Below are positions 1 through 64,000 of a stretch of 64,000 nucleotides of DNA, in pieces. The notes beneath the pieces were generated by a model. The model was not told the origin of the DNA. It did no database searches and saw only the letters and a list, made by a program, of their open reading frames with translations. Location of the stretch: positions 440,106 through 504,105 of the forward strand of contig CAVQOV010000010.1 in the NCBI GenBank assembly GCA_963714615.1, given 5' to 3'. The DNA comes from an uncultured Alphaproteobacteria bacterium (GTDB lineage: Bacteria > Pseudomonadota > Alphaproteobacteria > Rhodobacterales > Rhodobacteraceae). A program made the position numbers and the translations under genes. Numbering within the stretch: position 1 is the first letter of the stretch; each line of letters starts with the position of its first letter.

Positions 1-99
1 CTTAACTCGGTGAACGCGGCACTGGGCTTCGAGTCCGGGTTGGTGATTGTCGTCGTGGCCATTGTTCTGGATACCATGCTGCGGGTGGACCGGGGATGA
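1..99 (+). CDS. glycine betaine/proline ABC transporter permease (ProW-like), extreme C-terminus only; gene starts before window
   Basis: Open frame ...AIVLDTMLRVDRG* ends with TGA at 97-99, overlapping the ATG (96) of the downstream ProV-like ATPase (ATGA junction); hydrophobic tail typical of the permease end. Confidence 0.4.
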   Translation, partial: LNSVNAALGFESGLVIVVVAIVLDTMLRVDRG

Positions 100-1121
100 A
101 CGCTGTAGAGTTCGACAATGTTTCCATAGTCTTCGGCGAGACACCGCAAGCCGCCCTGCCCCTGATGGACGAAGGCCAGAGCCGCGGCGAGATTCAGGCA
201 GCCACCGGTCAGGTTCTTGGCGTGCATGACTGCTCACTTGAAGTGGGTGATGGTGAGATTCTGGTTCTGATGGGTCTGTCGGGGTCCGGAAAATCGACGC
301 TTCTACGTGCCGTGAATGGATTGAACCCGGTCGCGCGGGGCGAGGTTCGGGTCCGGGCGGGCGACACCATGACCTCGGTGACGCATGCCGACAAGGCGAC
401 GCTGCGCAAACTGCGGCTCAGCCATATCGCGATGGTGTTTCAGCAATTCGGCCTGCTGCCCTGGCGCACCGTGGCCGAGAATGTCGGGCTGGGGCTGGAA
501 CTCGGCGGCATGCCAAAGGCCGAACGCAACGCCAAGGTCACCGATCAACTCGCGCTTGTCGGCCTGTCCGACTGGGCGACCCGAAAAGTAGCAGAGCTTT
601 CGGGCGGCATGCAGCAGCGCGTGGGCTTGGCGCGCGCCTTTGCAACCGACGCGCCGATCCTGTTGATGGACGAGCCATTTTCCGCGCTCGACCCGCTGAT
701 CCGCGCGCGGCTGCAGGATGAACTTCTGGATTTGCAGAAAAAGCTGAAACGTACGATCATCTTCGTCAGCCACGATCTGGACGAGGCGTTCAAGCTGGGC
801 AACCGCATCGCGATCATGGAAGGCGGGCGCATCGTCCAGTGTGGCACCCCGCGCGACATCTTCACCAACCCGGCGAATGAGTATGTCGCGGATTTCGTCG
901 CCCACATGAACCCGCTTGGCGTGCTGTGCGCCCGCGATGTGATGGAACCGGCAAAGGCAACGCCAAAACAGACGGTCGGGCCTGACGAACTGATCCAGAA
1001 GGTGATGGAACGGGTCCATGCGACAGGCAACCCGGTCGGCGTGATCGAGGACGGCAAGTTGTTGGGTCAGATCACCAAGGATACCGTTCTGGCGAAGCTC
1101 CTCGATCCGCGCGGCGGCTAA
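96..1121 (+). CDS. proV: glycine betaine/proline ABC transporter ATP-binding protein (ProV/OpuAA type) with C-terminal CBS pair
   Basis: 341-aa ORF; Walker A GLSGSGKST, ABC signature LSGGMQQR, Walker B ILLMDE, H-loop SHD; C-terminal ~100 aa CBS-like region characteristic of ProV/OpuAA. Confidence 0.85.
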   Translation: MNAVEFDNVSIVFGETPQAALPLMDEGQSRGEIQAATGQVLGVHDCSLEVGDGEILVLMGLSGSGKSTLLRAVNGLNPVARGEVRVRAGDTMTSVTHADKATLRKLRLSHIAMVFQQFGLLPWRTVAENVGLGLELGGMPKAERNAKVTDQLALVGLSDWATRKVAELSGGMQQRVGLARAFATDAPILLMDEPFSALDPLIRARLQDELLDLQKKLKRTIIFVSHDLDEAFKLGNRIAIMEGGRIVQCGTPRDIFTNPANEYVADFVAHMNPLGVLCARDVMEPAKATPKQTVGPDELIQKVMERVHATGNPVGVIEDGKLLGQITKDTVLAKLLDPRGG

Positions 1122-1315
1122 GGCGGAAGACGGCGGGCGGAACCCGGCTCAGGCATCTGTTTCACCGCTTCAACTGCGCAATTTCCTTAACAATATCAAA
1201 ACGTTGCGCGCGGCAAAAGTTTTTCCGGGAAATCGACGGTTTTCACCATGGATGCCAAAGGCTTGGCAAGAAATGTTTCGTGCGCGAAACACCCCGACCC
1301 GCCGTTAGACGCGCC

Positions 1316-2215
1316 CTACAGCTTGGCGGCGTTGACCGGCGGGGTGACCCTGCGGCGCTGCTGCGCCTCTCTGATGGTGATATAGCTGATCGCGGCGATG
1401 ATCATGCCGCCGCCAAGCAGAACGTAAGGGTCCACGCCCTCGCCAAAGACCAACGCGCCCAGCAGCGTGGCCCAGACCAGTTGCAGGAACGTGACCGGTT
1501 GCGTCACGGTCAGCGGGGCCGCCGCGAAGGCGAGGGTCATCAGGTAATGACCAAGCGTTGCCAGGGCGGCGACCAGCGCCAGCAGGCCCAATTGCGCCAT
1601 GCTCGGATGCACCCAGGCGGCAAAGGCGAAGGGCGCCAGGCCGATCGTCACCGGCAGCGACAGCATCGCGACGATGGCGCCCGCGGGGGCGATGCCGGAC
1701 AGTTTCTTGGCGAAGAGATACGAGATGCCAAAGCACGCAGCGGCGCCGAGTTGCGCAAAATGCCCCGGCTCGATGACCCGCAGACCGGGCCGCAGCACCA
1801 CCAGCGCGCCTGCCAGCGCCATGGCGATGGCAAGGATCCGGCGCAGCGCCAGCGTTTCGCCAAAGATCAGCGCCGCACCGATGGTCACGACGACGGGGTT
1901 GAGATAGCCGATCGCCGTCACCTCGGCGATCGGAATCCGGGCCATCGCGAAGAACCAAAGCGTCACGGCCAGGCAATGCAGGGCGCCGCGCCACAGGAAC
2001 AGCGGGATCGCGCCTTTCGGGAATCCCGCACGCACGGCAGGGACCAGCGCGGGCATCAGGAACAGCAGTCCGAAGGCAAAGCGGATGAAGGCATTCTGCA
2101 CCGCCGGAAGGTCCGTGCCCAGATAGCGCACGATGCCAGTCACGCCGACAAAGCTGAACCCGCTGGCCAGCATCCAGAATATGCCCGCAAGCGGACGGTC
2201 GGCGACGTTTGTCAT
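1316..2215 (-). CDS. DMT superfamily (EamA-type) transporter
   Basis: ~300 aa, 10 predicted TM helices arranged as two EamA repeats; start taken at MTNVADRPLAGIFWML (ORF track extends to 2248). Confidence 0.8.
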   Translation of the reverse strand: MTNVADRPLAGIFWMLASGFSFVGVTGIVRYLGTDLPAVQNAFIRFAFGLLFLMPALVPAVRAGFPKGAIPLFLWRGALHCLAVTLWFFAMARIPIAEVTAIGYLNPVVVTIGAALIFGETLALRRILAIAMALAGALVVLRPGLRVIEPGHFAQLGAAACFGISYLFAKKLSGIAPAGAIVAMLSLPVTIGLAPFAFAAWVHPSMAQLGLLALVAALATLGHYLMTLAFAAAPLTVTQPVTFLQLVWATLLGALVFGEGVDPYVLLGGGMIIAAISYITIREAQQRRRVTPPVNAAKL

Positions 2216-2290
2216 GCGGGCAGATGACCCGATCGGCGCGGCAGGCACAAGGGGTCAGGTGCAGCCTCCCGGTCCGGGGCAGCGACGCCG

Positions 2291-3031
2291 CTACAACTGC
2301 GCGGCCACGTCCTCGGGCACGTCGATATTGGCGGTGACGTTCTGCACGTCGTCGTCGTCCTCCAGCGCCTCGATCAGCTTCATGACCTTCTGCGCGGTTT
2401 CAAGATCGACCTCGGTCGTGGTCTGCGGCTTCCAGATCAGCTTGGTCGTCTCGGATTCGCCCAGCTGCGCTTCAAGCGAGGTCGCAACCTCGTTCAGGTC
2501 GGTATCGGCGCAATAGATCCAGTGCCCGTCCTCGTCGCTTTCGACATCCTCGGCCCCGGCCTCGATCGCGGCCATCATCACGGTGTCGGCATCGCCGACC
2601 GCGGCGGGATACATGATCTCGCCCTTGCGCTCGAACATGAAGGAAACCGATCCGGTCTCGCCGAGGTTGCCGCCGTATTTCGTGAAGGTCGAGCGCACGT
2701 TGGACGCGGTCCGGTTGCGGTTGTCGGTCATCGCCTCGACGATCACCGCGATGCCGTTGGGCGCGTAGCCTTCATAGCGGATCTCGTCGTAGTTCTCGGC
2801 GTCGCCGCCCTGGCTTTTCTTGATCGCACGGTCGATCACGTCCTTGGGGACGGAGACCGACTTGGCCTCCTTCACCGCCAGCCGCAGCCGTGGATTCTTG
2901 TCGGGATCGGGATCGCCCATCTTGGCGGCGACGGTGATTTCCTTGGACAGCTTCGAAAAGAGTTTGGCCCGCATCTTGTCCTGCCGCCCCTTGCGGTGCT
3001 GGATGTTCGCCCATTTTGAATGGCCTGCCAT
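2291..3031 (-). CDS. YebC/PmpR family DNA-binding transcriptional regulator
   Basis: Hallmark N-terminus [15 protein letters not shown]...; 246 aa, conserved throughout. Confidence 0.9.
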
Positions 3032-3164
3032 AGCCCTGTTCCCATCGGTGATTTCGGCGTCGCGCCTCTATATGTCAGGCGCTGCCCCGCCTGCAAGCCC
3101 GCGCGGGGGCGTTGCAATCCCGGCGGCAATCCGATTGGCTGCAACCGAACCGAACGAGGCGCCC

Positions 3165-4947
3165 ATGACCACCGACCAGATCATCCTCTTTTCGCTGTTT
3201 CGGCGCAGTCTTCGGCCTGCTGCTGTGGGGCCGGTTTCGCTATGATCTTGTGGCCTTTGCGGCGCTCATGGCCGGGGTGATTCTCGGGGTGGTTCCCACC
3301 AAGGACGCCTTTTCGGGGTTCGGCCATCCGGCGACGCTGATCGTGGCGCTGGTGCTGATCGTCTCTGGCGGGCTGGTGCGTTCGGGGGCGGTGTTCCTGA
3401 TCACCCGCACGCTGGTCAACAGCACCCGAAGCCTTGCGGGCCATATCGCGATCATGGGGGCTGTCGGCGGCGTGCTGTCGGCCTTCATGAACAACGTCGC
3501 GGCCCTTGCCTTGCTGATGCCGGTCGATATCCAGACCGCGCGCAAGGCCGGCCGCACGCCGGCCCTGTCGCTGATGCCGCTTTCGTTTGCCACGATCCTC
3601 GGCGGCATGGTGACGCTGATCGGCACGCCCCCCAACATCATCATCGCCGCGATCCGCGAGGACGCTCTGGGCGAACCGTTCAAAATGTTCGATTTCGCAC
3701 CGGTCGGCGCAGTGACGGCCATTGCCGGGCTTATCTTCGTGGCGCTGATCGGCTGGCGCCTGATCCCCAATCAGCCGGATGCAGCCTCATCCGGCAATGG
3801 CATGGAGGAAATTGGCCAGTATATCGCCGAACTGACGATCCCGGCGGACAGCAAGCATATCGGCAAGCGGTTGCAAGAACTGAACGAGACCGCGGAAAAG
3901 AACGATGTCGCAATTCTTGGCCTGATCCGCGACGGCCAGCGGCGCTATGGCACACAGCGCAACGCCGTGTTGCAGGTTGCTGATGCGCTGGTACTGGAAG
4001 CCTCGCCCGACGCACTTGATGAGTTCCGCGCGGCGCTGTCGCTGGATTTTTCTGACCCCAAGCGGCAAGACATCTTGCAGGCAGAGGGCGAGGGCCTGCG
4101 GATCGTTGAATGCGTGGTCACCGATGCGTCCCGGATCAATGGAAAAACCGCCCAGGCCATCGGACTGTCATGGCGTCGGCGGACTGTGCTGATGGGGATC
4201 TCGCGGCAAGGCAAACGGCTGCAAAAGCAGGTGCGCAAGACCATCATACGGGCCGGCGACATCCTGCTGCTGCTGGCGCCACAGGATCAGGCCGACGAGG
4301 TGGTCGATTGGCTTGGCTGCCTGCCGCTCGCCGATCGCGGGTTGGCAGTGACCGAGGATCGCAAGGTCTGGCTTGCCATCGGCCTTTTTGCCGTAGCGGT
4401 TGCCGCAGCCAGTCTGGGATGGATCTATCTGCCCGTCGCGTTGGGCGTGGTGGTTGTGGGCTACGCGCTGACCCGGATCGTGCCAGTGTCGGAAATCTAC
4501 AACCATGTCGAATGGCCGGTTGTGGTGCTGTTGGGGTCAATGATCCCATTGGGCGCGGCGCTGGAAACTTCTGGCGGCACCGAACTGATCGCGGGCGCCT
4601 TGGTCGGGTTCACCCAAGGCATGCCGTCCTGGGCCATTCTGACGGTCCTGATGGTCGTGACGATGACGCTGTCGGACGTGCTGAACAACACCGCGACAAC
4701 GATCGTCGCGGCCCCGGTGGGCATCCAGATGGCCGAACGGCTGGGCGTCTCGCCCGATCCGTTCCTGATGGCGGTTGCGGTCGCGGCTTCGTGCGCTTTC
4801 CTCACACCGATCGGGCACAAGAACAACACGTTGATTCTGGGGCCGGGCGGATACCGGTTTGGTGACTACTGGCGGATGGGACTGCCGCTGGAAGCGCTGG
4901 TCGTCGTGGTCTCGATCCCGGCGATCATGGTTTTCTGGCCGTTCTGA
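3165..4947 (+). pseudogene. SLC13/DASS-type permease with two central TrkA-C (RCK_C) domains (YfbS-like); +1 frameshift at ~3198
   Basis: MTTDQIILFSLF (frame 0, ATG 3165) continues as GAVFGLLLWGRFRYDLVAFAALMAGV only after skipping one base near 3198; the 565-aa ORF 3250-4947 has TM core - two TrkA-C-like soluble domains - TM core, with ILGGMVTLIGTPPNII motifs. Confidence 0.75.
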
Positions 4948-4949
4948 GC

Positions 4950-5278
4950 CGCCTAACGCGCGGCGAAGGTCACGCGCTGCCACGCTGACACTCGGGTTGG
5001 TCACCGGGTCGCCGCGTGGCAATTCCAGCCGTGGTGTTCTGGGGTCGGAACCACGCACCTCATAAGGCAAAAGATGCGGGCACCCGGAAAGCTGACCGGT
5101 CCAGTCGCGGGCGCGGCCGGGGCGGTGGCCAGCGCAGAGCGTGCCATCGGACATCAGCACATTCAGCCCTACCGGATACAGCAAGGCCCGCTTCGGCTCG
5201 GCGATAGCGGCTGTCTGCGCATACGTTGCGGGCTGCGCGCAGACCGCCAAGGACAAGACATAAGGCAAGCAGCCGCAG
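4950..5278 (-). CDS. possible small secreted protein (signal peptide MLRLLALCLVLGGLRAA...), extent unclear
   Basis: Signal-peptide-like start at 5278 in the gap between two convergent permease genes; no clear stop before running antisense into the upstream gene; weak. Confidence 0.15.
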
Positions 5279-5285
5279 CACCCGA

Positions 5286-7070
5286 TCAGACCGGCCAAAG
5301 GATCGGGATCACGAAGCTGGCGGCGATCCCAAGGATGATGTTCAGCGGGATGCCGACGCGCATGTAATCGGTGAATTTGTAGCCGCCCGGCCCGTAGACC
5401 AGCATGTTGGTCTGATACCCGATCGGGGTCGAGAAAGCCGCCGAGGCCGCGAACATCACCGCGACGACCAGCGGGCGCGGATCGAGGCCAAGGGCATACC
5501 CAAGCTCGATCGCGATCGGCGCAAAAATCACGCCGACCGCATTGTTGGACACAAGCTCTGTCAGCGTCGAGGCCAGCATGATAGATCACGAGGATGACGG
5601 CAAAGGGCGGCAGCCCGGCCAGGAACGGCTCGACCGCATTGACGATCAGCGTGACCGTACCGATATGTTCCAAGCCCGACCCCGACGGCGAGCATCGCAA
5701 AGATCAGGGCCAACAGGCGGCCTTCGACGAAGGAAAACGCCTCGTCCGCGTCGATGCATCGGGCCAGCAGGATGACCGCGACGCCGACGACCGCCAAAGC
5801 CAGGATTGGGGCGACACCAAACGCCGAAAGCACGACGACGCCCAGCAGCACGCCGATGGCAATCGGGGCCTGACTGCGCCGGTAGGCCTTGACCGCGGGA
5901 TGCGAGATATCGACCAGTTCCATGTCGGCGGCCAGACGCTCGATATCCTCGGCCGCGCCTTCCAGAAGCAGTGTGTCGCCAACGCGCACGACCAGATCGT
6001 CCAGTTGCCGGCCGATGTTCTGGTTCCGCCGATGCACCGCCAGCGGATAGACGCCGTAGCGCCGCCGCAAGCGCATCGAACCAAGCGACCGGCCGATCAT
6101 CTCTGCAACCCGGCGTGATCAGAACCTCGACGGTCGATGGTCTGGACCGAGCTCAGCTCGTCGACCATCCGCACGTCCTTGTTCTGCTGAAGGCCCAGAA
6201 GCTCTGCCATTTCGGTGCGCAACACGACGCGGTCGCCGGCGGCAAGCTGAACTCCGGTCAGATCGCGGCGCAATGACGCATCGCCGCGCAGCACGTCGAT
6301 CAGGCGGACGCCTTCGCGCTTGAACAGCTCGATTTCGTTCACGTCGCGCCCGATCAGCGCGGAATCAACGGGCACGGCAACTTCGGTGAAGTACTTCATC
6401 TTCCGCCGGTCGCTAAGCAACACGCCCATCGATTGCCGGTCAGGCAGCAGCCGACGCCCGATCAGCCCGATGTAGGCCATCCCGATTACAACCTGCACCA
6501 GCCCCAGCCCGGTGATCTCGAAGATCGAGAACGGAGCAAGTCCCTTGGCCCGTGCAACGCCATCGACCAGCAGGTTCGTCGAGGTGCCGATCAGCGTCAG
6601 CGTGCCGCCGAGAATCGCGAAATACGACAACGGAATCAGCAGCTTGGATGGAGCTACGCCCAAGCTTGCGGGCAACCTGAATGAAAACCGGGATCATCAC
6701 CACAACGACCGGCGTGTTGTTCATGAAGGCCGATCCCAACGCCACGCAGCACAAGCAAGATTACAAGCGTTGCCTTGGGGCGGCGCGATGCCTGGGCCTC
6801 GGCGTGTTGCGTCAGCCATTCCAGCGCCCCGGTCCTGACCAGTCCGCCCATGATCAGAAACATCGCGATGATGGTCCAGGGGGCCGGATTCGACAGCACG
6901 GTCAGCGCCGCATCGTAGGGCAGCATGCCAAAAACCAGCATCAGCGCTGCGGCGGAAATGGCGATCACCTCGGCCGGATACCGCTCGGACACGAAAAGGG
7001 CAAACATCAGGATGATCAACGCGAGGCCCAAAAAGGCCATGCTGGTGTCCGAAAGTCCAAGTTCTATCAT
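5286..7070 (-). pseudogene. second SLC13/TrkA-C permease paralogue, split into four frames (6654-7070, 6097-6675, 5561-6100, 5286-5579)
   Basis: The four consecutive minus-strand ORF fragments together reproduce the TM-core/TrkA-C/TM-core architecture; the C-terminal fragment ...FSTPIGYQTNMLVYGPGGYKFTDYMRVGIPLNI parallels the C-terminus of the 3165-4947 protein. Confidence 0.65.
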
Positions 7071-8015
7071 GGCGATCCGTGTTCTGGTTCCGGACCCGCA
7101 TCATGGGGCAGCGGCGTGGACCCCGCAAGCGCCGTTGCGGGCCTGGGCTGAACCATGAAGAGGCCCGTGAAGATGACGCCAAGCGCCAGCCAGATCCAGT
7201 TTGAATATGTCTCGGACAGCAGGACCATCGCCCAGAAAATGCCAAAGGCCGTAACCAGATACGACACCTGAGCCGCGAAGACACTGCCCGACCGCCCGAC
7301 CAGCCACACATAACCGGCATAGGCCAGCGCATGAATGGCCGAGGACAAGATCAGTGCGAGATCGGGAAGATTGAGGTCGGTATGCGGCGGAATCCACGTG
7401 CCGGAGACGACCGCAAGCGGTGCCGTCAGCACGATCCCCACCAGTGAGGCGCCCAGCAGCACCTGAATACCGCTGCAGCCATAAGTGCCCCATTTCGCGA
7501 CGATATTGCCCTCTAGGCCATAGAAAATCGGGGCGACCATCGCCAGCGGGATGAACGCCGCCATTGCCCGATCCGGCAGGCTGGCGTCCGGCACGATCAG
7601 CAGGCTGACCCCGATCAACCCGACAAACAGGCCCAACAGCCTTTTCCAGTCGAACCTGTCAGTGCGCATCACGAGTGCGATCGGGAACACGAACATCGGT
7701 ACCGTGGACATGATGATGGAAAGCACCCCCGCCGGCAGATGCCGCGCGGCCTCATAAGAGGCGGCAGTTGGGCAGCAGAGTGCCGATCATCGCGATGATC
7801 AAATAAAGCCGTAATTGTCTTTTGCCCAGCGGCAGGGTTTTGCCACGGAGGGCAAGAATGGTACCAAGAACAAGCGCTCCAACGACGAATTGCCAGAAGA
7901 TCAGGCCGAAATGGCGATAGCCTTCGGACACGGCGATCTTCGTCATCGGCTGGGTCGCACCCCAAGCCGCGCCCAGCAAGACCAGGACGCCCAGCAGCCC
8001 CCGGTGTTCTGTCAT
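7067..8015 (-). pseudogene. DMT/EamA-family transporter, split in two frames (7752-8015 and 7067-7726)
   Basis: N-terminal fragment MTEHRGLLGVLVLLGAAWGATQPMTKIAV... stops at 7752; the remaining EamA repeats continue in another frame from 7726; frame change within 7727-7751. Confidence 0.65.
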
Positions 8016-8824
8016 GGGGCAGAAGCCTGCAACAACCCGGCTTCGCGGATCATCGCGATGCGGGTCGCCTTGCCGGTCTTGTCATCGGTCTCGACATACA
8101 GTCCCGACAGCGTTGCCTCGCCGTCGGCCGGTGAAAACCGTTCCTTGCCCATTCCCGTGATGAACCGGCGCATCGGCTCTGCCTTGTCCATGCCAATCAC
8201 GGAATTGTAGTCGCCGCACATGCCTGCATCGGTAAGGTAGGCCGTGCCGCCGGGCAAAATCATCGCATCGGCGGTGGGTACATGGGTATGGGTGCCGACA
8301 ACCACGCTCGTGCGGCCGTCGCACCAGTGGCCCATCGCCATTTTCTCGGATGTCGCCTCGCAATGCATGTCAACTAGACTGGCATTGACCATGCCGCCCA
8401 TAGGATGCGCCCGCAGAACCGCATCGATCGCAGAAAACGGATCGTCGAACGGGCGTTTCATGAACACCTGCCCCAATACCTGAGCGACCAGAATCTTGCG
8501 GCCACCCTTCGCCTCGAATACCCGGAACCCCCTGCCCGGCGCGGATTTGGCATAGTTGATCGGTCGAACGATGCGTGGCTCTGCCTCGATGAATTGTATC
8601 ATGTCCTTCTGATCGAAGGCATGATCGCCAAGCGTCACGCAGTCCGCGCCGGCATCCAGCAGCAGTTTCGCATGCGCGCCGGTCAGGCCCGCGCCGTTGC
8701 TGGCATTCTCGCCATTGACCACGACGAAATCCAGCCGCCACGCCTCTCGCAGCCGCGGCAGGTGGGTCGTGATGGCCGTCCGTCCGGAGCGGCCCATGAC
8801 ATCGCCAAGGAACAGTAGTTTCAT
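8012..8824 (-). CDS. YmdB-like metallophosphoesterase (TIGR00282 family)
   Basis: MKLLFLGDVMGRSGR...VVNGENASNGAGLT...GDHAFD motifs typical of the YmdB 2',3'-cNMP phosphodiesterase family; 270 aa. Confidence 0.85.
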   Translation of the reverse strand: MKLLFLGDVMGRSGRTAITTHLPRLREAWRLDFVVVNGENASNGAGLTGAHAKLLLDAGADCVTLGDHAFDQKDMIQFIEAEPRIVRPINYAKSAPGRGFRVFEAKGGRKILVAQVLGQVFMKRPFDDPFSAIDAVLRAHPMGGMVNASLVDMHCEATSEKMAMGHWCDGRTSVVVGTHTHVPTADAMILPGGTAYLTDAGMCGDYNSVIGMDKAEPMRRFITGMGKERFSPADGEATLSGLYVETDDKTGKATRIAMIREAGLLQASAP

Positions 8825-8874
8825 GCCAACGTGCTAGGGCGCGGATCGTCGAAGGGCAAGCAGGACTTGACGCG

Positions 8875-9435
8875 TCAGAAGGTCATAACGCCGGTCTCGG
8901 TGACGATTGCGTCCAGTCTCTGGTCCGTCGGCTCGACGGGCAGATCATCCGCCTGTTGCGCGGCATAGGCGAAACCGACAGCCAGAACCGGCCCGCGTTT
9001 GCGCAGCAATTCCAGCGTGCGGTCATAAAAACCCCCGCCATAGCCAAGTCGGTATCCTGCCGCGTCGAAAGCCACCAGCGGCAGAACAACAAGTTCCGGA
9101 ATGACAACCTCTGGCGTGATCGGCACCAAAGCGCCAAACGGGCCTGCAATCATCGGGGTGCTGGCGTCCCAACGATGGAATTCAAGCGGCTGGCCCTCAC
9201 CAAGAACGATTGGCACACCAACATGCCCGAATCGTGTCATTTCGGCCATCGCATAAAGCGGGTCGATTTCGGTCCGGATCGGCATGTAGCCGGAAACCGG
9301 GCGGCCACGAAAGCGGCTTAGATACCCCAGCAGGCGCTCTGCGCCCGCGCGGCTGGACTGCTCCGAATGGGCAGTGGCTCGGCGGGCAAAAGCCGCTTTG
9401 CGTGCCGCCGCTTTTTCTATCGCGATGTCCGGCAC
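8875..9435 (-). CDS. 5-formyltetrahydrofolate cyclo-ligase
   Basis: 186 aa; conserved ...GYMPIRTEIDP... and C-terminal GYGGGFYDRTL motif. Confidence 0.8.
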   Translation of the reverse strand: MPDIAIEKAAARKAAFARRATAHSEQSSRAGAERLLGYLSRFRGRPVSGYMPIRTEIDPLYAMAEMTRFGHVGVPIVLGEGQPLEFHRWDASTPMIAGPFGALVPITPEVVIPELVVLPLVAFDAAGYRLGYGGGFYDRTLELLRKRGPVLAVGFAYAAQQADDLPVEPTDQRLDAIVTETGVMTF

Positions 9436-9451
9436 CAGGTCACGCCTCCGT

Positions 9452-10871
9452 TCAGATCAACACCAGTGCAGCAAGCCCCAGGAACGCGAAGAACCCCACG
9501 ACATCCGTTACCGTGGTGACGAAGGCGCCCGACGCAAGCGCCGGATCGACGCCGAAGCGTTCCAGAACAACCGGAATGCCGATACCGGCCAGCCCGGCCA
9601 CGACCAGGTTGATCACCATTGCAAAGGCGATCACCAGTCCCAACAGGGGCGAACTAAACCAGACGAACCCCACGATACCCATGACGGTGGCGAAAATCAG
9701 ACCGTTTGCCAGCCCGACCAGCACTTCGCGCCGGATCACCCGCCAGACATTCGATCCCGTCAGGTCGCGGGTCGCGATTGCGCGAACCGCCACGGTCAGC
9801 GCCTGGGTTCCGGCATTGCCACCCATCGAGGCCACGATTGGCATCAGAACGGCCAGTGACACCAAGGCCGCGATGGTGGATTCGAATTGTGCTATGACCA
9901 TCGAGGCCAGAATCGCGGTCACCAAGTTCACCGCCAGCCACGGCAGCCGCCGCTTCGTCGTTTCGATGACCTTGTCCGACAGACTACCCTCGCCCACACC
10001 GGCGAGACGCAGAATGTCCTCTTCATGTTCTTCGTCAAGAACCGCCATCGCGTCGTCGATGGTGATGACGCCGACCAGCCGGCCAGTGCTGTCAACAACC
10101 GGCGCCGAGATCAGGTGATACTGGTTGAAGGCATAGGCAACATCGCCCTCTTCCTCGTCCACTTCAAAGGCCCGGAAACTGTCCTCGGCAATGTCCAGCA
10201 GCTTGACGTCCCGGGCGCGAGGATAGCAGCCGGCCGAGCGTTACATAACCAACAGGCTCCAGCCGCGGATTGACCAGAACCAGGTGGTAGAATTGTTCCG
10301 GAAGATCCTTGGAGTTTCTCAAGAAATCAATCGCTTCGCCGACGGTCCAGTGCTCTGGCCCCATCACGACCTCGCGCTGCATCAGACGGCCGGCGGAATA
10401 TTCCGGATACGACATCGCCTGCTCGACAGCCACCCGGTCGGCATCTTCAAGCGCGTCTAGGATCGCTTCCTGCTGCGGCTGATCGAGATCCTCCAGAAGG
10501 TCGACGACATCGTCTGATTCAAGCTCTCGAACGGCCTCGGCCAGAACTTCGGGACGCAGATAGCCGATGACCTCGTCACGAATACCTTCGTCGAGCTCGG
10601 ACAGGATATCGCCGTCGAATTCGTGGCCATAAAGCTGCACCAGTGCGCGCCGCTCGTGGCCGTCGATCTGTTCCAGAAGGTCGGCGATGTCAGCCGCGTG
10701 CAGCGGCGCCATCAACTCGGTCAGACGAGCGGCATCATGCGCTTCGACGGCGTTGCGGATCGCTGCGACATCGCGCTGGTCGAGGACGTAGGCATCCTCG
10801 TCGCGGTCGTGTTCGATTTCGGCCTCGTCAATCATCAGCCAACCCCTGCGCTTTTTGATCACAATAGGCAA
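9452..10871 (-). pseudogene. mgtE: magnesium transporter MgtE; frameshift at ~10163 separates the N-terminal (MgtE_N + CBS) and C-terminal (CBS + TM) halves
   Basis: ORF 10164-10871 encodes the acidic MgtE N-domain; ORF 9452-10162 encodes the CBS and 5-TM channel domain (…PIVASMGGNAGTQALTVAVRAI…); adjacent, same strand, different frames. Confidence 0.8.
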
Positions 10872-10947
10872 AAGACCTTCTGGGAAACAGAGGCAATGGC
10901 CGATTTACCGCAAGCAATCCGGCGTCTAGTATCGTGCGCCGGAACCT

Positions 10948-12256
10948 TTGGAAAACCACATGCCAAAATCAACCCTTCTGCTTGGCCAGACGCTTGCCTT
11001 CACCGCAGACCCGTTCCGCGTGCCAGTCGAAGAGGTCGCACGCCACGAAAGGCGCGGCGCCGTACTGATCGAGGACGGCCGAATTGCCGAGGTCGGCACC
11101 GCCGACGCGCTGCGCGCGGCCCATCGGGGCGCAGAGGTGACCGACTACGGCGACGGCCTGATCACTGCCGGGTTTGTCGATTCGCATGCGCATTACCCGC
11201 AGACCGCGATCATTGCGAGCTGGGGAAAGCGGCTGATCGATTGGCTGAACAGCTATACCTTCCCCGAGGAACTGCGCTTTGACGATCCGGCCTATGCGGC
11301 CGAGATCGCGCGGCTGTATTTCGACCTGACGCTGGCCAACGGAACGACGACGGTCGCCAGCTATTGCACCATCCACCCTGAAAGCGTCGATGCTTTCTTT
11401 GCCGAAGCGCAGCGGCGCAAAGTGCGGGCGGTGGCGGGCAAGACCTGCATGGACCGAAACGCGCCCGACGGCCTTTGCGACACACCGCAGACCGCATACG
11501 ACCAGTCCAAGGCGCTGTTGGCAAAGTGGCACGGGGTTGACCGGCTGTCCTATGCGATCACGCCGCGTTTCTCACCGACTTCGACGCCCGAACAGCTTGC
11601 CGCGATGGGCGAGCTTGTGGGCCGAGCAGCCCGATTGCCTGATGCAAACCCATCTATCGGAGCAGACCGACGAGATCGATTGGGTCGCGCGGCTCTTCCC
11701 GACAGCGCGGGACTACCTGGACACATATGAAAGCCACGGATTGCTTGGGCCCGGGCGGCATGTACGGCCACGCGATCCACCTGACAGACCGCGAACGCGC
11801 GCGGCTGCGCGAGGTCGATGCAGCCCTGATCCATTGCCCGACATCGAACACGTTCATCGGCTCGGGGCTTGTTCGACATGGGCGGCTTGAAGGCCGCCGG
11901 TCACCGGATCGGTCTGGCAACGGATACCGGCGGCGGGTCTTCTTTCTCGATGCTGCGCACAATGGCTGCGGCCTATGAGGTCGGGCAATTGCGCGGAACC
12001 CCGCTGCACGCCGCACAGCTTTACTGGCTGGCAACGGTCGGCTCGGCTCAGGCGATGCGAATGGACGGACAAATCGGAAACCTTTCCAAAGGGATTAGAG
12101 GCCGATCTTATTGTGATCGATCTGGCATCAACGCCTGCCACGGCACAAAGATCAGCCCGTGCCGCCAACTTCTGGGAGGCGCTGTTCCCGACGATCATGA
12201 TGGGCGACGACCGCGCCATCACGGCAGTCTGGGTCAATGGCAAACCGCTGCGCTAG
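10948..12256 (+). pseudogene. guaD: guanine deaminase (amidohydrolase superfamily), frame broken at least 4 times (~11590, ~11760, ~11870, ~12090)
   Basis: N-terminal 10948-~11590 has ...GFVDSHAHYPQT... metal site; continuation ...LMQTHLSEQTDEIDWV..., ...HAIHLTDRERARL..., ...GLATDTGGGSSFSML..., ...ADLIVIDLASTPATAQR... lie in successive different frames. Confidence 0.7.
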
Positions 12257-12744
12257 CAACCGGGTCGCGCCAGAACCAGCACCCAGTAGTTGCCGGGCGC
12301 ATGCGCCAGACCAAACTCGGTGACACCGGGATTGAGGATGTTGCGCCGGTGCCCCGAGCGACTGCATCCAGCCGTCGATCACGTCGGCCTCGCTGGACCG
12401 CCCTTGCGCAATATTCTCGGCAACAATGCAAAACCCGTAACCCTGCGCCCTGACCCTGTCGCCCAATGTATCCCCGTTTGCGCTGGCATGCGAAAAGTAG
12501 CGCTTGGCTGACATTTCGCGGGCATGGCCGGTGGCGGCCGCTGTCAGTTGCGAAGATCGGCGGACGGGCTGCAACCCTTTTGCCGCCCGCTCTGCATTCA
12601 GAAGCGCGCGCGCCGCGCCGGCATTCGCAGCCTGCTGCACTTGCGGCACTTGCGGCATGGGCCGGCGGCCTGGCGAGTTGCCGTCGGGCGTGCAGCCCAA
12701 AAGAGCGCCAAGGCAGATCGCCGCGGTCCATTTCCACAGGTTCA
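12152..12744 (-). CDS. CAP (SCP/PR-1-like) domain lipoprotein; C-terminal part probably frameshifted
   Basis: Lipoprotein signal MNLWKWTAAICLGALLGC; CAP motifs ...YFSHASANGDTLGDRVRAQGY..IVAENIAQG..DVIDGWMQS then the expected GHRANIL block is out of frame. Confidence 0.5.
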
Positions 12745-12762
12745 TCGGTTCTCCTCCGCGCT

Positions 12763-14100
12763 CTAGTCCATCAGAACCGCAGCCAGACGGTTCTGCTCTT
12801 GGATGACCTGCTCCAGATCGATCGTCAGCATGCGCCCGTCGCGCACGATCTGTCGTCCTTCGACAAACAGATCGCGCACCTGCGTCGGTCCGGCCAGCAG
12901 GATCGCCGCCGGATCCCAGCTTCCGGCCGAGCAAATACCCGATATGTCCCAGATCGCAATATCCGCGCGCTTGCCCACCGCGATTTGCCCACAATCGCGC
13001 CGGCCAAGAACCTCGGCCCCACCGCGCGTCGCAATCTCCAACGCTTCGCGGGCGCTCATCTTGTCAGCACCGCCTGAAACCCTTTGCAACAGCATGGCCT
13101 GACGCGCCTCTGCCACCATGTTTCCACCGTCATTCGAGGCCGACCCATCGACACCCAGCCCAATCCTGACGCCACGGTCACGCATCACCCGAACCGGCGC
13201 GATGCCAGAGCCGAGGCGGCAATTCGAACAGGGGCAATGCGCAACTCCGGTCTTCGAGCGCGCGAAAAGGTCGATTTCGGAACCGTCCAGCTTGACGCAA
13301 TGCGCATGCCAGACATCATCGCCGGTCCAGCCCAGATCCTCGGCGTACTGGCCCGGGCGGCAGCCGAACTGGGCAAGGGAATAAGCAATATCCTCGTCAT
13401 TCTCGGCCAGATGCGTGTGCATCATGACGCCCTTGTCGCGCGCCAGCGCGGCCGCATCGCGCATCAGTTCTCGGCTGACCGAGAATGGAGAGCACGGGGC
13501 CACGCCGATGCGCAGCATCGCACCATCGCTGGCGTCGTGATGGCTGTCGATGACACGGATACAGTCTTCAAGGATATCCGCTTCGGCCTCTACAAGCGCG
13601 TCGGGCGGCAGACCGCCGGCACTTTCCCCGATCGACATCGCGCCGCGTGTGGCGTGAAACCGCAGACCGATCTGACGCGCCGCATCGATCGTGTCGTCCA
13701 GCCTGGCGCCGTTGGGATAGAGGTAAAGGTGGTCAGAACTCAGCGTGCACCCCGACAACGCCAGCTCCGCCAGACCGGCAAGCGCTGAAACCCGCATCTC
13801 TTCCGGTCCGAACCGCCCCCAGATCGGATAGAGCGTTTTCAGCCAGCCGAACAGCAATGCATCCTGCGCACCGGGAACCGCGCGGGTCAGGGTCTGGTAG
13901 AGATGGTGATGCGTATTAACGAGGCCCGGCGTTACAACACAACCACTTGCGCTGACAGTTTCGCCCGTCGTCGTAAGGCCGAAACCAATCTCTGAAATCA
14001 CACCGCCGCGCAAACGGATATCAGCACCCGACAGCTCTTGCCGGTCATCGTTCATGGTCAGAATGCTATCGGCATTCCGGATCAGTATTTCTCGGCTCAT
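12763..14100 (-). CDS. amidohydrolase, 8-oxoguanine deaminase-like
   Basis: 445 aa from MSREILIRNADSILTMNDDRQEL..; metal-binding HxH (VNTHHHLYQT), ...HTHLAENDEDI..., ...GLGVDGSASND... typical of the SsnA/8-oxoguanine deaminase subgroup; next to guaD. Confidence 0.7.
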   Translation of the reverse strand: MSREILIRNADSILTMNDDRQELSGADIRLRGGVISEIGFGLTTTGETVSASGCVVTPGLVNTHHHLYQTLTRAVPGAQDALLFGWLKTLYPIWGRFGPEEMRVSALAGLAELALSGCTLSSDHLYLYPNGARLDDTIDAARQIGLRFHATRGAMSIGESAGGLPPDALVEAEADILEDCIRVIDSHHDASDGAMLRIGVAPCSPFSVSRELMRDAAALARDKGVMMHTHLAENDEDIAYSLAQFGCRPGQYAEDLGWTGDDVWHAHCVKLDGSEIDLFARSKTGVAHCPCSNCRLGSGIAPVRVMRDRGVRIGLGVDGSASNDGGNMVAEARQAMLLQRVSGGADKMSAREALEIATRGGAEVLGRRDCGQIAVGKRADIAIWDISGICSAGSWDPAAILLAGPTQVRDLFVEGRQIVRDGRMLTIDLEQVIQEQNRLAAVLMD

Positions 14101-14235
14101 TTGGATCGCCCTTGCACGTCGCTTGGGCCCCGTTCGGATGAAGTGTGCATGTCGACCGACAGAAAGGGGCGAAGGACTCGGCGTCACCCCAGAATGATAG
14201 CGACCGGGCTTGGGATCAGGCAAGACCCGCCGTGG

Positions 14236-15048
14236 TTAAAGTTCCGGCGCCTCGTGCAGCACCTTCAGAGCCGCATTGTGCAGGTCTGCGCTCGCGGCCG
14301 CCAGAATTCGCCCGCCCTCATGCGCCGGGCGGCCGCGCCAGTCGGTCACGATGCCGCCTGCCGCCTCGATGACCGCAATCGGCGCCTGCACGTCGTAGGA
14401 TTGCAGCCCGGCCTCGACAACCAGATCGACATTGCCCGCTGCCAGCAAGGCATAGGCGTAGCAATCCATGCCGTATCGCGTCAGTTGCACCTGTTGTGAA
14501 AGCGCACGAAACGCAGCACCTTCCTCGATCGAACCAACCTCTGGAAATGTCGTGAACAAGATCGCCCGCGAAAGCGCCGACGCGGGACGAACGCTGATCA
14601 GACTTTTATTGCCCAAGCGGTGCAGTTCCGCGATGCCAAACCCACCCACAAAACGCTCGCCGGTATAGGGCTGATCAATGATCCCGAGGATCGGTCCGGA
14701 AGCATCGCGCACCGATATTAATGTGCCCCAGGTTGGCGTTCCGCTGATGAAACCGCGGGTGCCATCGATCGGGTCCAGAACCCAGGTCAGGCCGCTGCGC
14801 CCCTCGGTCGGGCTGAATTCCTCGCCCAGAATGCCATCTTCGGGGCGCATCTGCTGCAAGACCGCGCGTATTGCCTGCTCCGCCTCGCGGTCGGCACGGG
14901 TAACGGGGTCAAAATGGCTCTGCTCCTTGGTTTCCGTGTGCAGATCGGAACCGCGGAAATACTTTAGCGTAACGACACTTGCCGCGTCGGCGGCCGCATG
15001 TGCTGCATCCAGCAGCGCATCGCGGTCGGTTCGCGAGAATTCAGTCAT
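14236..15048 (-). CDS. inositol monophosphatase family protein (possibly histidinol-phosphatase HisN)
   Basis: Motifs ...EEF..E.....WVLDPIDGTRGFI... and ...AGG... of the IMPase/FIG superfamily. Confidence 0.75.
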   Translation of the reverse strand: MTEFSRTDRDALLDAAHAAADAASVVTLKYFRGSDLHTETKEQSHFDPVTRADREAEQAIRAVLQQMRPEDGILGEEFSPTEGRSGLTWVLDPIDGTRGFISGTPTWGTLISVRDASGPILGIIDQPYTGERFVGGFGIAELHRLGNKSLISVRPASALSRAILFTTFPEVGSIEEGAAFRALSQQVQLTRYGMDCYAYALLAAGNVDLVVEAGLQSYDVQAPIAVIEAAGGIVTDWRGRPAHEGGRILAAASADLHNAALKVLHEAPEL

Positions 15049-15117
15049 GAAACGCCTTCCGTCCAACCACCCCATCCAAGGGGTTTAGCCGGACATCAGC
15101 ATCTAAACCAGATGCAA

Positions 15118-15492
15118 TCAGGCCACGTCGGACAAGACGCGCGCCAGTTCAAACAGGCGCCGACGCTGGTTTTCCGGGATCGAATAGTAGGACCGCACCA
15201 GTTCAAGCGCTTCCTTGTCGGCCATGATGTCGCCCGGGATCATCGTCGAGGTGCCGTTCGCATGCGCCGCATGCTCATCAATTCCCTCGAAGAAAAAGCT
15301 GACCGGCACATCCACCGCCTCTGCAATGTCCCACAGACGAGAGGCACTGACACGGTTCATCCCGGTTTCGTACTTCTGAATCTGCTGGAACTTGATACCA
15401 ACTTTTTCGGCCAACTGCTGCTGAGTCATCCCAACCATCCATCGGCGGTGACGAATTCTCTTGCCGACGTGTACATCCACAGGATGTTTCAT
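15118..15492 (-). CDS. XRE-family helix-turn-helix transcriptional regulator
   Basis: HTH ...MTQQQLAEKVGIKFQQIQKYETG.NR..ASRLWDIA...; 124 aa. Confidence 0.7.
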   Translation of the reverse strand: MKHPVDVHVGKRIRHRRWMVGMTQQQLAEKVGIKFQQIQKYETGMNRVSASRLWDIAEAVDVPVSFFFEGIDEHAAHANGTSTMIPGDIMADKEALELVRSYYSIPENQRRRLFELARVLSDVA

Positions 15493-15818
15493 GGGAGAGC
15501 TCCTTATTCGTTTAACGTGCATAGTGTGTCGACCTTTAGCCTACATTTCTCAACCTGTCTTTTTGGACAGGCAGACTGTCGCCGAGCTGTGGACAATGAT
15601 TTCAAGTGCTTAGCAATAAATCCTAAAAAACAGGCACGAAGTCACAATTCTGGTCAGCGGATCGAACTTTTTTGCGGCTGCAAATTTCGCAATTTGCAAA
15701 TCATTCCGCTTCAATCGTTCGCATGGTGCGATTCTCTTTCAGGTTGAGTCGCCCTCGGCTGGCTGGCTTTTTGCCGAACCATTCACTAGGACAAGGCAAA
15801 ATGAGCATGGGGGCCAGC

Positions 15819-16793
15819 ATGAAAGCATGTCGGATTATTGCGAATGGCGCGAAGCCAACCGTCCAGGACATCGCCGTTCCGGAACCTTCCGCAGGTGAAA
15901 TCAGGCTTCGCATAGAAGCTTGCGGGTTGAACTTTGCCGATCTGTTGATGATCAGCGGCAGTTATCAGGAGACGCCCGAGCCACCGTTTACGCTGGGGAT
16001 GGAGGCCGCGGGAACCGTCGACACCGTCGGTGCGGACGTCAAGTCGCTCCGCCCGGGCGACCGTATTGCTGTTTTTGCCGGCAGTGGCGGGCTGGCAGAG
16101 TTCGGCTGCTTTCCGGCGGACAGATGCGTTACCCTGCCCAAGGCCATGCCCTTCACCGACGCCGCCGCCTTTCAGGTTGCGTATGGAACCAGCCATCTTG
16201 CCCTGCAACACCGCGCAAGGTTGCAGCCCGGTGAAACGCTGCTGGTGCTGGGGGCCGCCGGCGGCGTTGGATTGACGGCGGTCGAGATTGGCAAGCACAT
16301 GGGCGCAAAAGTGATTGCGGTCGCGCGCGGCGCCAAGAAACTAGACGCGGCCAAAGCGGCGGGGGCGGATCATCTGATCGACGGTGGCACCCAGGACCTT
16401 CGCGCCGAGGTCAAGGCGCTGGGTGGCGCGGATGTTGTCTTTGATCCTGTCGGCGGCGATCAATTCAATGCTGCCCTGCGCGCCTGCAACCCCGAGGCTC
16501 GGGTGCTCGTGATCGGTTTTGCCAGCGGCGAGGTGCCGCAAATCGCGGCCAACATTCTTTTGGTCAAGAACATCACGGTTATCGGGTTTTACTGGGGCGG
16601 CTACATGGGTTTCAAACCAGAGGCGCTGACCGGCAGCCTGGCGCAACTGTTCGAATGGTATGCCGCGGGCAAGCTTCGCCCGCATGTCAGCCATGTCCTG
16701 CCCTTGGATCGTGCGGTCGACGGTTTCGATCTGCTGCGCCGCCGGATCTCGACCGGCAAGGTGGTAATCACGCCACAGCCTGCATCAGCCTGA
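15819..16793 (+). CDS. NADPH:quinone oxidoreductase / zinc-type alcohol dehydrogenase-like protein (MDR superfamily)
   Basis: GroES-like N-domain, Rossmann GAAGGVG motif (LVLGAAGGVGLTAVEI). Confidence 0.8.
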   Translation: MKACRIIANGAKPTVQDIAVPEPSAGEIRLRIEACGLNFADLLMISGSYQETPEPPFTLGMEAAGTVDTVGADVKSLRPGDRIAVFAGSGGLAEFGCFPADRCVTLPKAMPFTDAAAFQVAYGTSHLALQHRARLQPGETLLVLGAAGGVGLTAVEIGKHMGAKVIAVARGAKKLDAAKAAGADHLIDGGTQDLRAEVKALGGADVVFDPVGGDQFNAALRACNPEARVLVIGFASGEVPQIAANILLVKNITVIGFYWGGYMGFKPEALTGSLAQLFEWYAAGKLRPHVSHVLPLDRAVDGFDLLRRRISTGKVVITPQPASA

Positions 16794-17640
16794 CGCCGAA
16801 GGCCTGCCGCACAAGGGTGGCAAGATCCTGAATGACCGGGCTTTTGGTGGGGTCGGCGCAGTAGAAGTTGATCTTGACCTTCGCCAGCGACGGCAAGGCA
16901 CCGCCATGCTGGATGATCTCGACGTATGGCGGCGTCGTGCCTTCGATCATCGCGTGCACCGCCAGATCGGCGCTGACGCTGGCCTCGATGGTGCGGCTTT
17001 GTTCGGATTCAATCGCCATTTCCCAAGGAATGCCCGCCCGGTCCAGCGCGGCCTGAACACCCGACCGGAAGATGCAACGATGCTCGAAGGCCAGCCGCAA
17101 CGGGCGCTGCTTCCAACTCAGGCCACCGGGTGCGCCGATCCAGACCAGCGGTAGCGTGGTCAGGGTTTCGCCGCCCGCATCGACGGTATCCTCGGTGGTC
17201 AGGATCATGTCGCATTTGCCGCGCGCGAACTGCTCTTTGAGCGATCGGGTGAACGAGGATACCAACTGAACCTTCACGCGCGGATAATCTGCGTGGAACC
17301 GCTGCAATACCTGCGGGATCGCGGGGTAAACGATGTCATGCGGGACGCCCAGCACGACCTCTCCCTCGAAATCCTGATGGGTCAGCCGGGCATAGACCTC
17401 GTCATTCAAACTGAGCATCCGCCGGGCATACCCCAGCAATTGTTCCCCCGACGCGGTCAGCGCAATCGTCCGCCCGGTTCGGTCCATCAACTCCAACCCC
17501 AGCGACTCTTCCAGCCGCTTCAACTGCATGGAAACCGCCGATTGGGTCAGGTTCAGAAAGCCAGAGGCACGTGTCACGCCCCCCGCATCGGCAACCGCAA
17601 CAAAGGACCGCAACGCGGTCATGTCGATATTTCTTGGCAT
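16768..17640 (-). CDS. LysR-family transcriptional regulator
   Basis: N-terminal HTH ...LRSFVAVADAGGVTRASGFLNLTQSAVSMQLKRLEE... plus LysR substrate-binding domain; divergent from the DUF1127 gene. Confidence 0.85.
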   Translation of the reverse strand: MPRNIDMTALRSFVAVADAGGVTRASGFLNLTQSAVSMQLKRLEESLGLELMDRTGRTIALTASGEQLLGYARRMLSLNDEVYARLTHQDFEGEVVLGVPHDIVYPAIPQVLQRFHADYPRVKVQLVSSFTRSLKEQFARGKCDMILTTEDTVDAGGETLTTLPLVWIGAPGGLSWKQRPLRLAFEHRCIFRSGVQAALDRAGIPWEMAIESEQSRTIEASVSADLAVHAMIEGTTPPYVEIIQHGGALPSLAKVKINFYCADPTKSPVIQDLATLVRQAFGVRLMQAVA

Positions 17641-17764
17641 ATCACGCTTCCTGATGGTTGCCCCAACAATCATTCATTTTACTAATTTAACGGGTTACGG
17701 CAGAAGTATCAAGAAAGATGATCGATGCAGCAGCAATGATCACTCAAACGGAAGGATTGAAGAA

Positions 17765-17986
17765 ATGACCACCTGCACCACAGACACCCGCTTCGCGCAT
17801 TCTGCCACACCCTCGCGGTTTTCGATTCTGGCGTTTCTCGGCATGGCGATTGCGGCTCGCAAGCAGCGGGCAGCATTGAAAAATCTTGACGAGGCCAAGC
17901 TTCGCGATCTGGGTCTGACCGCTGCTCAGGCCGAAGCCGAGGCAAACCGCCCGATCTGGGACGTGCCAGCGAGTTGGCGCCGTTGA
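17765..17986 (+). CDS. DUF1127 domain small protein
   Basis: 73 aa; C-terminal ...LKNLDEAKLRDLGLTAAQAEAEANRPIW matches the DUF1127 signature (..L.D.GLTR.DA..EA.KPFW). Confidence 0.6.
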   Translation: MTTCTTDTRFAHSATPSRFSILAFLGMAIAARKQRAALKNLDEAKLRDLGLTAAQAEAEANRPIWDVPASWRR

Positions 17987-18117
17987 GGTATTTCGCGGAT
18001 AACTCTGATAATACGGCGAGAAATCCTTGAATATCTGTCGATCCCTGCCAATATCCTAGCAGGAGGGCGGACTGCATGTGTGGGCCGCCCATTGAGAGAC
18101 ATCTAGGAGGCAGTTGA

Positions 18118-18855
18118 ATGGCTGACTATCAAACCATCCGCGCCGGAGCTGGCGTACGGACGGCCGAAATTGACGCGGGCCTCAAGGCCCATATGAACAA
18201 GGTTTACGGCACCATGTCCGTGGGCCTTCTGGTGACCGCACTGGCCGCTTGGGCGGTGGGGTCAAGCGACGTTCTGCTGGCGATCTTCCGCGATCCGGCA
18301 ACGCTGCGCCCGAACCTGTTCGGTTGGGTGATCATGTTCGCTCCGCTGATCATGGTTTTCGCCTTTGGCGCATTGATCAACCGCCTGTCCGCCGCTGGCG
18401 CGCAGCTTTTCTTCTACGCTTTCGCGGCGGTGATGGGTCTGTCGATCAGCTGGATCTTCGCAGTTTTCACTGGGATCTCGATCACCCAGACGTTCCTCGT
18501 GACCTCGATCTCTTTCGCCGGTCTGTCGCTTTGGGGCTACACCACCAAGAAAGACATTTCGGGTTGGGGATCGTTCCTGATCATGGGCGTGATCGGCCTG
18601 ATCGTGGCGTCGATCGTGAACATCTTCCTGGGATCGCCCGCGATCATGTTCGCGATCTCGGTGATCGGCGTACTGATCTTCGCGGCCCTCACGGCCTATG
18701 ACACCCAGAAGATCAAGACCGATTACATCCAGCACGCGCAGTCGATGGACAGCGAATGGTTGGGCAAGTCGGCGATCATGGGGGCGTTGAACCTCTATCT
18801 CGACTTCATCAACCTGTTCATGTTCCTGCTGCATTTCCTCGGCAACCGAGAGTAA
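18118..18855 (+). CDS. Bax inhibitor-1/YccA family membrane protein
   Basis: 245 aa, 7 TM; motifs ...HMNKVYGTMS..., ...SGWGSFLIMGVIGLIV..., C-terminal ...MGALNLYLDFINLF... Confidence 0.85.
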   Translation: MADYQTIRAGAGVRTAEIDAGLKAHMNKVYGTMSVGLLVTALAAWAVGSSDVLLAIFRDPATLRPNLFGWVIMFAPLIMVFAFGALINRLSAAGAQLFFYAFAAVMGLSISWIFAVFTGISITQTFLVTSISFAGLSLWGYTTKKDISGWGSFLIMGVIGLIVASIVNIFLGSPAIMFAISVIGVLIFAALTAYDTQKIKTDYIQHAQSMDSEWLGKSAIMGALNLYLDFINLFMFLLHFLGNRE

Positions 18856-18879
18856 CAGGTTTCGCCGCGAAACCTCAAA

Positions 18880-18910
18880 GGGCCGGTCTAGCGACCGGCC
18901 CTTTTCTTTT
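18880..18910 (+). terminator. rho-independent terminator (stem GGGCCGGTC / GACCGGCCC, loop TAGC, T-tract TTTTCTTTT) between convergent genes
   Basis: Perfect 9-bp GC-rich stem followed by a T-run 25 nt downstream of the BI-1 stop; also sits just 3' of the minus-strand small lipoprotein gene. Confidence 0.6.
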
Positions 18911-18914
18911 GCGG

Positions 18915-19091
18915 TCAGCCCTGCAGATCGTTGAAGAGGGCCGCGCGATAATTGCCTTCTACCGGCTGGGTCTGGCCCGTCGTCGCCGCTGGCGAGCCAA
19001 AGCCGACACCGCTGGAGCGGGCAGTGCGCTCGGAAACCGAGCAGCCAGAGACGATCAGACCGGCCAGAATAACAAACAAAAATGCGCGCAT
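18915..19091 (-). CDS. small lipoprotein (58 aa), absent from ORF track because <60 aa
   Basis: ATG at 19091; MRAFLFVILAGLIVSGCSVSERTARSSGVGFGSPAATTGQTQPVEGNYRAALFNDLQG*; lipobox LIVSGC; stop at 18915 just before the terminator. Confidence 0.4.
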   Translation of the reverse strand: MRAFLFVILAGLIVSGCSVSERTARSSGVGFGSPAATTGQTQPVEGNYRAALFNDLQG

Positions 19092-19197
19092 GGCATCCTC
19101 CGATGAGTGATTTCGTTGATGTTTCGCTACGCGACGGTCTGGACCATCATTGGGCGTGAATGGGGTAAAACCACGACGGCGTGATAAAGAAGGCGTG

Positions 19198-19231
19198 ATA
19201 AAGAAAAAGCCGCATGGAACTCCATGCGGCC
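19198..19231 (-). terminator. rho-independent terminator downstream of rpmG
   Basis: Minus strand reads GCCGCATGGAgttCCATGCGGC followed by TTTTTCTTT, ~25 nt after the rpmG stop. Confidence 0.55.
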
Positions 19232-19256
19232 TAAGACTTCGTCCAAAAGGAAAGGC

Positions 19257-19424
19257 TTACTTGATCTTGCCTTCCTTGTATTCGACATGCTTGCGGATGA
19301 CGGGGTCGTATTTCTTCACGACCATCTTTTCGGTCATCGTCCGGGCGTTCTTCTTGGTCACGTAGAAATGGCCCGTATCCGCGGTCGAGTTCAGACGGAT
19401 CTTGATCGTCGTCGGTTTCGCCAT
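19257..19424 (-). CDS. rpmG: 50S ribosomal protein L33
   Basis: [55 protein letters not shown], 55 aa, canonical L33. Confidence 0.85.
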
Positions 19425-19555
19425 TTGTCTTCTCCTGCAGCCGGGCAGCATGGTGCCCGTGAAATCCCTGAAACCCGCCTTTTACTGGTAAGGGGGGCCG
19501 AGTCAACAGCAATTCCGGTGAGTGCGGCGACATTTGCCACAGTTCCCCGGATCGA

Positions 19556-19953
19556 TATGCACGGATGGCCTGTAAGCCGGATTCTGTCCAAGAGGTTGCC
19601 CCCTCTGGATGACCATTCCTCTGCGTCCGCCGTTACCGGCGAACGTCAAGCTGCCAACCCGGACCTCTGGGCTGAAGCGTCCCTGCAGGCGGTATCGGTT
19701 GCCCGACCAGCCCTGCGCGAGGTCCCTATTCGGCATTGCTCCGGGTGGGGCTTGCCATGCCGCGCCTGTTGCCAAGCCCGCGGTGCGCTCTTACCGCACC
19801 TTTTCACCTTTTCCGATCCGAAGACCGGTAGTCTGTTTTCTGTGGCGCTTTCCCTCGGGTTTCCCCGGCCGGGCGTTACCCGGCACCCTTGCTTCATGGA
19901 GTCCGGACTTTCCTCGGACGTTGCCGCCCGCGATCATCCAGCCATCCGCGCAA
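19556..19953 (-). ncRNA. rnpB: RNase P RNA (bacterial type A)
   Basis: Minus strand carries universal motifs GAGGAAAGTCCGGACTCC (P4 5' half), GGTGAAAAGGTGCGGTAAGAGCGCACC, CCACCCGGAGCAATGCCGAATAGGG, ACAGAATCCGGCTTACAG (P4 3' half); terminal P1 helix GCGCGGATGGCTG / CAGGCCATCCGTGC; ~398 nt. Three overlapping ORFs in the track are artefacts. Confidence 0.85.
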
Positions 19954-19961
19954 GATGTCAT

Positions 19962-20639
19962 TTAGGCGCTGGCAGGCGCAGGGTCAACGGGGTAGCGCGC
20001 AGCAAGGTCGGCGATCATGGCGCGGTCGGTGGCGTCTGCGGGCCCTGAGGCCCAAGGACGGAATCGCAGCCGAAAGGCGCTAAGCACGGCCTCTGGCTCT
20101 GCCTCCGGATAGCCAAAGCGACGGGCAGCGGCCCTGAAATCCGCGTGCCCGCTGGCGTTCGGCTCGGGCCAGACCGACAACCCGGTCAGCGCAAGGCGGC
20201 GCCAGTCAAATCGGGCGCCGGGATCGGATTTGCGCGTCGGCGCCATGTCGGAATGCGCGATCACCCCCTGCGCCGCGATATCCCATCGCGTCATGATGTC
20301 CGCAAGCAGACGCTCCAGCATATCGATCTGGCGAGCGGCAAATGGTGTCTGTCCGTCATTGGTCAGCTCGATCCCGATCGACCGCGAATTCACATCCATA
20401 CTGCCGCCCCACGCGCCCGCGCCGGCATGCCAGGCCCGATGCCGTTCCGCAACCAGCCGCAATACCTGCCCATCTTCCGCAATCAGGTAGTGGGCCGAGA
20501 CCTCAGCCTGCGGATCGCACAGCCGTTCAACAGCCTGCTGCGTCGTTGCCAGCGCAGTATAGTGAATGACCACCAGATCAGGTGTTTCGCGATTCCGCCG
20601 ATCACCGAAATTCGGTGACGGGTGGTCGATGATCTGCAC
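19962..20639 (-). CDS. N-acetylmuramoyl-L-alanine amidase (amidase_2, AmpD/AmiD-like)
   Basis: ...IIDHPSPNFGDRR...LVVIHYTA...AHYLIAEDGQV...RAWHAGAGAWGG...GIELTNDG...; probable GTG start at 20639 directly after the TAG of the upstream gene. Confidence 0.7.
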   Translation of the reverse strand: MQIIDHPSPNFGDRRNRETPDLVVIHYTALATTQQAVERLCDPQAEVSAHYLIAEDGQVLRLVAERHRAWHAGAGAWGGSMDVNSRSIGIELTNDGQTPFAARQIDMLERLLADIMTRWDIAAQGVIAHSDMAPTRKSDPGARFDWRRLALTGLSVWPEPNASGHADFRAAARRFGYPEAEPEAVLSAFRLRFRPWASGPADATDRAMIADLAARYPVDPAPASA

Positions 20640-20640
20640 C

Positions 20641-21270
20641 CTAGTTCGAAACCGCAAGCCGGAACGGTGCCGGATCCCAGTAGCATGCAAAGCCGTCGCC
20701 ATCTGGATCAAGGCCCATGCCATCGCGCTTGGGGCCGCCAGCCTTGAGGAACGCCTGCTGCGCCTGATCGGGCGAGGCATATTTCGCGCAGTTCTTGTTG
20801 AACCGCGACTGCGCAAGAATTGTCGAACGGGCATAGACCGGTTCGCCAACGCGGTTGCGCGTCGAGAGTGCAAATTCCACGATCGAGGGGCCGCTATCGC
20901 GGGTGCGGGTCGGCAAGGCGGTTGGTTGGATCACCTGGTAGGCCTCGCGGTTTGCCTCCATCCGCTGCTTGTCACTTTCGATCGTTTCGCGCGACGACAC
21001 GGCCGCGAAATCCTGTTCGTCCGAAATTCCGGGATTGTTCAGATCGACCTTGCGGCTGGCAATCGTTGGCGCGGCGGCACCTGCCGAAATCGTCTCGGAA
21101 GAGATCGCGGTGGTGCTGATTGCGCCGTTCAACTGGTTTTCGCGCTGAACACGGTCCGACTGGTAGTCGGAATAGGTGTCGAATCCGACACCAGTGCCAG
21201 AATCCGGAACCGGCGGGTTGGTGCAGGCAACAAGGCCAGCCATCGACAGAACGGGGATCAGAAAGCGCAT
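20641..21270 (-). CDS. lipoprotein with C-terminal Excalibur-like calcium-binding motif
   Basis: Signal/lipobox MRFLIPVLSMAGLVAC; C-terminal GLDPDGDGFACYWDP resembles the Excalibur DxDxDGxxCE loop. Confidence 0.5.
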   Translation of the reverse strand: MRFLIPVLSMAGLVACTNPPVPDSGTGVGFDTYSDYQSDRVQRENQLNGAISTTAISSETISAGAAAPTIASRKVDLNNPGISDEQDFAAVSSRETIESDKQRMEANREAYQVIQPTALPTRTRDSGPSIVEFALSTRNRVGEPVYARSTILAQSRFNKNCAKYASPDQAQQAFLKAGGPKRDGMGLDPDGDGFACYWDPAPFRLAVSN

Positions 21271-21305
21271 GGGACACACCTGGAACAACTGCATTTCCGC
21301 ATCTC

Positions 21306-22794
21306 CTACCACCAATCGCCCGGTTTGGAAACGAAACCGGCGGCGCGCTCTAACACAAAGGCGTGGTTCAGCAACGCGCCTTCTTCCCACGGCCGGCCGA
21401 TCAATTGCAGGCCCAGTGGCAGGCCATTCTTGTCAAGCCCGGCGGGTACGGCGATGCCCGGCAACCCGGCGAGGTTCACCGTAACCGTGAACACGTCGTT
21501 GAGATACATCTGCACCGGATCGGCATCTGTCATCTCGCCAAGGCCAAAGGCTGCCGACGGCGTAGCGGGCGTCAGGATCGCGTCGATCCCTTGCGCAAAG
21601 GCGTCCTCGAAATCGCGTTTGATCAGGGCGCGGACCCGGCGCGCGCGGTTGTAGTAGGCGTCATAAAAGCCAGCCGACAGCACGTAGGTGCCGATCATGA
21701 TCCGGCGCTGAACTTCGTGGCCGAAGCCCTCGGCGCGGGTCTTTTCGTACATCTCGGTGATGCCGTCGCCCTGCGCAAGCTTGGCACGGTGGCCGTAGCG
21801 CACGCCGTCATAACGCGCGAGGTTGCTGGACGCCTCGGCCGGAGCAATGACGTAATAGGCAGGCAGCGCGTACTTGGTGTGGGGCAGAGTGATATCGACG
21901 ATCTCGGCGCCTGCATCCTTCATCATCGCGGTGCCGTCGGCCCAAAGCTTTTCGATCTCTGCGGGCATGCCGTCCATCCGGTATTCCTTTGGAATACCTA
22001 TCTTTTTGCCCTTTATATCGCCGGTCAAAGCGGCCTCGAAATCCGGCACCGGCAGCGTCGGTGCTGGTCGAATCCTTCGGGTCGTGGCTGCACATGGTTT
22101 GCAGCATGATCGCAGCGTCGCGGACCGTTTTGGTCATCGGCCCGGCCTGATCCAGCGATGACGCGAAGGCGACGATGCCCCAGCGCGAACAGCGGCCATA
22201 GGTCGGCTTGATGCCGACGATCCCGGTGAAGGCGGCGGGCTGGCGGATGGAGCCGCCGGTATCGGTGCCGGTGGCGGCGAGGCAAAGGTCGGCGGCCACG
22301 GCGCTGGCGGAGCCGCCGGAAGAGCCGCCGGGGGTCAGCGCGGTATCGTCATTGCCGCGCCGCCAGGGGTTGACCACGTTGCCGTAGGTCGAGGTTTCGT
22401 TGCTGGAGCCCATGGCGAACTCATCCATGTTCAGCTTGCCCAGCATCACCGCGCCCGCATCGAACAGGTTCTGGGTGACGGTGGATTCGTATTCCGGTTT
22501 GAACCCGTTCAGGATCGCCGAACCGGCCTGTGACGGCACCCCCTTGGTGCAGAATAAATCCTTTATTCCCAAAGGGATACCACACATGCTGGGGGCATCG
22601 CCCTTGGCAAGGCGCGCGTCCGCTGCCTTGGCCTGTTGCATCGCGATCTCTGGCGTGTGGTGAACAAAGGCGTTCAGCGCGCCAGCCTTTTCGACGGCCG
22701 TAAGGCACGCCTCGGTCAGGGCCACGGCGCTGGTTTCACCGTTGCGCAATTTGTCGCGCGCCTCGGCGATGGTCAGGGCGTTCAGATCGGCCAT
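21306..22794 (-). pseudogene. gatA: Glu-tRNA(Gln)/Asp-tRNA(Asn) amidotransferase subunit A; frame change at ~22050-22080
   Basis: N-terminal 328-aa fragment (amidase signature [13 protein letters not shown]) and C-terminal 247-aa fragment are contiguous on the same strand in different frames. Confidence 0.85.
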
Positions 22795-23081
22795 TATTCC
22801 ACCACCTTCGGAACTGCGAAAAAGCCTTCCCGCGCATCGGGTGCATTCGACAGGATCTTGTCTTGCATGTCGCCGTCGGTCACCACATCCTCGCGCCGCT
22901 TCAACTGCATGGGCGTCACGGAAGTCATTGGTTCGACGCCATTGATATCAACTTCGTTCAACTGCTCGATGAAGCCGAGGATGGCGTTGAATTCCTGCGC
23001 CAGCGCGGGCAGCGCATCTTCCTCGACCCTGATCCGGGCCAGCTTGGCCACGCGGCGGGCGGTTTCGGTGTCGATGGACAT
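22794..23081 (-). CDS. gatC: Glu-tRNA(Gln)/Asp-tRNA(Asn) amidotransferase subunit C
   Basis: 95 aa [24 protein letters not shown]...; TAATG overlap with the gatA start. Confidence 0.85.
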
Positions 23082-23215
23082 CGGCGGACTCCATTGGTTC
23101 GTCGGTGCGTCGTTTAGCGTTCCCGGGTGCAACCCGCAAGCATGCGCTACGGGGGCGTATTACAACGGCGGCTTTCCTGATAGGCTTTCGGGGGACTCAA
23201 ACGGGGGAGATTCAG

Positions 23216-23908
23216 ATGAAAATCACATGGCTTGGACACTCGAGTTTTCGGATCGAGATTGCCGATCAGGTGCTGTTGGTCGATCCCTGGCTGACCGGCA
23301 ATCCGATGTTTCCCAAGGCGCGCCGCGCCGAGGCGATCATCGGTGCGACGCATATATTGGTGAGCCACGGGCACGGCGATCATTCCAGCGATTCCATAGG
23401 GTTGGCCCGTGAACTTGATGTTCCTGTCGTGGGTATTTACGACCTGATGAGTTGGTGGGAAGAGACCGAAAACATCAAGACGATCGGCTTCAACAAAGGC
23501 GGCACGGTGGCCTTGGGAGAGGTCGGGGTGACGATGGTGAATGCGGTGCATTCGTCATCTGTGGGGGGCAAGTACGGGCCGATCTATGCGGGCACGGAAT
23601 CGGGCTACATGATTGCGGGCGAAGGCCACACGATCTACTTTACCGGGGACACGGATGTGATGGCAGATATGAAGGTTTTCAATGACTTGCATGCGCCCGA
23701 CATCGGAATCCTGTGCGCCGGCGGGCATTTCACGATGGATATGAAGCGCGCCGGCTATGCGGCGAAAACATTCTTTGATTTCAAGACGGTAATCCCCTGC
23801 CACTACCGCACATTCGAGATCCTCGAGCAAAACGCCGATGCGCTGAAAACCGCCCTTCCGGGAGTGAACGTGATCGAGCCGGAGGTGATGGTGGCGATCG
23901 ACCTCTGA
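23216..23908 (+). CDS. UPF0173-type metal-dependent hydrolase (metallo-beta-lactamase fold)
   Basis: MKITWLGHSSFRIE...HILVSHGHGDH... motif. Confidence 0.75.
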   Translation: MKITWLGHSSFRIEIADQVLLVDPWLTGNPMFPKARRAEAIIGATHILVSHGHGDHSSDSIGLARELDVPVVGIYDLMSWWEETENIKTIGFNKGGTVALGEVGVTMVNAVHSSSVGGKYGPIYAGTESGYMIAGEGHTIYFTGDTDVMADMKVFNDLHAPDIGILCAGGHFTMDMKRAGYAAKTFFDFKTVIPCHYRTFEILEQNADALKTALPGVNVIEPEVMVAIDL

Positions 23909-23921
23909 GGCCCGCAAAACC

Positions 23922-23985
23922 GAAATGTTGTATGCTTTTCTTTAAAACATTCGGAAATGTTGTACGCTTTGTTGTACAACATTTC
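23922..23985. promoter_or_regulatory. triple GAAATGTTGTAY motif (two direct copies 23922-23935 and 23954-23967, one inverted copy giving the palindrome TGTTGTACAACA at 23971-23985); candidate operator or promoter element
   Basis: Exact repeat seen directly in the sequence, in an AT-rich stretch unusual for this genome. Confidence 0.35.
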
Positions 23986-24522
23986 AGCGCTCTGCGCGCC
24001 TGTTCGAGGCCCGGCATCGGTGAAGCGGGGATGATGGGTGCGCCGAATCCCGGATTGCAGCCGAGTGGTGGAACCGCCGGTCTTTCAGCGCGCGCTTTGC
24101 TGGATCAAATGCCCAGCAGCTTGCGGAGTTGAAAAGCAGGCGATCCGAAGGGGTCGTCTGCCGCATTTGCCGCCTGCCGCACTACAGCAACAATTTCGTT
24201 ACGTGTCATTGTGAACTTGCAGGTCGCGATCATTACCCTGAACCTTAAATACTCTCGGTGTTAACTATCTCTCACGAAAAAGCGGCGAGATATTGTGGGG
24301 ATTGAGGCAGTTTTGGAAACAAATCCAGTTCCGTTTGGGGCACGCAAATAATCGGTCTGGACGGTCCAAGAGCCGACTTTGACCGTCTGACAGGACACTG
24401 TGGCGCAGCCTCCCGGAACCGGACAGCAGGCCAGACGGCATTTCGACCTAGGCATGTCGGCTATGCGGGACGAAGCGGGCTGTTGTTCAATTAACCGCTT
24501 CGAACTCAAAGCCGTCTTTGCT

Positions 24523-25152
24523 TTATAAGATCAAGTTCCGTTCGAGATGGCCAAGGTCTCGATCAAGAGCCAGGTGCGCCGCCCTCTCATCAAATTCCGC
24601 AGGCCGTGCCGATTCCGCGAACCAGTGTTGGGTTTCCGGGTAATCATAGGCACGATATTCGCACCCTGATTTGCGGATGGCTCGCTCCATATTCCTGCGG
24701 GCGCTCGCGTTGACCCAAGGGTCATGGTCAGCAAAATGCGCCATGATGCCTGATCGGCAGTTGGAAAAGTCGCCCGCGCGGGCAGCATAGTAGAGAACAG
24801 TTCCGGCAACGTTGTACTCTGGTCTCTGAGACAACCAAACAGCCCAATGTCCGCCCATCGAGAACCCGACGACACCGATCCTCGCCTTGTTCGACCTGAC
24901 CGCGACGCGCAGTGACGAAATATCTGCGCCCAGCGTCTTATACATCGGTGTGCGTCGGTGGCGTGCGCGAAGCGCTCTCGCTTCTGCTTCGGTTTCTGCA
25001 GTTCTGCCATCAAAAAGGTCGGCAAGACCAACGAGATATCCCGCATCTGAAAGGATCGACCCGTGTTTTCGGAACGATTCCGTCAGACCCCACCATGAAT
25101 GTATGACGAGAACCGCACCTTTTGGCGCTCCACTTGGGGTGATCGTTTCCAT
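24523..25152 (-). CDS. dienelactone hydrolase family protein
   Basis: ...GAVLVIHSWWGL... and nucleophile motif GFSMGG. Confidence 0.8.
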   Translation of the reverse strand: METITPSGAPKGAVLVIHSWWGLTESFRKHGSILSDAGYLVGLADLFDGRTAETEAEARALRARHRRTPMYKTLGADISSLRVAVRSNKARIGVVGFSMGGHWAVWLSQRPEYNVAGTVLYYAARAGDFSNCRSGIMAHFADHDPWVNASARRNMERAIRKSGCEYRAYDYPETQHWFAESARPAEFDERAAHLALDRDLGHLERNLIL

Positions 25153-25336
25153 GAGACCTGTCTTGCTCGCTTTGTGGAACCCGAATAGCTTGGTGGCGGT
25201 CGGACATGCTGGCAGCTGATGTCCGCTACGCTACCACATATCGCCATTACAGACACTGCACAGCATCTGGCACTTCGGGCTCTTTCCCGCCCTCACCTCA
25301 ACTACCGTAAGAACGCGGCCACGCTGTCAGGTCGCG

Positions 25337-25786
25337 TCAGCGTCGTTCGGCAAAGAACGCCTTCAGCAGCGCCTCAGCCTGATCGGCGCCGATGCCGTCG
25401 TAGACTTGCGGGACGTGGTGGCTTTGGGGATGTTCGAACACGCGGGGGCCGTGCGCGACGCCGCCGGATTTCGGGTCTGGCGCGCCGTAGTAGAGCCGCG
25501 CGATGCGGGTCTGGCTGATCGCGCTGGCGCACATCGGGCAGGGTTCGAGCGTGACGTAGAGGTCGTGGCCCGGCAGCCGTTCAGAGCCCGCGGCGGCGCA
25601 GGCGGCGCGCAGGGCGAGGATCTCTGCATGGGCCGTCGGGTCGGAAAGCTCTCGGGTGCGGTTACCGGCCTGCGCCACGATGCGGCCGTCGGGGCCGACG
25701 ATGACCGCGCCGACGGGCACTTCGCCGCGCAACGCGGCGGCGCGGGCCTGCGCCAGAGCGGCGTCCATGTGGCTGGTGAAGGTCAT
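25337..25786 (-). CDS. tadA: tRNA adenosine(34) deaminase
   Basis: CDA-fold zinc motifs HAEILALR and PCPMCASA. Confidence 0.8.
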   Translation of the reverse strand: MTFTSHMDAALAQARAAALRGEVPVGAVIVGPDGRIVAQAGNRTRELSDPTAHAEILALRAACAAAGSERLPGHDLYVTLEPCPMCASAISQTRIARLYYGAPDPKSGGVAHGPRVFEHPQSHHVPQVYDGIGADQAEALLKAFFAERR

Positions 25787-25862
25787 GCAAGCTGTCATGC
25801 CCTGCCCCGCCCGGCTTGCCAAGATGCTTTCCCTTTCGCGCCCGCTTCGCTAAGGCGGGGCC

Positions 25863-26643
25863 ATGGAACAAAAGACCCCAGAGGGCGACCGGATCGCCAA
25901 GGTGCTGGCGCGGGCCGGTGTTGCCTCGCGGCGCGAGGTGGAGCGGATGATCGAGGCCGGGCGGGTTTCGGTGAATGGCAAGGTCATCGCGAGCCCGGCG
26001 CTGAACGTGACGGCGAAAGACAGGATTGCTGTCGATGGCATGGCGGTCGGTGAGCCGGAGCCGCCGCGGATCTGGCTTTTCCACAAGCCGCCGGGGCTGG
26101 TGACGACGGAAAAGGATGAACGCGGCCGCCAGACGGTGTTCGATGCGCTGCCCAAGGACATGCCTCGGGTGATGTCGATCGGGCGGCTGGACATCAATTC
26201 GGAAGGGTTGCTGCTGCTGACCAATGACGGCGGGGTCAAGCGCCGGTTGGAGCTGCCCTCAACCGGCTGGGTGCGCAAATACCGCGTGCGGGTCAAGGGG
26301 ACGCCCGAGGATGCGATGCTGGAGCCGCTGCGCAAGGGTATCACCGTCGAAGGCCAGCGGTTTCAGCCGATGAGCGTGACGATCGACCGGCAGCAGGGCG
26401 CGAACGCGTGGCTGACGATCGCGATCAAGCGAAGGCAAGAACCGCGAGATCCGGCGCGCGATGGAGCATGTCGGGCTGGTGGTGAACCGGCTGATCCGGG
26501 TGAGTTACGGGCCGTTCATGTTGCGCGAGTTGCGCGCCGGGCAGGTCGAAGAGGTCAAGCCGCGGGTGGTGCGCGACCAGCTGGGGCTGTCGACCGAGGG
26601 CCATGCGGAAGTGAAGAAAAAGCCGGTGCGCAAGCGGCGGTGA
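25863..26643 (+). pseudogene. pseudouridine synthase (RsuA/RluB family: S4 domain + catalytic domain), frameshift at ~26440
   Basis: S4 domain ...RIAKVLARAGVASRREVERMIEAGRV...; catalytic ...GRLDINSEGLLLLTNDG...; after ...ANAWLTIAI the conserved ...REGKNREIRRAMEHVGL..VNRLIRVSYGPF... block continues in another frame (ORF 26461-26643). Confidence 0.75.
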
Positions 26644-26700
26644 GCGGGCTTTGTGTTTGCCGCGCGGTGTTGCTGGGAGGCAGGTTTTGCGCCTCTTTCA

Positions 26701-26730
26701 GAGGCGCGGTGCCTCCGGCGGGGATATTTT
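26701..26730. repeat. intergenic element copy 1: hairpin GAGGC-n5-GCCTCC followed by GGCGGGGATATTT
   Basis: Exact 19-nt core GCCTCCGGCGGGGATATTT shared with 33152-33170; located 58 nt after the pseudouridine synthase stop. Confidence 0.45.
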
Positions 26731-26818
26731 CAGACAAGCGATGGGGACAGTCAGAGGGTTGGCCTCTGGGCGTTGTGGCGGTATCTGTTCGCATGAACAG
26801 TAACTTGGGTAGGGTGCG

Positions 26819-27646
26819 ATGGCCGAACTTCTGACATTCGAGAATCTGGGAAATCTGGTGATGCTGCTGTTTTTGCAGGCGGTGCTGGGGTTCGACAACC
26901 TGCTGTATATCTCGATCGAGAGCCAGCGCGCACCGGTGGCGCATCAAAAGGCGGTGCGGTTCTGGGGCATCATCATTGCGGTCGTGCTGCGCGTGGTTCT
27001 GCTATTCGTGATGATCCGGCTGATCGGCGCGATGTCGGAGCCGTTCTTTGTGCTGAACCTTCCGGGGCTGATAGAGGGCGGGGTGAACTTTGCCACGCTG
27101 GTCTTTGTTTTCGGCGGTATTTTCATCATGTACACGGCCGTGAAGGAGATCGGCCACATGCTGTCAATCGAGCATCTGGATGCCGATATTCAGCAGGTGC
27201 GGGGGCGTTCGGCGGCCTCGGTGATTGCGTTCATCGTGCTGATGAACCTGATTTTCAGCTTCGATTCGGTGTTGTCGGCCCTGGCGATCACGGATGTGTT
27301 TCCGGTGCTGGCGCTGGCGATCGTGGCCTCGGGCGTCGCGATGCTGGTGCTGGCCGATGGCGTGACCACGTTCTTGCAGAAGAACCGGATGTACGAAGTT
27401 CTGGGCCTTTTCATCCTGCTGATCGTGGGCGTTGTGCTGTTGGGCGAGGCCGGACCGGCCGCGGCGCATGCGATGCATGATGACGCGTTGCAGATCAAGG
27501 TGCTGGGCTATGACATCATTCCGATGTCGAAATCGACGTTCTATTTCAGCGTGCTTGTGCTGGTTGCGGTCGAGATCGTGCAGTCGGGCTATACCCGCAA
27601 GCTGAGCGCCGAACGCAAGGCGCAGGCGCGCACCGCGCAAATCTGA
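26819..27646 (+). CDS. TerC-family integral membrane protein
   Basis: 275 aa, ~8 TM; TerC-type N-terminus ...NLVMLLFLQAVLGFDNLLYISI... Confidence 0.85.
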   Translation: MAELLTFENLGNLVMLLFLQAVLGFDNLLYISIESQRAPVAHQKAVRFWGIIIAVVLRVVLLFVMIRLIGAMSEPFFVLNLPGLIEGGVNFATLVFVFGGIFIMYTAVKEIGHMLSIEHLDADIQQVRGRSAASVIAFIVLMNLIFSFDSVLSALAITDVFPVLALAIVASGVAMLVLADGVTTFLQKNRMYEVLGLFILLIVGVVLLGEAGPAAAHAMHDDALQIKVLGYDIIPMSKSTFYFSVLVLVAVEIVQSGYTRKLSAERKAQARTAQI

Positions 27647-27796
27647 ACTCTGGTAAGGGCTTGGCCCATGTCTTATATGGGTCTGGGTGTTGATACAGTG
27701 GAAAGTGGGGCTGTGCGTGTCTGAGACAGGGCTACAGAAGATCGCCTTTTTCCTGCTGTTGGCGCTGATCCTTTATGTTGCGGCATCGGGGGGCGT

Positions 27797-28693
27797 GTGA
27801 TGGCAGAGCGCTATGGCGGCAAATACAGCCCCGAGGCGGATCGCGACCGGCCGGAGCCGCCGCCCAGCAAGTGGCAAGGCAAGCGGCGCACCCGTGCCGG
27901 GGGCCGTGTCAACATGCTGTTTCTGGCGCCGCTGCCGCTGGCCATTCGCGCCTTTGCGCAAGATCCTGCCGGTCTGGCGCTGAACCTGTTCGGCTTTGCG
28001 CTGCTGATGCTGGCGGCCTGGCTGACCCGCGAGGGGATACTGGCGCAAGAGGCCTATGAGGCGCGCCGGATTGCGCGCCGCCCTGCCCTGCCGCGCAAGA
28101 TGATCGCCTCGGTCCTGACCGGGGCGGGGTTGTTCGTGGCGGCCTTCGCGGCGAATGACAGCCTGCTTAACCCGTCGATCTTCGCAGTGCTGGGCTTTGC
28201 GCTGCATGCGTTTGCCTTTGGCCTCGATCCGATGCGCGACAAGGGCATGGAGGGCGTGGACACCTTCCAGCAAGACCGTGTGGCGCGCGCCGTGGGCGAG
28301 GCGGAAAAGCATCTGGCCGCGATGAAGGAGGCGATCGCGCGCGCCGGCGACCGCAAGCTGGAGGCCCGGGTCGAGCGGTTTCAGGATCTGGCGCGCGACA
28401 TGTTCCGCACCGTCGAGGAAGACCCGCGCGATCTGACCGCCGCGCGCAAGTATCTGGGCGTCTACCTGCTGGGTGCGCGCGACGCGACCGCCAAGTTCGC
28501 CGACATATACGCACGCAGCCGCGACGCCAGGGCGCGGACCGATTACGAGGCGCTGCTGGATGATCTGGAGAAGAATTTCGCCGCCCGCACCCAGGCGATG
28601 CTTTTGGACAACAAGACCGACCTGAACGTTGAAATCGAAGTGCTGCGCGAAAGACTGGAACGCGAAGGCGTCCATGCGCGCGACTATCAGTAA
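27797..28693 (+). CDS. XpaC-like membrane protein (5-bromo-4-chloroindolyl phosphate hydrolysis protein family); alternative start at 27914
   Basis: Two N-terminal TM helices followed by a ~180-aa charged helical region; family habitually paired with TelA. Confidence 0.65.
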   Translation: MMAERYGGKYSPEADRDRPEPPPSKWQGKRRTRAGGRVNMLFLAPLPLAIRAFAQDPAGLALNLFGFALLMLAAWLTREGILAQEAYEARRIARRPALPRKMIASVLTGAGLFVAAFAANDSLLNPSIFAVLGFALHAFAFGLDPMRDKGMEGVDTFQQDRVARAVGEAEKHLAAMKEAIARAGDRKLEARVERFQDLARDMFRTVEEDPRDLTAARKYLGVYLLGARDATAKFADIYARSRDARARTDYEALLDDLEKNFAARTQAMLLDNKTDLNVEIEVLRERLEREGVHARDYQ

Positions 28694-28709
28694 AGAGGAC
28701 ATCAGACCC

Positions 28710-29896
28710 ATGACAGAGACCGTTCGCCAGAAAGCCGCCGCCGATTTGAAGATGATCGAGGATGTCACCGCCGTGCTGCTGCCTGAACCCACGACCGAGC
28801 TGGTGCCGCTGGCCAAGGCCGACAAGCCCGTGGCCGCCGAGATCAAGAAGCGGATGGCCGAGATCGACATGGAGAACACCGGCTCTATCATCGGGTTCGG
28901 ATCCGGCGCGCAGGCCGAGTTGCAGGAGATCAGCCAGGCGATGCTGGCGGATGTGCGCAACAAGGATGTGGGGCCTGCGGGCGATTCACTTGCGCGAGAT
29001 CGTGACGACGATCCGGGGCTTCTCGATCAGCGAGCTGGATGTGCGGCGCAAGCGGTCGTGGTGGGAACGGCTGACGGGCAGTGCGGCACCTTTCGCCAAG
29101 TTCGTGGCGCGCTACGAGGATGTGCAGGGCCAGATCGACAAGGTGACCGACAACCTGTTGAGCCATGAGCACAAGCTGCTCAAGGACATCAAATCGCTCG
29201 ATATCCTGTATGAAAAGACCCTGAGTTTTTATGACGAGCTGGCGCTTTACATCACCGCCGGCGAGGAAAAGCTGACGGAACTGGACCACAAGGTGATCCC
29301 GGCCAAGGAAACCCAGGTCGCCAAGGCTCGCGACGACAAGGGTGTGATTCTGGCGCAGGAGTTGCGCGATCTGCGCGCGGCGCGCGACGATCTGGAGCGC
29401 CGGGTGCATGACCTGAGGCTGACGCGGCAGGTGACGATGCAGTCGCTGCCCTCGATCCGGCTGGTGCAGGAGAATGACAAATCGCTGGTGACGAAGATCA
29501 ACTCGACCTTGGTCAACACCGTGCCGCTGTGGGAAACCCAGCTGGCGCAGGCGGTGACGATCCAACGCTCATCCGAGGCGGCGGCGGCGGTGCAAGGAAG
29601 CCAGCGATCTGACCAACGAGTTGCTGACCGCGAATGCCAAGAACCTGCGGCAGGCCAACAAGACCGTGCGCGAGGAGATGGAGCGCGGGGTTTTCGATAT
29701 CGAGGCGGTCAAGACCGCCAATGCCGAACTGATCGCGACGATCAACGAGAGCCTTCAGATCGCTGACGAGGGCAAGAAGAAGCGCGCGGCGGCGGAAGCG
29801 GAGCTGAAGAAGATGGAAGCCGAATTGCGCGACACGCTGGCCTCGGCCAAGGCGCGGGGCGACAAGTCGGGCGACACCATCGGCACTGCGGTTTGA
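28710..29896 (+). pseudogene. telA: TelA-family toxic-anion (tellurite) resistance protein; frame changes near 28990 and 29600
   Basis: Three consecutive fragments in different frames (28710-~28990, ~28990-~29600 with long coiled-coil ...LSHEHKLLKDIKSLDILYEKTLSFYDELALYI..., 29621-29896) together give a ~390-aa TelA-like protein. Confidence 0.8.
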
Positions 29897-29908
29897 GGTA
29901 GGCGGACC

Positions 29909-30865
29909 TTGGGCGCATTCGGCAATATTGCAGGACCACGCCGGTGGGCGGTGGCAGCGCTGCTGGCGCTGGCGGGGTGCGTGAACGGCCAGTTCGCGGT
30001 TCCGGACGCGGGCACCGGGGCGCCGGTGGCGCCTGCCCCGGCCGCGCCGATGGTGCAATCGCAATCCTCGAAGGATCTGGAGCTGTATTATCTGCGGGTG
30101 CAGAACGATCTGCTGGCGCGCGGGCTGCTACGGGTTGATGGCGGCGGGCCGGATGTGCCTTATACCGCGCGCAATCTGGCCGAGAACTTTGCCGCGATTG
30201 CGCTGTCCGAAGAGTTGCGGGTGGAAAACGGCCGGGTGCTGCCCGGCAAGCCGCTGATCACCTTGCGCCGCTGGCGTGGGCCGATCCGCTTTGGCATCCA
30301 TTTCGGCGATACCGTGCCCGAGGACATTCGCGTCAGCGACCGGGCCTTCATCGAGGCCTATGTAAAGCGGTTGGCGCGGATCACCGGGCATCCGATGTCG
30401 TTGGCATCAAACAACACCAATTTCGACATCGTGATCCTGCACGAGGATCAGCGGCTGGCGGTGAACCCGCTGTTGCAGCGCGCCGGGGTGACGCCGAGCC
30501 GGGGCATGATCGACGCCATCGCGGGGATGAGCCGCAATGATTATTGCGCGGTGCTGACCGAGGACCGCAAGAACGACGGGGTCATATCCAATGCGCTGGC
30601 GATCGTGCGGGCCGAGCATTCCGAGATGATGCGGCGGATGTGTTTCCACGAAGAGATTGCGCAGGGTCTGGGGTTGTTCAATGACAGCCCGCGGGCACGG
30701 CCCTCGATCTTCAACGACGACGAGGAATTCGGGCGGCTGACCACGCATGACGAGATGTTGCTGCGGATCCTGTACGATCCACGGATGCGGCCCGGGATGT
30801 CGGCCGCCGAGGCGGAGGCGATGGCGGTGGTCATCGCCAATGAACTGGTAGGCGGCGAGAGTTGA
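29909..30865 (+). CDS. lipoprotein of unknown function (DUF2927-like, tentative)
   Basis: Lipobox LALAGC at the N-terminus; 318 aa; contains CFHEEIAQGLGL, a degenerate zincin-like HExxH-like segment; 12 nt after telA. Confidence 0.55.
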   Translation: MGAFGNIAGPRRWAVAALLALAGCVNGQFAVPDAGTGAPVAPAPAAPMVQSQSSKDLELYYLRVQNDLLARGLLRVDGGGPDVPYTARNLAENFAAIALSEELRVENGRVLPGKPLITLRRWRGPIRFGIHFGDTVPEDIRVSDRAFIEAYVKRLARITGHPMSLASNNTNFDIVILHEDQRLAVNPLLQRAGVTPSRGMIDAIAGMSRNDYCAVLTEDRKNDGVISNALAIVRAEHSEMMRRMCFHEEIAQGLGLFNDSPRARPSIFNDDEEFGRLTTHDEMLLRILYDPRMRPGMSAAEAEAMAVVIANELVGGES

Positions 30866-30883
30866 ACCAAGGGGAGAGGTGTC

Positions 30884-32009
30884 ATGGGTATTCTTGATTT
30901 TCTGACGGGCGAGTTCATCGATGTTATCCACTGGACCGATGACACCCGCGACACGATGGTCTGGCGGTTCGAGCGCGAGGGCCACGAGATCAAGTACGGC
31001 GCCAAGCTGACCGTGCGCGAGGGTCAGGCGGCGGTGTTCGTGCACGAGGGGCAGCTGGCGGATGTGTTCACGCCGGGGCTCTACATGCTGGAGACCAACA
31101 ACATGCCGGTGCTGACGACGTTGCAGCACTGGGATCACGGGTTCAAATCGCCGTTCAAGTCCGAGATTTATTTCGTCAACACGACCCGGTTTACCGATCA
31201 GAAATGGGGCACCAAGAACCCGATCATCGCGCGTGATCCCGAGTTCGGGCCGATCCGGCTGCGCGCCTATGGCACCTATTCGGTGCGGGTGACGGATCCG
31301 GCGAAGTTTCTGGTCGAGATCGTCGGCACCGACGGCGAGTTCACGATGGACGAGATCAGCTTTCAGATCCGCAATATCATCGTGCAGGAATTTTCCCGCG
31401 TGATCGCGTCCTCTGGGCATTCCGGTGCTGGACATGGCGGCCAACACCGCCGATCTGGGCAAGCTGGTGGCCGGGGCGATCAGCGCCACGATCGCGCAAT
31501 ACGGGCTGGAGCTGCCGGAGCTTGTACATCGAGAACATCAGCCTGCCGCCGGCGGTGGAAGCGGCGCTGGACAAGCGCACCAGCATGGGGCTGGCGGGCG
31601 ATCTGGGCAGTTCACGCAATATTCCGCCGCCGAGGCGATGACGGCGGCGGCGGCGCAACCCGTCTGGCGGCGGCATGGGCGCAGGGATGGGTGCGGGGAT
31701 GGGTGCCGGAATGGGCATGGCGATGGGCGCGCAGATGGCGCATCAGGGGCCGTGGGGGGCGGTGCCTGCGGCGCGCGGGCGCCGCACCGCCTCCGCCGCC
31801 GGTCGAGCATGTCTGGCATGTGGCCAGGGACGGCAAGACCGAGGGGCCGTATTCGCGCGCCACATTGGGACGGATGGCCGCCGATGGCAGCCTGACCCGC
31901 GATGCCCATGTCTGGACCCAAGGGCCAGGATGGCTGGAAGCGGGCCGAGGAGGTGACCGAACTGGCGCAGCTGTTCACGGTGATGCCGCCACCGCCGCCG
32001 GGGGCCTGA
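30884..32009 (+). pseudogene. SPFH/Band-7 protein of the Band_7_1 (YdjI-like) type with GAGMG low-complexity linker and C-terminal DUF4339/GYF-like domain; at least 6 single-base indels between ~31420 and ~31925
   Basis: N-terminal MGILDFLTGEFIDVIHWTDDTRDTMVWRF... in frame 2; continuation ...IPVLDMAANTADLGKLVAGAISATIAQYGLELPELYIENISLPPAVEAALDKRTSMGLAGDLG.FTQYSAAEAM...GMGAGMGAGMGAGMGMAMGAQMAHQGPWGAV...PPPPPVEHVWHVARDGKTEGPYSRATLGRMAADGSLTRDAHVWTQGQDGWKRAEEVTELAQLFTVMPPPPPGA* obtained only by changing frame 2>0>1>0>1>2>0; stop TGA 32007-32009. Confidence 0.7.
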
Positions 32010-32021
32010 GCGGGCCGGCCG

Positions 32022-33118
32022 ATGGGCGACGGAAGAACACCGGTTTCCCTGCGACGCCTGCGGCGCGGACATGCGGTTTGCGCCCGGCGAGGGCCAGCTG
32101 GTCTGCGACCATTGCGGCAATGTCGCACCGCTGCGAGGCCGATGGCTTTGCGCATGCGCCGATCCGCGAGCTGGATTTCAACGCGGCGCTGGCCGCCGAG
32201 CTGCCGGCGCAGGAGATCGAGGAAAAGCGCGTCTCGTCCTGCCCCAATTGCGGCGCCGAGATCGAGTTCGATGCCGCCGTCCATGCCGTCGAATGCCCGT
32301 TCTGCGCCACGCCCGTGGTCATCGGCACCGGCACCCAGCGCTATATCAAGCCGCGCGGGTTGCTGCCCTTCGGGCTGACCGAGCCGCAAGCGCGCGACGC
32401 GATGACGCGCTGGCTGGGCGCGCTGTGGTTCGCGCCGAACGGGCTGCAGGAATATGCCCGCAAGGGGCGCAAGCTGGACGGCATCTACGTGCCCTACTGG
32501 ACCTACGACGCGGATACCAAAAGCGATTACCGGGGCGAGCGCGGCATGGTCTACTACGAGACCCGGACGGTGACGCGAAACGGCAAGACCCAGCGGATAC
32601 AGGTGCAGAAGGTGCGCTGGCACCCGGCGTCGGGCCATGTGGCGCGGTGGTTTGACGATGTGCTGGTGCTGGCCTCGAAGAGTCTGCCCAAACGGTTCAC
32701 CGACGCGCTGCAACCCTGGGATCTGTCGGCGCTGGAACCTTACCGGCCCGAGTATCTGGCCGGGTTCCGGGCCGAGGGTTATACGATCTCGCTGGAAGAT
32801 GGCTGGGTCGATGCGCGGGACCAGATCGACCGGGTGATCGAGCGCGACGTGAAATTCGACATCGGCGGCGACAGGCAGCGGATCCACAATATCCAGACGG
32901 CGATTTCGGATGTGACCTTCAAGCATATCCTGCTGCCGGTCTGGATGGCCGCCTACAGATATCGCGGCCGCACGTTCCGCTTCGTGGTCAATGGCCGCAC
33001 CGGGCGAGTGCAGGGCGAGCGGCCATGGTCGGCGTGGAAGATCGCGATTGCGGTGGTGCTGGGCGCGCTGCTGGCGGCGGCCGTGGGATACGGGATTGCG
33101 TTGCAAGAGCAGGGGTGA
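32022..33118 (+). pseudogene. double zinc-ribbon protein with ~250-aa uncharacterised domain and C-terminal TM anchor; indels at ~32025 (GGG run) and ~32135
   Basis: Ribbon 1 FPCDACGADMRFAPGEGQLVCDHCGNVAPL (frame 1), ribbon 2 SCPNCGAEIEFDAAVHAVECPFCATPVV (frame 2), then ...YIKPRGLLPFGLTEPQARDAMTRWLGALWFAP...GIYVPYWTYDADT..., ending with the TM helix WKIAIAVVLGALLAAAVGYGIAL; 13 nt after the SPFH gene. Confidence 0.65.
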
Positions 33119-33139
33119 ACGTGGCTCGGCGCACTTCTT

Positions 33140-33170
33140 GGAGGCGGCGGAGCCTCCGGCGGGGATATTT
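33140..33170. repeat. intergenic element copy 2: hairpin GGAGGC-n6-GCCTCC followed by GGCGGGGATATTT
   Basis: Same 19-nt core as 26711-26729; lies 22 nt after the stop of the zinc-ribbon gene, between convergent genes. Confidence 0.45.
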
Positions 33171-33222
33171 GGGAACAGATGAAGGCGGCCCGGCAGCACG
33201 GTGCGGCCGGGCCGGGCGATGA

Positions 33223-33654
33223 TCAGCTTTTGCTGATTTCGATTTTCTTCGTGCCAGAGCCTTTGGGCGATGGCTTCTTGGGCACCGTGACCGTCAGCAC
33301 GCCGTCCTTGAGATCGGCCTTGACCGCGCCCTCATCGGCATCCGAGGGCAGCCGGAACGAGCGCGAAAACGAGCCGTATTCGCGTTCCGAGAAATACCAG
33401 TTGTCGCCCTTCTCTTCGCGGCTGGTTTTCTTTTCGCCCTTCACCGTCAGCATTCCGTTATCGACGGCGAGGTCGATGTCTTTTTCCTCGACGCCCGGCA
33501 GTTCGACCGCGATGCGGTAGGTGTCGCCATTCACCGATGCCTCGGCGGCGGGTGCCAGCCAGTCGGATAGCCGCGTTCCGAAATTTCGGAAAGGCTCGAA
33601 CATTTGCGGCCACATGCCGCTTGAAACTGATTTCTCGACCATTTTCGACTCCAT
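33223..33654 (-). CDS. Hsp20/alpha-crystallin family small heat-shock protein
   Basis: alpha-crystallin domain ...GDTYRIAVELPGVEEKDIDLAVDNGMLTVKGEKK...FSRSFRLP...GVLTVTVPKK. Confidence 0.85.
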   Translation of the reverse strand: MESKMVEKSVSSGMWPQMFEPFRNFGTRLSDWLAPAAEASVNGDTYRIAVELPGVEEKDIDLAVDNGMLTVKGEKKTSREEKGDNWYFSEREYGSFSRSFRLPSDADEGAVKADLKDGVLTVTVPKKPSPKGSGTKKIEISKS

Positions 33655-33781
33655 GAAGGTTGCCTAAAGCACTTTGCTTTTTATCCCGGAATCGAAGGCG
33701 CCTCATTGATCTAGGTCAATCCTTGCCCGCCCCAGCGCAGCCCGCTATTTGGGAGCGCAACAGTTCCGAATGAGGTTCCCG

Positions 33782-34702
33782 ATGATCCTGAGTTGTGGCG
33801 AAGCGCTGATCGACATGCTGCCGCGTGAGACGACAAACGGTGAAGATGCCTTTGCGCCTTATCCCGGCGGGGCGGTTTTCAATACCGCCGTGGCGCTGGG
33901 GCGGCTGGGGGCGCCGGCGGGGTTTCTTTCGGGGCTGTCCTCGGATCTGTTTGGCGAAATGTTGCGCAAGTCGCTGAGTGACAGCGGCGTGTCGTGCGAT
34001 CTGGCGGTGGTGTCGGACCGGCCGACGACGCTGGCGTTTGTGCGGCTTGTCGATGGCCAGGCGAGCTATGCGTTTTATGACGAGAATACTGCCGGTCGGA
34101 TGCTGACACCGGACGATCTGCCGGAGCTTCCGGAAGATGTCGAGGCGCTGTTCTTCGGCGGGATCAGTCTGGTTGTGGATCCGTGCGGTGCCGCCTACGA
34201 GGCGTTGCAGGCGCGTGAGGCGAAGGGGCGGGTGATCATGATCGACCCCAACGTGCGGCCCGGTTTCATTCGCGACGAGGACGCGTATCGCGCCCGCATC
34301 GAGCGGATGATCGGGCGCGCCGATCTGGTGAAGCTGTCGGACGAGGATCTGCGCTGGCTGTATGGCGAGGGGTCGCTGGAGGATCTGGCGCGCGGGGTTC
34401 TGGAGCGCGGGCCAAGCGCGGTATTCGTGACCGAGGGCGCCAAGGGGGCGACGGCCTATTCGGCGGCGCACAAGGTCAGCGTGGCCGCCACGAAGGTCGA
34501 GGTGGTCGATACGGTCGGGGCTGGCGACACGTTCAACGCGGGGCTGATGGCGGCGCTTTACCGCGCCGGCGTGGTCAACAAGCTGGGGATCGCCAAGCTG
34601 GAGGCCGAGGTGCTGCGCGCCGCACTGGAGCTGGGTGTGAAGGCGGCAGCGATCACCGTGTCGCGGGCCGGGGCGAACCCGCCGTGGGCCGACGAGCTGT
34701 AG
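33782..34702 (+). CDS. PfkB-family carbohydrate kinase (fructokinase-like)
   Basis: N-terminal [12 protein letters not shown]..., C-terminal [13 protein letters not shown] ribokinase-family signature. Confidence 0.8.
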
Positions 34703-34706
34703 CGCC

Positions 34707-35150
34707 GTGCGGGCACTGGTGCAGCGGGTTTCGGAGGCGTCTGTCACGGTCGCGGGCGAGGTGATTGGCCGGATCGGGCCGGGGCTGCTGGTGCTGGTTT
34801 GCGCGATGCAGGGCGACGGCGAGGCTGAAGCGGCTGCGCTGGCGGGCAAGATTTCAAAGCTGCGAATCTTTCGCGATGAGGCCGGGCGGATGAACCGGTC
34901 GGTTGTCGATGCGGGCGGTTCGGCGCTGGTGGTCAGCCAGTTCACGCTGGCGGCCGACACATCGCGCGGTAACCGGCCGGGGTTTTCGGCGGCGGCGGCA
35001 CCGGAGTTGGGGCGCGCGCTTTACGAAGCCTTCGCGCGCGATCTGGCGGCTTTGGGTGTGCGCGTGGAGACCGGGGAATTTGGGGCCGACATGGCGGTGG
35101 CGCTGGTCAATGACGGGCCGGTGACGATCTGGCTGGATACGGCGGGTTAA
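34707..35150 (+). CDS. dtd: D-aminoacyl-tRNA deacylase
   Basis: [15 protein letters not shown]...SQFTL..D...GNRP.F canonical Dtd motifs; 147 aa. Confidence 0.85.
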
Positions 35151-35223
35151 AAGAAGGGGCTGTCCGCCCCTCGCCCGGATCGGATCCGGGCTTCATCCCG
35201 AGGATATTTCTGAACGGAAGAAA

Positions 35224-35526
35224 TCAGGGGTTCAGCTCAAGCTCGGCCAGAAGTGCGCCGAGGGCGGCGCCGTGCATGTCTCGGTCGTGGATCGAGCCCT
35301 GCACCTGCGGGCGCGGGAAGCTGAATTTCACGACGTTCAGATCGGCGATGTCGAAGCGGCGGATCAGGGCCGGGTCGGTCTGAAAGAGGCTTGCGACGTG
35401 CTGGGTTGGCAGATCGGTCACGCGGGCGAAGGCGGCGGGGGTGCCGCAGAAGATATCGACGGTCATCCAGAACGGGCCGGCATTCTTGGAGCGGACCTTT
35501 TCGACGATGTCGCCAAGGCGGGTCAC
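35224..35526 (-). CDS. DUF4387-domain protein (C-terminal module of AtuA-like systems); GTG start overlapping the upstream stop (GTGA)
   Basis: 100-aa ORF; GTGACCCGC junction at 35523-35526 couples it to the DUF1446 gene. Confidence 0.55.
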   Translation of the reverse strand: MTRLGDIVEKVRSKNAGPFWMTVDIFCGTPAAFARVTDLPTQHVASLFQTDPALIRRFDIADLNVVKFSFPRPQVQGSIHDRDMHGAALGALLAELELNP

Positions 35527-36872
35527 GGGCCAACCTCGATCACGTCAAGGCGGAACGCGTCCATCGGGTTATCGAGGTGCAGGACGTGGTTGAGGCAGAA
35601 TTCATAGACCGCGCCGCGCTGTATCTCGGCCGGAGAGAACGGGAAGGCGAAAGTGGGCATTTCCTCTTGCTCGGTCAGCGCGTGGTGCAGCAGGTAGGGG
35701 TTGAGCATCTTGCCGATTTCCTGAGCGAGGCTTTCGGTTTTGGCGGTGACGATGCCGAGGACGCCGATTTCGGTGGGCTGGGTTGTGCTGGTTTCCAGCG
35801 CGCCAAGGGCGGCGTTCTGGCCGATCAGGCGCAGCTCGATGGTGAAATCTTCGGGCGCGAGGTTGAGGCGGGCGGTGACCTTTTCGGTGGTCTGGCGGTG
35901 GATATCATCGCACCAGGCTTGCGCATTTTCGACGTAGCGCGGATCGCGCACCAGCGCGAGGGAGATCGTCTGATACCCTGCCTTGCGCGCGCCTTCGAGT
36001 TTCACGGTGTAGCGGTCGGACGGCACCCATTTCGAGCCGGTGACCCGGACCGAGCGGGCATCGAGGGAGGTGTATTTCGAGCCGGTTACATCGAGATGCC
36101 CGCCCGGTTCATACAGGATGAACGGGTCGCTGTTTTCGTAGAGCATATGCGCCGAGACGGTATGCGGCGTCGCGCGGGCCTTGTCGGCCATCGGCTGGAT
36201 GGTGAACCCCTCGGCGTCGAAGTCGACCAGGATGACGCCGGATGCGGGGTTGGTGGTGCAGAGGGCGCCGCATTCGCCGATCTTCGCGCCGTGCCAGGCA
36301 CCGCCGGCATTGCAGCCCTGGACCAGCGGCAGGGCGGCGATGATTGCCGTGTCGGTGGTGCGCCCGGCGATGACGATATCGGCGCCGGTGGCAAGGGCGG
36401 CGGCGATCTGCTCGGCCCCGGCAAGGGCCACGATATTGGTGCAGCTGTGGATCAGCGCTTCGTCGATGTCCGGCGCGGGCGACAGGGGCGTGATACGGCC
36501 ATCGCGCAGGGCTGCGTGACGGCTTCGGCGCTGCCCGCTTTTCAAGCACCGCGATCTTCAGGCGCTGGCCGGTGGCTTCGGCGATCTCGCGGGTGATGTC
36601 GACCAGCCAGTCAACCGCGCTGTCGGCGCCGCAGGTGCCTGCCGTGCCGAGCACCAGCGGCACGCCTGCGCGGGCGCGCGCCTCGATCAGGCCCTGCCAT
36701 TCGACGCTTGGTCGAGGCGCGGGAGTATTTCGACACACCACGCCCCAGATAAGCTGGGCCCGCTATCGGTCGAGCCACCATCGATCGCGATGATGTCCGG
36801 CTTTGCGGCAATGCCACGGTCGAGCGCCGCCTTGTCATAGCCAAGCCCAAGGGCGCCGGACGGGATCAGGAC
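35523..36872 (-). pseudogene. AtuA-like DUF1446 protein (acyclic terpene utilisation family); frame changes near 36545 and 36740, start unclear
   Basis: 340-aa core ORF 35523-36545 plus N-terminal pieces (...VLIPSGALGLGYDKAALDRGIAAKPDIIAIDGGSTDSGP..., ...AGVPLVLGTAGTCGADSAVDWLVDITREIAEATGQRLKIAVLEKR...) in other frames. Confidence 0.6.
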
Positions 36873-36878
36873 CCTCAG

Positions 36879-38389
36879 TCACTGATGCGCCTGCGGCTTG
36901 GTCATGTAGCGGCGCAGGAACATCGGCGCGATGAAATCCCAGTACGGCTGCGAGATCAGCAGACCGATGGCGATGCCCGACGAGAACAGATAGGTCCAGT
37001 CGCCATCCGACAGCACCATCGCGTCGCGCAGCTGCTTTTCCATCTGGTTGCCCAGCAGGATGCCCAGGATCACCGGAACGGTCGGCATATCGAGCTTGCG
37101 CAGGACATAGCCCAGCGCGCCGAAGGCCACGACCAGCAGCAGATCGAAATAGCTGCCGGTCAGCGAATAGATGCCGACGAACGAGATCATCGTGACGCCC
37201 GGCATCAGGATGGCTGGCGGCACTTGCAGCACCTGCACGAAGATCTTGACCATCGGCACGTTCATCGCCAGCAGCACGAAGTTGGCGATCAGAAGCGAGG
37301 CGATCAGGCCCCAGACCACATCGGGCCGGTCGGTGAACAGCGTCGGTCCGGGCGTGATGTTCAGCGTCATCAGCACCGCCAGCAGAACGGCCGTGGTGCC
37401 CGAGCCCGGAACGCCCAGCGTCAGCATCGGCACCAGCGCGCCGCCCGCGGCCGCGTTGTTGCCGGCCTCGGGCGCCGCGACGCCCTTGGCGCACGCCGGT
37501 GCCGAAGCCGCCCTTTTCGCCTGCGATGGATTTTTCCATCATGTAGGTCATGAAACTGCCCAGCGAGGCCCCGGCCCCCGGCAGAACGCCCGCGATGAAG
37601 CCCAGAAGCGATGAGCGCAGCATCGTCCAGCGCGTCGACCAGATCTCGCGCCAGGGCATCGTGACCTTGCCCAGCTTCACGCCGAGCGCGCCGGATTTGC
37701 CGTGGCTTTCGATGAAGAAGAACACCTCGGACACCGCGAACAGGCCGACGATGGCGACCAGGAAATCGATGCCGTCCATCAGGTGCAGATTGCCGCCCGT
37801 CAGCCGCGGCATGCCCGAATTGGGGTCCAGCCCGATCATCGCGATCATCAGCCCGATGCAGGACGCGAGCGCCGCCTTGGCCTGGTTGTTCGACGAGATG
37901 CCGCCCAGCGTGCGAGAACGCCAGAAGATAAAGCGCGAAATATTCCGCCGGGCCGAACTGATAGGCGATCCGGCTGAGCAGCGGGGCCAGCAGCATCAGG
38001 CCGATGGTGGCCAGAAGCGCGCCCGACGAAAGAGGCGACGCCCGAGATCACCAGCGCATCGCCCGCCCGGCCCTGCTTGGCCATCGGATAGCCGTCGAGC
38101 GTGGTCATCAGCGCCGGTTCGTCGCCGGGAATGTTCAGCAGGATCGAACTGATCCGCCCGCCATACATCGCGCCGTAGTAGATCGACGGTCAGCAGCACC
38201 AGCGCCGCGGTCGCATCGAGCCCCAGCGTGAAGGTCAGCGGGATCATGATCGCGACGCCGTTCGACGGGCCAAGGCCCGGCAGCGCGCCGACGATCGTGC
38301 CGATGAAAGCAGCCGATCACCGCCAGCATCAGCGTGTAGGGCGACAGGGCGATGGAAAAGCCCAGCTGCAGGTTTGCAAGAATATCCAT
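36879..38389 (-). pseudogene. tctA: tripartite tricarboxylate transporter permease TctA; at least 4 frame changes
   Basis: Fragments MDILANLQLGFSIALSPYTLMLAVIGCF..., ...MYGGRISSILLNIPGDEPALMTTLDGYPMAKQGRAGDALVISGVASFVG..., ...MIAMIGLDPNSGMPRLTGGNLHLMDGIDFLVAIVGLF..., ...MPMLTLGVPGSGTTAVLLAVLMTLNITPGP...RRYMTKPQAHQ* are all TctA segments in different frames. Confidence 0.75.
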
Positions 38390-38392
38390 GAT

Positions 38393-38845
38393 CTACGCCA
38401 ACCAGCCCCTTGGGAAGCCCCGAAGGCCCAGCCCGAGGACCAATCGGAACAGGACGAACAGCCCGACCGACAGGCCAATGCCCGCCAGTGACGCAGGCAT
38501 CGGGCGCGGCGAGATCTGATAGCTGAGGATGGCCGCCGCAATGGCCGTCGGCATCAGGAAGCCCAGCGGTTTCAGCGCATAGGCATAGCCGACCAGCAGC
38601 GACCACCGAGATGCACAGAGCGACAGCAGCGTGCAGGCTTCGGGCCAGTCGGGTTCTTCGTCGGGGCGCAGGATCATGATCGCCGCCGCAGAGCGCCGCG
38701 ATCGAGGCGCACGATGATCGGGAACGGTCTTGGACCCGACCGGGTCCGACAGGAAGCTGGTCTGTATCTGCAGGGCGCTCGCGATATACGCGAGCGCCAC
38801 AAGGATCACGACCAGACCGAAGATGCGGTCTGAATGTCGTGACAT
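38393..38845 (-). CDS. tctB: tripartite tricarboxylate transporter small subunit TctB; middle section likely affected by compensating indels
   Basis: 150 aa, hydrophobic N- and C-terminal thirds typical of TctB, abnormal arginine/proline-rich centre; 3 nt from the tctA start. Confidence 0.5.
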   Translation of the reverse strand: MSRHSDRIFGLVVILVALAYIASALQIQTSFLSDPVGSKTVPDHRAPRSRRSAAAIMILRPDEEPDWPEACTLLSLCASRWSLLVGYAYALKPLGFLMPTAIAAAILSYQISPRPMPASLAGIGLSVGLFVLFRLVLGLGLRGFPRGWLA

Positions 38846-38846
38846 C

Positions 38847-39818
38847 TTACTGGATCACGCCGATCTTGCGCGACAGATCCTCGGTCTGGGCGATCACGCC
38901 GTCGATCCAGCTCTGGAAATCGCCGCCGACCTTGGTGAACGGGCGCAAGACCGTTATCGGCCATCGCCTGCTGCCACTCGGCGCTGTCGGCGACCGCCTG
39001 CAGACTTGTCGGCCCATGTCGTGGAAGTCCGTCGTCCGAGATGCCGCCCGGCACGTAAAGACCGCGCCAGTTCACCGCGACGACGTCAAAGCCCTGCTCG
39101 CGCGCGGTCGGGATATCCTCGAAGCCCGGCACACGCTCTTCGGTCAGGACCGCAAGAACGCGCACTTCGCCGGACTTCATGAAGCCCACGATTTCGGACA
39201 TGTCGCCGGTCATCGCCTGGGTGAAGCCGCCGACGGTCTGGGTGATCGCATCGGCGCCGCCATCGACACCGATGTACTTGATCTTGGTGATGTCGTCGAA
39301 GCCGGCAGCCAGCAGGACCTGAAGCGGTTTCATGTGGTCGAAACCCGCCAACGGCCGAGCCGCCGGCGAAGGCGACCGAGCCCGGATCGGCCTTGATCGC
39401 GTCGACCAGGTCGCCAAGCGTTCTGGAACGGGCTGTCGGCCGCGACGACGATCACGCCCGGATCGGCGCCGATGGCGCCCACGAAGCGCACCTGATCGGC
39501 GGTGGCACCGCCATAGGCGTTCTGCGCAAGCCGCGTCGTCGTGGCGGAGGACGCGGCCACGATCAGGTCGGGATCGTCGTTGCGCTCATTCACGACGGTC
39601 GTGAACGCCAGACCGCCGCCGGCGCCGGCCATGTTGGTGACCTGCACGGGCTGATCGACCTGGCCGATGTCATACAGGATCTTGCCGATCTGACGGCAGG
39701 TGAAATCCCAGCCGCCGCCGGGGTTGGCCGGCGCGATGCATTCGGCGGCCATGGCCGAGGTGGCCGCAAGGCCGATTACGGCGCTGGTTGCCAGCGCCTT
39801 CAAGAAGCGTGTTTTCAT
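38847..39818 (-). pseudogene. tctC: tripartite tricarboxylate transporter substrate-binding protein TctC; frameshift ~39370-39420
   Basis: Signal peptide MKTRFLKALATSAVIGLAATSAMA + Bug-family N-domain in ORF 39330-39818; C-domain in ORF 38806-39417 in another frame. Confidence 0.7.
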
Positions 39819-39999
39819 AGTATCCTCCCAATTTCATCCGCAGGGTTGGCCCTGCTTTGTGTCCCTTTGGACTTAGGCGAAGAAATACCAACTGAGCGCA
39901 TCCGTCAAACAGGGATTGGCGTACTGCGGGAAATTTGTGCCGTGTTTGTACAGCGTTTCCGAATTGCCCGGCGAAATCAAACATGAAACAGCTTGTGCC

Positions 40000-40674
40000 A
40001 TGGGCGACGTGGATCTGGTGATTTTCGATTGTGACGGCGTGCTGATCGACAGCGAGCTGATCAGTGCGCGGATGCTGATCGCGACGTTGGAAGATTTCGG
40101 CGTGCGGGTCGACATGGCCTATGTTGCCCGGCATTTCCTTGGCCGCAGCTATCCGACCGTGCTGAGACAGATCCGCACCGAGTTCGATGTGGTCCTGCCG
40201 CCGGACTTCGAGGATGAATACCGCGAGCGGCTGCTGGCGGCGTTCGAGCGGGATTTGCGCGTCATGCCGGGCATCTGCGACGTGCTGCACCGGCTGGCGG
40301 TTACGGCCTGCGTGGCCACCAGCAGCAGCCCGAAACGGGTGGCGCGGTCGCTGGAACTGGTGGGTTTGCTGGATCGGTTCGGGGCGCATGTGTTCACGGC
40401 GTCCGAGGTTGCGCATGGCAAGCCCGCGCCCGATCTGTTCTTGCATGCCGCGGCGCGAATGGGTGCCGCACCGGGCCGCTGTCTGGTGATCGAAGACAGC
40501 CTGAACGGCATTCGCGCGGCGCAGGCGGCGGGCATGGATGTGTGGTGGTTCACCGGTGGCAGCCACATCGCGGCAGCGGGCGGAAATGGGCCGGCCGCGT
40601 CGCTTGCAGGGTTTTCATTTGCGGACTTCGGGGAATTCTTTGAGCATGCGCCGGCACTTGAAAATCCGGGATGA
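40000..40674 (+). CDS. HAD-family hydrolase (beta-phosphoglucomutase-like subfamily)
   Basis: Motif I DLVIFDCDGVLIDSE, motif IV ...CLVIEDSLNGIRAAQAAGM... Confidence 0.75.
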   Translation: MGDVDLVIFDCDGVLIDSELISARMLIATLEDFGVRVDMAYVARHFLGRSYPTVLRQIRTEFDVVLPPDFEDEYRERLLAAFERDLRVMPGICDVLHRLAVTACVATSSSPKRVARSLELVGLLDRFGAHVFTASEVAHGKPAPDLFLHAAARMGAAPGRCLVIEDSLNGIRAAQAAGMDVWWFTGGSHIAAAGGNGPAASLAGFSFADFGEFFEHAPALENPG

Positions 40675-41638
40675 CTTTTGGCCGCGCTGCCCGAAAATAC
40701 ACCGAACACCGATGATGAAGCTGCTCGCGCGGGCTGACTATACTACAACGGCAGGCTGACGCAGGACCAGATCGCGGCAGAGCTGGGCGTGTCACGCCAG
40801 CGCGCGCAACGGCTGGTGGCCCGGGCGGTGTCGGACGGGCTGATCCGGGTGCGCATCGAGCATCCGATCAAGGACTGCATGGAACTGGAACAGGAGCTGC
40901 GCAGGGCCTTCGGGCTGACGCTTTGCCGGGTGGCACCAAGCCTGTCGGAGGGTATCGATCCGGTGCGCGCCATAGCGCCGGTGGCCGCGGCCGAGGTCGA
41001 GAATATCTTTGCCAACAAGAGCCCCAAGGTTGTCGCCCTTGGGACCGGGCGCACGCTGTGCACGGTGGTGAATGACTTGCGCCCGATGGATTGAGCGCAT
41101 CACAAGGTGGTGTCGCTGCTGGGCAATGTGGCGCCCGACGGGTCGGCCTCTTTCTTCGAGGTGATCATGCGGATCGCCGACAAGACCCGCGCGCCACACT
41201 ATCCGATGGCGATGCCGGTGATCGCCAAGGACGCGGCGGACCGGGCGCATTATCACGCCCTGCCGCATGTCAAAAACACCCGCGAGCTTGCGCAGTCGCG
41301 CCGATTTCACCATCGTCGGCATCGGGCAGATGAGCGATGACGCGCCGCTGCTGGTCGACGGCTTCGCCTCGGCTGACGAATTGCACGACATGACGGTGGC
41401 GGGTGCTGTGGGCGAGATGGTCGGATGGGCGTTCGATGGCCAGGGGCGCTATCTGCAAACCGGCATCAACACGGTCGTCAACGGGGTTCAGGTTCCGCAA
41501 AATGACAACCCGGTGATCTGCATCGCCGCCTGGGCCAGCAAGTACCTGCCGCTGTTGGGCGCGCTTCGGGGCAAGCTGATCACCGGCCTGATCACCGACG
41601 AAACCACGGCAAAGTTCCTTTTGGGACAACCGCTTTAG
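40671..41638 (+). pseudogene. SorC-family sugar-binding transcriptional regulator (SmoC-like); N-terminal region carries an in-frame TGA/indels, further frame changes near 41095 and 41270
   Basis: HTH ...DDEAARAG*LYYNGRLTQDQIAAELGVSRQRAQRLVARAVSDGLIRV...; sugar-binding domain continues through three frames. Confidence 0.7.
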
Positions 41639-41747
41639 CCGCATTTCACCCGATTTCCGAGAACCCAATGACTCGAATCAGGACATTGCCTGATCATTTG
41701 CCCACAACTTGAACATTTACTCATTTTGGTGCGTGGGGCGAACTATC

Positions 41748-41930
41748 ATGACTTTGCGTGTTCGCGCGCTGCTTGGGGCGTGCGTTATCGACCGCAGCTG
41801 TCGCTGAAACTATCACCATCACCATCGCAACCGTGAACAACGGTGACATGATTCGGATGCAGAAGCTGACGGACGATTTCACCTCGAAAAGCCCCGACAT
41901 GACGCCGGAAAGCATCAACTCTGCCGACTG
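41748..41930 (+). pseudogene. remnant: N-terminal ~60 codons (signal peptide + ETITITIATVNNGDMIRMQKLTDDFTSK) of a polyol/sugar ABC substrate-binding protein (SmoE-like)
   Basis: ATG 41748 MTLRVRALLGACVI... then, after a frame change, the conserved SBP N-terminal block; no continuation of the SBP downstream. Confidence 0.45.
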
Positions 41931-42108
41931 GGTTCGATGCCGCCCACCCCGACATCGTTCATGACGCCACGACGCCTACAAAACCACCCACGGTCTTTGG
42001 GGCGGTTGTCGCGGGGCTGGCGGGGCGACGCGACGCCAAGGCGCCGGTAACGGTGATGTCGCACGACAACCTGCCGGGCAACCGCGGCAAGCTGCGCGAA
42101 TCGGCAGG
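41925..42108 (+). pseudogene. remnant: internal ~60-aa segment of a mannitol 2-dehydrogenase-family polyol dehydrogenase
   Basis: ...GFDAAHPDIVHDATTPTKPPTVFGAVVAGLAGRRDAKAPVTVMSHDNLPGNRGKLRE... matches the ...HPDIVHDLA..P.S..GF.....RR..G..PFTV.SCDNLP.NG... region of long-chain mannitol dehydrogenases; flanks do not. Confidence 0.4.
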
Positions 42109-42329
42109 GCGGGCGAACGGCCGGCGCCGTGGTCTTTTTGCGAAAATCGGGCACAAGCCGTGCGTGCGCTGCGCGAAACGGTCGGTGCATCCCGCAAAAA
42201 GGTCAAAAAAGTATCAGCGCTCCGCCCGAAGCGTAGTAGTCTGTCCAAGTGCCGTCGCCTACTCTGTATCGATCCGGACCACCAGAATTCGGGGCCCGGT
42301 CGCCTGACCGGCGCAGGGAGGGAACTGCG

Positions 42330-43214
42330 ATGAAACCAGACTTGGAAGTCGTGCAGATTGGCCGGAGTGAGTTCTTCAAGGCATGGGAGCACGGCTACCC
42401 GTATCACACGGTGCGCTGGCATTTTCACCCGGAATACGAGATCCATCACGTCGTCGAGACGTCCGGCCGTTTCTTCGTCGGCGATTTCATCGGCGCGTTC
42501 GAGCGGGGCAATCTGGTTCTGACCGGGCCCAACCTGCCGCACAACTGGGTCAGCGATGTGCCTGAGGGCGAGCGGGTTCCCCTGCGCAGCCGCGTGGTGC
42601 AGTTTTCCGAAGGTTTCATCGCCGAGGCGATGGGGCTGTTCCCCGAGCTGGGCGCTTGTGTCGACCTCTTGGAGGTCAGCCGCAGTGGCGCGCTTTTCAC
42701 GCCGGACACCGCCGAAATCGTCGCGCCGATGCTGGCCGAACTGGTCACGGCGCAGGGCGTGCGCCGGATCGAGATATTCATGTCCATTCTGGGCACGCTG
42801 AGCCGCGCATCTGACGTTCGCGCGCTGACAAGTGCCAGCTATCTGCCCGACCCGTCCGGCTTTATGTCGACGGGCATCAATGAAGCGCTGGCCTATATCA
42901 ACGCCAATCTGACAGAGCCATTCAGCGAAACCGACCTTGCCAATATCGCCCAGCTGAGCCCCAGCGCCTTTTCACGCAGTTTTCGCCGCCATACCGGGCT
43001 GGCGCTGGTTCAGTACGTGAACCGTCTGCGTATCAATCTGGCCTGTCAGCTGCTGATGGGGCCGGTTCCCATGAAAATCACCGACGTGTGCTTTTCATCC
43101 GGGTTCAACAACATCTCCAATTTCAACCGCCAATTCCAGGCGCAGAAGGGCATGACGCCTTCGCGGTTCCGGGAATTGCTGGCGGAAAACAATGGCGCGG
43201 TGGAGGCCGCCTGA
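42330..43214 (+). CDS. AraC-family transcriptional regulator (N-terminal cupin-type sensor, C-terminal HTH_AraC)
   Basis: ...HTVRWHFHPEYEIHHV... cupin motif; C-terminal ...ALAYINANLTEPFSETDLANIAQLSPSAFSRSFRRHTGL... and ...ITDVCFSSGFNNISNFNRQFQAQKGMTPSRFR; RBS GGGAGGGAA. Confidence 0.8.
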   Translation: MKPDLEVVQIGRSEFFKAWEHGYPYHTVRWHFHPEYEIHHVVETSGRFFVGDFIGAFERGNLVLTGPNLPHNWVSDVPEGERVPLRSRVVQFSEGFIAEAMGLFPELGACVDLLEVSRSGALFTPDTAEIVAPMLAELVTAQGVRRIEIFMSILGTLSRASDVRALTSASYLPDPSGFMSTGINEALAYINANLTEPFSETDLANIAQLSPSAFSRSFRRHTGLALVQYVNRLRINLACQLLMGPVPMKITDVCFSSGFNNISNFNRQFQAQKGMTPSRFRELLAENNGAVEAA

Positions 43215-43463
43215 ACAGGGAGGACTGGGAGGATCTGAACTTTGGCGGCACGGCGATGCGGGCAGATGGCAAATCTGCGGCGAATGCCTGCTGGTCTTAA
43301 TACCCAAGGCAGCGACGGCAGAAAACGGCAACGGTGAGGGCGACAGCGCTTTACTGAACGGTTTCGCTTTGCCTGTCGAGTTGTCTGGCACCTGCCAATG
43401 CGCGGCGACCCGCGTGCCTTGGCGCTTACAAAATATCCGTGGTCTGCAAATGGAGGACGACCA

Positions 43464-44521
43464 ATGAAACTTTGTGTATCGAAACTGACAGGCACCGCAG
43501 CACTTGTGGCAACCCTGATGGGCGGCACGGCCGTGTTCGCTCAGCAATCGGGGACCGTTGCGTTCCTGATGCCCGATCAGGCCTCGACCCGTTATGAAGA
43601 GCATGACTTTCCCGGCTTTCAGGCCGAAATGACCAAGCTCTGCCCCGATTGCACCGTGATCTATCAGAACGCCAATGCCGATGTGGCGCTGCAGCAGCAG
43701 CAGTTCAACTCTGTCATCACGCAAGGCGCCAAGGTCATCGTGCTTGATCCGGTCGATTCCAGCCGCCGCCGCGTCGCTGGTCAGTCTGGCGCAAAGCCAG
43801 GATGTCAAGGTGATCGCCTATGACCGGCCGATCCCTGACAAAACCGGCCGATTACTACGTGTCGTTCGACAACGAAGGCATCGGCAAGGCGATCGCGGAG
43901 TCGCTGGTGAACCATCTCAAGGCGATGGGCGTTCCGACCGACAAGGGCGGCGTGTTGCAGATCAACGGCTCGCCCACCGATGCGGCCGCCGGTCTGATCA
44001 AGGACGGCATCCATGCCGGTATCGCGGCAGGCGGCTACGCCACGCTGGCCGAGTTCGACACGCCGGACTGGGCGCCGCCCAAGGCACAGGAATGGGCCAG
44101 CGGCCAGATCACCCGCTTCGGCGCCGATATCGTCGGCGTCGTTGCGGCCAATGACGGCACCGGCGGCGGCGCGATTGCGGCGTTCAAGGCGGCTGGCGTC
44201 GATCCGGTTCCGCCGGTCACCGGCAATGACGCGACCATCGCGGCGTTGCAGCTGATCATCGCGGGCGACCAGTACAACACCATCTCGAAGCCGTCCGAGA
44301 TCGTGGCGGCGGCGGCGGCAAACGTCGCCTACAAGATGCTTCAGGGAGAGACCCCGGCTGCGGAAATGACGCTGTATGACACCCCGTCGCAACTGTTCGT
44401 GCCGGCGGTCGTGACCAAAGAGAACCTCAAGGCCGAGATCATCGACAAGGGCATCAACACGGCCGCAGAGCTGTGCACGGGCCGCTATGCGGAAGGCTGT
44501 GCGGCGCTCGGCATCCAGTAA
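43464..44521 (+). pseudogene. sugar ABC transporter periplasmic binding protein (ribose/xylose-binding, CUT2 type); two frame changes (~43790, ~43850)
   Basis: Signal MKLCVSKLTGTAALVATLMGGTAVFA then a periplasmic_binding_protein type-I fold spread over ORFs 43398-43823, 43675-44154 and 43820-44521. Confidence 0.75.
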
Positions 44522-44644
44522 CGGCGTGGTATGATATTTTGGCTGGCCGTCTTTCTGCGGCCAGCCGATACCGCTGTTGCGCCATGCGCAAGCGTCGAAA
44601 GGCCCAGGCATCGAAAGGCCCAAGCATCGAAAGGACAGTCTGTC

Positions 44645-45463
44645 ATGACGGAGACTTCTGAAACAAAGGCCCCCAAGGGCGAGTTGCTGCTGAGCCTAAA
44701 GGGCATCTCGAAGAATTTCGGGGCGGTTTCGGCGCTGACCGATATCGAACTCGAGGTTCATGCGGGCGAAGTGGTGGCACTGGTCGGTGACAACGGTGCG
44801 GGCAAATCGACGCTGGTCAAGATACTGGCCGGGGTGCATCAGCCGACCTCTGGCACGATCTATTTCCACGGCGAACCGGTAACGATGTCGACCCCAAGTG
44901 CCGCGCTGGAGCTCGGCATCGCGACGGTGTTTCAGGATCTTGCACTGTGCGAGAACCTTGACGTTGTGGCGAACATCTTTCTCGGTCAGGAACTGAGCCC
45001 CTACCGGCTGGACGAGGTTGCGATGGAGGTGCGCGCCTGGACCCTGCTCAACGAGTTGGCCGCGCGCATTCCCAGCGTCCGCGACGTTGTTGCGTCGCTG
45101 TCGGGCGGGCAGCGCCAGACCGTCGCGATTGCCCGCTCGCTGCTGCTGGATCCCACGATCATCATGCTGGACGAACCGACCGCAGCACTGGGCGTGGCGC
45201 AGACCGCCGAGGTGCTGAACCTTATGGAACGGGTGCGCGACAAGGGGCTCGGCGTGATCATGATCAGCCACAACATGGAGGATGTCCGCGCCGTGGCGGA
45301 CCGCATCGTGGTGCTGCGGCTGGGGCGCAACAACGGCGTGTTCACGCCGGACGCGTCGAACGAGGAACTGGTCGGCGCCATTACCGGAGCCACCGACAAC
45401 GCGGTGTCGCGCCGCGCCGGACGGCTTCAGGCCGAACGAGAGACTTCACCGGAGGCGCAATAA
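44645..45463 (+). CDS. sugar ABC transporter ATP-binding protein (single NBD)
   Basis: Walker A GDNGAGKST, signature LSGGQRQ, Walker B IIMLDEPT. Confidence 0.8.
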   Translation: MTETSETKAPKGELLLSLKGISKNFGAVSALTDIELEVHAGEVVALVGDNGAGKSTLVKILAGVHQPTSGTIYFHGEPVTMSTPSAALELGIATVFQDLALCENLDVVANIFLGQELSPYRLDEVAMEVRAWTLLNELAARIPSVRDVVASLSGGQRQTVAIARSLLLDPTIIMLDEPTAALGVAQTAEVLNLMERVRDKGLGVIMISHNMEDVRAVADRIVVLRLGRNNGVFTPDASNEELVGAITGATDNAVSRRAGRLQAERETSPEAQ

Positions 45464-46724
45464 TGACCGAAAACCAAAACAGGGCCGCAGGCACACCGAC
45501 CCAGCTTGACCGCAGCGATGTTCGTGTGACCCACGCGACCGGGATCGGCGGTGCGATCCGGATTTTCATCGACCGCGTCAAATCCGGCGACCTCGGCTCT
45601 GTTGCCGGTCATCGTTGGTCTGGCGATCATCTGGACGGTGTTCACCGCGATCAACCCGATCTTCTTGTCCAGCAACAACCTGGTCAATCTGTTGTTCGAC
45701 TGTTCGCACGGTGGGCGTCATCGCGCTGGGCATCGTGTGCGTGCTGATGCTGGGCGAGATCGACCTGAGCGTCGGATCCATGAGCGGCGTCGGCTCGGCG
45801 TTGATCGGGGTGCTGTGGGTCAATCAGGGGGTGCCGCTGATCGTGGCCATCGCGGGCGCATTGGCGCTTGGGGCCGTGATCGGGGCGATCTACGCCACGC
45901 TGCGCACCCGGCTGGGCATGCCCAGCTTCGTCTCTACTCTGGCGGGGCTGCTGGCGTTGCTGGGGCTGCAACTTTACATGCTGGGATCGACGGGATCGAT
46001 CAACCTGCCCTACGGGTCGGGCTTTGTGAACTTCGGCCAGTTGCTGATCATGCCCGCGTGGCTGTCCTATACGCTGGCGTTTATCCCCGGCATCGTCGTC
46101 TTGTTCATCGGGATGCGCACGATGGAACAGCGCCGCCGCGCCAATCTGTCGGCCGGATCGCTTGGCGGGCTTATCGCGAAATCGCTTGTCACTGCGGCCG
46201 GGCTGATCGCGATCGTCTTTTACCTCAATCAAGGGCGCGGCGTGCCGTGGATGTTCGGCCTCTTCGTCGGGCTGGTCGTGATCATGAACTACGCGTTCAC
46301 GCGCACGAAATGGGGCCGGTCGATGATCGCTGTCGGTGGCAATGCCGAGGCCGCGCGCCGCGCCGGTATCAACGTCAAACGCATCTACATCAGCGCCTTC
46401 ATGCTGTGTTCGATGTTTGCGGCCCTTGGCGGCGTCCTGTCGTCGGCGCGGCTGGCCTCGGCCAGCCAGCAGGCGGGCACCGGCGACGTGAACCTCAACG
46501 CCATCGCGGCGGCGGTGATCGGCGGCACCAGCCTGTTCGGCGGTCGCGGCAGCGCGTGGTCCGCGCTGCTGGGGATCATCGTGATCCAGTCCATCGCCAA
46601 CGGCCTGACGCTGCTGAACCTGTCGTCGTCGCTGCGCTACATGATCACCGGCGGCGTTCTGGCCATCGCGGTCATCGTCGACTCGCTTGCCCGGCAAAGC
46701 CGCGTCTCGCATGGCCGTGCCTGA
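45463..46724 (+). pseudogene. sugar ABC transporter permease (BPD_transp_2 type); frame changes near 45600 and 45715
   Basis: ATGA overlap with the ATPase stop; N-terminal MTENQNRAAG... continues as ...LPVIVGLAIIWTVFTAINPIFLSSNNLVNLLFDCS... then ...TVGVIALGIVCVLMLGEIDLSVGS... in three frames. Confidence 0.75.
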
Positions 46725-46746
46725 GACAGTTCAGAGGGAACCTGAC

Positions 46747-47478
46747 ATGACGAACGAGTTGAACGGAAAAGTCGCGGCGATTACCGGCGCGGCCTCGGGC
46801 ATCGGGCTGGAATGCGCCAGGGCAATGCTGGACGCGGGTGCTACGGTCGTGCTGATCGACCGTGCCGGGGACAAGCTGACGCAGCTCTGTGCCGAACTGG
46901 GACCGACGCGCGATCCCGCTGGTGATCGACCTGCTCGACGCCCCGCAAGCGTCGCGGCGATGATGCCGCAGATCCTGCAGAAGGCCGGCGGGCTCGACAT
47001 CTTTCACGCCAATGCCGGCGCCTATGTCGGCGGCGACGTGGTCGACGGCGACCCGGACGCCTGGGACCGGGTGCTGAACCTCAACATCAATGCCGCCTTC
47101 CGCTCGGTCCACGCGGTTCTGCCGCATATGGTCGAACGCAGACCGGCGACATCATCTTCACCAGCTCGGTCGCCGGGATGGTCCCGGTGGTCTGGGAGCC
47201 GATCTACACGGCGTCGAAATTCGCCGTGCAGGCCTTCGTCCACACGTCCGGCGGCAGGTCGCCAAACACGGCATCCGCGTCGGCGCCGTTGCTGCCCGGC
47301 CCGGTGGTCACCGCGCTGCTCGACGACTGGCCGAAGGCCAAGATGGAGGAGGCGCTGGCCAACGGCAGCCTGATGCAACCCAAGGAGGTCGCCGATGCGG
47401 TGCTGTTCATGCTGACCCGGCCCCGGGGCGTGACGATCCGCGACCTCGTCATTCTGCCGCAAAGCGTCGACCTTGTGA
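46747..47478 (+). pseudogene. SDR-family oxidoreductase (polyol/ribitol 2-dehydrogenase-like); at least 3 frame changes, stop TGA 47476-47478 back in the original frame
   Basis: MTNELNGKVAAITGAASGIGLECARAML (TGxxxGxG), ...IFHANAGAY..., catalytic ...[11 protein letters not shown]... (YxxxK) in a second frame, C-terminus ...[12 protein letters not shown]. Confidence 0.7.
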
Positions 47479-47481
47479 GGC

Positions 47482-49122
47482 ATGGCGCAGTCGCTGCATC
47501 ATCGGCATCGATGTCGGCACCGGCAGCGCGCGGGCGGGCGTCTTCGACGAAACCGGGCACATGCTGGCGTCGGCGAAAGCCGACATCACGCTTTACCGCG
47601 AAGCCAATGGCATCGTCGAACAATCCAGCGACCGAGATCTGGCAGGCGGTCGTGCAAATCGGTGCGGGCGGCGGTTCGGAAATCCGGCATCGACGCGGGC
47701 AGATCGCCGGTATCGGATTCGACGCGACCTGTTCGCTGGTCGTGCTGGGCGATGGCGGAACGCCGCTGCCGGTCGGCCCATCGAACGATCCCGAGCGCAA
47801 CATCATCGTCTGGATGGACCACCGCGCGGTCGATCAGGCCGAACGGATCAACGCCACCGGCCACGAGGTGCTGGACTATGTCGGCGGCGTGATCTCGCCC
47901 GAGATGGAGACGCCGAAGCTGCTGTGGCTGCAGCGAGAACCGGCCCGAGGTGTTCGACGCAGGCTGGCAATTTCTTCGATCTCACCGATTTCCTGACCTG
48001 GCGCGCGACCGGCAGTCTGGCGCGGTCGATCTGCACGGTCACCTGCAAATGGACCTATCTGGGGCACGAGCAGCGTTGGGATGAAAGCTATTTCCGCGCG
48101 ATCGGGCTCGGCGATCTGGCCGACGAAGGCTTTGCGCGGATCGGCACCGAGGTCGTCGAGCCCGGCACGCCGCTGGGTCAGGGGCTAAGCGCCGAGGCCG
48201 CGGCCGAACTTGGGCTCAGGCCCGGCACCCCGGTGGCCGCCGGGCTGATCGACGCCCATGCCGGCGGCATCGGCACGGTCGGTGCGATGGGCGCCGCAGC
48301 AGATCCGAGCGAATGCATGGCCTATGTGTTCGGCACGTCGTCCTGCACGATGACCACGACGCGCGACCCGGTTTTCGTGCCCGGCGTCTGGGGGCCATAT
48401 TACTCGGCCATGGTGCCCGGAGCATGGCTGAACGAGGGCGGCCAATCGGCCGCCGGGGCCGCAATCGATCATCTGCTCGAGCATCCATCCGGCGGCCGTC
48501 GAGCGCGAAACATGCAGGCGTCGCGCGAGGGCAAGTCCCTGCCGGACTGGCTGGCGGATATCGCGGCAGCGGAAATCGGCGACGCCCTCGGATGTCGTGC
48601 ATCTGGCCGAGCGGGCTGCACGTGGTGCCGGAGTTCCTCGGCAACCGCGCGCCCTTTGCCGATCCGACATGCACGCGCCGTCATCGCCGGGCTCGGCATG
48701 GAGGACGACGACGACAGCCTTGTCGCTCTCTACGTCGCGGGGCTTTGCGGCCTCGGCTATGGCCTGCGCCAGATCATCGAGGCGCAGGCCCAGAGCGGCG
48801 CCTGATCAAACGGATCGTGATCAGCGGCGGGGCCGGGCAGCAGGATCTGGTGCGCCAGATTCTGGCCGATGCGACCGGCGTGCCGGTGGTTGCCACCGCC
48901 TCCGAGGAACCCGTGCTGCTGGGCTCCGCGATCCTTGGCGCGGTCGCGGCCGGCGTCTTTGCCGACATGACCGGCGCGATGGCCGCGATGTCGTCGCCCA
49001 AAACCACGTTCGATCCCGCGGATGCGCGCATCAAGGCGATCCACGACGCACGCTACGATGCATTCAAGCGGCTTCAGAGCGTTGCGCGAGACATTCGCGG
49101 ACCGAACGAAACCCACGGGTAA
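47482..49122 (+). pseudogene. FGGY-family pentulose kinase (ribulokinase/xylulokinase-like); at least 5 frame changes
   Basis: ...[26 protein letters not shown]..., ...[19 protein letters not shown]..., ...GTSSCTMTTTRDPVFVPGVWGPYYSAMVPGAWLNEGGQSAAG..., C-terminal ...RIVISGGAGQQDLVRQILADATGVPVV... distributed over ORFs 47482-, 47090-48805 and 48313-49122. Confidence 0.75.
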
Positions 49123-49172
49123 GACGACCCGACGCCTTCGATACTGCCGGGCGGCAAGGCGCGGAGTATCCG

Positions 49173-50554
49173 TCAGGTCGCGGAACTCGTTCGATCCCCG
49201 GCCCGCGCCTGACCCCTTGCAAATTCCGGCATCCAATCGCCATGCGCGGCCAACAGATCATCGGTCAGCGCCCAGATCTGATCCAGATCCAGCTCCGCCG
49301 CGGTATGCGGGTCCAGCATCGCGGCGTGGTAAATGTGGTCGCGGTTTTCCTCAATCAGCGCCGCAACTGTCAGCTCTTGCACATTCACGTTGGTCCGCAT
49401 CAGAGCGATCAGTTGCGGCGGGATGTCGCGCACGACTGTGGGTTGCAGCCCGTTGTCATCGACCAACACCGGCACCTCGACGGCCGCGTTTTCGGGAAGC
49501 TGCGGAATATAGCCGCGGTTCGCAATGTTGCCGTAGATCACCGACGGTGCGCCGGTCACGACCGAGTTGATGATGTCGGACGCGTATTCAAGGCTTGGCT
49601 TGACCTCGATCGCGTCGACCTCGCGGTAGGCCTGCGCTTGCTGTTCCCACGCTGCGATCTGCTCGAAACAGCGCTTGGGATATTCGTCCAGCGGGATGCC
49701 GAAACGCTCGATCAGGTCGGGGCGGTCGCGCTTGATGAAATAGGGCGTGTATTCGGCGAAATGTTCGCTCGAACTCGGTCACGAAATAGCCCAGCCGCAT
49801 CAGCATCTCATAGCGCACCTTGTTGGGGCAGCGCGGATTCCACGACGACGGCTTGGGCAGACGGCCGTCCAGGTAGCCCTGCCTGAGGGCCGGATAGAGA
49901 TCGCGGTAGCTGCCGTCAGCCTGCCGGTGCTCGAAATTCAGATAGAACGCCATGTGGTTGATGCCGGCCGAGCGATAGCGGATTTCGCCAATCGGGATAT
50001 CCAGATCGCGGGCCAGTTCCTCGGCCGTGCCCTGCACCGAATGACACAAACCCACTTGCCGGATATTCGGGAACTTCGCGCCGATGGCCCATGTGTTGAT
50101 CGCCATCGGGTTGACGTATTGCAGCATGATGGCCTGCGGGCAAACCTCGGTCATGTCCTCGCACAGCTTCCACAGATGCGGAACGGTGCGCAGGCCCCGC
50201 ATGATGCCGCCGATCCCAAGCGTATCGGCGATGGTCTGGCGCAAGCCGAACTTCTTGGGCACGTCGAAATCCGTCACGGTGCAGGGTTCAAAGCCGCCGA
50301 TCTGAAAACAGACGACAACGAAATCGGCCCCATCCAGCGCCGCGCCGCTGATCGGAATACGTTTTCACGCGCGCCGGAGCGCCTAGCGTGCGGATCAGTT
50401 TGGCAACGACGACCTCGCTTTCCTCGAGCCGTTTGGGGTTGATATCCATCAGCCGGATCGTGGCCCCCGCCAGCGCCTTGCGTTGCAGGATGTCGCCCGC
50501 GATGTTCTTGGTGAAGATGGTGCTGCCGGCACCGATGAAGGTAATGATTGTCAT
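49173..50554 (-). pseudogene. family 4 glycoside hydrolase (NAD+/Mn2+-dependent alpha-glucosidase/alpha-galactosidase type) in three frames (50288-50554, 49588-50277, 49173-49559)
   Basis: N-terminal Rossmann MTIITFIGAGSTIFTKNIAGDIL..., middle ...CPQAIMLQYVNPMAINTWA...GLCHSVQGTAEELARDL..., C-terminal ...VVRDIPPQLIALMRTNVNVQELTVAALIEENRDHIYHAAMLDPHTAAEL... Confidence 0.7.
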
Positions 50555-50822
50555 TTTGCATTCCCGAATGCTGCGCGGAACAGCGCGACATTGCACATCA
50601 GTCTCGATCTACAGCAAGACCAGAATCCAACATTCCAGTATCGGTTTTTCGCGCATCAGACGCCCGCGTCTAGCCCGGCCAAGACCCGCGTCAAGGTTGA
50701 ATTTTTGTTGACCCGGCCCGCTTTAAGAGTGTCACTTTGTCGCAGGATGCCGCGCCCGATCCAACGAAAAGGCCGGATTCCGTCAGAAACGACCAACGAA
50801 AAAAGCAACAGTGAGGGACAAA

Positions 50823-51260
50823 ATGCCAGCAAAACTTGTGCTTGGACTGGATGGAAGCGGATCAGGCAGTCGTGTCATCGATTACGCCAAGAAGCTTGCC
50901 AAACTGATCGGGGATTGCGAACTGATCGTGGTCTACGTGATCGAATGGTCGCCTTATTCGTTCCAGACCCCCGAAGAAAACGCACAACGACACAAACGCC
51001 GCGAGGAGGAGATTCACGCAGCTCAGGACCGCGTGGTCAACCCCGCCGTCGATCAACTCAAGAAAGATGGCTTCAAGGCGCGCGGCATCGTCAAGCACGG
51101 CGATGTTGCCGATCTTCTTGACCAGATCGCGGTGGACGAGAGCGCCGACCAGATCATCGTGGCGCGCACCTCTGACGGTGGCTTCGTGCAGCGTATCTTC
51201 GGATCTTCGACGGGCAATCTGGTGATGCATGCCCGCGTCCCCGTAACGGTCATCGGCTAG
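50823..51260 (+). CDS. universal stress protein (UspA family)
   Basis: ...KLVLGLDGS... N-terminus and C-terminal ...[18 protein letters not shown]... ATP-binding motif; RBS GAGGGA. Confidence 0.75.
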
Positions 51261-51270
51261 GAAATCAGAT

Positions 51271-52827
51271 ATGAAACTTGCACTTTCAACACTTGCTGCG
51301 GGGCTGACGCTAGGCGCCACCTCTGCAATCGCTCAGGAAACCAAGAGCATCGACCAGACGGTCAATGAGATTTTCGCGAATGTGACGGGACCGTTCGTCA
51401 ACCTGATCTTCGCGCCGCTGCCATTCAATGTCGCCGGGGTCAGTTTTCCCTGGATCGTGATGTGGCTGGTGGTTGGTGCGAGCCTGTTCACGGTTTACTT
51501 CGGCTTCGTCCAGTTCCGGGCGTTCAAGCACTCGATTCAATTGGTGAGGGGTGATTATTCCGATCCTGATGACGCGGGCGAGGTCAGCCATTTCCAGGCG
51601 CTGGCAACGGCGCTTTCGGGCACGGTCGGCCTTGGCAACATCGCGGGCGTCGCGGTGGCGGTGGGTATCGGTGGACCCGGAGCGACCTTCTGGATGATCC
51701 TTGCGGGCCTCTTGGGCATGGCATCGAAATTCACCGAATGCACGTTGGGCGTCAAGTACCGCAACGAATATCCGGACGGCACCGTTTCGGGCGGACCGAT
51801 GTACTATATCTCGAAGGGCTTTGCCGAGCGCGGCGTTCCCGGCGGCAAGTTCCTGGCGGTGTTGTTTTCGATCTTCTGCATCCTCGGCGCGCTTGGCGGC
51901 GGCAACATGTTCCAGGCCAATCAGGCGCATGCCCAGATATCCGGCATTGTCGGCGATTATCCGGGCTGGATTACCGGGCTGCTGTTCGCGGCGGTCGTGT
52001 TCGCCGTGATCGTCGGCGGCATCAAGTCGATCGCGCGCGTCACCGAGAAGGTGGTGCCGTTCATGGGCATTCTCTACGTTGCGGCGTCGCTGATCATCAT
52101 CGCGGTCAATTATCATCAGATCGGCTGGGCGTTCGGGCAGATCTTTGCCGGCGCCTTCACCGGTCTGGGGGTAGCGGGTGGCATGGTGGGCGCGTTGATC
52201 CAGGGCTTCAAGCGGGCGGCGTTCTCGAACGAGGCCGGTGTTGGGTCCGCGGCCATCGCCCACTCGGCGGTGCGCACGAAAGAGCCGATCACCGAAGGCT
52301 TCGTCTCACTTCTGGAGCCGTTCATCGACACCGTCGTGATCTGCACGATGACAGCGATTGTCATCACGATCTCCGGGCAACTGATCGTAGACCCGGCAAC
52401 TGGCAACTACCTGACCGAGGGCGGCACGATCCAGACCATCGGCGGGGTATCGGGCGTCGGGCTGACCTCGGCGGCGTTCGCCACGGCGTTCAGCTGGTTC
52501 CCCTATGTTCTGGCGATTGCGGTGATCCTGTTCGCATTCTCGACGATGATATCGTGGTCATACTACGGGCTGAAGGCCTGGACCTACCTGTTCGGTGAAG
52601 GCAAGACGACGGAACTGGTGTTCAAGATCATGTTCTGCATTTTCGTCGTGATCGGTGCCGCGGCCAACCTTGGTCCGGTCATCGACTTCTCTGATGCGGC
52701 GATCTTTGCGATGGCGGTGGTGAACATCTCGGCGCTCTATGTGCTGATGCCGATCGTCAAGAAAGAACTGACTTCGTATCAGTCGCGCCTGAAGTCGGGC
52801 GAGATCCGCAAGTTCGTCCACGCCTGA
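51271..52827 (+). CDS. alanine/glycine:cation symporter (AGCS family) amino-acid carrier
   Basis: 518 aa intact; ...[35 protein letters not shown]... signature. Confidence 0.85.
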
Positions 52828-52925
52828 CGGACGACACCAAAGACGAAAGGCCGGTCCGGGCAGTCCCCAGGCCGGCCTTTTATCTGCCGGGCGTCAGAGC
52901 GAGCGCGGGCGTCATTGCCGCACCG

Positions 52926-53985
52926 CTATGCCGTCAGTTTGCCGTCCGGAGGGCCGTTTTGCGGTCCGGACTGCGGCCCGGACGAGGCCCAGCCCTCCAT
53001 GTCGGTCACCAGCGTCACGCAGGCCCGGCCTTTGTGCTTGGAGGCATAGAGTGCCGCATCCGCATCGGCCAGCATCTGCTCTGCCACGGGGCTTGTGTAA
53101 AACGAGCTGATCGTGATGCCGACACTGCCCGATATCCGGCAGGTCCGGCCTTCGAAGGGCACAGGCTCTTCGAGCCGCTCGATGATGCGCGTGGCAATGC
53201 CGGTCAGGCGCTCGGGATCGATCTGACGGTCAAAGATCAGCACGAACTCATCGCCGCCAACGCGCGCAACGGTATCGGCATCGCGGGTTTCTTCGACCAG
53301 AATTTTGCGCCACGACCTGCAACACATGGTCGCCCGCGGCATGGCCGTAGCTGTCATTCACATCCTTGAAGTAGTCCAGATCCAGATGCATCAGCGCAAA
53401 TCGCGCGCCCGATCCGATCAGCCGCGCCAGCACGTGATCCATGGCGCGGCGGTTCTTCAGGCCCGTCAGCGTATCGGTAAAGGCCTGCTCTTCCGCGGCG
53501 ATCCGCGCGCCCTGCAAGCGCACATTCAGATTGCGCGACTCGTTCATCACGGCGGATTTCGCCTCGATCAGATACAGCATCTCGACCGTCAGGTCGGTCG
53601 GCGCGAAATCGGCGATGGTCAGTTGGTGGTCGCGCACGGCATCGGCCACCGCGATCCCGAACGACAGGTTCACCAGCAGCCCGCCGCCCGCCGCCAGCGG
53701 CACCGCGATCCCCTTGAATGTGGTCTGCGGCGCGGTGCGAAAGCGCAGGTGCAGCGGCGCATCTACCGCAGCGCGCAGATCGGCCATCGAGTGGATGTTG
53801 CGCGGCCGGCGCAGTTCCATCACCTCAAGAAACCGAACACCGGCCAGATCGGCACCGGGGCGAAGCTTGGCCAGCGTCGGGGCGGCGCGCACGATATGCC
53901 CGGTCTGCGACAGGGTCAGATGCATCGGCAGCAATCGGTCCAGATCGGCCGCCGGAAGCGATGTTATGTCAGGCTGTTTTGTCAT
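52926..53985 (-). pseudogene. H-NOX-associated diguanylate cyclase (N-terminal sensor domain + GGDEF); frameshift ~53300
   Basis: ORF 53248-54012 has the sensor domain and the start of GGDEF (...RFALMHLDLDYFKDVNDSYGHAAGDHVLQVVA...), ORF 52926-53357 the rest (...ARVGGDEFVLIF...); 1-nt spacing to the hnoX stop (TGACATG). Confidence 0.75.
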
Positions 53986-53986
53986 G

Positions 53987-54574
53987 TCAGGCCGCCGAGG
54001 TGCCCAGGGCAAACGATCGCCCTTGCGAAAATCCGATGTCCAGAACCTCTATCACGATCACCTCGACACCGGTATTTCCACCCCGATGATCCAGCAGCAC
54101 CAAGGCGCCGTAATCATCGGCCATCGCGCGCAGGATGCCGACAAGGACATGTCCGAAACCGGGCCGGTCAAAGCTGCAATCCAGGGTGAAACTCGTCGCG
54201 GCATGATCGCGTATCTCCAGCGTCGGCAGCACCAGTTCGGGGACCGCCAGCCGAATCCGGTCATGCAAATCGTCCAGCGAATGCAGGAAATCGACGAAGG
54301 TCTCGCCGCCAAAGCGCAGCAGCCGGCGCGCGCCGCCGAAGCCGGAATTCGAGATCAGGTAGGTGCCGATATCCTCCATCAGCACCTCGACCGGCTTGTC
54401 CAGCCGCACCGAGGTTGCGTGCAGAACGCGGCCGGTCAGATCGTCTTCGTAGATCAGCAGAGCCTCGAAATTGTCGAAATCAAGCGCTGCGCGTTCCACG
54501 ACCTCTGCCCAGATCGCAGGCCCATAAGTATCTTGCACAAAGCATTGGATCGAACGGTTGATCAGTCCGTGCAT
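53987..54574 (-). CDS. hnoX: H-NOX (heme nitric oxide/oxygen-binding) domain protein
   Basis: MHGLINRSIQCFVQDTYGPAIWAEV... N-terminus and candidate proximal-His region ...FVDFLHSLDDLHDRI...; ~195 aa, typical H-NOX size. Confidence 0.7.
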   Translation of the reverse strand: MHGLINRSIQCFVQDTYGPAIWAEVVERAALDFDNFEALLIYEDDLTGRVLHATSVRLDKPVEVLMEDIGTYLISNSGFGGARRLLRFGGETFVDFLHSLDDLHDRIRLAVPELVLPTLEIRDHAATSFTLDCSFDRPGFGHVLVGILRAMADDYGALVLLDHRGGNTGVEVIVIEVLDIGFSQGRSFALGTSAA

Positions 54575-54604
54575 CGCAGCCTTCCCTTCATCGCAAAGGT
54601 CAGG

Positions 54605-56393
54605 CTAGCGCGGCACTGTTAACAATCGGCAAATGTCAGGGCAACATGATGAAACTGGGTCTCTCCGAAGCGGATCGCGTTCACGCTGGAGGGTGCCAGA
54701 CTCGAACTCGCCGGCGAGGATCAGATCAAGGACGTCATCCGAACTGATCGAGACCTCCGGCCCTGTCAGCCGCACCGGCATGCCGTGATTGCGCCACTGG
54801 CCGGGCGCCGCCCGGCTCCACATTTCCAGACGCACCCAGCCGCCAGTTTGCTTGGTGGCCAACAAAACCTCAGTCGCCTTCGCGCGCCGGCAGGAAATCC
54901 GCCAGCAGCAGCGCGCAGCCGGGATTGCCCGCCGCCGTCCTGCGCCCGCAGGACTCGATCCACAGGCCCGGCGATCCGGCGTCGCCGAACACCTCTGCCG
55001 GAACCACGGCCCCTGCGGGGCGCACCGGCACCAGCGCCAGAAACTCGCGCATCCGGTCGGATCGCGGCCCGCTGAGCAACTGTTCATAGCTATAAAAGTC
55101 AGTGGCCTTTTCCAGCGCTGCAAGCTGCTCGGCGACCACGGCCTGCCCCGCGCCCTCGACCTTGGCGAAGAGCGGCGCCGTGATGCTGCCCGCAATCCCC
55201 CAGGTCTTGCCGATGGTCCAAAGGTCAAGATCCTCGCGCTTGGTCTGGCCTGCCTGATACCGGGCCAGCTGATCGTTCGCCGAGATCCGTTGCGGGTTCA
55301 TCACCGGCGTCAGCCAAAGCGCTGCCACCGCCACGACGACCAGCGCCATCCAGGTGTTGAAACGGCGGATGTCCGACATCCAGCCGCGTCGCCGCGCGAC
55401 CGCAATGACATAGAGCAGCGCATACCCCAGCACGAGCGCGGCGATCGTTGCTGCCGCCAGCCGGTCCGGCGACCAGCCGTGCTGGTTGACCCGTTCGCGG
55501 ATCGCATAGAGCGCCAGCCCCGCCAGAACCGGCAGGGTCAGCGCCAGTGCCTGACTTGCCAGCCGCATGAACGGCATCGTAACGGCCTCGTCATCGGACT
55601 GATCGATCGCGGTGCTGACCAGAGTGATCCCGCCAACCGCCATCGCCAGCAGAATTCCCGCCGCCGACAGCCCCCCGAACAGGCCGGAAAGCCCGCGCAC
55701 CGGCACCATCACCACAAAGATCGCGACCACCAGCAGATACCAAAGGCAGCAGCAGGCGTAGCAGCCGCAGGATCAGATAGGGTGACACATACTCCGACAG
55801 CTCGTTCACGACCGCGAGTGCCAGCCCAAGCACCAGACCCGACAGCACATAGGGCACCGGCGCGATATCCAGCAGGTCGTCAAGGATCTCGAGCCCGATG
55901 ATGCCGAAAAGCTCATTCGAGAGCAGCAGCACTGCCCAGAAAAGCCCCATGAACAGCCATGCCGCGACATAGCGCACGACGATGTTCCAGGACTGGTTGA
56001 AGAGTTCCGGATAGTCGCGCCAGTTCCCGACCGGCCCAAGTGCTGCGATCAGGAATGGCACGGGCAGAGCGACGCCAGAACCACGAAAGCGACCAGCGGA
56101 TGACCGGATTCAAGAAAATCCTCGACGTTTTCGAACCGGAAACTGGCCCACAGGAACAGCAGCGACGGCAGCACCGACACCGCCAGCCCGACCAGAACCG
56201 CACGCCCCGCCGACAGCGGGCCCGAGGCCGCCAGCAAGGCGGCAAAGAACGCGCCGAACAGCGTGGCCAGAAACATCACGATACGGTCGTTCTGAATCTC
56301 GTCGGGCAGCACGTCGGCCAGCACCCAAAGCGCAAGCCCGGCGACCGCCCCCATCGCGGCCATCCGTGCCCGATCTGTTGACGTGCTGCTCAT
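54605..56393 (-). pseudogene. large membrane protein of unknown function (N-terminal polytopic domain ~12 TM + C-terminal soluble region; DUF4153-like, tentative); at least 3 frame changes
   Basis: Four contiguous minus-strand fragments (56049-56393, 55591-56061, 54870-55730, 54605-55228) read as one hydrophobic protein. Confidence 0.5.
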
Positions 56394-56481
56394 AGCTGCG
56401 AAACCCATGCGCCTTGCCCCTGCTTTTTCGCAAAGGTTAGCGCCAAGCGCGCCGGTGCGCCACTCCTTGCGGGCAGGGCGC

Positions 56482-58045
56482 TCAGAAATCCGTCGGCGCG
56501 CCGCCCTCGGCCTTGCGGCGGGCCACGAAATCGGCCAGTTCCTCGCGGATCGCATCATCCATCGCGGGCGGCTCGAAGCTGGCGATGATCTCCTTGAACA
56601 TCCGGTGCGCCCGCTCTGGCGTCCAGAGCGCCGCCCGACAACTCCCAGGCCTCGTAGTTGCGCCAGTCGCTCAGGAACGGCTGGTAGAACGCCTCTTCAT
56701 AGCGATCCTGAGTGTGCTGGATGCCGAAGAAATGGCCAGTCGTGACCAACCTCGTTGATCGCATCGATGCGCGATATCGTCCGGGCCGGTCGCATAGGTC
56801 GCGGGTTCGAAATAGCGCTGGATCTGCTGCAATATCTCGCAATCCATGATGAATTTCTCGGGGCTCGCGATCAGCCCGCCCTCCAGCCAGCCGGCCGCGT
56901 GATAGACCATGTTGGTGCCCGACTGGACCGCCGCCCAAAGCGAATTCGAGGTCTCCCACATCGCCTGCCCGTCCGGCACGTTCGCCGCGCACACGCCCGA
57001 GGATCGCAGCGGCAGCCCGTAGAACCGCGCCAACTGCCCGGTCATCTGCGTGGCGCGCATGTATTCCGGCGTACCAAAGGCCGGCGCACCGGATTTCATG
57101 TCGACGTTCGAGGTGAACGTGCCAAAGGCGCAAGGCGCGCCCGGCCGCATCCACTGCGCCATCGCGATCGTGCAAAGCCCCTCGGCGATCGACTGCGCCA
57201 CCGCGCCCGCCATCGTCACCGGCGCCATCGCGCCGGCCAGCGTGAACGGCGTCACAACCGTCGCCTGCCCGCGCTTCACGCAGCGCATGTAGCCATCCAG
57301 CATCGGCGTGTCGTGCTTCAGGGGCGAGGTCGAGTTGATGTTGGTGTACATCCGCGGCGTCGCCTCGAACTCTTCATGGCTCAGGCCGCCCGCGATGCGC
57401 ACCATCTCCATCACGTCCTCGACCCGTTCGCTGCCCAGCGAGTAGGCATGCGCCACCTTGTCGGTCAGCGTCAGCTTGTCATAAAGCACGTCAAGGTGGC
57501 GCACCGAGGCATGCACGTCGACCGGTTCGACCGGATAGCCGCCCGCGACATGGATGCAGTTGAAATATTGCGTCAGCTTCAGCAGGTTCGCGCAATGCTC
57601 GCGGGTGCCCGGCATCTTGCCGGTCTCCAGATCCCAGTAGTTCGGCGGCGAGGAGACGTTGACGAACACCATATGCTTGCCGCCGATGGTGATCTTGCGG
57701 TCAGGGTTGCGCGGCGTGATTGTGAATTCCGACGGCGCGCGCGCCAGCATCTCCATCACGAAATCGCGGCCCATCCGGACATTCGTGCCATTCGACGGTG
57801 CAGCCCGCATCCTTGCAGGATCGCCAAGGCTTTCGTCATTCAGGAACTCGATGCCGATCTCTTCCAGAATCCGCATTGCCCCGTCATGGATCGCGTGCAC
57901 ACCCGTCTTCGTCCAGCGGCTCGGTCGGGCGGTCGGTATTGACCGGCATCCGCCACGGCATCTGCTCGATCACATTGGGGCTGGACCGCCGGACATTGCC
58001 CGAGCGCCCGCCCGAGCGTTTTCTGCGATGTGCATCATCGGTCAT
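56482..58045 (-). pseudogene. MttB-superfamily methyltransferase (trimethylamine/glycine-betaine methyltransferase-like, non-pyrrolysine); at least 3 frame changes
   Basis: 409-aa core ORF 56671-57900 (...VTPFTLAGAMAPVTMAGAVAQS...) with N-terminal (from MTDDAHRRKR at 58045) and C-terminal (...HFFGIQHTQDRYEEAFYQPFLSDWRNYEAWE...APTDF*) extensions in other frames. Confidence 0.7.
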
Positions 58046-58148
58046 GAGTGGTCTCCCTGTTCGCTGTCAGGGAACCCGAAACACCCGCCACATTCGGCAC
58101 GGAAAGCGACTGCGGATGTCGTTTTTCAGTGCCCGACCGCCGGAAGCG

Positions 58149-58847
58149 TCAGCCGCGGCCGGAAATCCACCCCGCCAGATGGCTGATATCGGGCAGAACG
58201 ACATCCGCATGGTCCCACAGATCCTTGGCAACGGCGACGCCGGTCAGAACCGCCACCGTCTGCATGCCCGCCTCGCGCCCGGCGTGCAGGTCGTGCAGAC
58301 TGTCGCCGACCATAACCACCTGGGCCGTGGGAACGCGACACGTCCGCGCGAAGGCTGTGCACATGCCGGGATCGGGCTTGGCGCCGTGGCCGCTGTCATA
58401 CCCGGCGATATAGTCGAACATGCCCTCGATCCCGAAATGCCGCAAATGGCTGCGCGCCGCCGCCTCGCTGTCATTGGTGGCAACACCCAAAAACAGATCC
58501 ATCGCCGCCAGTTGCGCCAGAAATGGCACCAGCGGCATGACCTCGACGGGCACCAGAGTGGCTGCGGTGCGATCCAGATGCACGACAAGATCCTCAAGCG
58601 TGGTTTCGGGCAGATAGGGCTGCATCAGCACCGCCACATCGCGCGAGGTGCCGGCAATGGCCGGACTTCCGGGCATGATCAGCCCGCCGCTCAGATCGAA
58701 CCCGATCGCATCGGCGATTTCATGCGCCAACTCTGGATCACCCTTGGCAAGGCGGTCGATCTCTTGCTGGATCCACCGGCTCCAGCTTTTCTGGAAATCG
58801 AACAGCGTGCCGTCCTTGTCGAACAAAACCGCTCTGACGCGCATCAA
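58149..58847 (-). CDS. HAD-family hydrolase
   Basis: Motif I AVLFDKDGTLFD, motif IV ...MVGDSLHDLHAGREAGM... Confidence 0.8.
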   Translation of the reverse strand: MMRVRAVLFDKDGTLFDFQKSWSRWIQQEIDRLAKGDPELAHEIADAIGFDLSGGLIMPGSPAIAGTSRDVAVLMQPYLPETTLEDLVVHLDRTAATLVPVEVMPLVPFLAQLAAMDLFLGVATNDSEAAARSHLRHFGIEGMFDYIAGYDSGHGAKPDPGMCTAFARTCRVPTAQVVMVGDSLHDLHAGREAGMQTVAVLTGVAVAKDLWDHADVVLPDISHLAGWISGRG

Positions 58848-58932
58848 TCCCCCCCCGTTGGTCTTTGCGCCCTCATGCCACAGCTTTGCGCGCGTTGACA
58901 GGGGGCCGCGGACTGGTTGACACAGTTAACCA

Positions 58933-59388
58933 TGAACAAGCCCGACCCTCTATCGCCTGCATCAGTCACTCGGCTACCAGTTGTCGGTTGCCGCACGGCT
59001 GCAGGAACGCCGCCTCGACGAGGGTTTGAAGGCGCTCGGGCTGACCCGGATCACATGGTGCGTGCTTCTGGCCGTTGGCAATGAAAACCTGATCCACCCG
59101 TCCGAGATTGCCGATTTCGTGGGCATCGACCGCACCGCCACCTCGCGCGCGCTGCGTCAGATGGAGGCGGCAGGCATGATCGCGCGCCAGACCGGCGCCG
59201 ATGATCGCCGGATGACCGCCGTGCACCTGACCGATCTGGGGCGCCGCCTGCTGCAACGCGGCACGCCGCTGGCGCAGGCCAACAATGCGATCATGGAAAA
59301 CCGCCTGAGCCCACAGGAAAGCGCGCAGTTGCGCCAGCTTCTGCGCCAGATGCGCGAAGGCGAGGACGTGGCCCTGCCGCGGCTCTAG
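58933..59388 (+). pseudogene. MarR-family transcriptional regulator; indel within the first ~10 codons
   Basis: ATG 58933 (MNKPDPL) is one frame away from the body ...YRLHQSLGYQLSVAARLQERRLDEGLKALGLTRITWCVLLAV...; ORF track starts at a TTG at 58981. Confidence 0.65.
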
Positions 59389-59392
59389 GCGC

Positions 59393-59680
59393 TCAGGTCC
59401 AGTTCACCTGCGCCCCGCCCGGCAGCGCCTGACGCGCCTGCATGATCTGATCGTATCGCAACTCCGAGCCGTCGCAAAACGCCACCACCCATTGATCGTC
59501 CATCATCAGAAAATCCAGCACCGAGCCCAGGAATTCCGGCTCTGCCAGCCGCGCCCGCAGATCGCTTTCCGAGGCGCCCGTCGCCCCCAGAAACACCGGC
59601 AACAGCTCGTCATTGCCCGCCAGCCAGGCGACGGCGCGAATGGCTATGGTTTCGGCGTATTCCTGCCGCATCTCGAACAC
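59393..59680 (-). CDS. small conserved hypothetical protein (DUF3572-like)
   Basis: 95 aa; positioned divergently from the PleD-like regulator as commonly seen in alphaproteobacteria. Confidence 0.45.
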   Translation of the reverse strand: MFEMRQEYAETIAIRAVAWLAGNDELLPVFLGATGASESDLRARLAEPEFLGSVLDFLMMDDQWVVAFCDGSELRYDQIMQARQALPGGAQVNWT

Positions 59681-59767
59681 GCTCCTTAATTCGGAAACCT
59701 CTTTTTAACCAATCTCAAAGATAAATGATCAAGACCAGTCACATTCGACTTAAACTAAAGGGGTTTC

Positions 59768-61163
59768 ATGACGGGGCGCATTCTGATCGCGGACGATGTT
59801 GCAACCAACCGCATCATCATGAAGGTCAAGCTGTCCGCGGCCTCTTACGGCGTGGTGCAGGCCGACAGCGGTGACGCCGTGCTTGCAGCGTTGACCGATG
59901 ACCTGCCGGATCTCATCATCCTGGATGTCGATCTGCCCGATATCGACGGCATCACGCTGTGCCGCAAGATCCGCGAGAACCCGGCGACCACCGACATTCC
60001 GGTGATCATCGTCTCGTCGCGCACCGATCCCGATACCCGCCTTGCCGCGCTGCGGGCCGGGCGCAGAGGAATTCCTGCCCAAGCCGCTGGATGAAATGAT
60101 CCTGCTGGCGCGCGTGCGCAATCTGATCCGGTCGCGGGCGCTGAGCGAGGAATTGAAGCTGCGCGAAGGCACCGCGATCAAACTGGGTTTTGCCGAGGCG
60201 CCCTCGGCGTTCACCCGCACCGAACGCGTTGTTCTGGTCGCCAAGCGCCCGGATATCGCGCTTGGCTGGCGCCGCGCCGATCGAAGGCGAAAGTCTCGGC
60301 CGAGGTCGAGGTCATGCCCTACGAGCAGCTTCTTGAAACGATTGGCAAATCGCGCCGCGGTCCCGATCTTCTGGTGATCCCGGCGGGGCTGAAATCGGGC
60401 GCAAGCGGGCTGATATCTGCTGGCGGAACTGCGCAGCCGCGCGCAGACCCGGCATTCCGCGATCCTGGTCGTGCATGAGGACGGCGACCTTTTCAGCGCC
60501 ATCGCAGCGCTTGATATGGGCGCCGACGATGTGCTGACCGCAACCTGCAGCGCCACCGAAATGGCGTTGCGCATCCGTCGCCAGCTTGACCGCAAGGCGC
60601 AGGCCGACCGGCTGCGCGCCACGGTCGAGGACGGGTTGAAACTGGCGATGACCGACCCGCTGACCGGGCTTTTCAACCGCCGCTACGCGCTGCCGCACCT
60701 GTCTCGGATCGCCGCGCGCGCGGTAGCCGATGATCGGCCGTTTGCCGTGATGGTGCTGGATATCGACCGCTTCAAGCTGGTCAACGATCGAACATGGCCA
60801 TTCCGCTGGCGATGCGGTGCTGCGCGAGGTCGCGCACCGCATCAAGGACAACCTGCGCAGCGTCGATCTGGTCGCCCGCTTCGGCGGCGAGGAATTTCTG
60901 GTCGCGATGCCCGATACCGATCTGGCCTCGGCCCGCATCACCGCCGAACGCTTGCGCGCGGTGATCGAAAACACCCCGGTCATGCTGCCCGGCGGCGCGG
61001 GTCAGGTGTCGGTCACGCTCAGTATCGGCGTCGCGATTGGCAGGCCTGCCCGATGAGGCCGCAGAGAACGTGGAAAAACTTGTCGATTGTGCCGACAAAG
61101 CATTGCTTTGGGCGAAATCCGGGGGCCGCAATCAGGTGAACGTTCGGCCAGACCGCCGCCTAG
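59768..61163 (+). pseudogene. pleD: PleD-like response regulator diguanylate cyclase (REC-REC-GGEEF); at least 5 frame changes
   Basis: REC1 MTGRILIADDVATNRIIMKV...DLIILDVDLPDIDGI...; REC2 and GGDEF (...MTDPLTGLFNRRY..., ...[14 protein letters not shown]..., ...LLWAKSGGRNQVNV) spread over five ORF fragments; probable TAG at 61161-61163 forms a CTAG shared with the convergent gene stop. Confidence 0.7.
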
Positions 61164-61660
61164 CCTCGCCAGCGACGTCGGTCGCGCGCGGCACGTCGCA
61201 GGTTGCGCTCCAGCCGGTCGGCAAAGGCCGCGCGCTCGTCGTCGCTCATCGCCTCGATCCGGTCCAGCAGCAGCGCTTGCCCGATCGCCTGACGTTCCTC
61301 CAACTTGGTCTGTCTGGCGTTCCACCAGCGCCGCCAGGCCCCGGCGTCGAACGGTTGGGCACGCAGCGCGGCCAGCATCTCGGCAAATTGCCGGCGAATA
61401 TCGTCGCGGTTGCTCTGCAAATCGCCCGCGTGACCGATCAGACCCCGCGCCAGCGCGTGCCTGTCGGACGGCGACAAAGCCTCGCCGAACGGCCCATAGC
61501 CCAGATCGCGCAGCGGCGGGTGATCGTCAAAACGGTCATGGCGCAGCATCGCGCCCGCGACCAGACCAACGACCAGCAGGTTCAGCGCCAGCGAGGCGAA
61601 AAGAACGATCCGGGTCCATGGCAGACCGCGCGATTTCGAAGGATCAGGCGATGTCAGTCA
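61160..61660 (-). CDS. periplasmic Spy/CpxP-like stress protein with N-terminal TM/signal segment; start region probably carries an indel
   Basis: ...WTRIVLFASLALNLLVVGLVAGAML then an arginine/glutamate-rich helical domain (...RRQFAEMLAALRAQ...ERQAIGQALLLDRIEAMSDDERAAFADRLERNLRR...); downstream of an ECF sigma/anti-sigma pair. Confidence 0.45.
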
Positions 61661-61715
61661 TGTTTATCCCTCAGCCAGTACAGACTGTCATAAGCCGGCC
61701 ATGAGATCGCCCAGA

Positions 61716-62064
61716 TCATAGCCGTTCCCGTCGCCAGAGCCCGTCGGCAACCCGCCAAACATATCCCGGCTGTGCATATCCGATCCAGATTCCGGCCACC
61801 GTCGCCGTGGCCAGACCCGCCATCGCCGGCCAGCCGCCGATGCCATCGACGAGCCCACCAAGCCAGCCGCGCGGCCCACCCGGCACAGTGCGCTGACCGG
61901 CCGATCGTTCCGCCAGCACCGCGTCGGCATCCGCCAGAACCCGCGCCAGCAGCGCCTCGGACGGCTCTGGCGCCGATGCGGCCGCAGCGGCCAACAGCTG
62001 GTCCAGCTCCGTTCTGCACGATCTGCTGTCCTAGTCTTCGTCATATCCCAACTCCTCGCGCCGT
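61716..62064 (-). CDS. small anti-sigma factor with C-terminal TM helix (frame change near the start)
   Basis: ATG 62064 (MTKTR...) then ...AELDQLLAAAAASAPEPSEALLARVLADADAVLAE...GWLGGLVDGIGGWPAMAGLATATVAGIWIGY; immediately downstream of the ECF sigma. Confidence 0.4.
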
Positions 62065-62618
62065 TCCGACCAAAGCAGCGGCCAGCGCCCGTTTTCCCCG
62101 CGCGGTCAGACTTTCGACCGCCTCGACGCTCATGTCCATCACCGCGGCGATCTCGGGGTTCGCCATGCCCTCGATATGGCGCAGCACCACCGCCTGCCGC
62201 TGCCGCTCGGGCAGGCCCTGCAACGCGTTGGCTCAGCGCCGCCTGCCGCTCGGCCTCTTCCAGTCCCCGCCTGCACGCTGGCCGCACCGTCCGGCGGTTC
62301 CGGGATCGCGTCGATATCCACCCAACGCCGGCGCCGCAACCGGTCGGTGCACAGATTGCTGACCACGCGGTAGAGCCACGTCGTGACCTTCGCCTCGCCC
62401 TGCCGCCACTCGGGCGCAATGCGCCATAGCCGCAGCATCGCCTCCTGCGCCACATCCTCGGCCTCGGCCCGGTCGCCCAGCATCCGCGCGGCATAGCCCA
62501 GAACCCGCGGCGTCAGACGCCGCGTCAACTCGAGCGCGGCATCGCGGTCGCCATTGCCGAAGGCGACCAGCAAGACCTCGTCGGATACGTCGCTCTGGGC
62601 GTCAAACGGCATCGTCAT
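62041..62618 (-). pseudogene. ECF (group IV sigma-70 family) RNA polymerase sigma factor; frameshift ~62230
   Basis: Region 2 ...DVAQEAMLRLWRIAPEWRQGEAKVTTWLYRVVSNLCTDRLRRRR... in ORF 62139-62759; region 4 ...LPERQRQAVVLRHIEGMANPEIAAVMDMSVEAVESLTARGKRAL... in ORF 62041-62223. Confidence 0.75.
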
Positions 62619-62699
62619 TGTCCAGTCTGGTATCCCGAATCGAGCACCCCGGCAATCAGGCGGGCGGCAGCAGGAACCTGCCGCCCGCCGATTGGTCTT

Positions 62700-63236
62700 A
62701 GCCGCGATCGCCGTGCATGCCTGGCCGCCGCGTATGTCGCCACGTTCGCTGATCACCATCGCGACCGGCCCATCCGACCGCGTTCCTGCATGGCGGCGAA
62801 TTCCTCGGCCGAGATCGCGCCATCGTCATCCGCGTCCAGCACGCATGAACATCCGCGACCCGGCATTGCTCGGCCATCTCGGCCTCGCTCAGCATGCCAT
62901 CGCCGTCGCTGTCGCGCCATTCGATCATCCGCGCCATCCGCGGCAGCGGCCCGCTTCTGCGGCACGCGCAGCCACGGCGGCGGTCAGTTCCTCGGCGGAC
63001 AATTTGCCGTCAGCCGTTGGTGTCGGTTTCGGCAAAACGCGGCAGAACGTGCGCGCCTTGACTTCGGCAATCGTGATGCTGCCGTCGCCGTCGCTATCGA
63101 GTTCCTGAAACGTCGGGCGCTCGCCCATACCGCCCATTGGCCCGGCACCGCGGCTGTCTGCATTCGCGACTCCAAGCGCCAGTCCCGCAACAGCGGCTAC
63201 AGCAAGGCTTCCCAAAACGATCTTCTTCATAGTCAA
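62700..63236 (-). pseudogene. secreted EF-hand calcium-binding protein with at least 3 EF-hand loops; in three frames
   Basis: Signal MKKIVLGSLAVAAVAGLALGVANA; loops DSDGDGSITIAE, DADDDGAISAEE, DSDGDGMLSEAE in ORFs 62925-63236, 62753-62965, 62698-62937. Confidence 0.6.
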
Positions 63237-63445
63237 CTCCTATTCTGGTTTCTGCCTGACGCGCGGCCCCATTCGACCACCCGTTCTGATGTTAAAACGC
63301 GGCCTGCCGAGTTTTCCGTCGCGCCCGGAGTAAGATTTTCTAGCGCGGCCTTTGCGACATCCCGACGCAAGGACACTTCGCCTCCTTCTATCGGGGCCAT
63401 GAATGCTTACTCTTGGGGTTCTCCTTGAAAGGTGCGATATTTCCG

Positions 63446-63830
63446 ATGATGACCGACCAACTGCCCCTGCCCGACGACCGAGAACTACGCCCCGCTCTGT
63501 TGCGCGGCTGGCGCCGGCGTTGCCCGAACTGCGGGTCGGGCCCGATGCTCAAGGGCTATCTGCAGGTGCGCGACGCATGTGCGGTCTGCGGCGAGGCGAT
63601 GCACCACCACCGCGCCGATGATGGCCCGGCGTACCTTACGATCCTGATCGTCGGGCCATATCATGGCGCCTTCGATCCTAATCGTATTCACCGCGTTTCG
63701 CCCCGAACCAATGGTGCTTTTCACCGGATTTCGCGATTGGCTGCGTCGCGCTGTCGCTGTATCTGTTGCCAAGGCTGAAGGGCCTGATGGTGGCCTTTCA
63801 GTGGGCCCGGCGGATGCACGGCTTCACCTG
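63446..63830 (+). pseudogene. DUF983-family zinc-ribbon membrane protein; frameshift ~63655
   Basis: MMTDQLP...[51 protein letters not shown] then hydrophobic continuation ...[36 protein letters not shown] in another frame. Confidence 0.6.
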
Positions 63831-63860
63831 AAGCCCCGCCCGCCCGGTGAAGGAACGTCG

Positions 63861-64000
63861 ATGACCCAGACCCCGATCCGCGATGCCGCCACGATAATCA
63901 TCGTGCGTGACGTGGCCACCGCACCCAAGATCCTGATGGGCCAGCGCGGTGCCAAGGCCGCCTTCATGCCCAACAAGTTCGTCTTTCCCGGCGGCGCTGT
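63861..64000 (+). CDS. NUDIX hydrolase (CoA pyrophosphatase-like), N-terminal part; continues beyond window
   Basis: [45 protein letters not shown]...; DUF983 plus NUDIX adjacency is common in alphaproteobacteria. Confidence 0.55.

Follow-up and report, generated by a model that had tools for sequence, protein, structure and literature searches.

Frame disruptions across a 64-kb window of an uncultured Paracoccaceae genome are very probably uncorrected consensus errors

The window, the whole 64-kb stretch of DNA analysed here, is part of one 519,308-bp contig from an uncultured Paracoccaceae MAG. We subjected 61 genes, comprising 54,131 bp of coding sequence, to frameshift-aware protein-to-DNA alignment with intact orthologues as references, and the comparison genome was a conspecific short-contig MAG, GCA_049667725.1 (contigs L081, L082 and L085), which represents a different strain and is 2-3.4% divergent. 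Frameshifts break 29 of the 61 genes, and two further genes (EF-hand and DUF983) are probably broken, in agreement with the first-pass annotation, in which about 30 of ~70 genes were taken to be interrupted. The alignments confirmed its reading of adjoining same-strand ORF fragments as one protein carried on in another frame; MarR, which it also listed as interrupted, looks intact.

The first affected gene encodes an SLC13/CitMHS transporter (593 aa; 3165..4944, plus strand) with a single +C at 3201, in codon 12, base-resolved against L081. Next to it lie a hypothetical gene (108 aa; 4956..5281, minus strand; +1 at 4976 and 5242) and a second SLC13/CitMHS transporter (592 aa; 5289..7070, minus), which has zero stops and a pN/pS of 0.05-0.06 despite six +1 frameshifts (5581, 5672, 6103, 6139, 6664 and 6755). 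Single +1 events interrupt an EamA transporter (315 aa; 7070..8015, minus; at 7767) and the MgtE magnesium transporter (460 aa; 9455..10835, minus; at 10217), and a further +1 at 10838 falls in the spacer just upstream of MgtE. The guanine deaminase-like amidohydrolase GuaD (430 aa; 10960..12253, plus) carries four (+1 at 11610, 11744, 11871 and 12091) and a CAP-domain protein (160 aa; 12256..12745, minus) one (+1 at 12359). The CAP-domain gene also contains an in-frame 9-bp duplication (12649-12659), which is natural variation.

Further along, the GatA amidotransferase subunit (21309..22875, minus) has a +1 near 22053 relative to the L079 orthologue and its Pfam Amidase match is split, and an RluB-like pseudouridine synthase (259 aa; 25863..26640, plus) has a +C at 26430 in flanking DNA otherwise identical to L082. 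Housekeeping genes had been said to be hit as often as accessory ones, and GatA, MgtE and RluB, which should be essential or beneficial, are indeed affected like other genes. TelA (394 aa; 28710..29893, plus) has +1 events at 28989 and 29592. An SPFH/Band-7 protein with a GYF domain (369 aa; 30884..32006, plus) has 6-7 frameshifts, all within the C-terminal half (+1 at 31415, 31521, 31656, 31772 and 31925; -1 at 31607). The following spacer holds a -1 at 32019, and a zinc-ribbon protein (364 aa; 32023..33115, plus) has two events in its first 38 codons (+G at 32028, +C at 32134). Together the SPFH and zinc-ribbon genes now form a 744-aa chimeric ORF (30884-33118).

The densest damage lies in a minus-strand block. 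AtuA (452 aa; 35526..36878) has three +1 frameshifts (near 36546, 36706 and 36752; two references), confined to its N-terminal 112 codons. TctA (501 aa; 36888..38389) has 7-8 (36936, 36953 [+2], 37491, 37912, 38024, 38187 and 38308; two references) and TctC (322 aa; 38850..39818) six (38943, 39004, 39020, 39033, 39346 and 39419). For TctB (146 aa; 38399..38833) the count of five (38600, 38626 [+2], 38684, 38703 and 38725) is less certain because the reference is only 71% identical. A SorC-family regulator (40675..41576, plus) has two insertions (+A at 41294, +T at 41519) together with two in-frame stops, one in place of Trp at 40735 and one through a change of TGC to TGA at 41092; these two nonsense codons suggest that SorC is probably a genuine pseudogene with assembly errors on top.

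On the plus strand, seven independent references placed two +1 frameshifts in a sugar ABC substrate-binding protein (43425..44518; at 43764 and about 43837-43846), and seven references likewise placed two in the sugar ABC permease (45496..46721; +1 at 45601 and 45707) and five in an SDR oxidoreductase (46747..47474; +1 at 46906, +2 at ~46937, -1 at ~47140, -1 at 47247 and +1 at ~47293). An FGGY carbohydrate kinase (47501..49101, plus) has 8-11 (47633, 47652, 47698 [-1], 47931, 47962, 48479, 48513 [+2], 48569, 48612, 48667 and 48800 [-1]), and a GH4 glycosidase (453 aa; 49203..50554, minus) has +1 events near 49773 and 50341.

In the last part of the window, a GGDEF diguanylate cyclase (326 aa; 52977..53931, minus) has one frameshift (+1 near 53307) and a DUF4153 membrane protein (588 aa; 54639..56408, minus) five (54657, 54700, 54872, 55737 and 56075 [+2]). 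An MttB-family methyltransferase (518 aa; 56485..58045, minus), with zero stops and 92% amino acid identity to L086, has seven in two patches, 56629-56769 (56629, 56738 and 56769) and 57790-57904 (57790, 57815, 57828 and 57904). A PleD-like response regulator with a GGDEF domain (462 aa; 59768..61160, plus) also has seven (60059, 60279, 60289, 60416, 60789, 61042 and 61139). Two mutually compensating frameshifts in a metal-resistance (Spy-like) protein (61172..61648, minus; 61313 [+1] and 61339 [-1]) are less certain because the reference is 74% identical, and two in a 121-aa hypothetical gene (61681..62027, minus; 61699 and 61736), whose reference is 65% identical, are of low confidence. An ECF sigma factor (62034..62588, minus) has three (62070, 62230 and 62267). 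Partial Pfam matches suggest that the EF-hand gene (62701..63239, minus) is probably split over two frames, with the EF-hand match in 62928-63239 and the rest in another frame at 62701-63009, and that DUF983 (63344..63775, plus), matched only at profile positions 2-36 of 85, is probably truncated by a frameshift.

In all, the alignments gave 100 frameshift events over the 54,131 bp of coding sequence examined. This density of 1.85 per kb is about twice the ~1 per kb estimated in the first-pass annotation. Of these events 93 are insertions, 88 of a single base, and seven are deletions, and the largest spans 2 bases. The same aligner run with 14 reference proteins on 80 related loci returned 11 events per 197,051 aligned residues, a false-positive rate of ~0.02 per kb that is roughly 100-fold below the window, and event positions were recovered again with independent references. 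The five indel sites earlier described as verified all lie within about 10 nt of our positions: the extra C near 3198 is the +C at 3201, the missing base at ~31612 is the -1 at 31607 and the extra G at 32024-32026 is the +G at 32028, and insertions were indeed found for ~31420 (at 31415) and ~31530 (at 31521), but the inserted bases are G and C, respectively, not the C and G that had been named. Thus the frameshift load is far above chance, and mass frame disruption is a real feature of the deposited sequence, stronger than first estimated.

The conspecific MAG is 96.6-98% identical at the DNA level over window positions 1-18840, 22387-31912 and most of 31750-42826, falling to about 80% at 36.5-39.8 kb, the densest frameshift patch. 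Every affected gene is intact in this close relative. At base resolution the window shows 29 unpaired 1-bp insertions and only two deletions (binomial p=4.6e-7). Strain-to-strain indels that look natural form a separate class: they lie between genes, have a length divisible by 3 or are compensated nearby. The strains do differ, so each insertion could strictly be a real strain difference, a point that counts against an assembly artefact.

Replication slippage produces both insertions and deletions, at homopolymers or short repeats. Such indels would accumulate in a mutator lineage with defective mismatch repair, the alternative offered by the first-pass annotation, or with defective proofreading, and the abundance of 1-bp indels beside few other visible changes fits a lineage of this kind. 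Tabulation of the sites did not place the indels in such repeats: of the 29 base-resolved insertions, 25 add a G or C (p=0.0055) and only five add a base that repeats a neighbour, where 15 are expected (p=0.0002), and therefore these events are not slippage. Furthermore, 23 of the 29 sites adjoin runs of only 1-2 bases, no repeat context or sequence motif was seen among the 29 insertions and two deletions, and the raised nonsense and missense substitution expected of a mutator is not seen. Like mismatch-repair mutators and contingency loci, where homopolymers or simple sequence repeats slip, the window has single-base frameshifts, but they are outside repeats and not bidirectional. We consider a mutator origin extremely unlikely. 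The genes mutS, mutL and dnaQ are not in the 64-kb window.

Very recent mass pseudogenisation, with about half of the genes being lost under relaxed selection, for example in a newly host-restricted lineage, would explain why the frameshifts stand in the deposited sequence, why genes with many events stand beside untouched ones, making the counts per gene over-dispersed, why whole operons are affected, and why SorC looks like a true pseudogene. Selection gives a different picture. Measured against the sister MAG, broken genes have a pN/pS of 0.09 and intact genes one of 0.08, and with the more distant L086 as reference the values are 0.20 and 0.19; genes with 6-7 frameshifts still show 0.05-0.13, although in the diverged TctABC region the power of pN/pS is too low for recent relaxation of selection. 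In keeping with the earlier remark of almost no nonsense decay, 60 of the 61 genes lack any in-frame stop, even with as many as 11 frameshifts in one gene. If each indel is assumed to come with 10 or more neutral substitutions, the 100 events would bring ~1000 additional substitutions and, with them, tens of stop codons. Event density is alike in coding (28 events in 31.3 kb) and non-coding DNA (3 in 3.9 kb), GatA is affected, and patches ignore gene boundaries. We conclude that there is no selection signature on the frameshifts.

The type of event also speaks against gene loss. Bacterial pseudogenes are deletion-biased with a long tail of indel sizes, and the recently host-restricted Mycobacterium leprae, Sodalis glossinidius and Serratia symbiotica show nonsense mutations, deletions of many sizes, IS insertions, raised dN/dS and deletional bias. 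The window resembles these genomes in its large share of interrupted genes with recognisable fragments, but not in this mutational mix: 93% of its events are insertions, none exceeds 2 bp, and the genes identified in it include no IS elements and show no large deletions. Mass pseudogenisation is thus very unlikely, and the earlier preference for sequencing or assembly indel error over long-term decay holds.

A further possibility is recoding of genuine extra bases, either through programmed +1 ribosomal frameshifting of the prfB type or through transcriptional slippage, which rescues poly-A frameshifts in endosymbionts including Buchnera and Blochmannia; the genes would then stay functional. 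Nearly all events need the identical correction, skipping one base to restore the frame, and the downstream sequence is perfectly conserved. However, the sites share no conserved slippery or stop-codon motif, which by itself is a strong argument against recoding, the old frame meets a stop only after 15 to about 400 nt and so does not stall at the site as in prfB, poly-A/T tracts are absent, the sites are missing from the conspecific MAG and more distant orthologues, and non-coding DNA is hit equally. Recoding is vanishingly improbable.

Taken together, these results make it highly probable that the frameshifts are uncorrected consensus errors in the deposited assembly and do not exist in the organism itself. 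Exact copies of the truncated fragments and of the 744-aa fusion are present in public protein collections, only on the one unannotated 519,308-bp contig, whose contiguity is typical of long-read assembly; the contigs of GCA_049667725.1 are 9.5-20 kb. The data behind this contig were most probably noisy long reads of low or uneven depth, and the assembly then received partial polishing or none. Spurious bases, nearly always a single G or C unlike both neighbours, would then outlast the consensus step in patches that reach 7-9 per kb where GC is high. Gene callers have split or fused the affected genes, and the artefactual products are now in public protein collections.

Gene-fragmenting indel errors in long-read assemblies were reportedly described by Watson and Warr in 2019. 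The window is like such ONT or PacBio CLR assemblies in its many 1-bp indels splitting otherwise perfectly conserved genes, in having several errors per gene and in housekeeping genes, in the absence of the indels from accurate assemblies of close relatives, and in pairing a long contig with a fragmented short-read MAG of the same species. Such indels have been documented with Kastor (PMC12007338) and ARAMIS (PMC8574707); the residual errors described there chiefly concern homopolymers and, when the genome is GC-rich, are chiefly deletions of G or C. In contrast, insertions outside homopolymers predominate here, the added base tends to differ from those beside it and event density follows GC, a departure from the textbook residual profile that counts against this explanation. 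The profile speaks for random insertion noise at low depth or a consensus step prone to insertions and not for the classical homopolymer problem; the error type is insertion-biased and GC-correlated, and the metagenome assembly was probably long-read and low-depth.

The frameshifts are patchy, with a variance-to-mean ratio per kb of 3.0 and a per-gene chi-square p=5.5e-10, and patches of 5-9 events per kb alternate with event-free stretches of 4-10 kb. One patch, 31415 to 32134, crosses a gene boundary, extending over the C-terminal half of SPFH, through the spacer and into the zinc-ribbon gene as far as codon 38, whereas others are limited to part of one gene, as with the N-terminal 112 codons of AtuA. 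Two observations sit less well with consensus error: the heaviest-hit genes lie in operons (TctABC-AtuA; SBP-permease-SDR-FGGY), as real pathway loss would give, and a runs test by hand on the order of broken and intact genes was not significant (z about -1.4).

As a version of the consensus-error explanation it is possible, if doubtful, that the assembly was hybrid or partly polished, short reads or reads from co-occurring strains having fixed some stretches and long-read errors having stayed in GC-rich or strain-specific stretches poorly covered by accurate reads. Event density rises with local GC (rho=0.48, p=1e-4) and is also higher where the window diverges more from the sister MAG (rho=0.39, p=0.016); both correlations fit this variant, as do the alternation of clean stretches and patches and the low identity between strains in the densest patch. 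However, the 3.2-12.4 kb patch sits in DNA 96-98% identical to the sister strain, and uneven long-read depth alone gives the same picture.

With consensus error as the preferred explanation, the frameshifts of this window represent no biological feature of the organism, and their relevance is to data quality only.

Adjacent ORF fragments in the window proved to be single proteins that run on in other frames, as the first-pass annotation had proposed from the sequence alone. When searched by tblastn with orthologues, for example, the second SLC13 copy traverses frames -3/-1/-2/-3/-1/-2/-3 at 80-90% identity. To call frameshifts, intact reference proteins were aligned locally to the DNA by a purpose-written program that models frameshifts as explicit states. 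Over 54,131 coding bp this frameshift-aware alignment placed 100 events, and 29 of the 61 aligned genes are broken. Insertions account for 93 of the events (88 of one base, 5 of two bases) and deletions for 7 (6 of one base, 1 of two bases). The EF-hand and DUF983 genes at the 3' end are probably broken as well. The first-pass list of split genes stood up, and its five spot checks were accurate to within about 10 nt. Its claim of a high frameshift density also stood, although the estimate of about one per kb was too low; the true rate is about twice that.

The calls were checked against related sequences. With 14 of the same reference proteins and 80 related loci, the aligner made 11 calls over 197,051 aligned residues. 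Event positions in the sugar operon were recovered with six further references per gene, and those in the AtuA, TctA, TelA, RluB and zinc-ribbon genes were recovered with a second MAG. A wider control, in which stop-to-stop ORFs from other loci served as references, produced 1-10 false calls at each locus, isolate genomes included, since such ORFs take in upstream non-coding parts and overlapping genes. It was dropped as a test of platform signature, and the control with true protein references was retained. GC3 frame plots alone were too noisy at 63% GC for mapping frameshifts, and homology was used instead. In a more distant short-read MAG, GCA_041633555.1, PfkB is called as two genes of 110 and 187 aa (locus L083, 12991-13911) and the Amidohydro445 orthologue (locus L001) carries one +1 frameshift; occasional frameshifts therefore occur in that assembly also.

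The window has a G+C content of 63% and belongs to a bacterium of the Rhodobacterales (Paracoccaceae). When its long ORFs were scanned with Pfam, ordinary chromosomal genes were identified, including those for an ABC ATPase, EamA, YebC, SLC13/CitMHS, YmdB, MgtE, GatA and TerC, and further TelA, SPFH, PfkB, AtuA, TctABC, a sugar ABC operon, FGGY, GH4, a Na/Ala symporter, GGDEF, MttB and others. In a genome-collection scan YmdB matched Rhodobacterales only, the best species representative sharing 85% protein identity and synteny over 1-18.8 kb. The window's YmdB, itself intact, was then found by exact-protein look-up on a 19,987-bp contig of GCA_049667725.1, a conspecific MAG from a different strain (the sister MAG), and every neighbouring gene on that contig is unbroken. 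Two more contigs of this MAG were located via homologues. DNA identity to the window is 96.6% over 1-18840, 98.0% over 22387-31912 and about 97% over 31750-42826, but about 80% within 36.0-39.8 kb of the last segment. The closest cluster mates of MgtE, the zinc-ribbon protein, GuaD and TerC all come from this MAG and are at most 99% identical. Proteins of a Mesorhizobium plasmid operon (L087) were the references for 42.3-49.1 kb, and a JGI metagenome contig (L086), syntenic with the window over 49.2-62.6 kb, was the reference there. A second metagenome scan returned only relatives at most 88% identical, which served as added references, and no metagenome contig scanned contained the exact pattern around the RluB site in either form, extra base present or absent. 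The comparison with a close relative that had been suggested at first pass was run against the sister MAG, in which all genes are intact.

Base-resolved comparison with the sister MAG gave 29 unpaired single-base insertions and 2 single-base deletions, a clear excess of insertions (p=4.6e-7). These sites lie at 3201, 4976, 5242, 5581, 5672, 6103, 6139, 6664, 6755, 7767, 10217, 10838, 11610, 11744, 11871, 12091, 12359, 26430, 28989, 29592, 31415, 31521, 31607, 31656, 31772, 31925, 32019, 32028, 32134, 41294 and 41519. All of them are absent from GCA_049667725.1, where each gene is unbroken, with the caveat that it represents a different strain. The inserted base is G at 13 sites, C at 12, A at 3 and T at 1, a G/C share (25/29) above what 63% GC would give (p=0.0055). 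Only 5 of the 29 inserted bases are identical to one of their neighbours, where simulation gives 15 (p=0.0002), and 23 of the 29 insertions touch runs of just 1-2 bases. The homopolymer association typical of polished ONT or PacBio assemblies was not seen at these sites. A motif search over the 29 insertions found no positional motif, and inspection by eye found neither the same base two positions away nor a GANTC-type methylation context.

This insertion context is the opposite of replication slippage. As its second option the first-pass annotation had put forward a mismatch-repair-deficient lineage, and it had called for a tabulation of homopolymers and short repeats. Once run, the tabulation placed the insertions mostly outside runs. 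A slippage mutator would act in homopolymers and short repeats and in both directions; here both the context and the direction of the events contradict it, and the explanation fails. The genes mutS, mutL and dnaQ, one of which such a mutator would carry in defective form, lie outside the window. Programmed +1 ribosomal frameshifting or recoding fails likewise, as the sites carry no shift motif, the old frame continues for 15-400 nt before a stop, and the frameshift sites are absent from all relatives compared. The remaining indels that distinguish the two strains look natural and make up a class of their own, which includes length changes between genes, a 3-bp deletion and indel pairs that cancel each other within a few bases. 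The CAP-domain gene also carries, by comparison with the sister MAG, an in-frame 9-bp tandem duplication at 12649-12659 (unit TGCCGCAAG on the minus strand), which is natural length variation, unlike the 1-bp insertions.

Once the extra bases are removed, broken and intact genes do not differ in pN/pS. Against the sister MAG it is 0.09 for broken and 0.08 for intact genes; against L086 the values are 0.20 and 0.19. Genes with 6-7 events are still strongly constrained, with pN/pS of 0.05-0.06 for SLC13, 0.13 for MttB and 0.12 for PleD. Inclusion of the TctABC block raises the value for broken genes to 0.18, but this block is about 80% identical to its reference, with pS about 0.43, and a comparison so saturated is uninformative on recent relaxed selection. 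A rise in pN/pS near frameshifts (0.23 within 30 nt and 0.13 beyond) was set aside as evidence, since the diverged TctABC block and uncertain alignment at the shift points both confound it. Events occur equally in coding and non-coding DNA (28 in 31,286 bp versus 3 in 3,920 bp, p=1.0), and GatA, MgtE and RluB are among the broken genes, so that essential and accessory genes are affected alike.

In-frame stops are confined to the gene for a SorC-family regulator at 40675-41576 (+), which has stops at 40735 (Trp to stop) and 41092 (TGC to TGA) as well as 1-bp insertions at two sites. The corresponding locus of the sister MAG (contig L085, 8900-9799) has no called gene, and an SBP fragment lies downstream there. 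Given the two nonsense substitutions and the lack of a called gene at the sister locus, SorC is probably a genuine pseudogene, the sole one in the window. The earlier observation of almost no nonsense or missense decay is thus borne out. On the assumption of about ten substitutions per indel, 100 neutral indels should come with extra substitutions in the hundreds and nonsense codons in the tens; outside SorC no such nonsense codons were seen, nor were the extra substitutions. Genuine recent pseudogenisation would predict mixed nonsense mutations, many deletion sizes and a deletional bias, the pattern of reductive evolution, whereas we found 93 insertions and 7 deletions, all of at most 2 bp. 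It would also predict raised dN/dS in the broken genes, which was not observed, with low power in the diverged TctABC block. Pseudogenisation could account for the data only through a novel burst of mutation that was confined to insertions and left no substitutions, and we consider it very improbable.

The events are patchily distributed. The variance-to-mean ratio of events per kb is 3.0, and 32 genes have no event versus 15 predicted by a Poisson model (chi-square p=5.5e-10). Clean stretches at 12.4-22.0, 32.2-36.5 and 50.4-53.3 kb stand beside dense patches at 36.5-39.5 and 46.9-48.8 kb, which hold 7-9 events per kb. Some patches disregard gene limits: the one at 31415-32134 extends over the C-terminal half of SPFH and the spacer into the next gene, where it takes in the first 38 codons. 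Events in AtuA are confined to the first 112 codons, and those in MttB fall into two patches of 115-140 bp with 1 kb free of events between them. Event density correlates positively with local G+C (Spearman 0.48, p=1e-4); its correlation with divergence from the sister strain is also positive but weaker (Spearman 0.39, p=0.016).

A few side observations were made in the window. The 5' part of AtuA together with TctA, TctB and TctC (36000-39800) shares only about 80% identity with the sister MAG versus 96-98% elsewhere, suggestive of allele replacement through recombination or transfer; it also holds the densest frameshift patch. At 24000-27000, divergence from the sister MAG falls to 0-0.7% versus 2-7% in the flanks, and DLH and RluB lack synonymous differences, which suggests a recently shared, recombined segment between both strains. 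A full-length bacterial class A RNase P RNA (Rfam, 291 bits; 19557-19949, -) adjoins the gene for ribosomal protein L33 (19260-19481, -), and no frameshift falls in the stretch that holds the two; ORFs that overlap the RNase P gene are spurious. A gene for an H-NOX (HNOB) sensor and, immediately downstream of it, one for a GGDEF diguanylate cyclase occupy 52977-54574 (-), an arrangement kept in L086, and the two form a putative NO-responsive c-di-GMP pair.

Six features of the indels are those of a consensus error process, and no known bacterial mutation process gives them. The indels are tiny, almost exclusively insertions and outside repeats; they are blind to coding status and gene function, come without decay and are absent from an accurate conspecific assembly. 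On these grounds we are confident that the frameshifts are an assembly artefact and no biological feature. The leading interpretation of the first-pass annotation, sequencing or assembly indel error and not long-term pseudogenisation, is therefore upheld by the sequence context, the selection tests and the intact sister genes. The alternative that the insertions are real would call for a very recent, non-slippage +1 G/C burst concentrated in GC-rich DNA of an environmental Paracoccaceae lineage, caused for instance by an intercalating mutagen or by an aberrant polymerase, and too recent for traces of selection or substitution; we give it very little credence.

The contig measures 519,308 bp versus 9.5-20 kb for those of the sister MAG, and its half-megabase length suggests a long-read metagenome assembly, perhaps of low or uneven depth and unpolished or partly polished. 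Within the artefact reading, random-insertion noise may have persisted at low depth, the consensus step may have been prone to insertions, or short-read polishing may have been incomplete in GC-rich or strain-specific segments. Published residual errors in well-covered isolates concern homopolymer length and are, in GC-rich genomes, mostly G/C deletions (PMC8574707, PMC12007338). In contrast, those described here are non-homopolymer, insertion-biased and GC-correlated. Since this profile is not the classical one, we name no platform, and our literature search found no usable statement on platform-specific indel ratios. The atypical profile limits inference on the platform, not on the status of the frameshifts as artefact.

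The interest of these frameshifts lies in data quality alone, because the fragments and a chimeric fusion have already entered public protein clusters. Eight gene products tested, seven altered by frameshifts and the intact control TerC, were all present verbatim in a public protein collection, placed on this one contig with NCBI and ENA as sources and no protein accessions. The frameshifts are thus part of the public record and were not planted in the window. The altered products are six truncated fragments and one fusion of 744 aa at 30884-33118 (+), in which frameshifts join the SPFH/GYF protein to the zinc-ribbon protein of the next gene. Five of the eight tested products represent their own sequence clusters, and the chimera is placed in a zinc-ribbon protein cluster. 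Nearly half of the contig's gene models are artefactual fragments or fusions, a problem of data hygiene, and polishers or filters focused on homopolymers would miss errors that are insertion-dominated, non-homopolymer, GC-correlated and patchy. The organism's genes are almost certainly intact, and pseudogene counts, pathway completeness, pangenomes and claims of novel protein families drawn from this assembly would be wrong.

Follow-up and report, generated by a model that had tools for sequence, protein, structure and literature searches.

XpaC-TelA beside a SamI/SamG-like SPFH and zinc-ribbon gene pair in the Rhodobacterales

The window, a stretch of 64,000 nucleotides from a marine Rhodobacterales bacterium, had been predicted to carry TerC, XpaC, TelA, a lipoprotein, an SPFH protein and a zinc-ribbon protein (ZnR) on one strand, facing a convergent Hsp20. 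All seven genes were recovered as listed below, and each family call was backed by Pfam in an HMM check run on the cluster proteins. The list includes a short reading frame, a structured spacer and the positions of frame breaks located by frame mapping.

26819-27646, plus strand: TerC-family integral membrane protein (Pfam PF03741, E = 2.7e-33), 275 aa with 7 hydrophobic segments by hydropathy.
27717-27800, plus strand: unannotated mini-ORF of 27 aa, V/M-SETGLQKIAFFLLLALILYVAASGGV, one TM helix.
27797/27800-28693, plus strand: XpaC (Halogen_Hydrol, Pfam PF10112, E = 2.3e-28).
28710-29896, plus strand: TelA, toxic anion resistance family (Pfam PF05816, E = 1.4e-105), soluble and helical.
Near 28985-28989 and 29592, plus strand: frame breaks in TelA.
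29909-30865, plus strand: DUF2927 lipoprotein (Pfam PF11150, E = 6.6e-54), lipobox LAG|C.
30884-32009, plus strand: SPFH protein (Band_7_1 PF13421, E = 8.6e-102; GYF_2 PF14237, E = 1.2e-19).
Near 31414, 31522, 31608, 31652, 31780 and 31920, plus strand: frame breaks in SPFH.
32022-33118, plus strand: ZnR (Pfam Zn_ribbon_RRN7), eight invariant Cys, one C-terminal TM helix.
Near 32028 and 32130, plus strand: frame breaks in ZnR.
33119-33222, no strand: structured spacer separating ZnR from the convergent hsp20 (MFE -54.2 kcal/mol, z = -3.0 against shuffles).
33223-33654, minus strand: Hsp20/alpha-crystallin small heat-shock protein (Pfam PF00011, E = 1.7e-28), convergent.

Read literally, the sequence breaks the reading frames of TelA, SPFH and ZnR, and intact versions of these three proteins required frame corrections. 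The genes from xpaC through ZnR are separated by 16, 12, 18 and 12 nt, in line with the close packing predicted for the last five genes, and a gap of about 150 nt that holds the mini-ORF lies between TerC and xpaC. No terminator-like site was found at the junctions from xpaC to ZnR, where scans with consensus promoters and terminators gave the same counts as shuffled sequence and so do not bear on operon limits; the five genes may be co-transcribed here. The spacer at 33119-33222 is probably the shared transcription end of ZnR and hsp20; as it has no clean U-tract, it is regarded only as a putative terminator.

TerC, upstream of the array, is a facultative neighbour. Predicted as a member of the module, it adjoins xpaC in only 14 of 66 Rhodobacterales loci and in two loci of a divergent lineage (L093 and L094), and in Roseovarius a conserved promoter-like element separates it from the xpaC unit. 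The protein scores below the NCBIfam cut-offs for YkoY and YjbE, and an Rfam search did not find a yybP-ykoY riboswitch at the gene. The idea that a riboswitch or another known RNA precedes TerC or xpaC was likewise dismissed, with no Rfam match in the window cluster and five related loci. The mini-ORF is conserved and is an extra member of the array. Its TGA stop codon overlaps the ATG of xpaC (TGATG); at least 31 of 68 loci encode the same peptide, with its end placed 0 to -5 nt relative to the start of xpaC, and no Pfam family matched it.

XpaC carries a conserved N-terminal motif, MAxR[FY]GGK[FY]SP, three TM segments and a cytoplasmic helical domain. Halogen_Hydrol is followed on the same strand by the neighbouring TelA, as in known XpaC-TelA pairs, at a distance of 50 nt or less in 66 of 67 species (16 nt in the window). 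The telA-DUF2927 gap is equally tight (median 7 nt; 50 nt or less in 65 of 67), and the lipoprotein keeps the motifs C-x-HEE-x-x-QG-x-GL-x-ND and PSIFNDD-x-EF with invariant residues. Sequence searches of the PDB with TelA and with DUF2927 returned no matches. Upstream of xpaC-telA a promoter-like motif is conserved in 25 related loci. Its spacing resembles the sigma-32 type, but this assignment was rejected, since the TTG needed by RpoHI and RpoHII (PMC3441632) is missing.

Envelope-stress induction and tolerance phenotypes of XpaC-TelA are known only from Firmicutes and, where tellurite is concerned, from R. sphaeroides. In Firmicutes the two proteins influence phospholipid microdomains and the tolerance of daptomycin and nisin (PMC6811118, PMC12791056), and in R. 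sphaeroides the telA on the chromosome has been reported as a determinant for tellurite (O'Gara 1997, as cited in PMC6955997). TelA has been predicted to build sub-membrane structures (PMC7824862). What experiments show for XpaC/TelA speaks for cell-envelope stress more than for tellurite chemistry. Proteins of the ligand-binding TerD/TerB type were not found within 26819-33654, where each gene belongs to another family. The original prediction, which called TerC, XpaC and TelA classical Ter components, was therefore overstated.

The last two genes had been likened to YdjI (SamI) and YdjG (SamG) of Bacillus, and this resemblance proved to be homology. Comparators were the genes of a B. subtilis-type locus retrieved with a published ydjG primer. 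SPFH aligns with YdjI over 261 aa at 29% identity (BLASTP, E = 4e-37), and ZnR with YdjG over 337 aa at 27% identity (BLASTP, E = 5e-40; hhalign probability 100%, E = 1.4e-44). Judged from these alignments, the two proteins are true homologs of YdjI/SamI and YdjG/SamG. As in the YdjG/SamG family, ZnR has two N-terminal Cys4 ribbons, an alpha/beta core of about 230 aa (described as YpeB-related in that family) and a single C-terminal TM helix, that is, a tail-anchored layout. Its cysteines C10, C13, C28, C31, C73, C76, C91 and C94 are invariant in alignments of 22 and of 43 sequences. An AF2 model built from 43 diverse sequences reached a pLDDT of 88.5; an earlier model from a shallow, Rhodobacterales-only alignment (pLDDT 45) was discarded. 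Thousands of database entries of the ZnR family bear the names 'primosomal protein N'', 'RNA polymerase subunit' or 'TFIIB-type zinc finger' and should better be read as SamG/YdjG-like.

SPFH consists of a Band_7_1 domain, a (GAGMG)n linker, a proline run, GYF_2 (formerly DUF4339) and a C-terminal PPPPPG. It has no hydrophobic segment and is soluble, like the anchorless Band_7_1 proteins of the YdjI/SamI family. The low-complexity linker of that family is present, and it is followed by GYF_2 in place of the C-terminal zinc ribbon. Proline runs on both sides of the GYF domain are kept in 82 of 85 SPFH orthologs. The PPP motif at the N-terminus of XpaC was considered as a GYF ligand and rejected, being found in only 3 of 70 orthologs.

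In B. subtilis, YdjG/H tether YdjI and PspA to the membrane (PMC8581546), and SamI restrains SamGH without dependence on PspA (bioRxiv 10.64898/2026.02.06.704340). The predicted absence of PspA/IM30 was borne out, with no tblastn match in the window or about 90 related loci; the probes were a B. subtilis-type PspA and an E. coli PspA sequence, which match each other at E = 4e-13. YdjH/SamH gave no tblastn match either, and no TPM family occurred in any Pfam-annotated neighbourhood. To our knowledge, published work on SamG/SamI (YdjG/YdjI) is limited to B. subtilis and to their place in a PspA operon.

Conservation was examined among the 80 best matches of a search with a reduced alignment, all 80 from Rhodobacterales. 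XpaC, TelA, DUF2927, SPFH and ZnR are collinear in 66 of 67 species, which puts the arrangement far beyond chance. The exception, a Rhodosalinus locus (L059), has SPFH-ZnR without XpaC, TelA and DUF2927. A nearest-outgroup search, whose other matches were mostly Rhodobacterales, brought up the divergent lineage of L093 and L094, in which TerC-XpaC-TelA-SPFH-ZnR lie amid different flanking genes, DUF2927 is missing and TelA directly abuts SPFH. The neighbourhood check thus sustains the link between XpaC/TelA and the last two genes. ZnR lies beside a Band_7_1 SPFH gene in the window, in all 67 Rhodobacterales loci and in seven of eight loci of other lineages. These seven (five Bacteroidota-type, one Phycisphaerae and one unassigned, L091) hold only SPFH followed by ZnR, with neither TelA nor PspA found nearby. 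As a composite the cluster is therefore lineage-specific and not universal.

Median gaps are 25 nt for XpaC-TelA and 27 nt for DUF2927-SPFH, the latter exceeding 300 nt in 8 of 70 loci. The compact SPFH-ZnR spacing that had been emphasised holds here (12 nt) but is not typical: the median is 280 nt, and 37 of 74 loci carry an insert exceeding 300 nt, in some species a CZB-domain gene on the opposite strand, so co-transcription of ZnR with the remaining genes would not be general. Hsp20, which the cluster had been noted to face, is found no farther than 3 kb from ZnR in just 12 of 78 loci (adjacent in 8 of 78) and is missing from the closest relative (L001); it is an incidental neighbour outside the conserved array. 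Like TerC and Hsp20, PfkB is variably present. Synteny within the order extends to the whole block, housekeeping genes rluB and dtd included, and part of the conservation is therefore simple vertical inheritance.

The frame breaks could mean that the cluster is a decaying pseudogene relic in this genome, with TelA, SPFH and ZnR inactivated by frameshifts. The net frame changes (two in TelA, at least five in SPFH and two in ZnR) amount to at least nine within 4.4 kb and are mainly single-base insertions outside long homopolymer runs. However, similar breaks occur across the window in rluB, TctA, TctC and SorC. Compared with an intact ortholog, dN/dS is 0.04-0.13 on either side of the breaks (0.04-0.08 in the flanking segments; dS about 0.8-1.5), 0.04-0.06 in each of three TelA segments and 0.125 in XpaC, the frame of which is intact. 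Such low values indicate purifying selection. Because the breaks are window-wide and dN/dS is low to either side, sequence errors are their probable cause, and no decay specific to the cluster is apparent. In-frame stop codons and large deletions were not seen, and all related genomes have intact orthologs; a relic is thus very unlikely.

A weightier alternative, possible though on balance improbable, is that two unrelated modules became neighbours by descent and each works alone, their adjacency being frozen synteny without functional coupling. The lone SPFH-ZnR pairs outside the order and in Rhodosalinus, the shared synteny of rluB and dtd, and the long inserts at DUF2927-SPFH and SPFH-ZnR all fit this view. 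Against it, order and strand are held in 66 of 67 species while TerC, Hsp20 and PfkB vary, L093 and L094 keep the array between wholly different flanks, and both pairs share the cytoplasmic membrane face. The occurrence of TelA and TerC in Ter systems with a proposed anti-phage or xenobiotic role (PMC7824862) would allow the array to be a defence island of this type, which we regard as the least probable reading: PADLOC assigned no family to any of the seven proteins, TerB, TerD, TerZ and biosynthetic Ter genes were not found in the interval, a search of viral contigs gave no homolog, and the array, in contrast to a defence island, is vertically inherited at a stable chromosomal site among housekeeping genes.

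We lean towards reading the locus as two membrane-associated gene pairs, each conserved in its own right, that are united specifically in Rhodobacterales, and we propose an SPFH/ZnR scaffold with XpaC and TelA as clients. The union appears lineage-specific because SPFH-ZnR travels alone outside the order. One pair is XpaC-TelA preceded by the 27-aa TM mini-protein, with the DUF2927 gene tightly appended in Rhodobacterales proper; the other is the soluble Band_7_1 SPFH protein with its GYF_2 tail, followed by the tail-anchored double zinc-ribbon protein. By homology to SamG and SamI, ZnR would sit in the inner membrane with its body wholly in the cytoplasm and draw SPFH, itself soluble, to that membrane, where SPFH may oligomerise into a scaffold, possibly aided by binding of the GYF domain to its flanking proline runs. 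Since no PspA or YdjH/TPM partner lies nearby, membrane-anchored XpaC and soluble, helical TelA would be the most likely clients or effectors. The joint sub-membrane assembly might guard or remodel the inner membrane under stress by oxyanions or membrane-active compounds. The conservation of the array suggests such functional coupling; a point against this reading is that B. subtilis SamG works jointly with SamH (TPM), which the locus lacks. The original prediction is supported in part: the composite of XpaC/TelA with a YdjGI-like pair is conserved, while TerC is facultative, Hsp20 incidental and the composite not universal.

A broader proposal, which we put forward tentatively and rather doubt, is that SPFH(GYF)-SamG is a widespread PspA-independent scaffold of Gram-negative bacteria with XpaC-TelA (and the mini-protein and DUF2927) as its Rhodobacterales client, TelA being a scaffold-positioned effector and a non-homologous analog of PspA. 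Remote homology of TelA or XpaC to PspA or to one another was rejected (hhalign probabilities of at most 0.2%), and the idea of a PspA replacement is therefore drawn from context alone. If true, a TelA positioned by the scaffold at damaged membrane would offer a concrete mechanism for TelA/XpaC.

Our literature search found no paper describing XpaC/TelA joined to a SamI/SamG pair, in keeping with the earlier statement that the link had not been characterised as such. In Bacteroidota-type lineages, Phycisphaerae and Alphaproteobacteria the pair is found with neither PspA nor SamH, its SPFH protein has, outside Bacillus, a GYF domain between proline runs instead of a zinc ribbon, and one large marine order has fixed the pair beside XpaC-TelA; together these features lead to the testable hypothesis of an SPFH scaffold with a TelA/XpaC client. 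TelA and XpaC are widespread and bear on nisin, daptomycin and tellurite tolerance, and the array is a testable clue to the workings of both pairs, for which roseobacters with genetic tools are tractable hosts.

With Ter systems (terZABCDEF; RK2 kilA-telA-telB) the locus shares TelA and a TerC-family protein, but it has no TerB, TerD, TerZ, TerA, TerE, TerF, KilA or TelB, and TerC itself is present in a minority of related species. A literature lead comes from the major vault protein, in which an SPFH-like shoulder is combined with a region proposed to be TelA-related (Suprenant 2007 and Tanaka 2009, as cited in PMC3762200); the locus encodes TelA and SPFH as two distinct proteins. The HflK/C-FtsH, QmcA-YbbJ/NfeD and flotillin-NfeD systems resemble the array in placing an SPFH gene beside that of a small membrane-anchored partner and in their presumed role of organising a membrane-proximal complex, but the SPFH protein here lacks its own anchor and its partner is a tail-anchored zinc-ribbon protein, not NfeD or a protease. 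Firmicute xpaC-telA (yaaN) loci of B. subtilis, Listeria (lmo1966-67) and E. faecium pair the same Pfam families, likewise with XpaC before TelA and closely spaced, whereas here the mini-ORF lies upstream and DUF2927 and SPFH-ZnR downstream. Closest to the second pair is B. subtilis pspA-ydjGHI (pspA-samGHI): over its full length ZnR is homologous to YdjG/SamG, with two Zn ribbons, the same core and a C-terminal TM helix, SPFH and its Band_7_1 homolog YdjI/SamI both lack a TM helix, and the two genes are neighbours on one strand. Unlike that operon, the locus lacks pspA and the ydjH/TPM gene, and its SPFH protein ends in GYF_2 between proline runs where YdjI ends in a double zinc ribbon (CPNCG...CPNCG). 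The order is reversed, with SPFH before ZnR, and the pair is placed after XpaC-TelA-DUF2927 in a Gram-negative host.

The earlier note had placed six forward-strand genes and a convergent Hsp20 gene at 26819-33654, and Pfam searches found all of them there as it gave them. SPFH denotes the YdjI/SamI-like protein and ZnR the YdjG/SamG-like zinc-ribbon protein, named after B. subtilis proteins.

within 26819-33654, + strand: TerC (Pfam E = 2.7e-33)
within 26819-33654, + strand: XpaC, Halogen_Hydrol family (Pfam E = 2.3e-28)
within 26819-33654, + strand: TelA (Pfam E = 1.4e-105)
29909-30865, + strand: DUF2927 lipoprotein (Pfam E = 6.6e-54)
within 26819-33654, + strand: SPFH (Band_7_1 E = 8.6e-102; GYF_2, former DUF4339, E = 1.2e-19)
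within 26819-33654, + strand: ZnR, a zinc-ribbon protein
within 26819-33654, convergent: HSP20 (Pfam E = 1.7e-28)

The last five forward genes are as tightly packed as the note had it, with spacers of 16, 12, 18 and 12 nt, and the telA, DUF2927 and SPFH genes each have a Shine-Dalgarno-like sequence upstream. Hydropathy analysis gave seven hydrophobic segments in TerC, three transmembrane (TM) segments plus a cytoplasmic helical domain in XpaC, and soluble proteins for both TelA and SPFH. The only TM helix of ZnR lies at its extreme C-terminus, and the protein is therefore tail-anchored with its entire body in the cytoplasm. Residues 1-11 of XpaC (27800-27835) read MA-x-R-[FY]-GGK-[FY]-SP in nearly all orthologs and are followed by 30-40 variable residues; the cytoplasmic tail may thus offer a short linear motif for binding. 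The DUF2927 protein has the lipobox LAG↓C. Its invariant motifs, C-x-HEE-x-x-QG-x-GL-x-ND and PSIFNDD-x-EF-x-x-LT-x-x-DE, together with two conserved Cys, suggest a metal-binding or degenerate zincin-like site, and a sequence search of the PDB returned no relative. The sole Rfam match in the window is a bacterial class A RNase P RNA (RF00010, 291 bits; 19557-19949, - strand).

In order to establish the identity of the last two forward genes, we used YdjG and YdjI from a B. subtilis-type pspA-ydjGHI locus in metagenome contigs, located via a published ydjG cloning primer. ZnR is 27% identical to YdjG over 337 aa (E = 5e-40), its family profile aligns with YdjG at an hhalign probability of 100% (E = 1.4e-44, 316 columns), and SPFH is 29% identical to YdjI over 261 aa (E = 4e-37); the proposed YdjI/YdjG-like nature of the two proteins is thus one of homology. 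ZnR is also laid out like B. subtilis YdjG, which combines a pair of zinc ribbons with a YpeB-related domain and a TM segment (Ravi et al., PMC11237479). The ZnR family includes 7,620 clusters at 50% identity (E ≤ 1e-3), and sequences as little as about 35% identical still match over the full length. Its entries carry database names such as 'TFIIB-type zinc finger', 'primosomal protein N' (replication factor Y)', 'DNA-directed RNA polymerase subunit RPC12/RpoP' and 'ribosomal protein S27E'; they are widely mis-named YdjG/SamG homologs. Searches of the 64-kb window and of all related loci detected neither a PspA homolog, whose absence had been noted earlier, nor a YdjH/TPM homolog.

The C-terminus of YdjI is a double zinc ribbon, whereas that of SPFH in the window is a GYF_2 domain with a weak match to a known structure, the GYF domain of Myxococcus GltJ/AgmX (7z3c). 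Proline runs bracket this domain in 82/85 orthologs from three phyla, PPPPPPV upstream and [ML]PPPPPG-x at the C-terminus (about 31780-32009 in the window). The ligands of GYF domains are proline-rich motifs. It is therefore plausible that the runs are a built-in GYF ligand promoting self-assembly of SPFH.

Within Rhodobacterales, conservation was assessed with one genome per species. The order XpaC-TelA-DUF2927-SPFH-ZnR, which the note had wanted checked in related genomes, is collinear in 66 of the 67 Rhodobacterales loci with sufficient upstream DNA; the sole exception, in Rhodosalinus (L059), has SPFH-ZnR only. The upstream rluB and the downstream dtd are likewise syntenic in Rhodobacterales, so the conservation of the array is partly plain vertical inheritance. 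Frozen synteny of two independent modules, XpaC-TelA and SPFH-ZnR, is the serious alternative to a functional link, one that we hold to be possible though rather unlikely. XpaC-TelA is a separate, already known pair in Firmicutes. Outside Rhodobacterales, SPFH (Band_7_1 plus GYF_2) followed by ZnR was found in five Bacteroidota-type contigs, one of Phycisphaerae and one unassigned, and all seven lack TelA, XpaC, DUF2927, TerC and PspA within 8 kb. What is deeply conserved is thus the SPFH-ZnR pair. One homolog is solitary (L092). The best argument for a functional link is a divergent lineage (L093, L094), in which TerC-XpaC-TelA-SPFH-ZnR, without DUF2927, lies between other neighbors (gatCA upstream, TM2 or hemY downstream) and ZnR is, by tblastn, about 53% identical to that of L001, the closest relative. 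The association of TerC, XpaC-TelA and SPFH-ZnR therefore outlives a change of context. TerC adjoins xpaC in this lineage and in the window, but is facultative, being found there in 14/66 loci from scattered genera, among them Actibacterium, Roseovarius, Yoonia and Marinovum. Hsp20 is an incidental neighbor, with a gene ≤3 kb downstream in only 12/78 loci. In some species TerC's position upstream of xpaC is taken by a divergent second XpaC paralog (24-29% identity; L009 4754-5518, L012 4811-5488, L017 4171-4857, L077 4299-5087, L081 3961-4578).

As written, the sequence has no intact coding frame for TelA, SPFH or ZnR. Mapping of the intact L001 orthologs (ZnR is 85% identical) located net frame changes numbering 2 in TelA, at least 5 in SPFH and 2 in ZnR, mostly single-base insertions outside long homopolymer runs. 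Decay of the cluster into pseudogenes is nevertheless improbable, as similar breaks occur in other genes of the window:

25863-26640: rluB
about 36880-38390: TctA
38850-39820: TctC (three breaks)
40678-41632: SorC-type regulator

Against decay also stands a dN/dS relative to L001 of 0.04-0.13 in every in-frame segment, those downstream of breaks included (dS about 0.8-1.5), which indicates strong purifying selection on the cluster genes. Either the breaks are errors in the sequence or they arose extremely recently, and the cluster is not singled out. Frame-breaking single-base indels number ~1 per kb in several genes of the window, beyond the cluster too, and the source looks like an error-prone, unpolished long-read or low-coverage assembly. 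A defence island is more improbable still: the array is vertically inherited amid syntenic housekeeping genes, has no PADLOC match and has no homolog in viral contigs.

Within the array, the junctions differ in how closely they are kept.

Gaps between neighboring array genes across species
XpaC to TelA: median 25 nt; ≤ 50 nt in 66/67; > 300 nt in 0
TelA to DUF2927: median 7 nt; ≤ 50 nt in 65/67; > 300 nt in 0
DUF2927 to SPFH: median 27 nt; ≤ 50 nt in 54/70; > 300 nt in 8/70
SPFH to ZnR: median 280 nt; ≤ 50 nt in 20/74; > 300 nt in 37/74

With a median of 280 nt between SPFH and ZnR, the 12-nt spacer of the window is a compact state and not the rule. Many roseobacters carry here an opposite-strand gene for a CZB (chemoreceptor zinc-binding) domain of about 122 aa, and another recurrent insert is a same-strand membrane protein of roughly 140 aa without a Pfam family. 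Insert genes lie on the - strand in L011 and L025 (9555-9923 in both) and on the + strand in L036 (9552-9971), L025 (9109-9531) and L058 (8057-8548).

A consensus promoter and terminator scan, whose counts equaled those in shuffled sequence, found no terminator-like site at any xpaC-to-ZnR junction. The ZnR-hsp20 spacer has a stable fold (z = -3.0), which would fit a transcription end there. Footprinting revealed a conserved non-coding bipartite element, cTTCCCCCTAGc-N~16-CCTAAGTTt, in 25 TerC-less species, where it precedes xpaC by about 150 nt (loci including L009, L011, L012, L016, L017, L021, L024 and L025); it is absent from the window. The element is promoter-like and is without the TTG needed by RpoHI/RpoHII. 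In TerC-bearing Roseovarius a variant separates TerC from the xpaC unit, so TerC need not share a transcript with that unit. In L002, L010 and L015 the element is located between TerC and the mini-ORF that precedes xpaC.

This unannotated mini-ORF (27717-27800 in the window) encodes 27 aa with one TM helix and no Pfam family, and its stop overlaps the xpaC start as TGATG. A peptide of the form MS-[EDG]-TG-[LV]-QK...GG-x occupies the position in at least 31/68 loci. This small membrane protein is probably a partner of XpaC, the two being translationally coupled. Annotated ORFs at the site vary in length (34 aa in L001, 71 aa in L002).

In B. subtilis, YdjG and YdjH are required for membrane recruitment of the soluble SPFH protein YdjI, and thereby of PspA (PMC8581546), and SamI (YdjI) in addition exerts a PspA-independent restraint on a SamGH membrane complex (bioRxiv 10.64898/2026.02.06.704340). 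By homology, the tail-anchored ZnR would bring SPFH to the inner membrane on its cytoplasmic side, and SPFH would oligomerise there, its self-assembly possibly promoted by GYF and its own proline runs. In Rhodobacterales, gene context makes the co-encoded XpaC-TelA complex the likeliest candidate for a client or effector of this scaffold: a PspA gene is missing in cis, both phospholipid microdomains and the tolerance of membrane-active antibiotics are influenced by XpaC/TelA (PMC6811118, PMC12791056), and sub-membrane structures are predicted for TelA (PMC7824862). Neither TelA nor XpaC shows a sequence relationship to PspA.

The composite arrangement, which the note believed to be uncharacterised, appears to have no description in the literature searched. 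Three features appear to be undescribed there: the GYF-tailed form of the pair without PspA and SamH, seen in several Gram-negative phyla; the fixation of this pair beside XpaC-TelA, with TerC facultative, in Rhodobacterales, although earlier work on Ter systems (Anantharaman et al. 2012) may mention a TelA-SPFH neighborhood; and the 27-aa mini-ORF. Every component family is already known, and the SamG/SamI pair is characterised in Bacillus.
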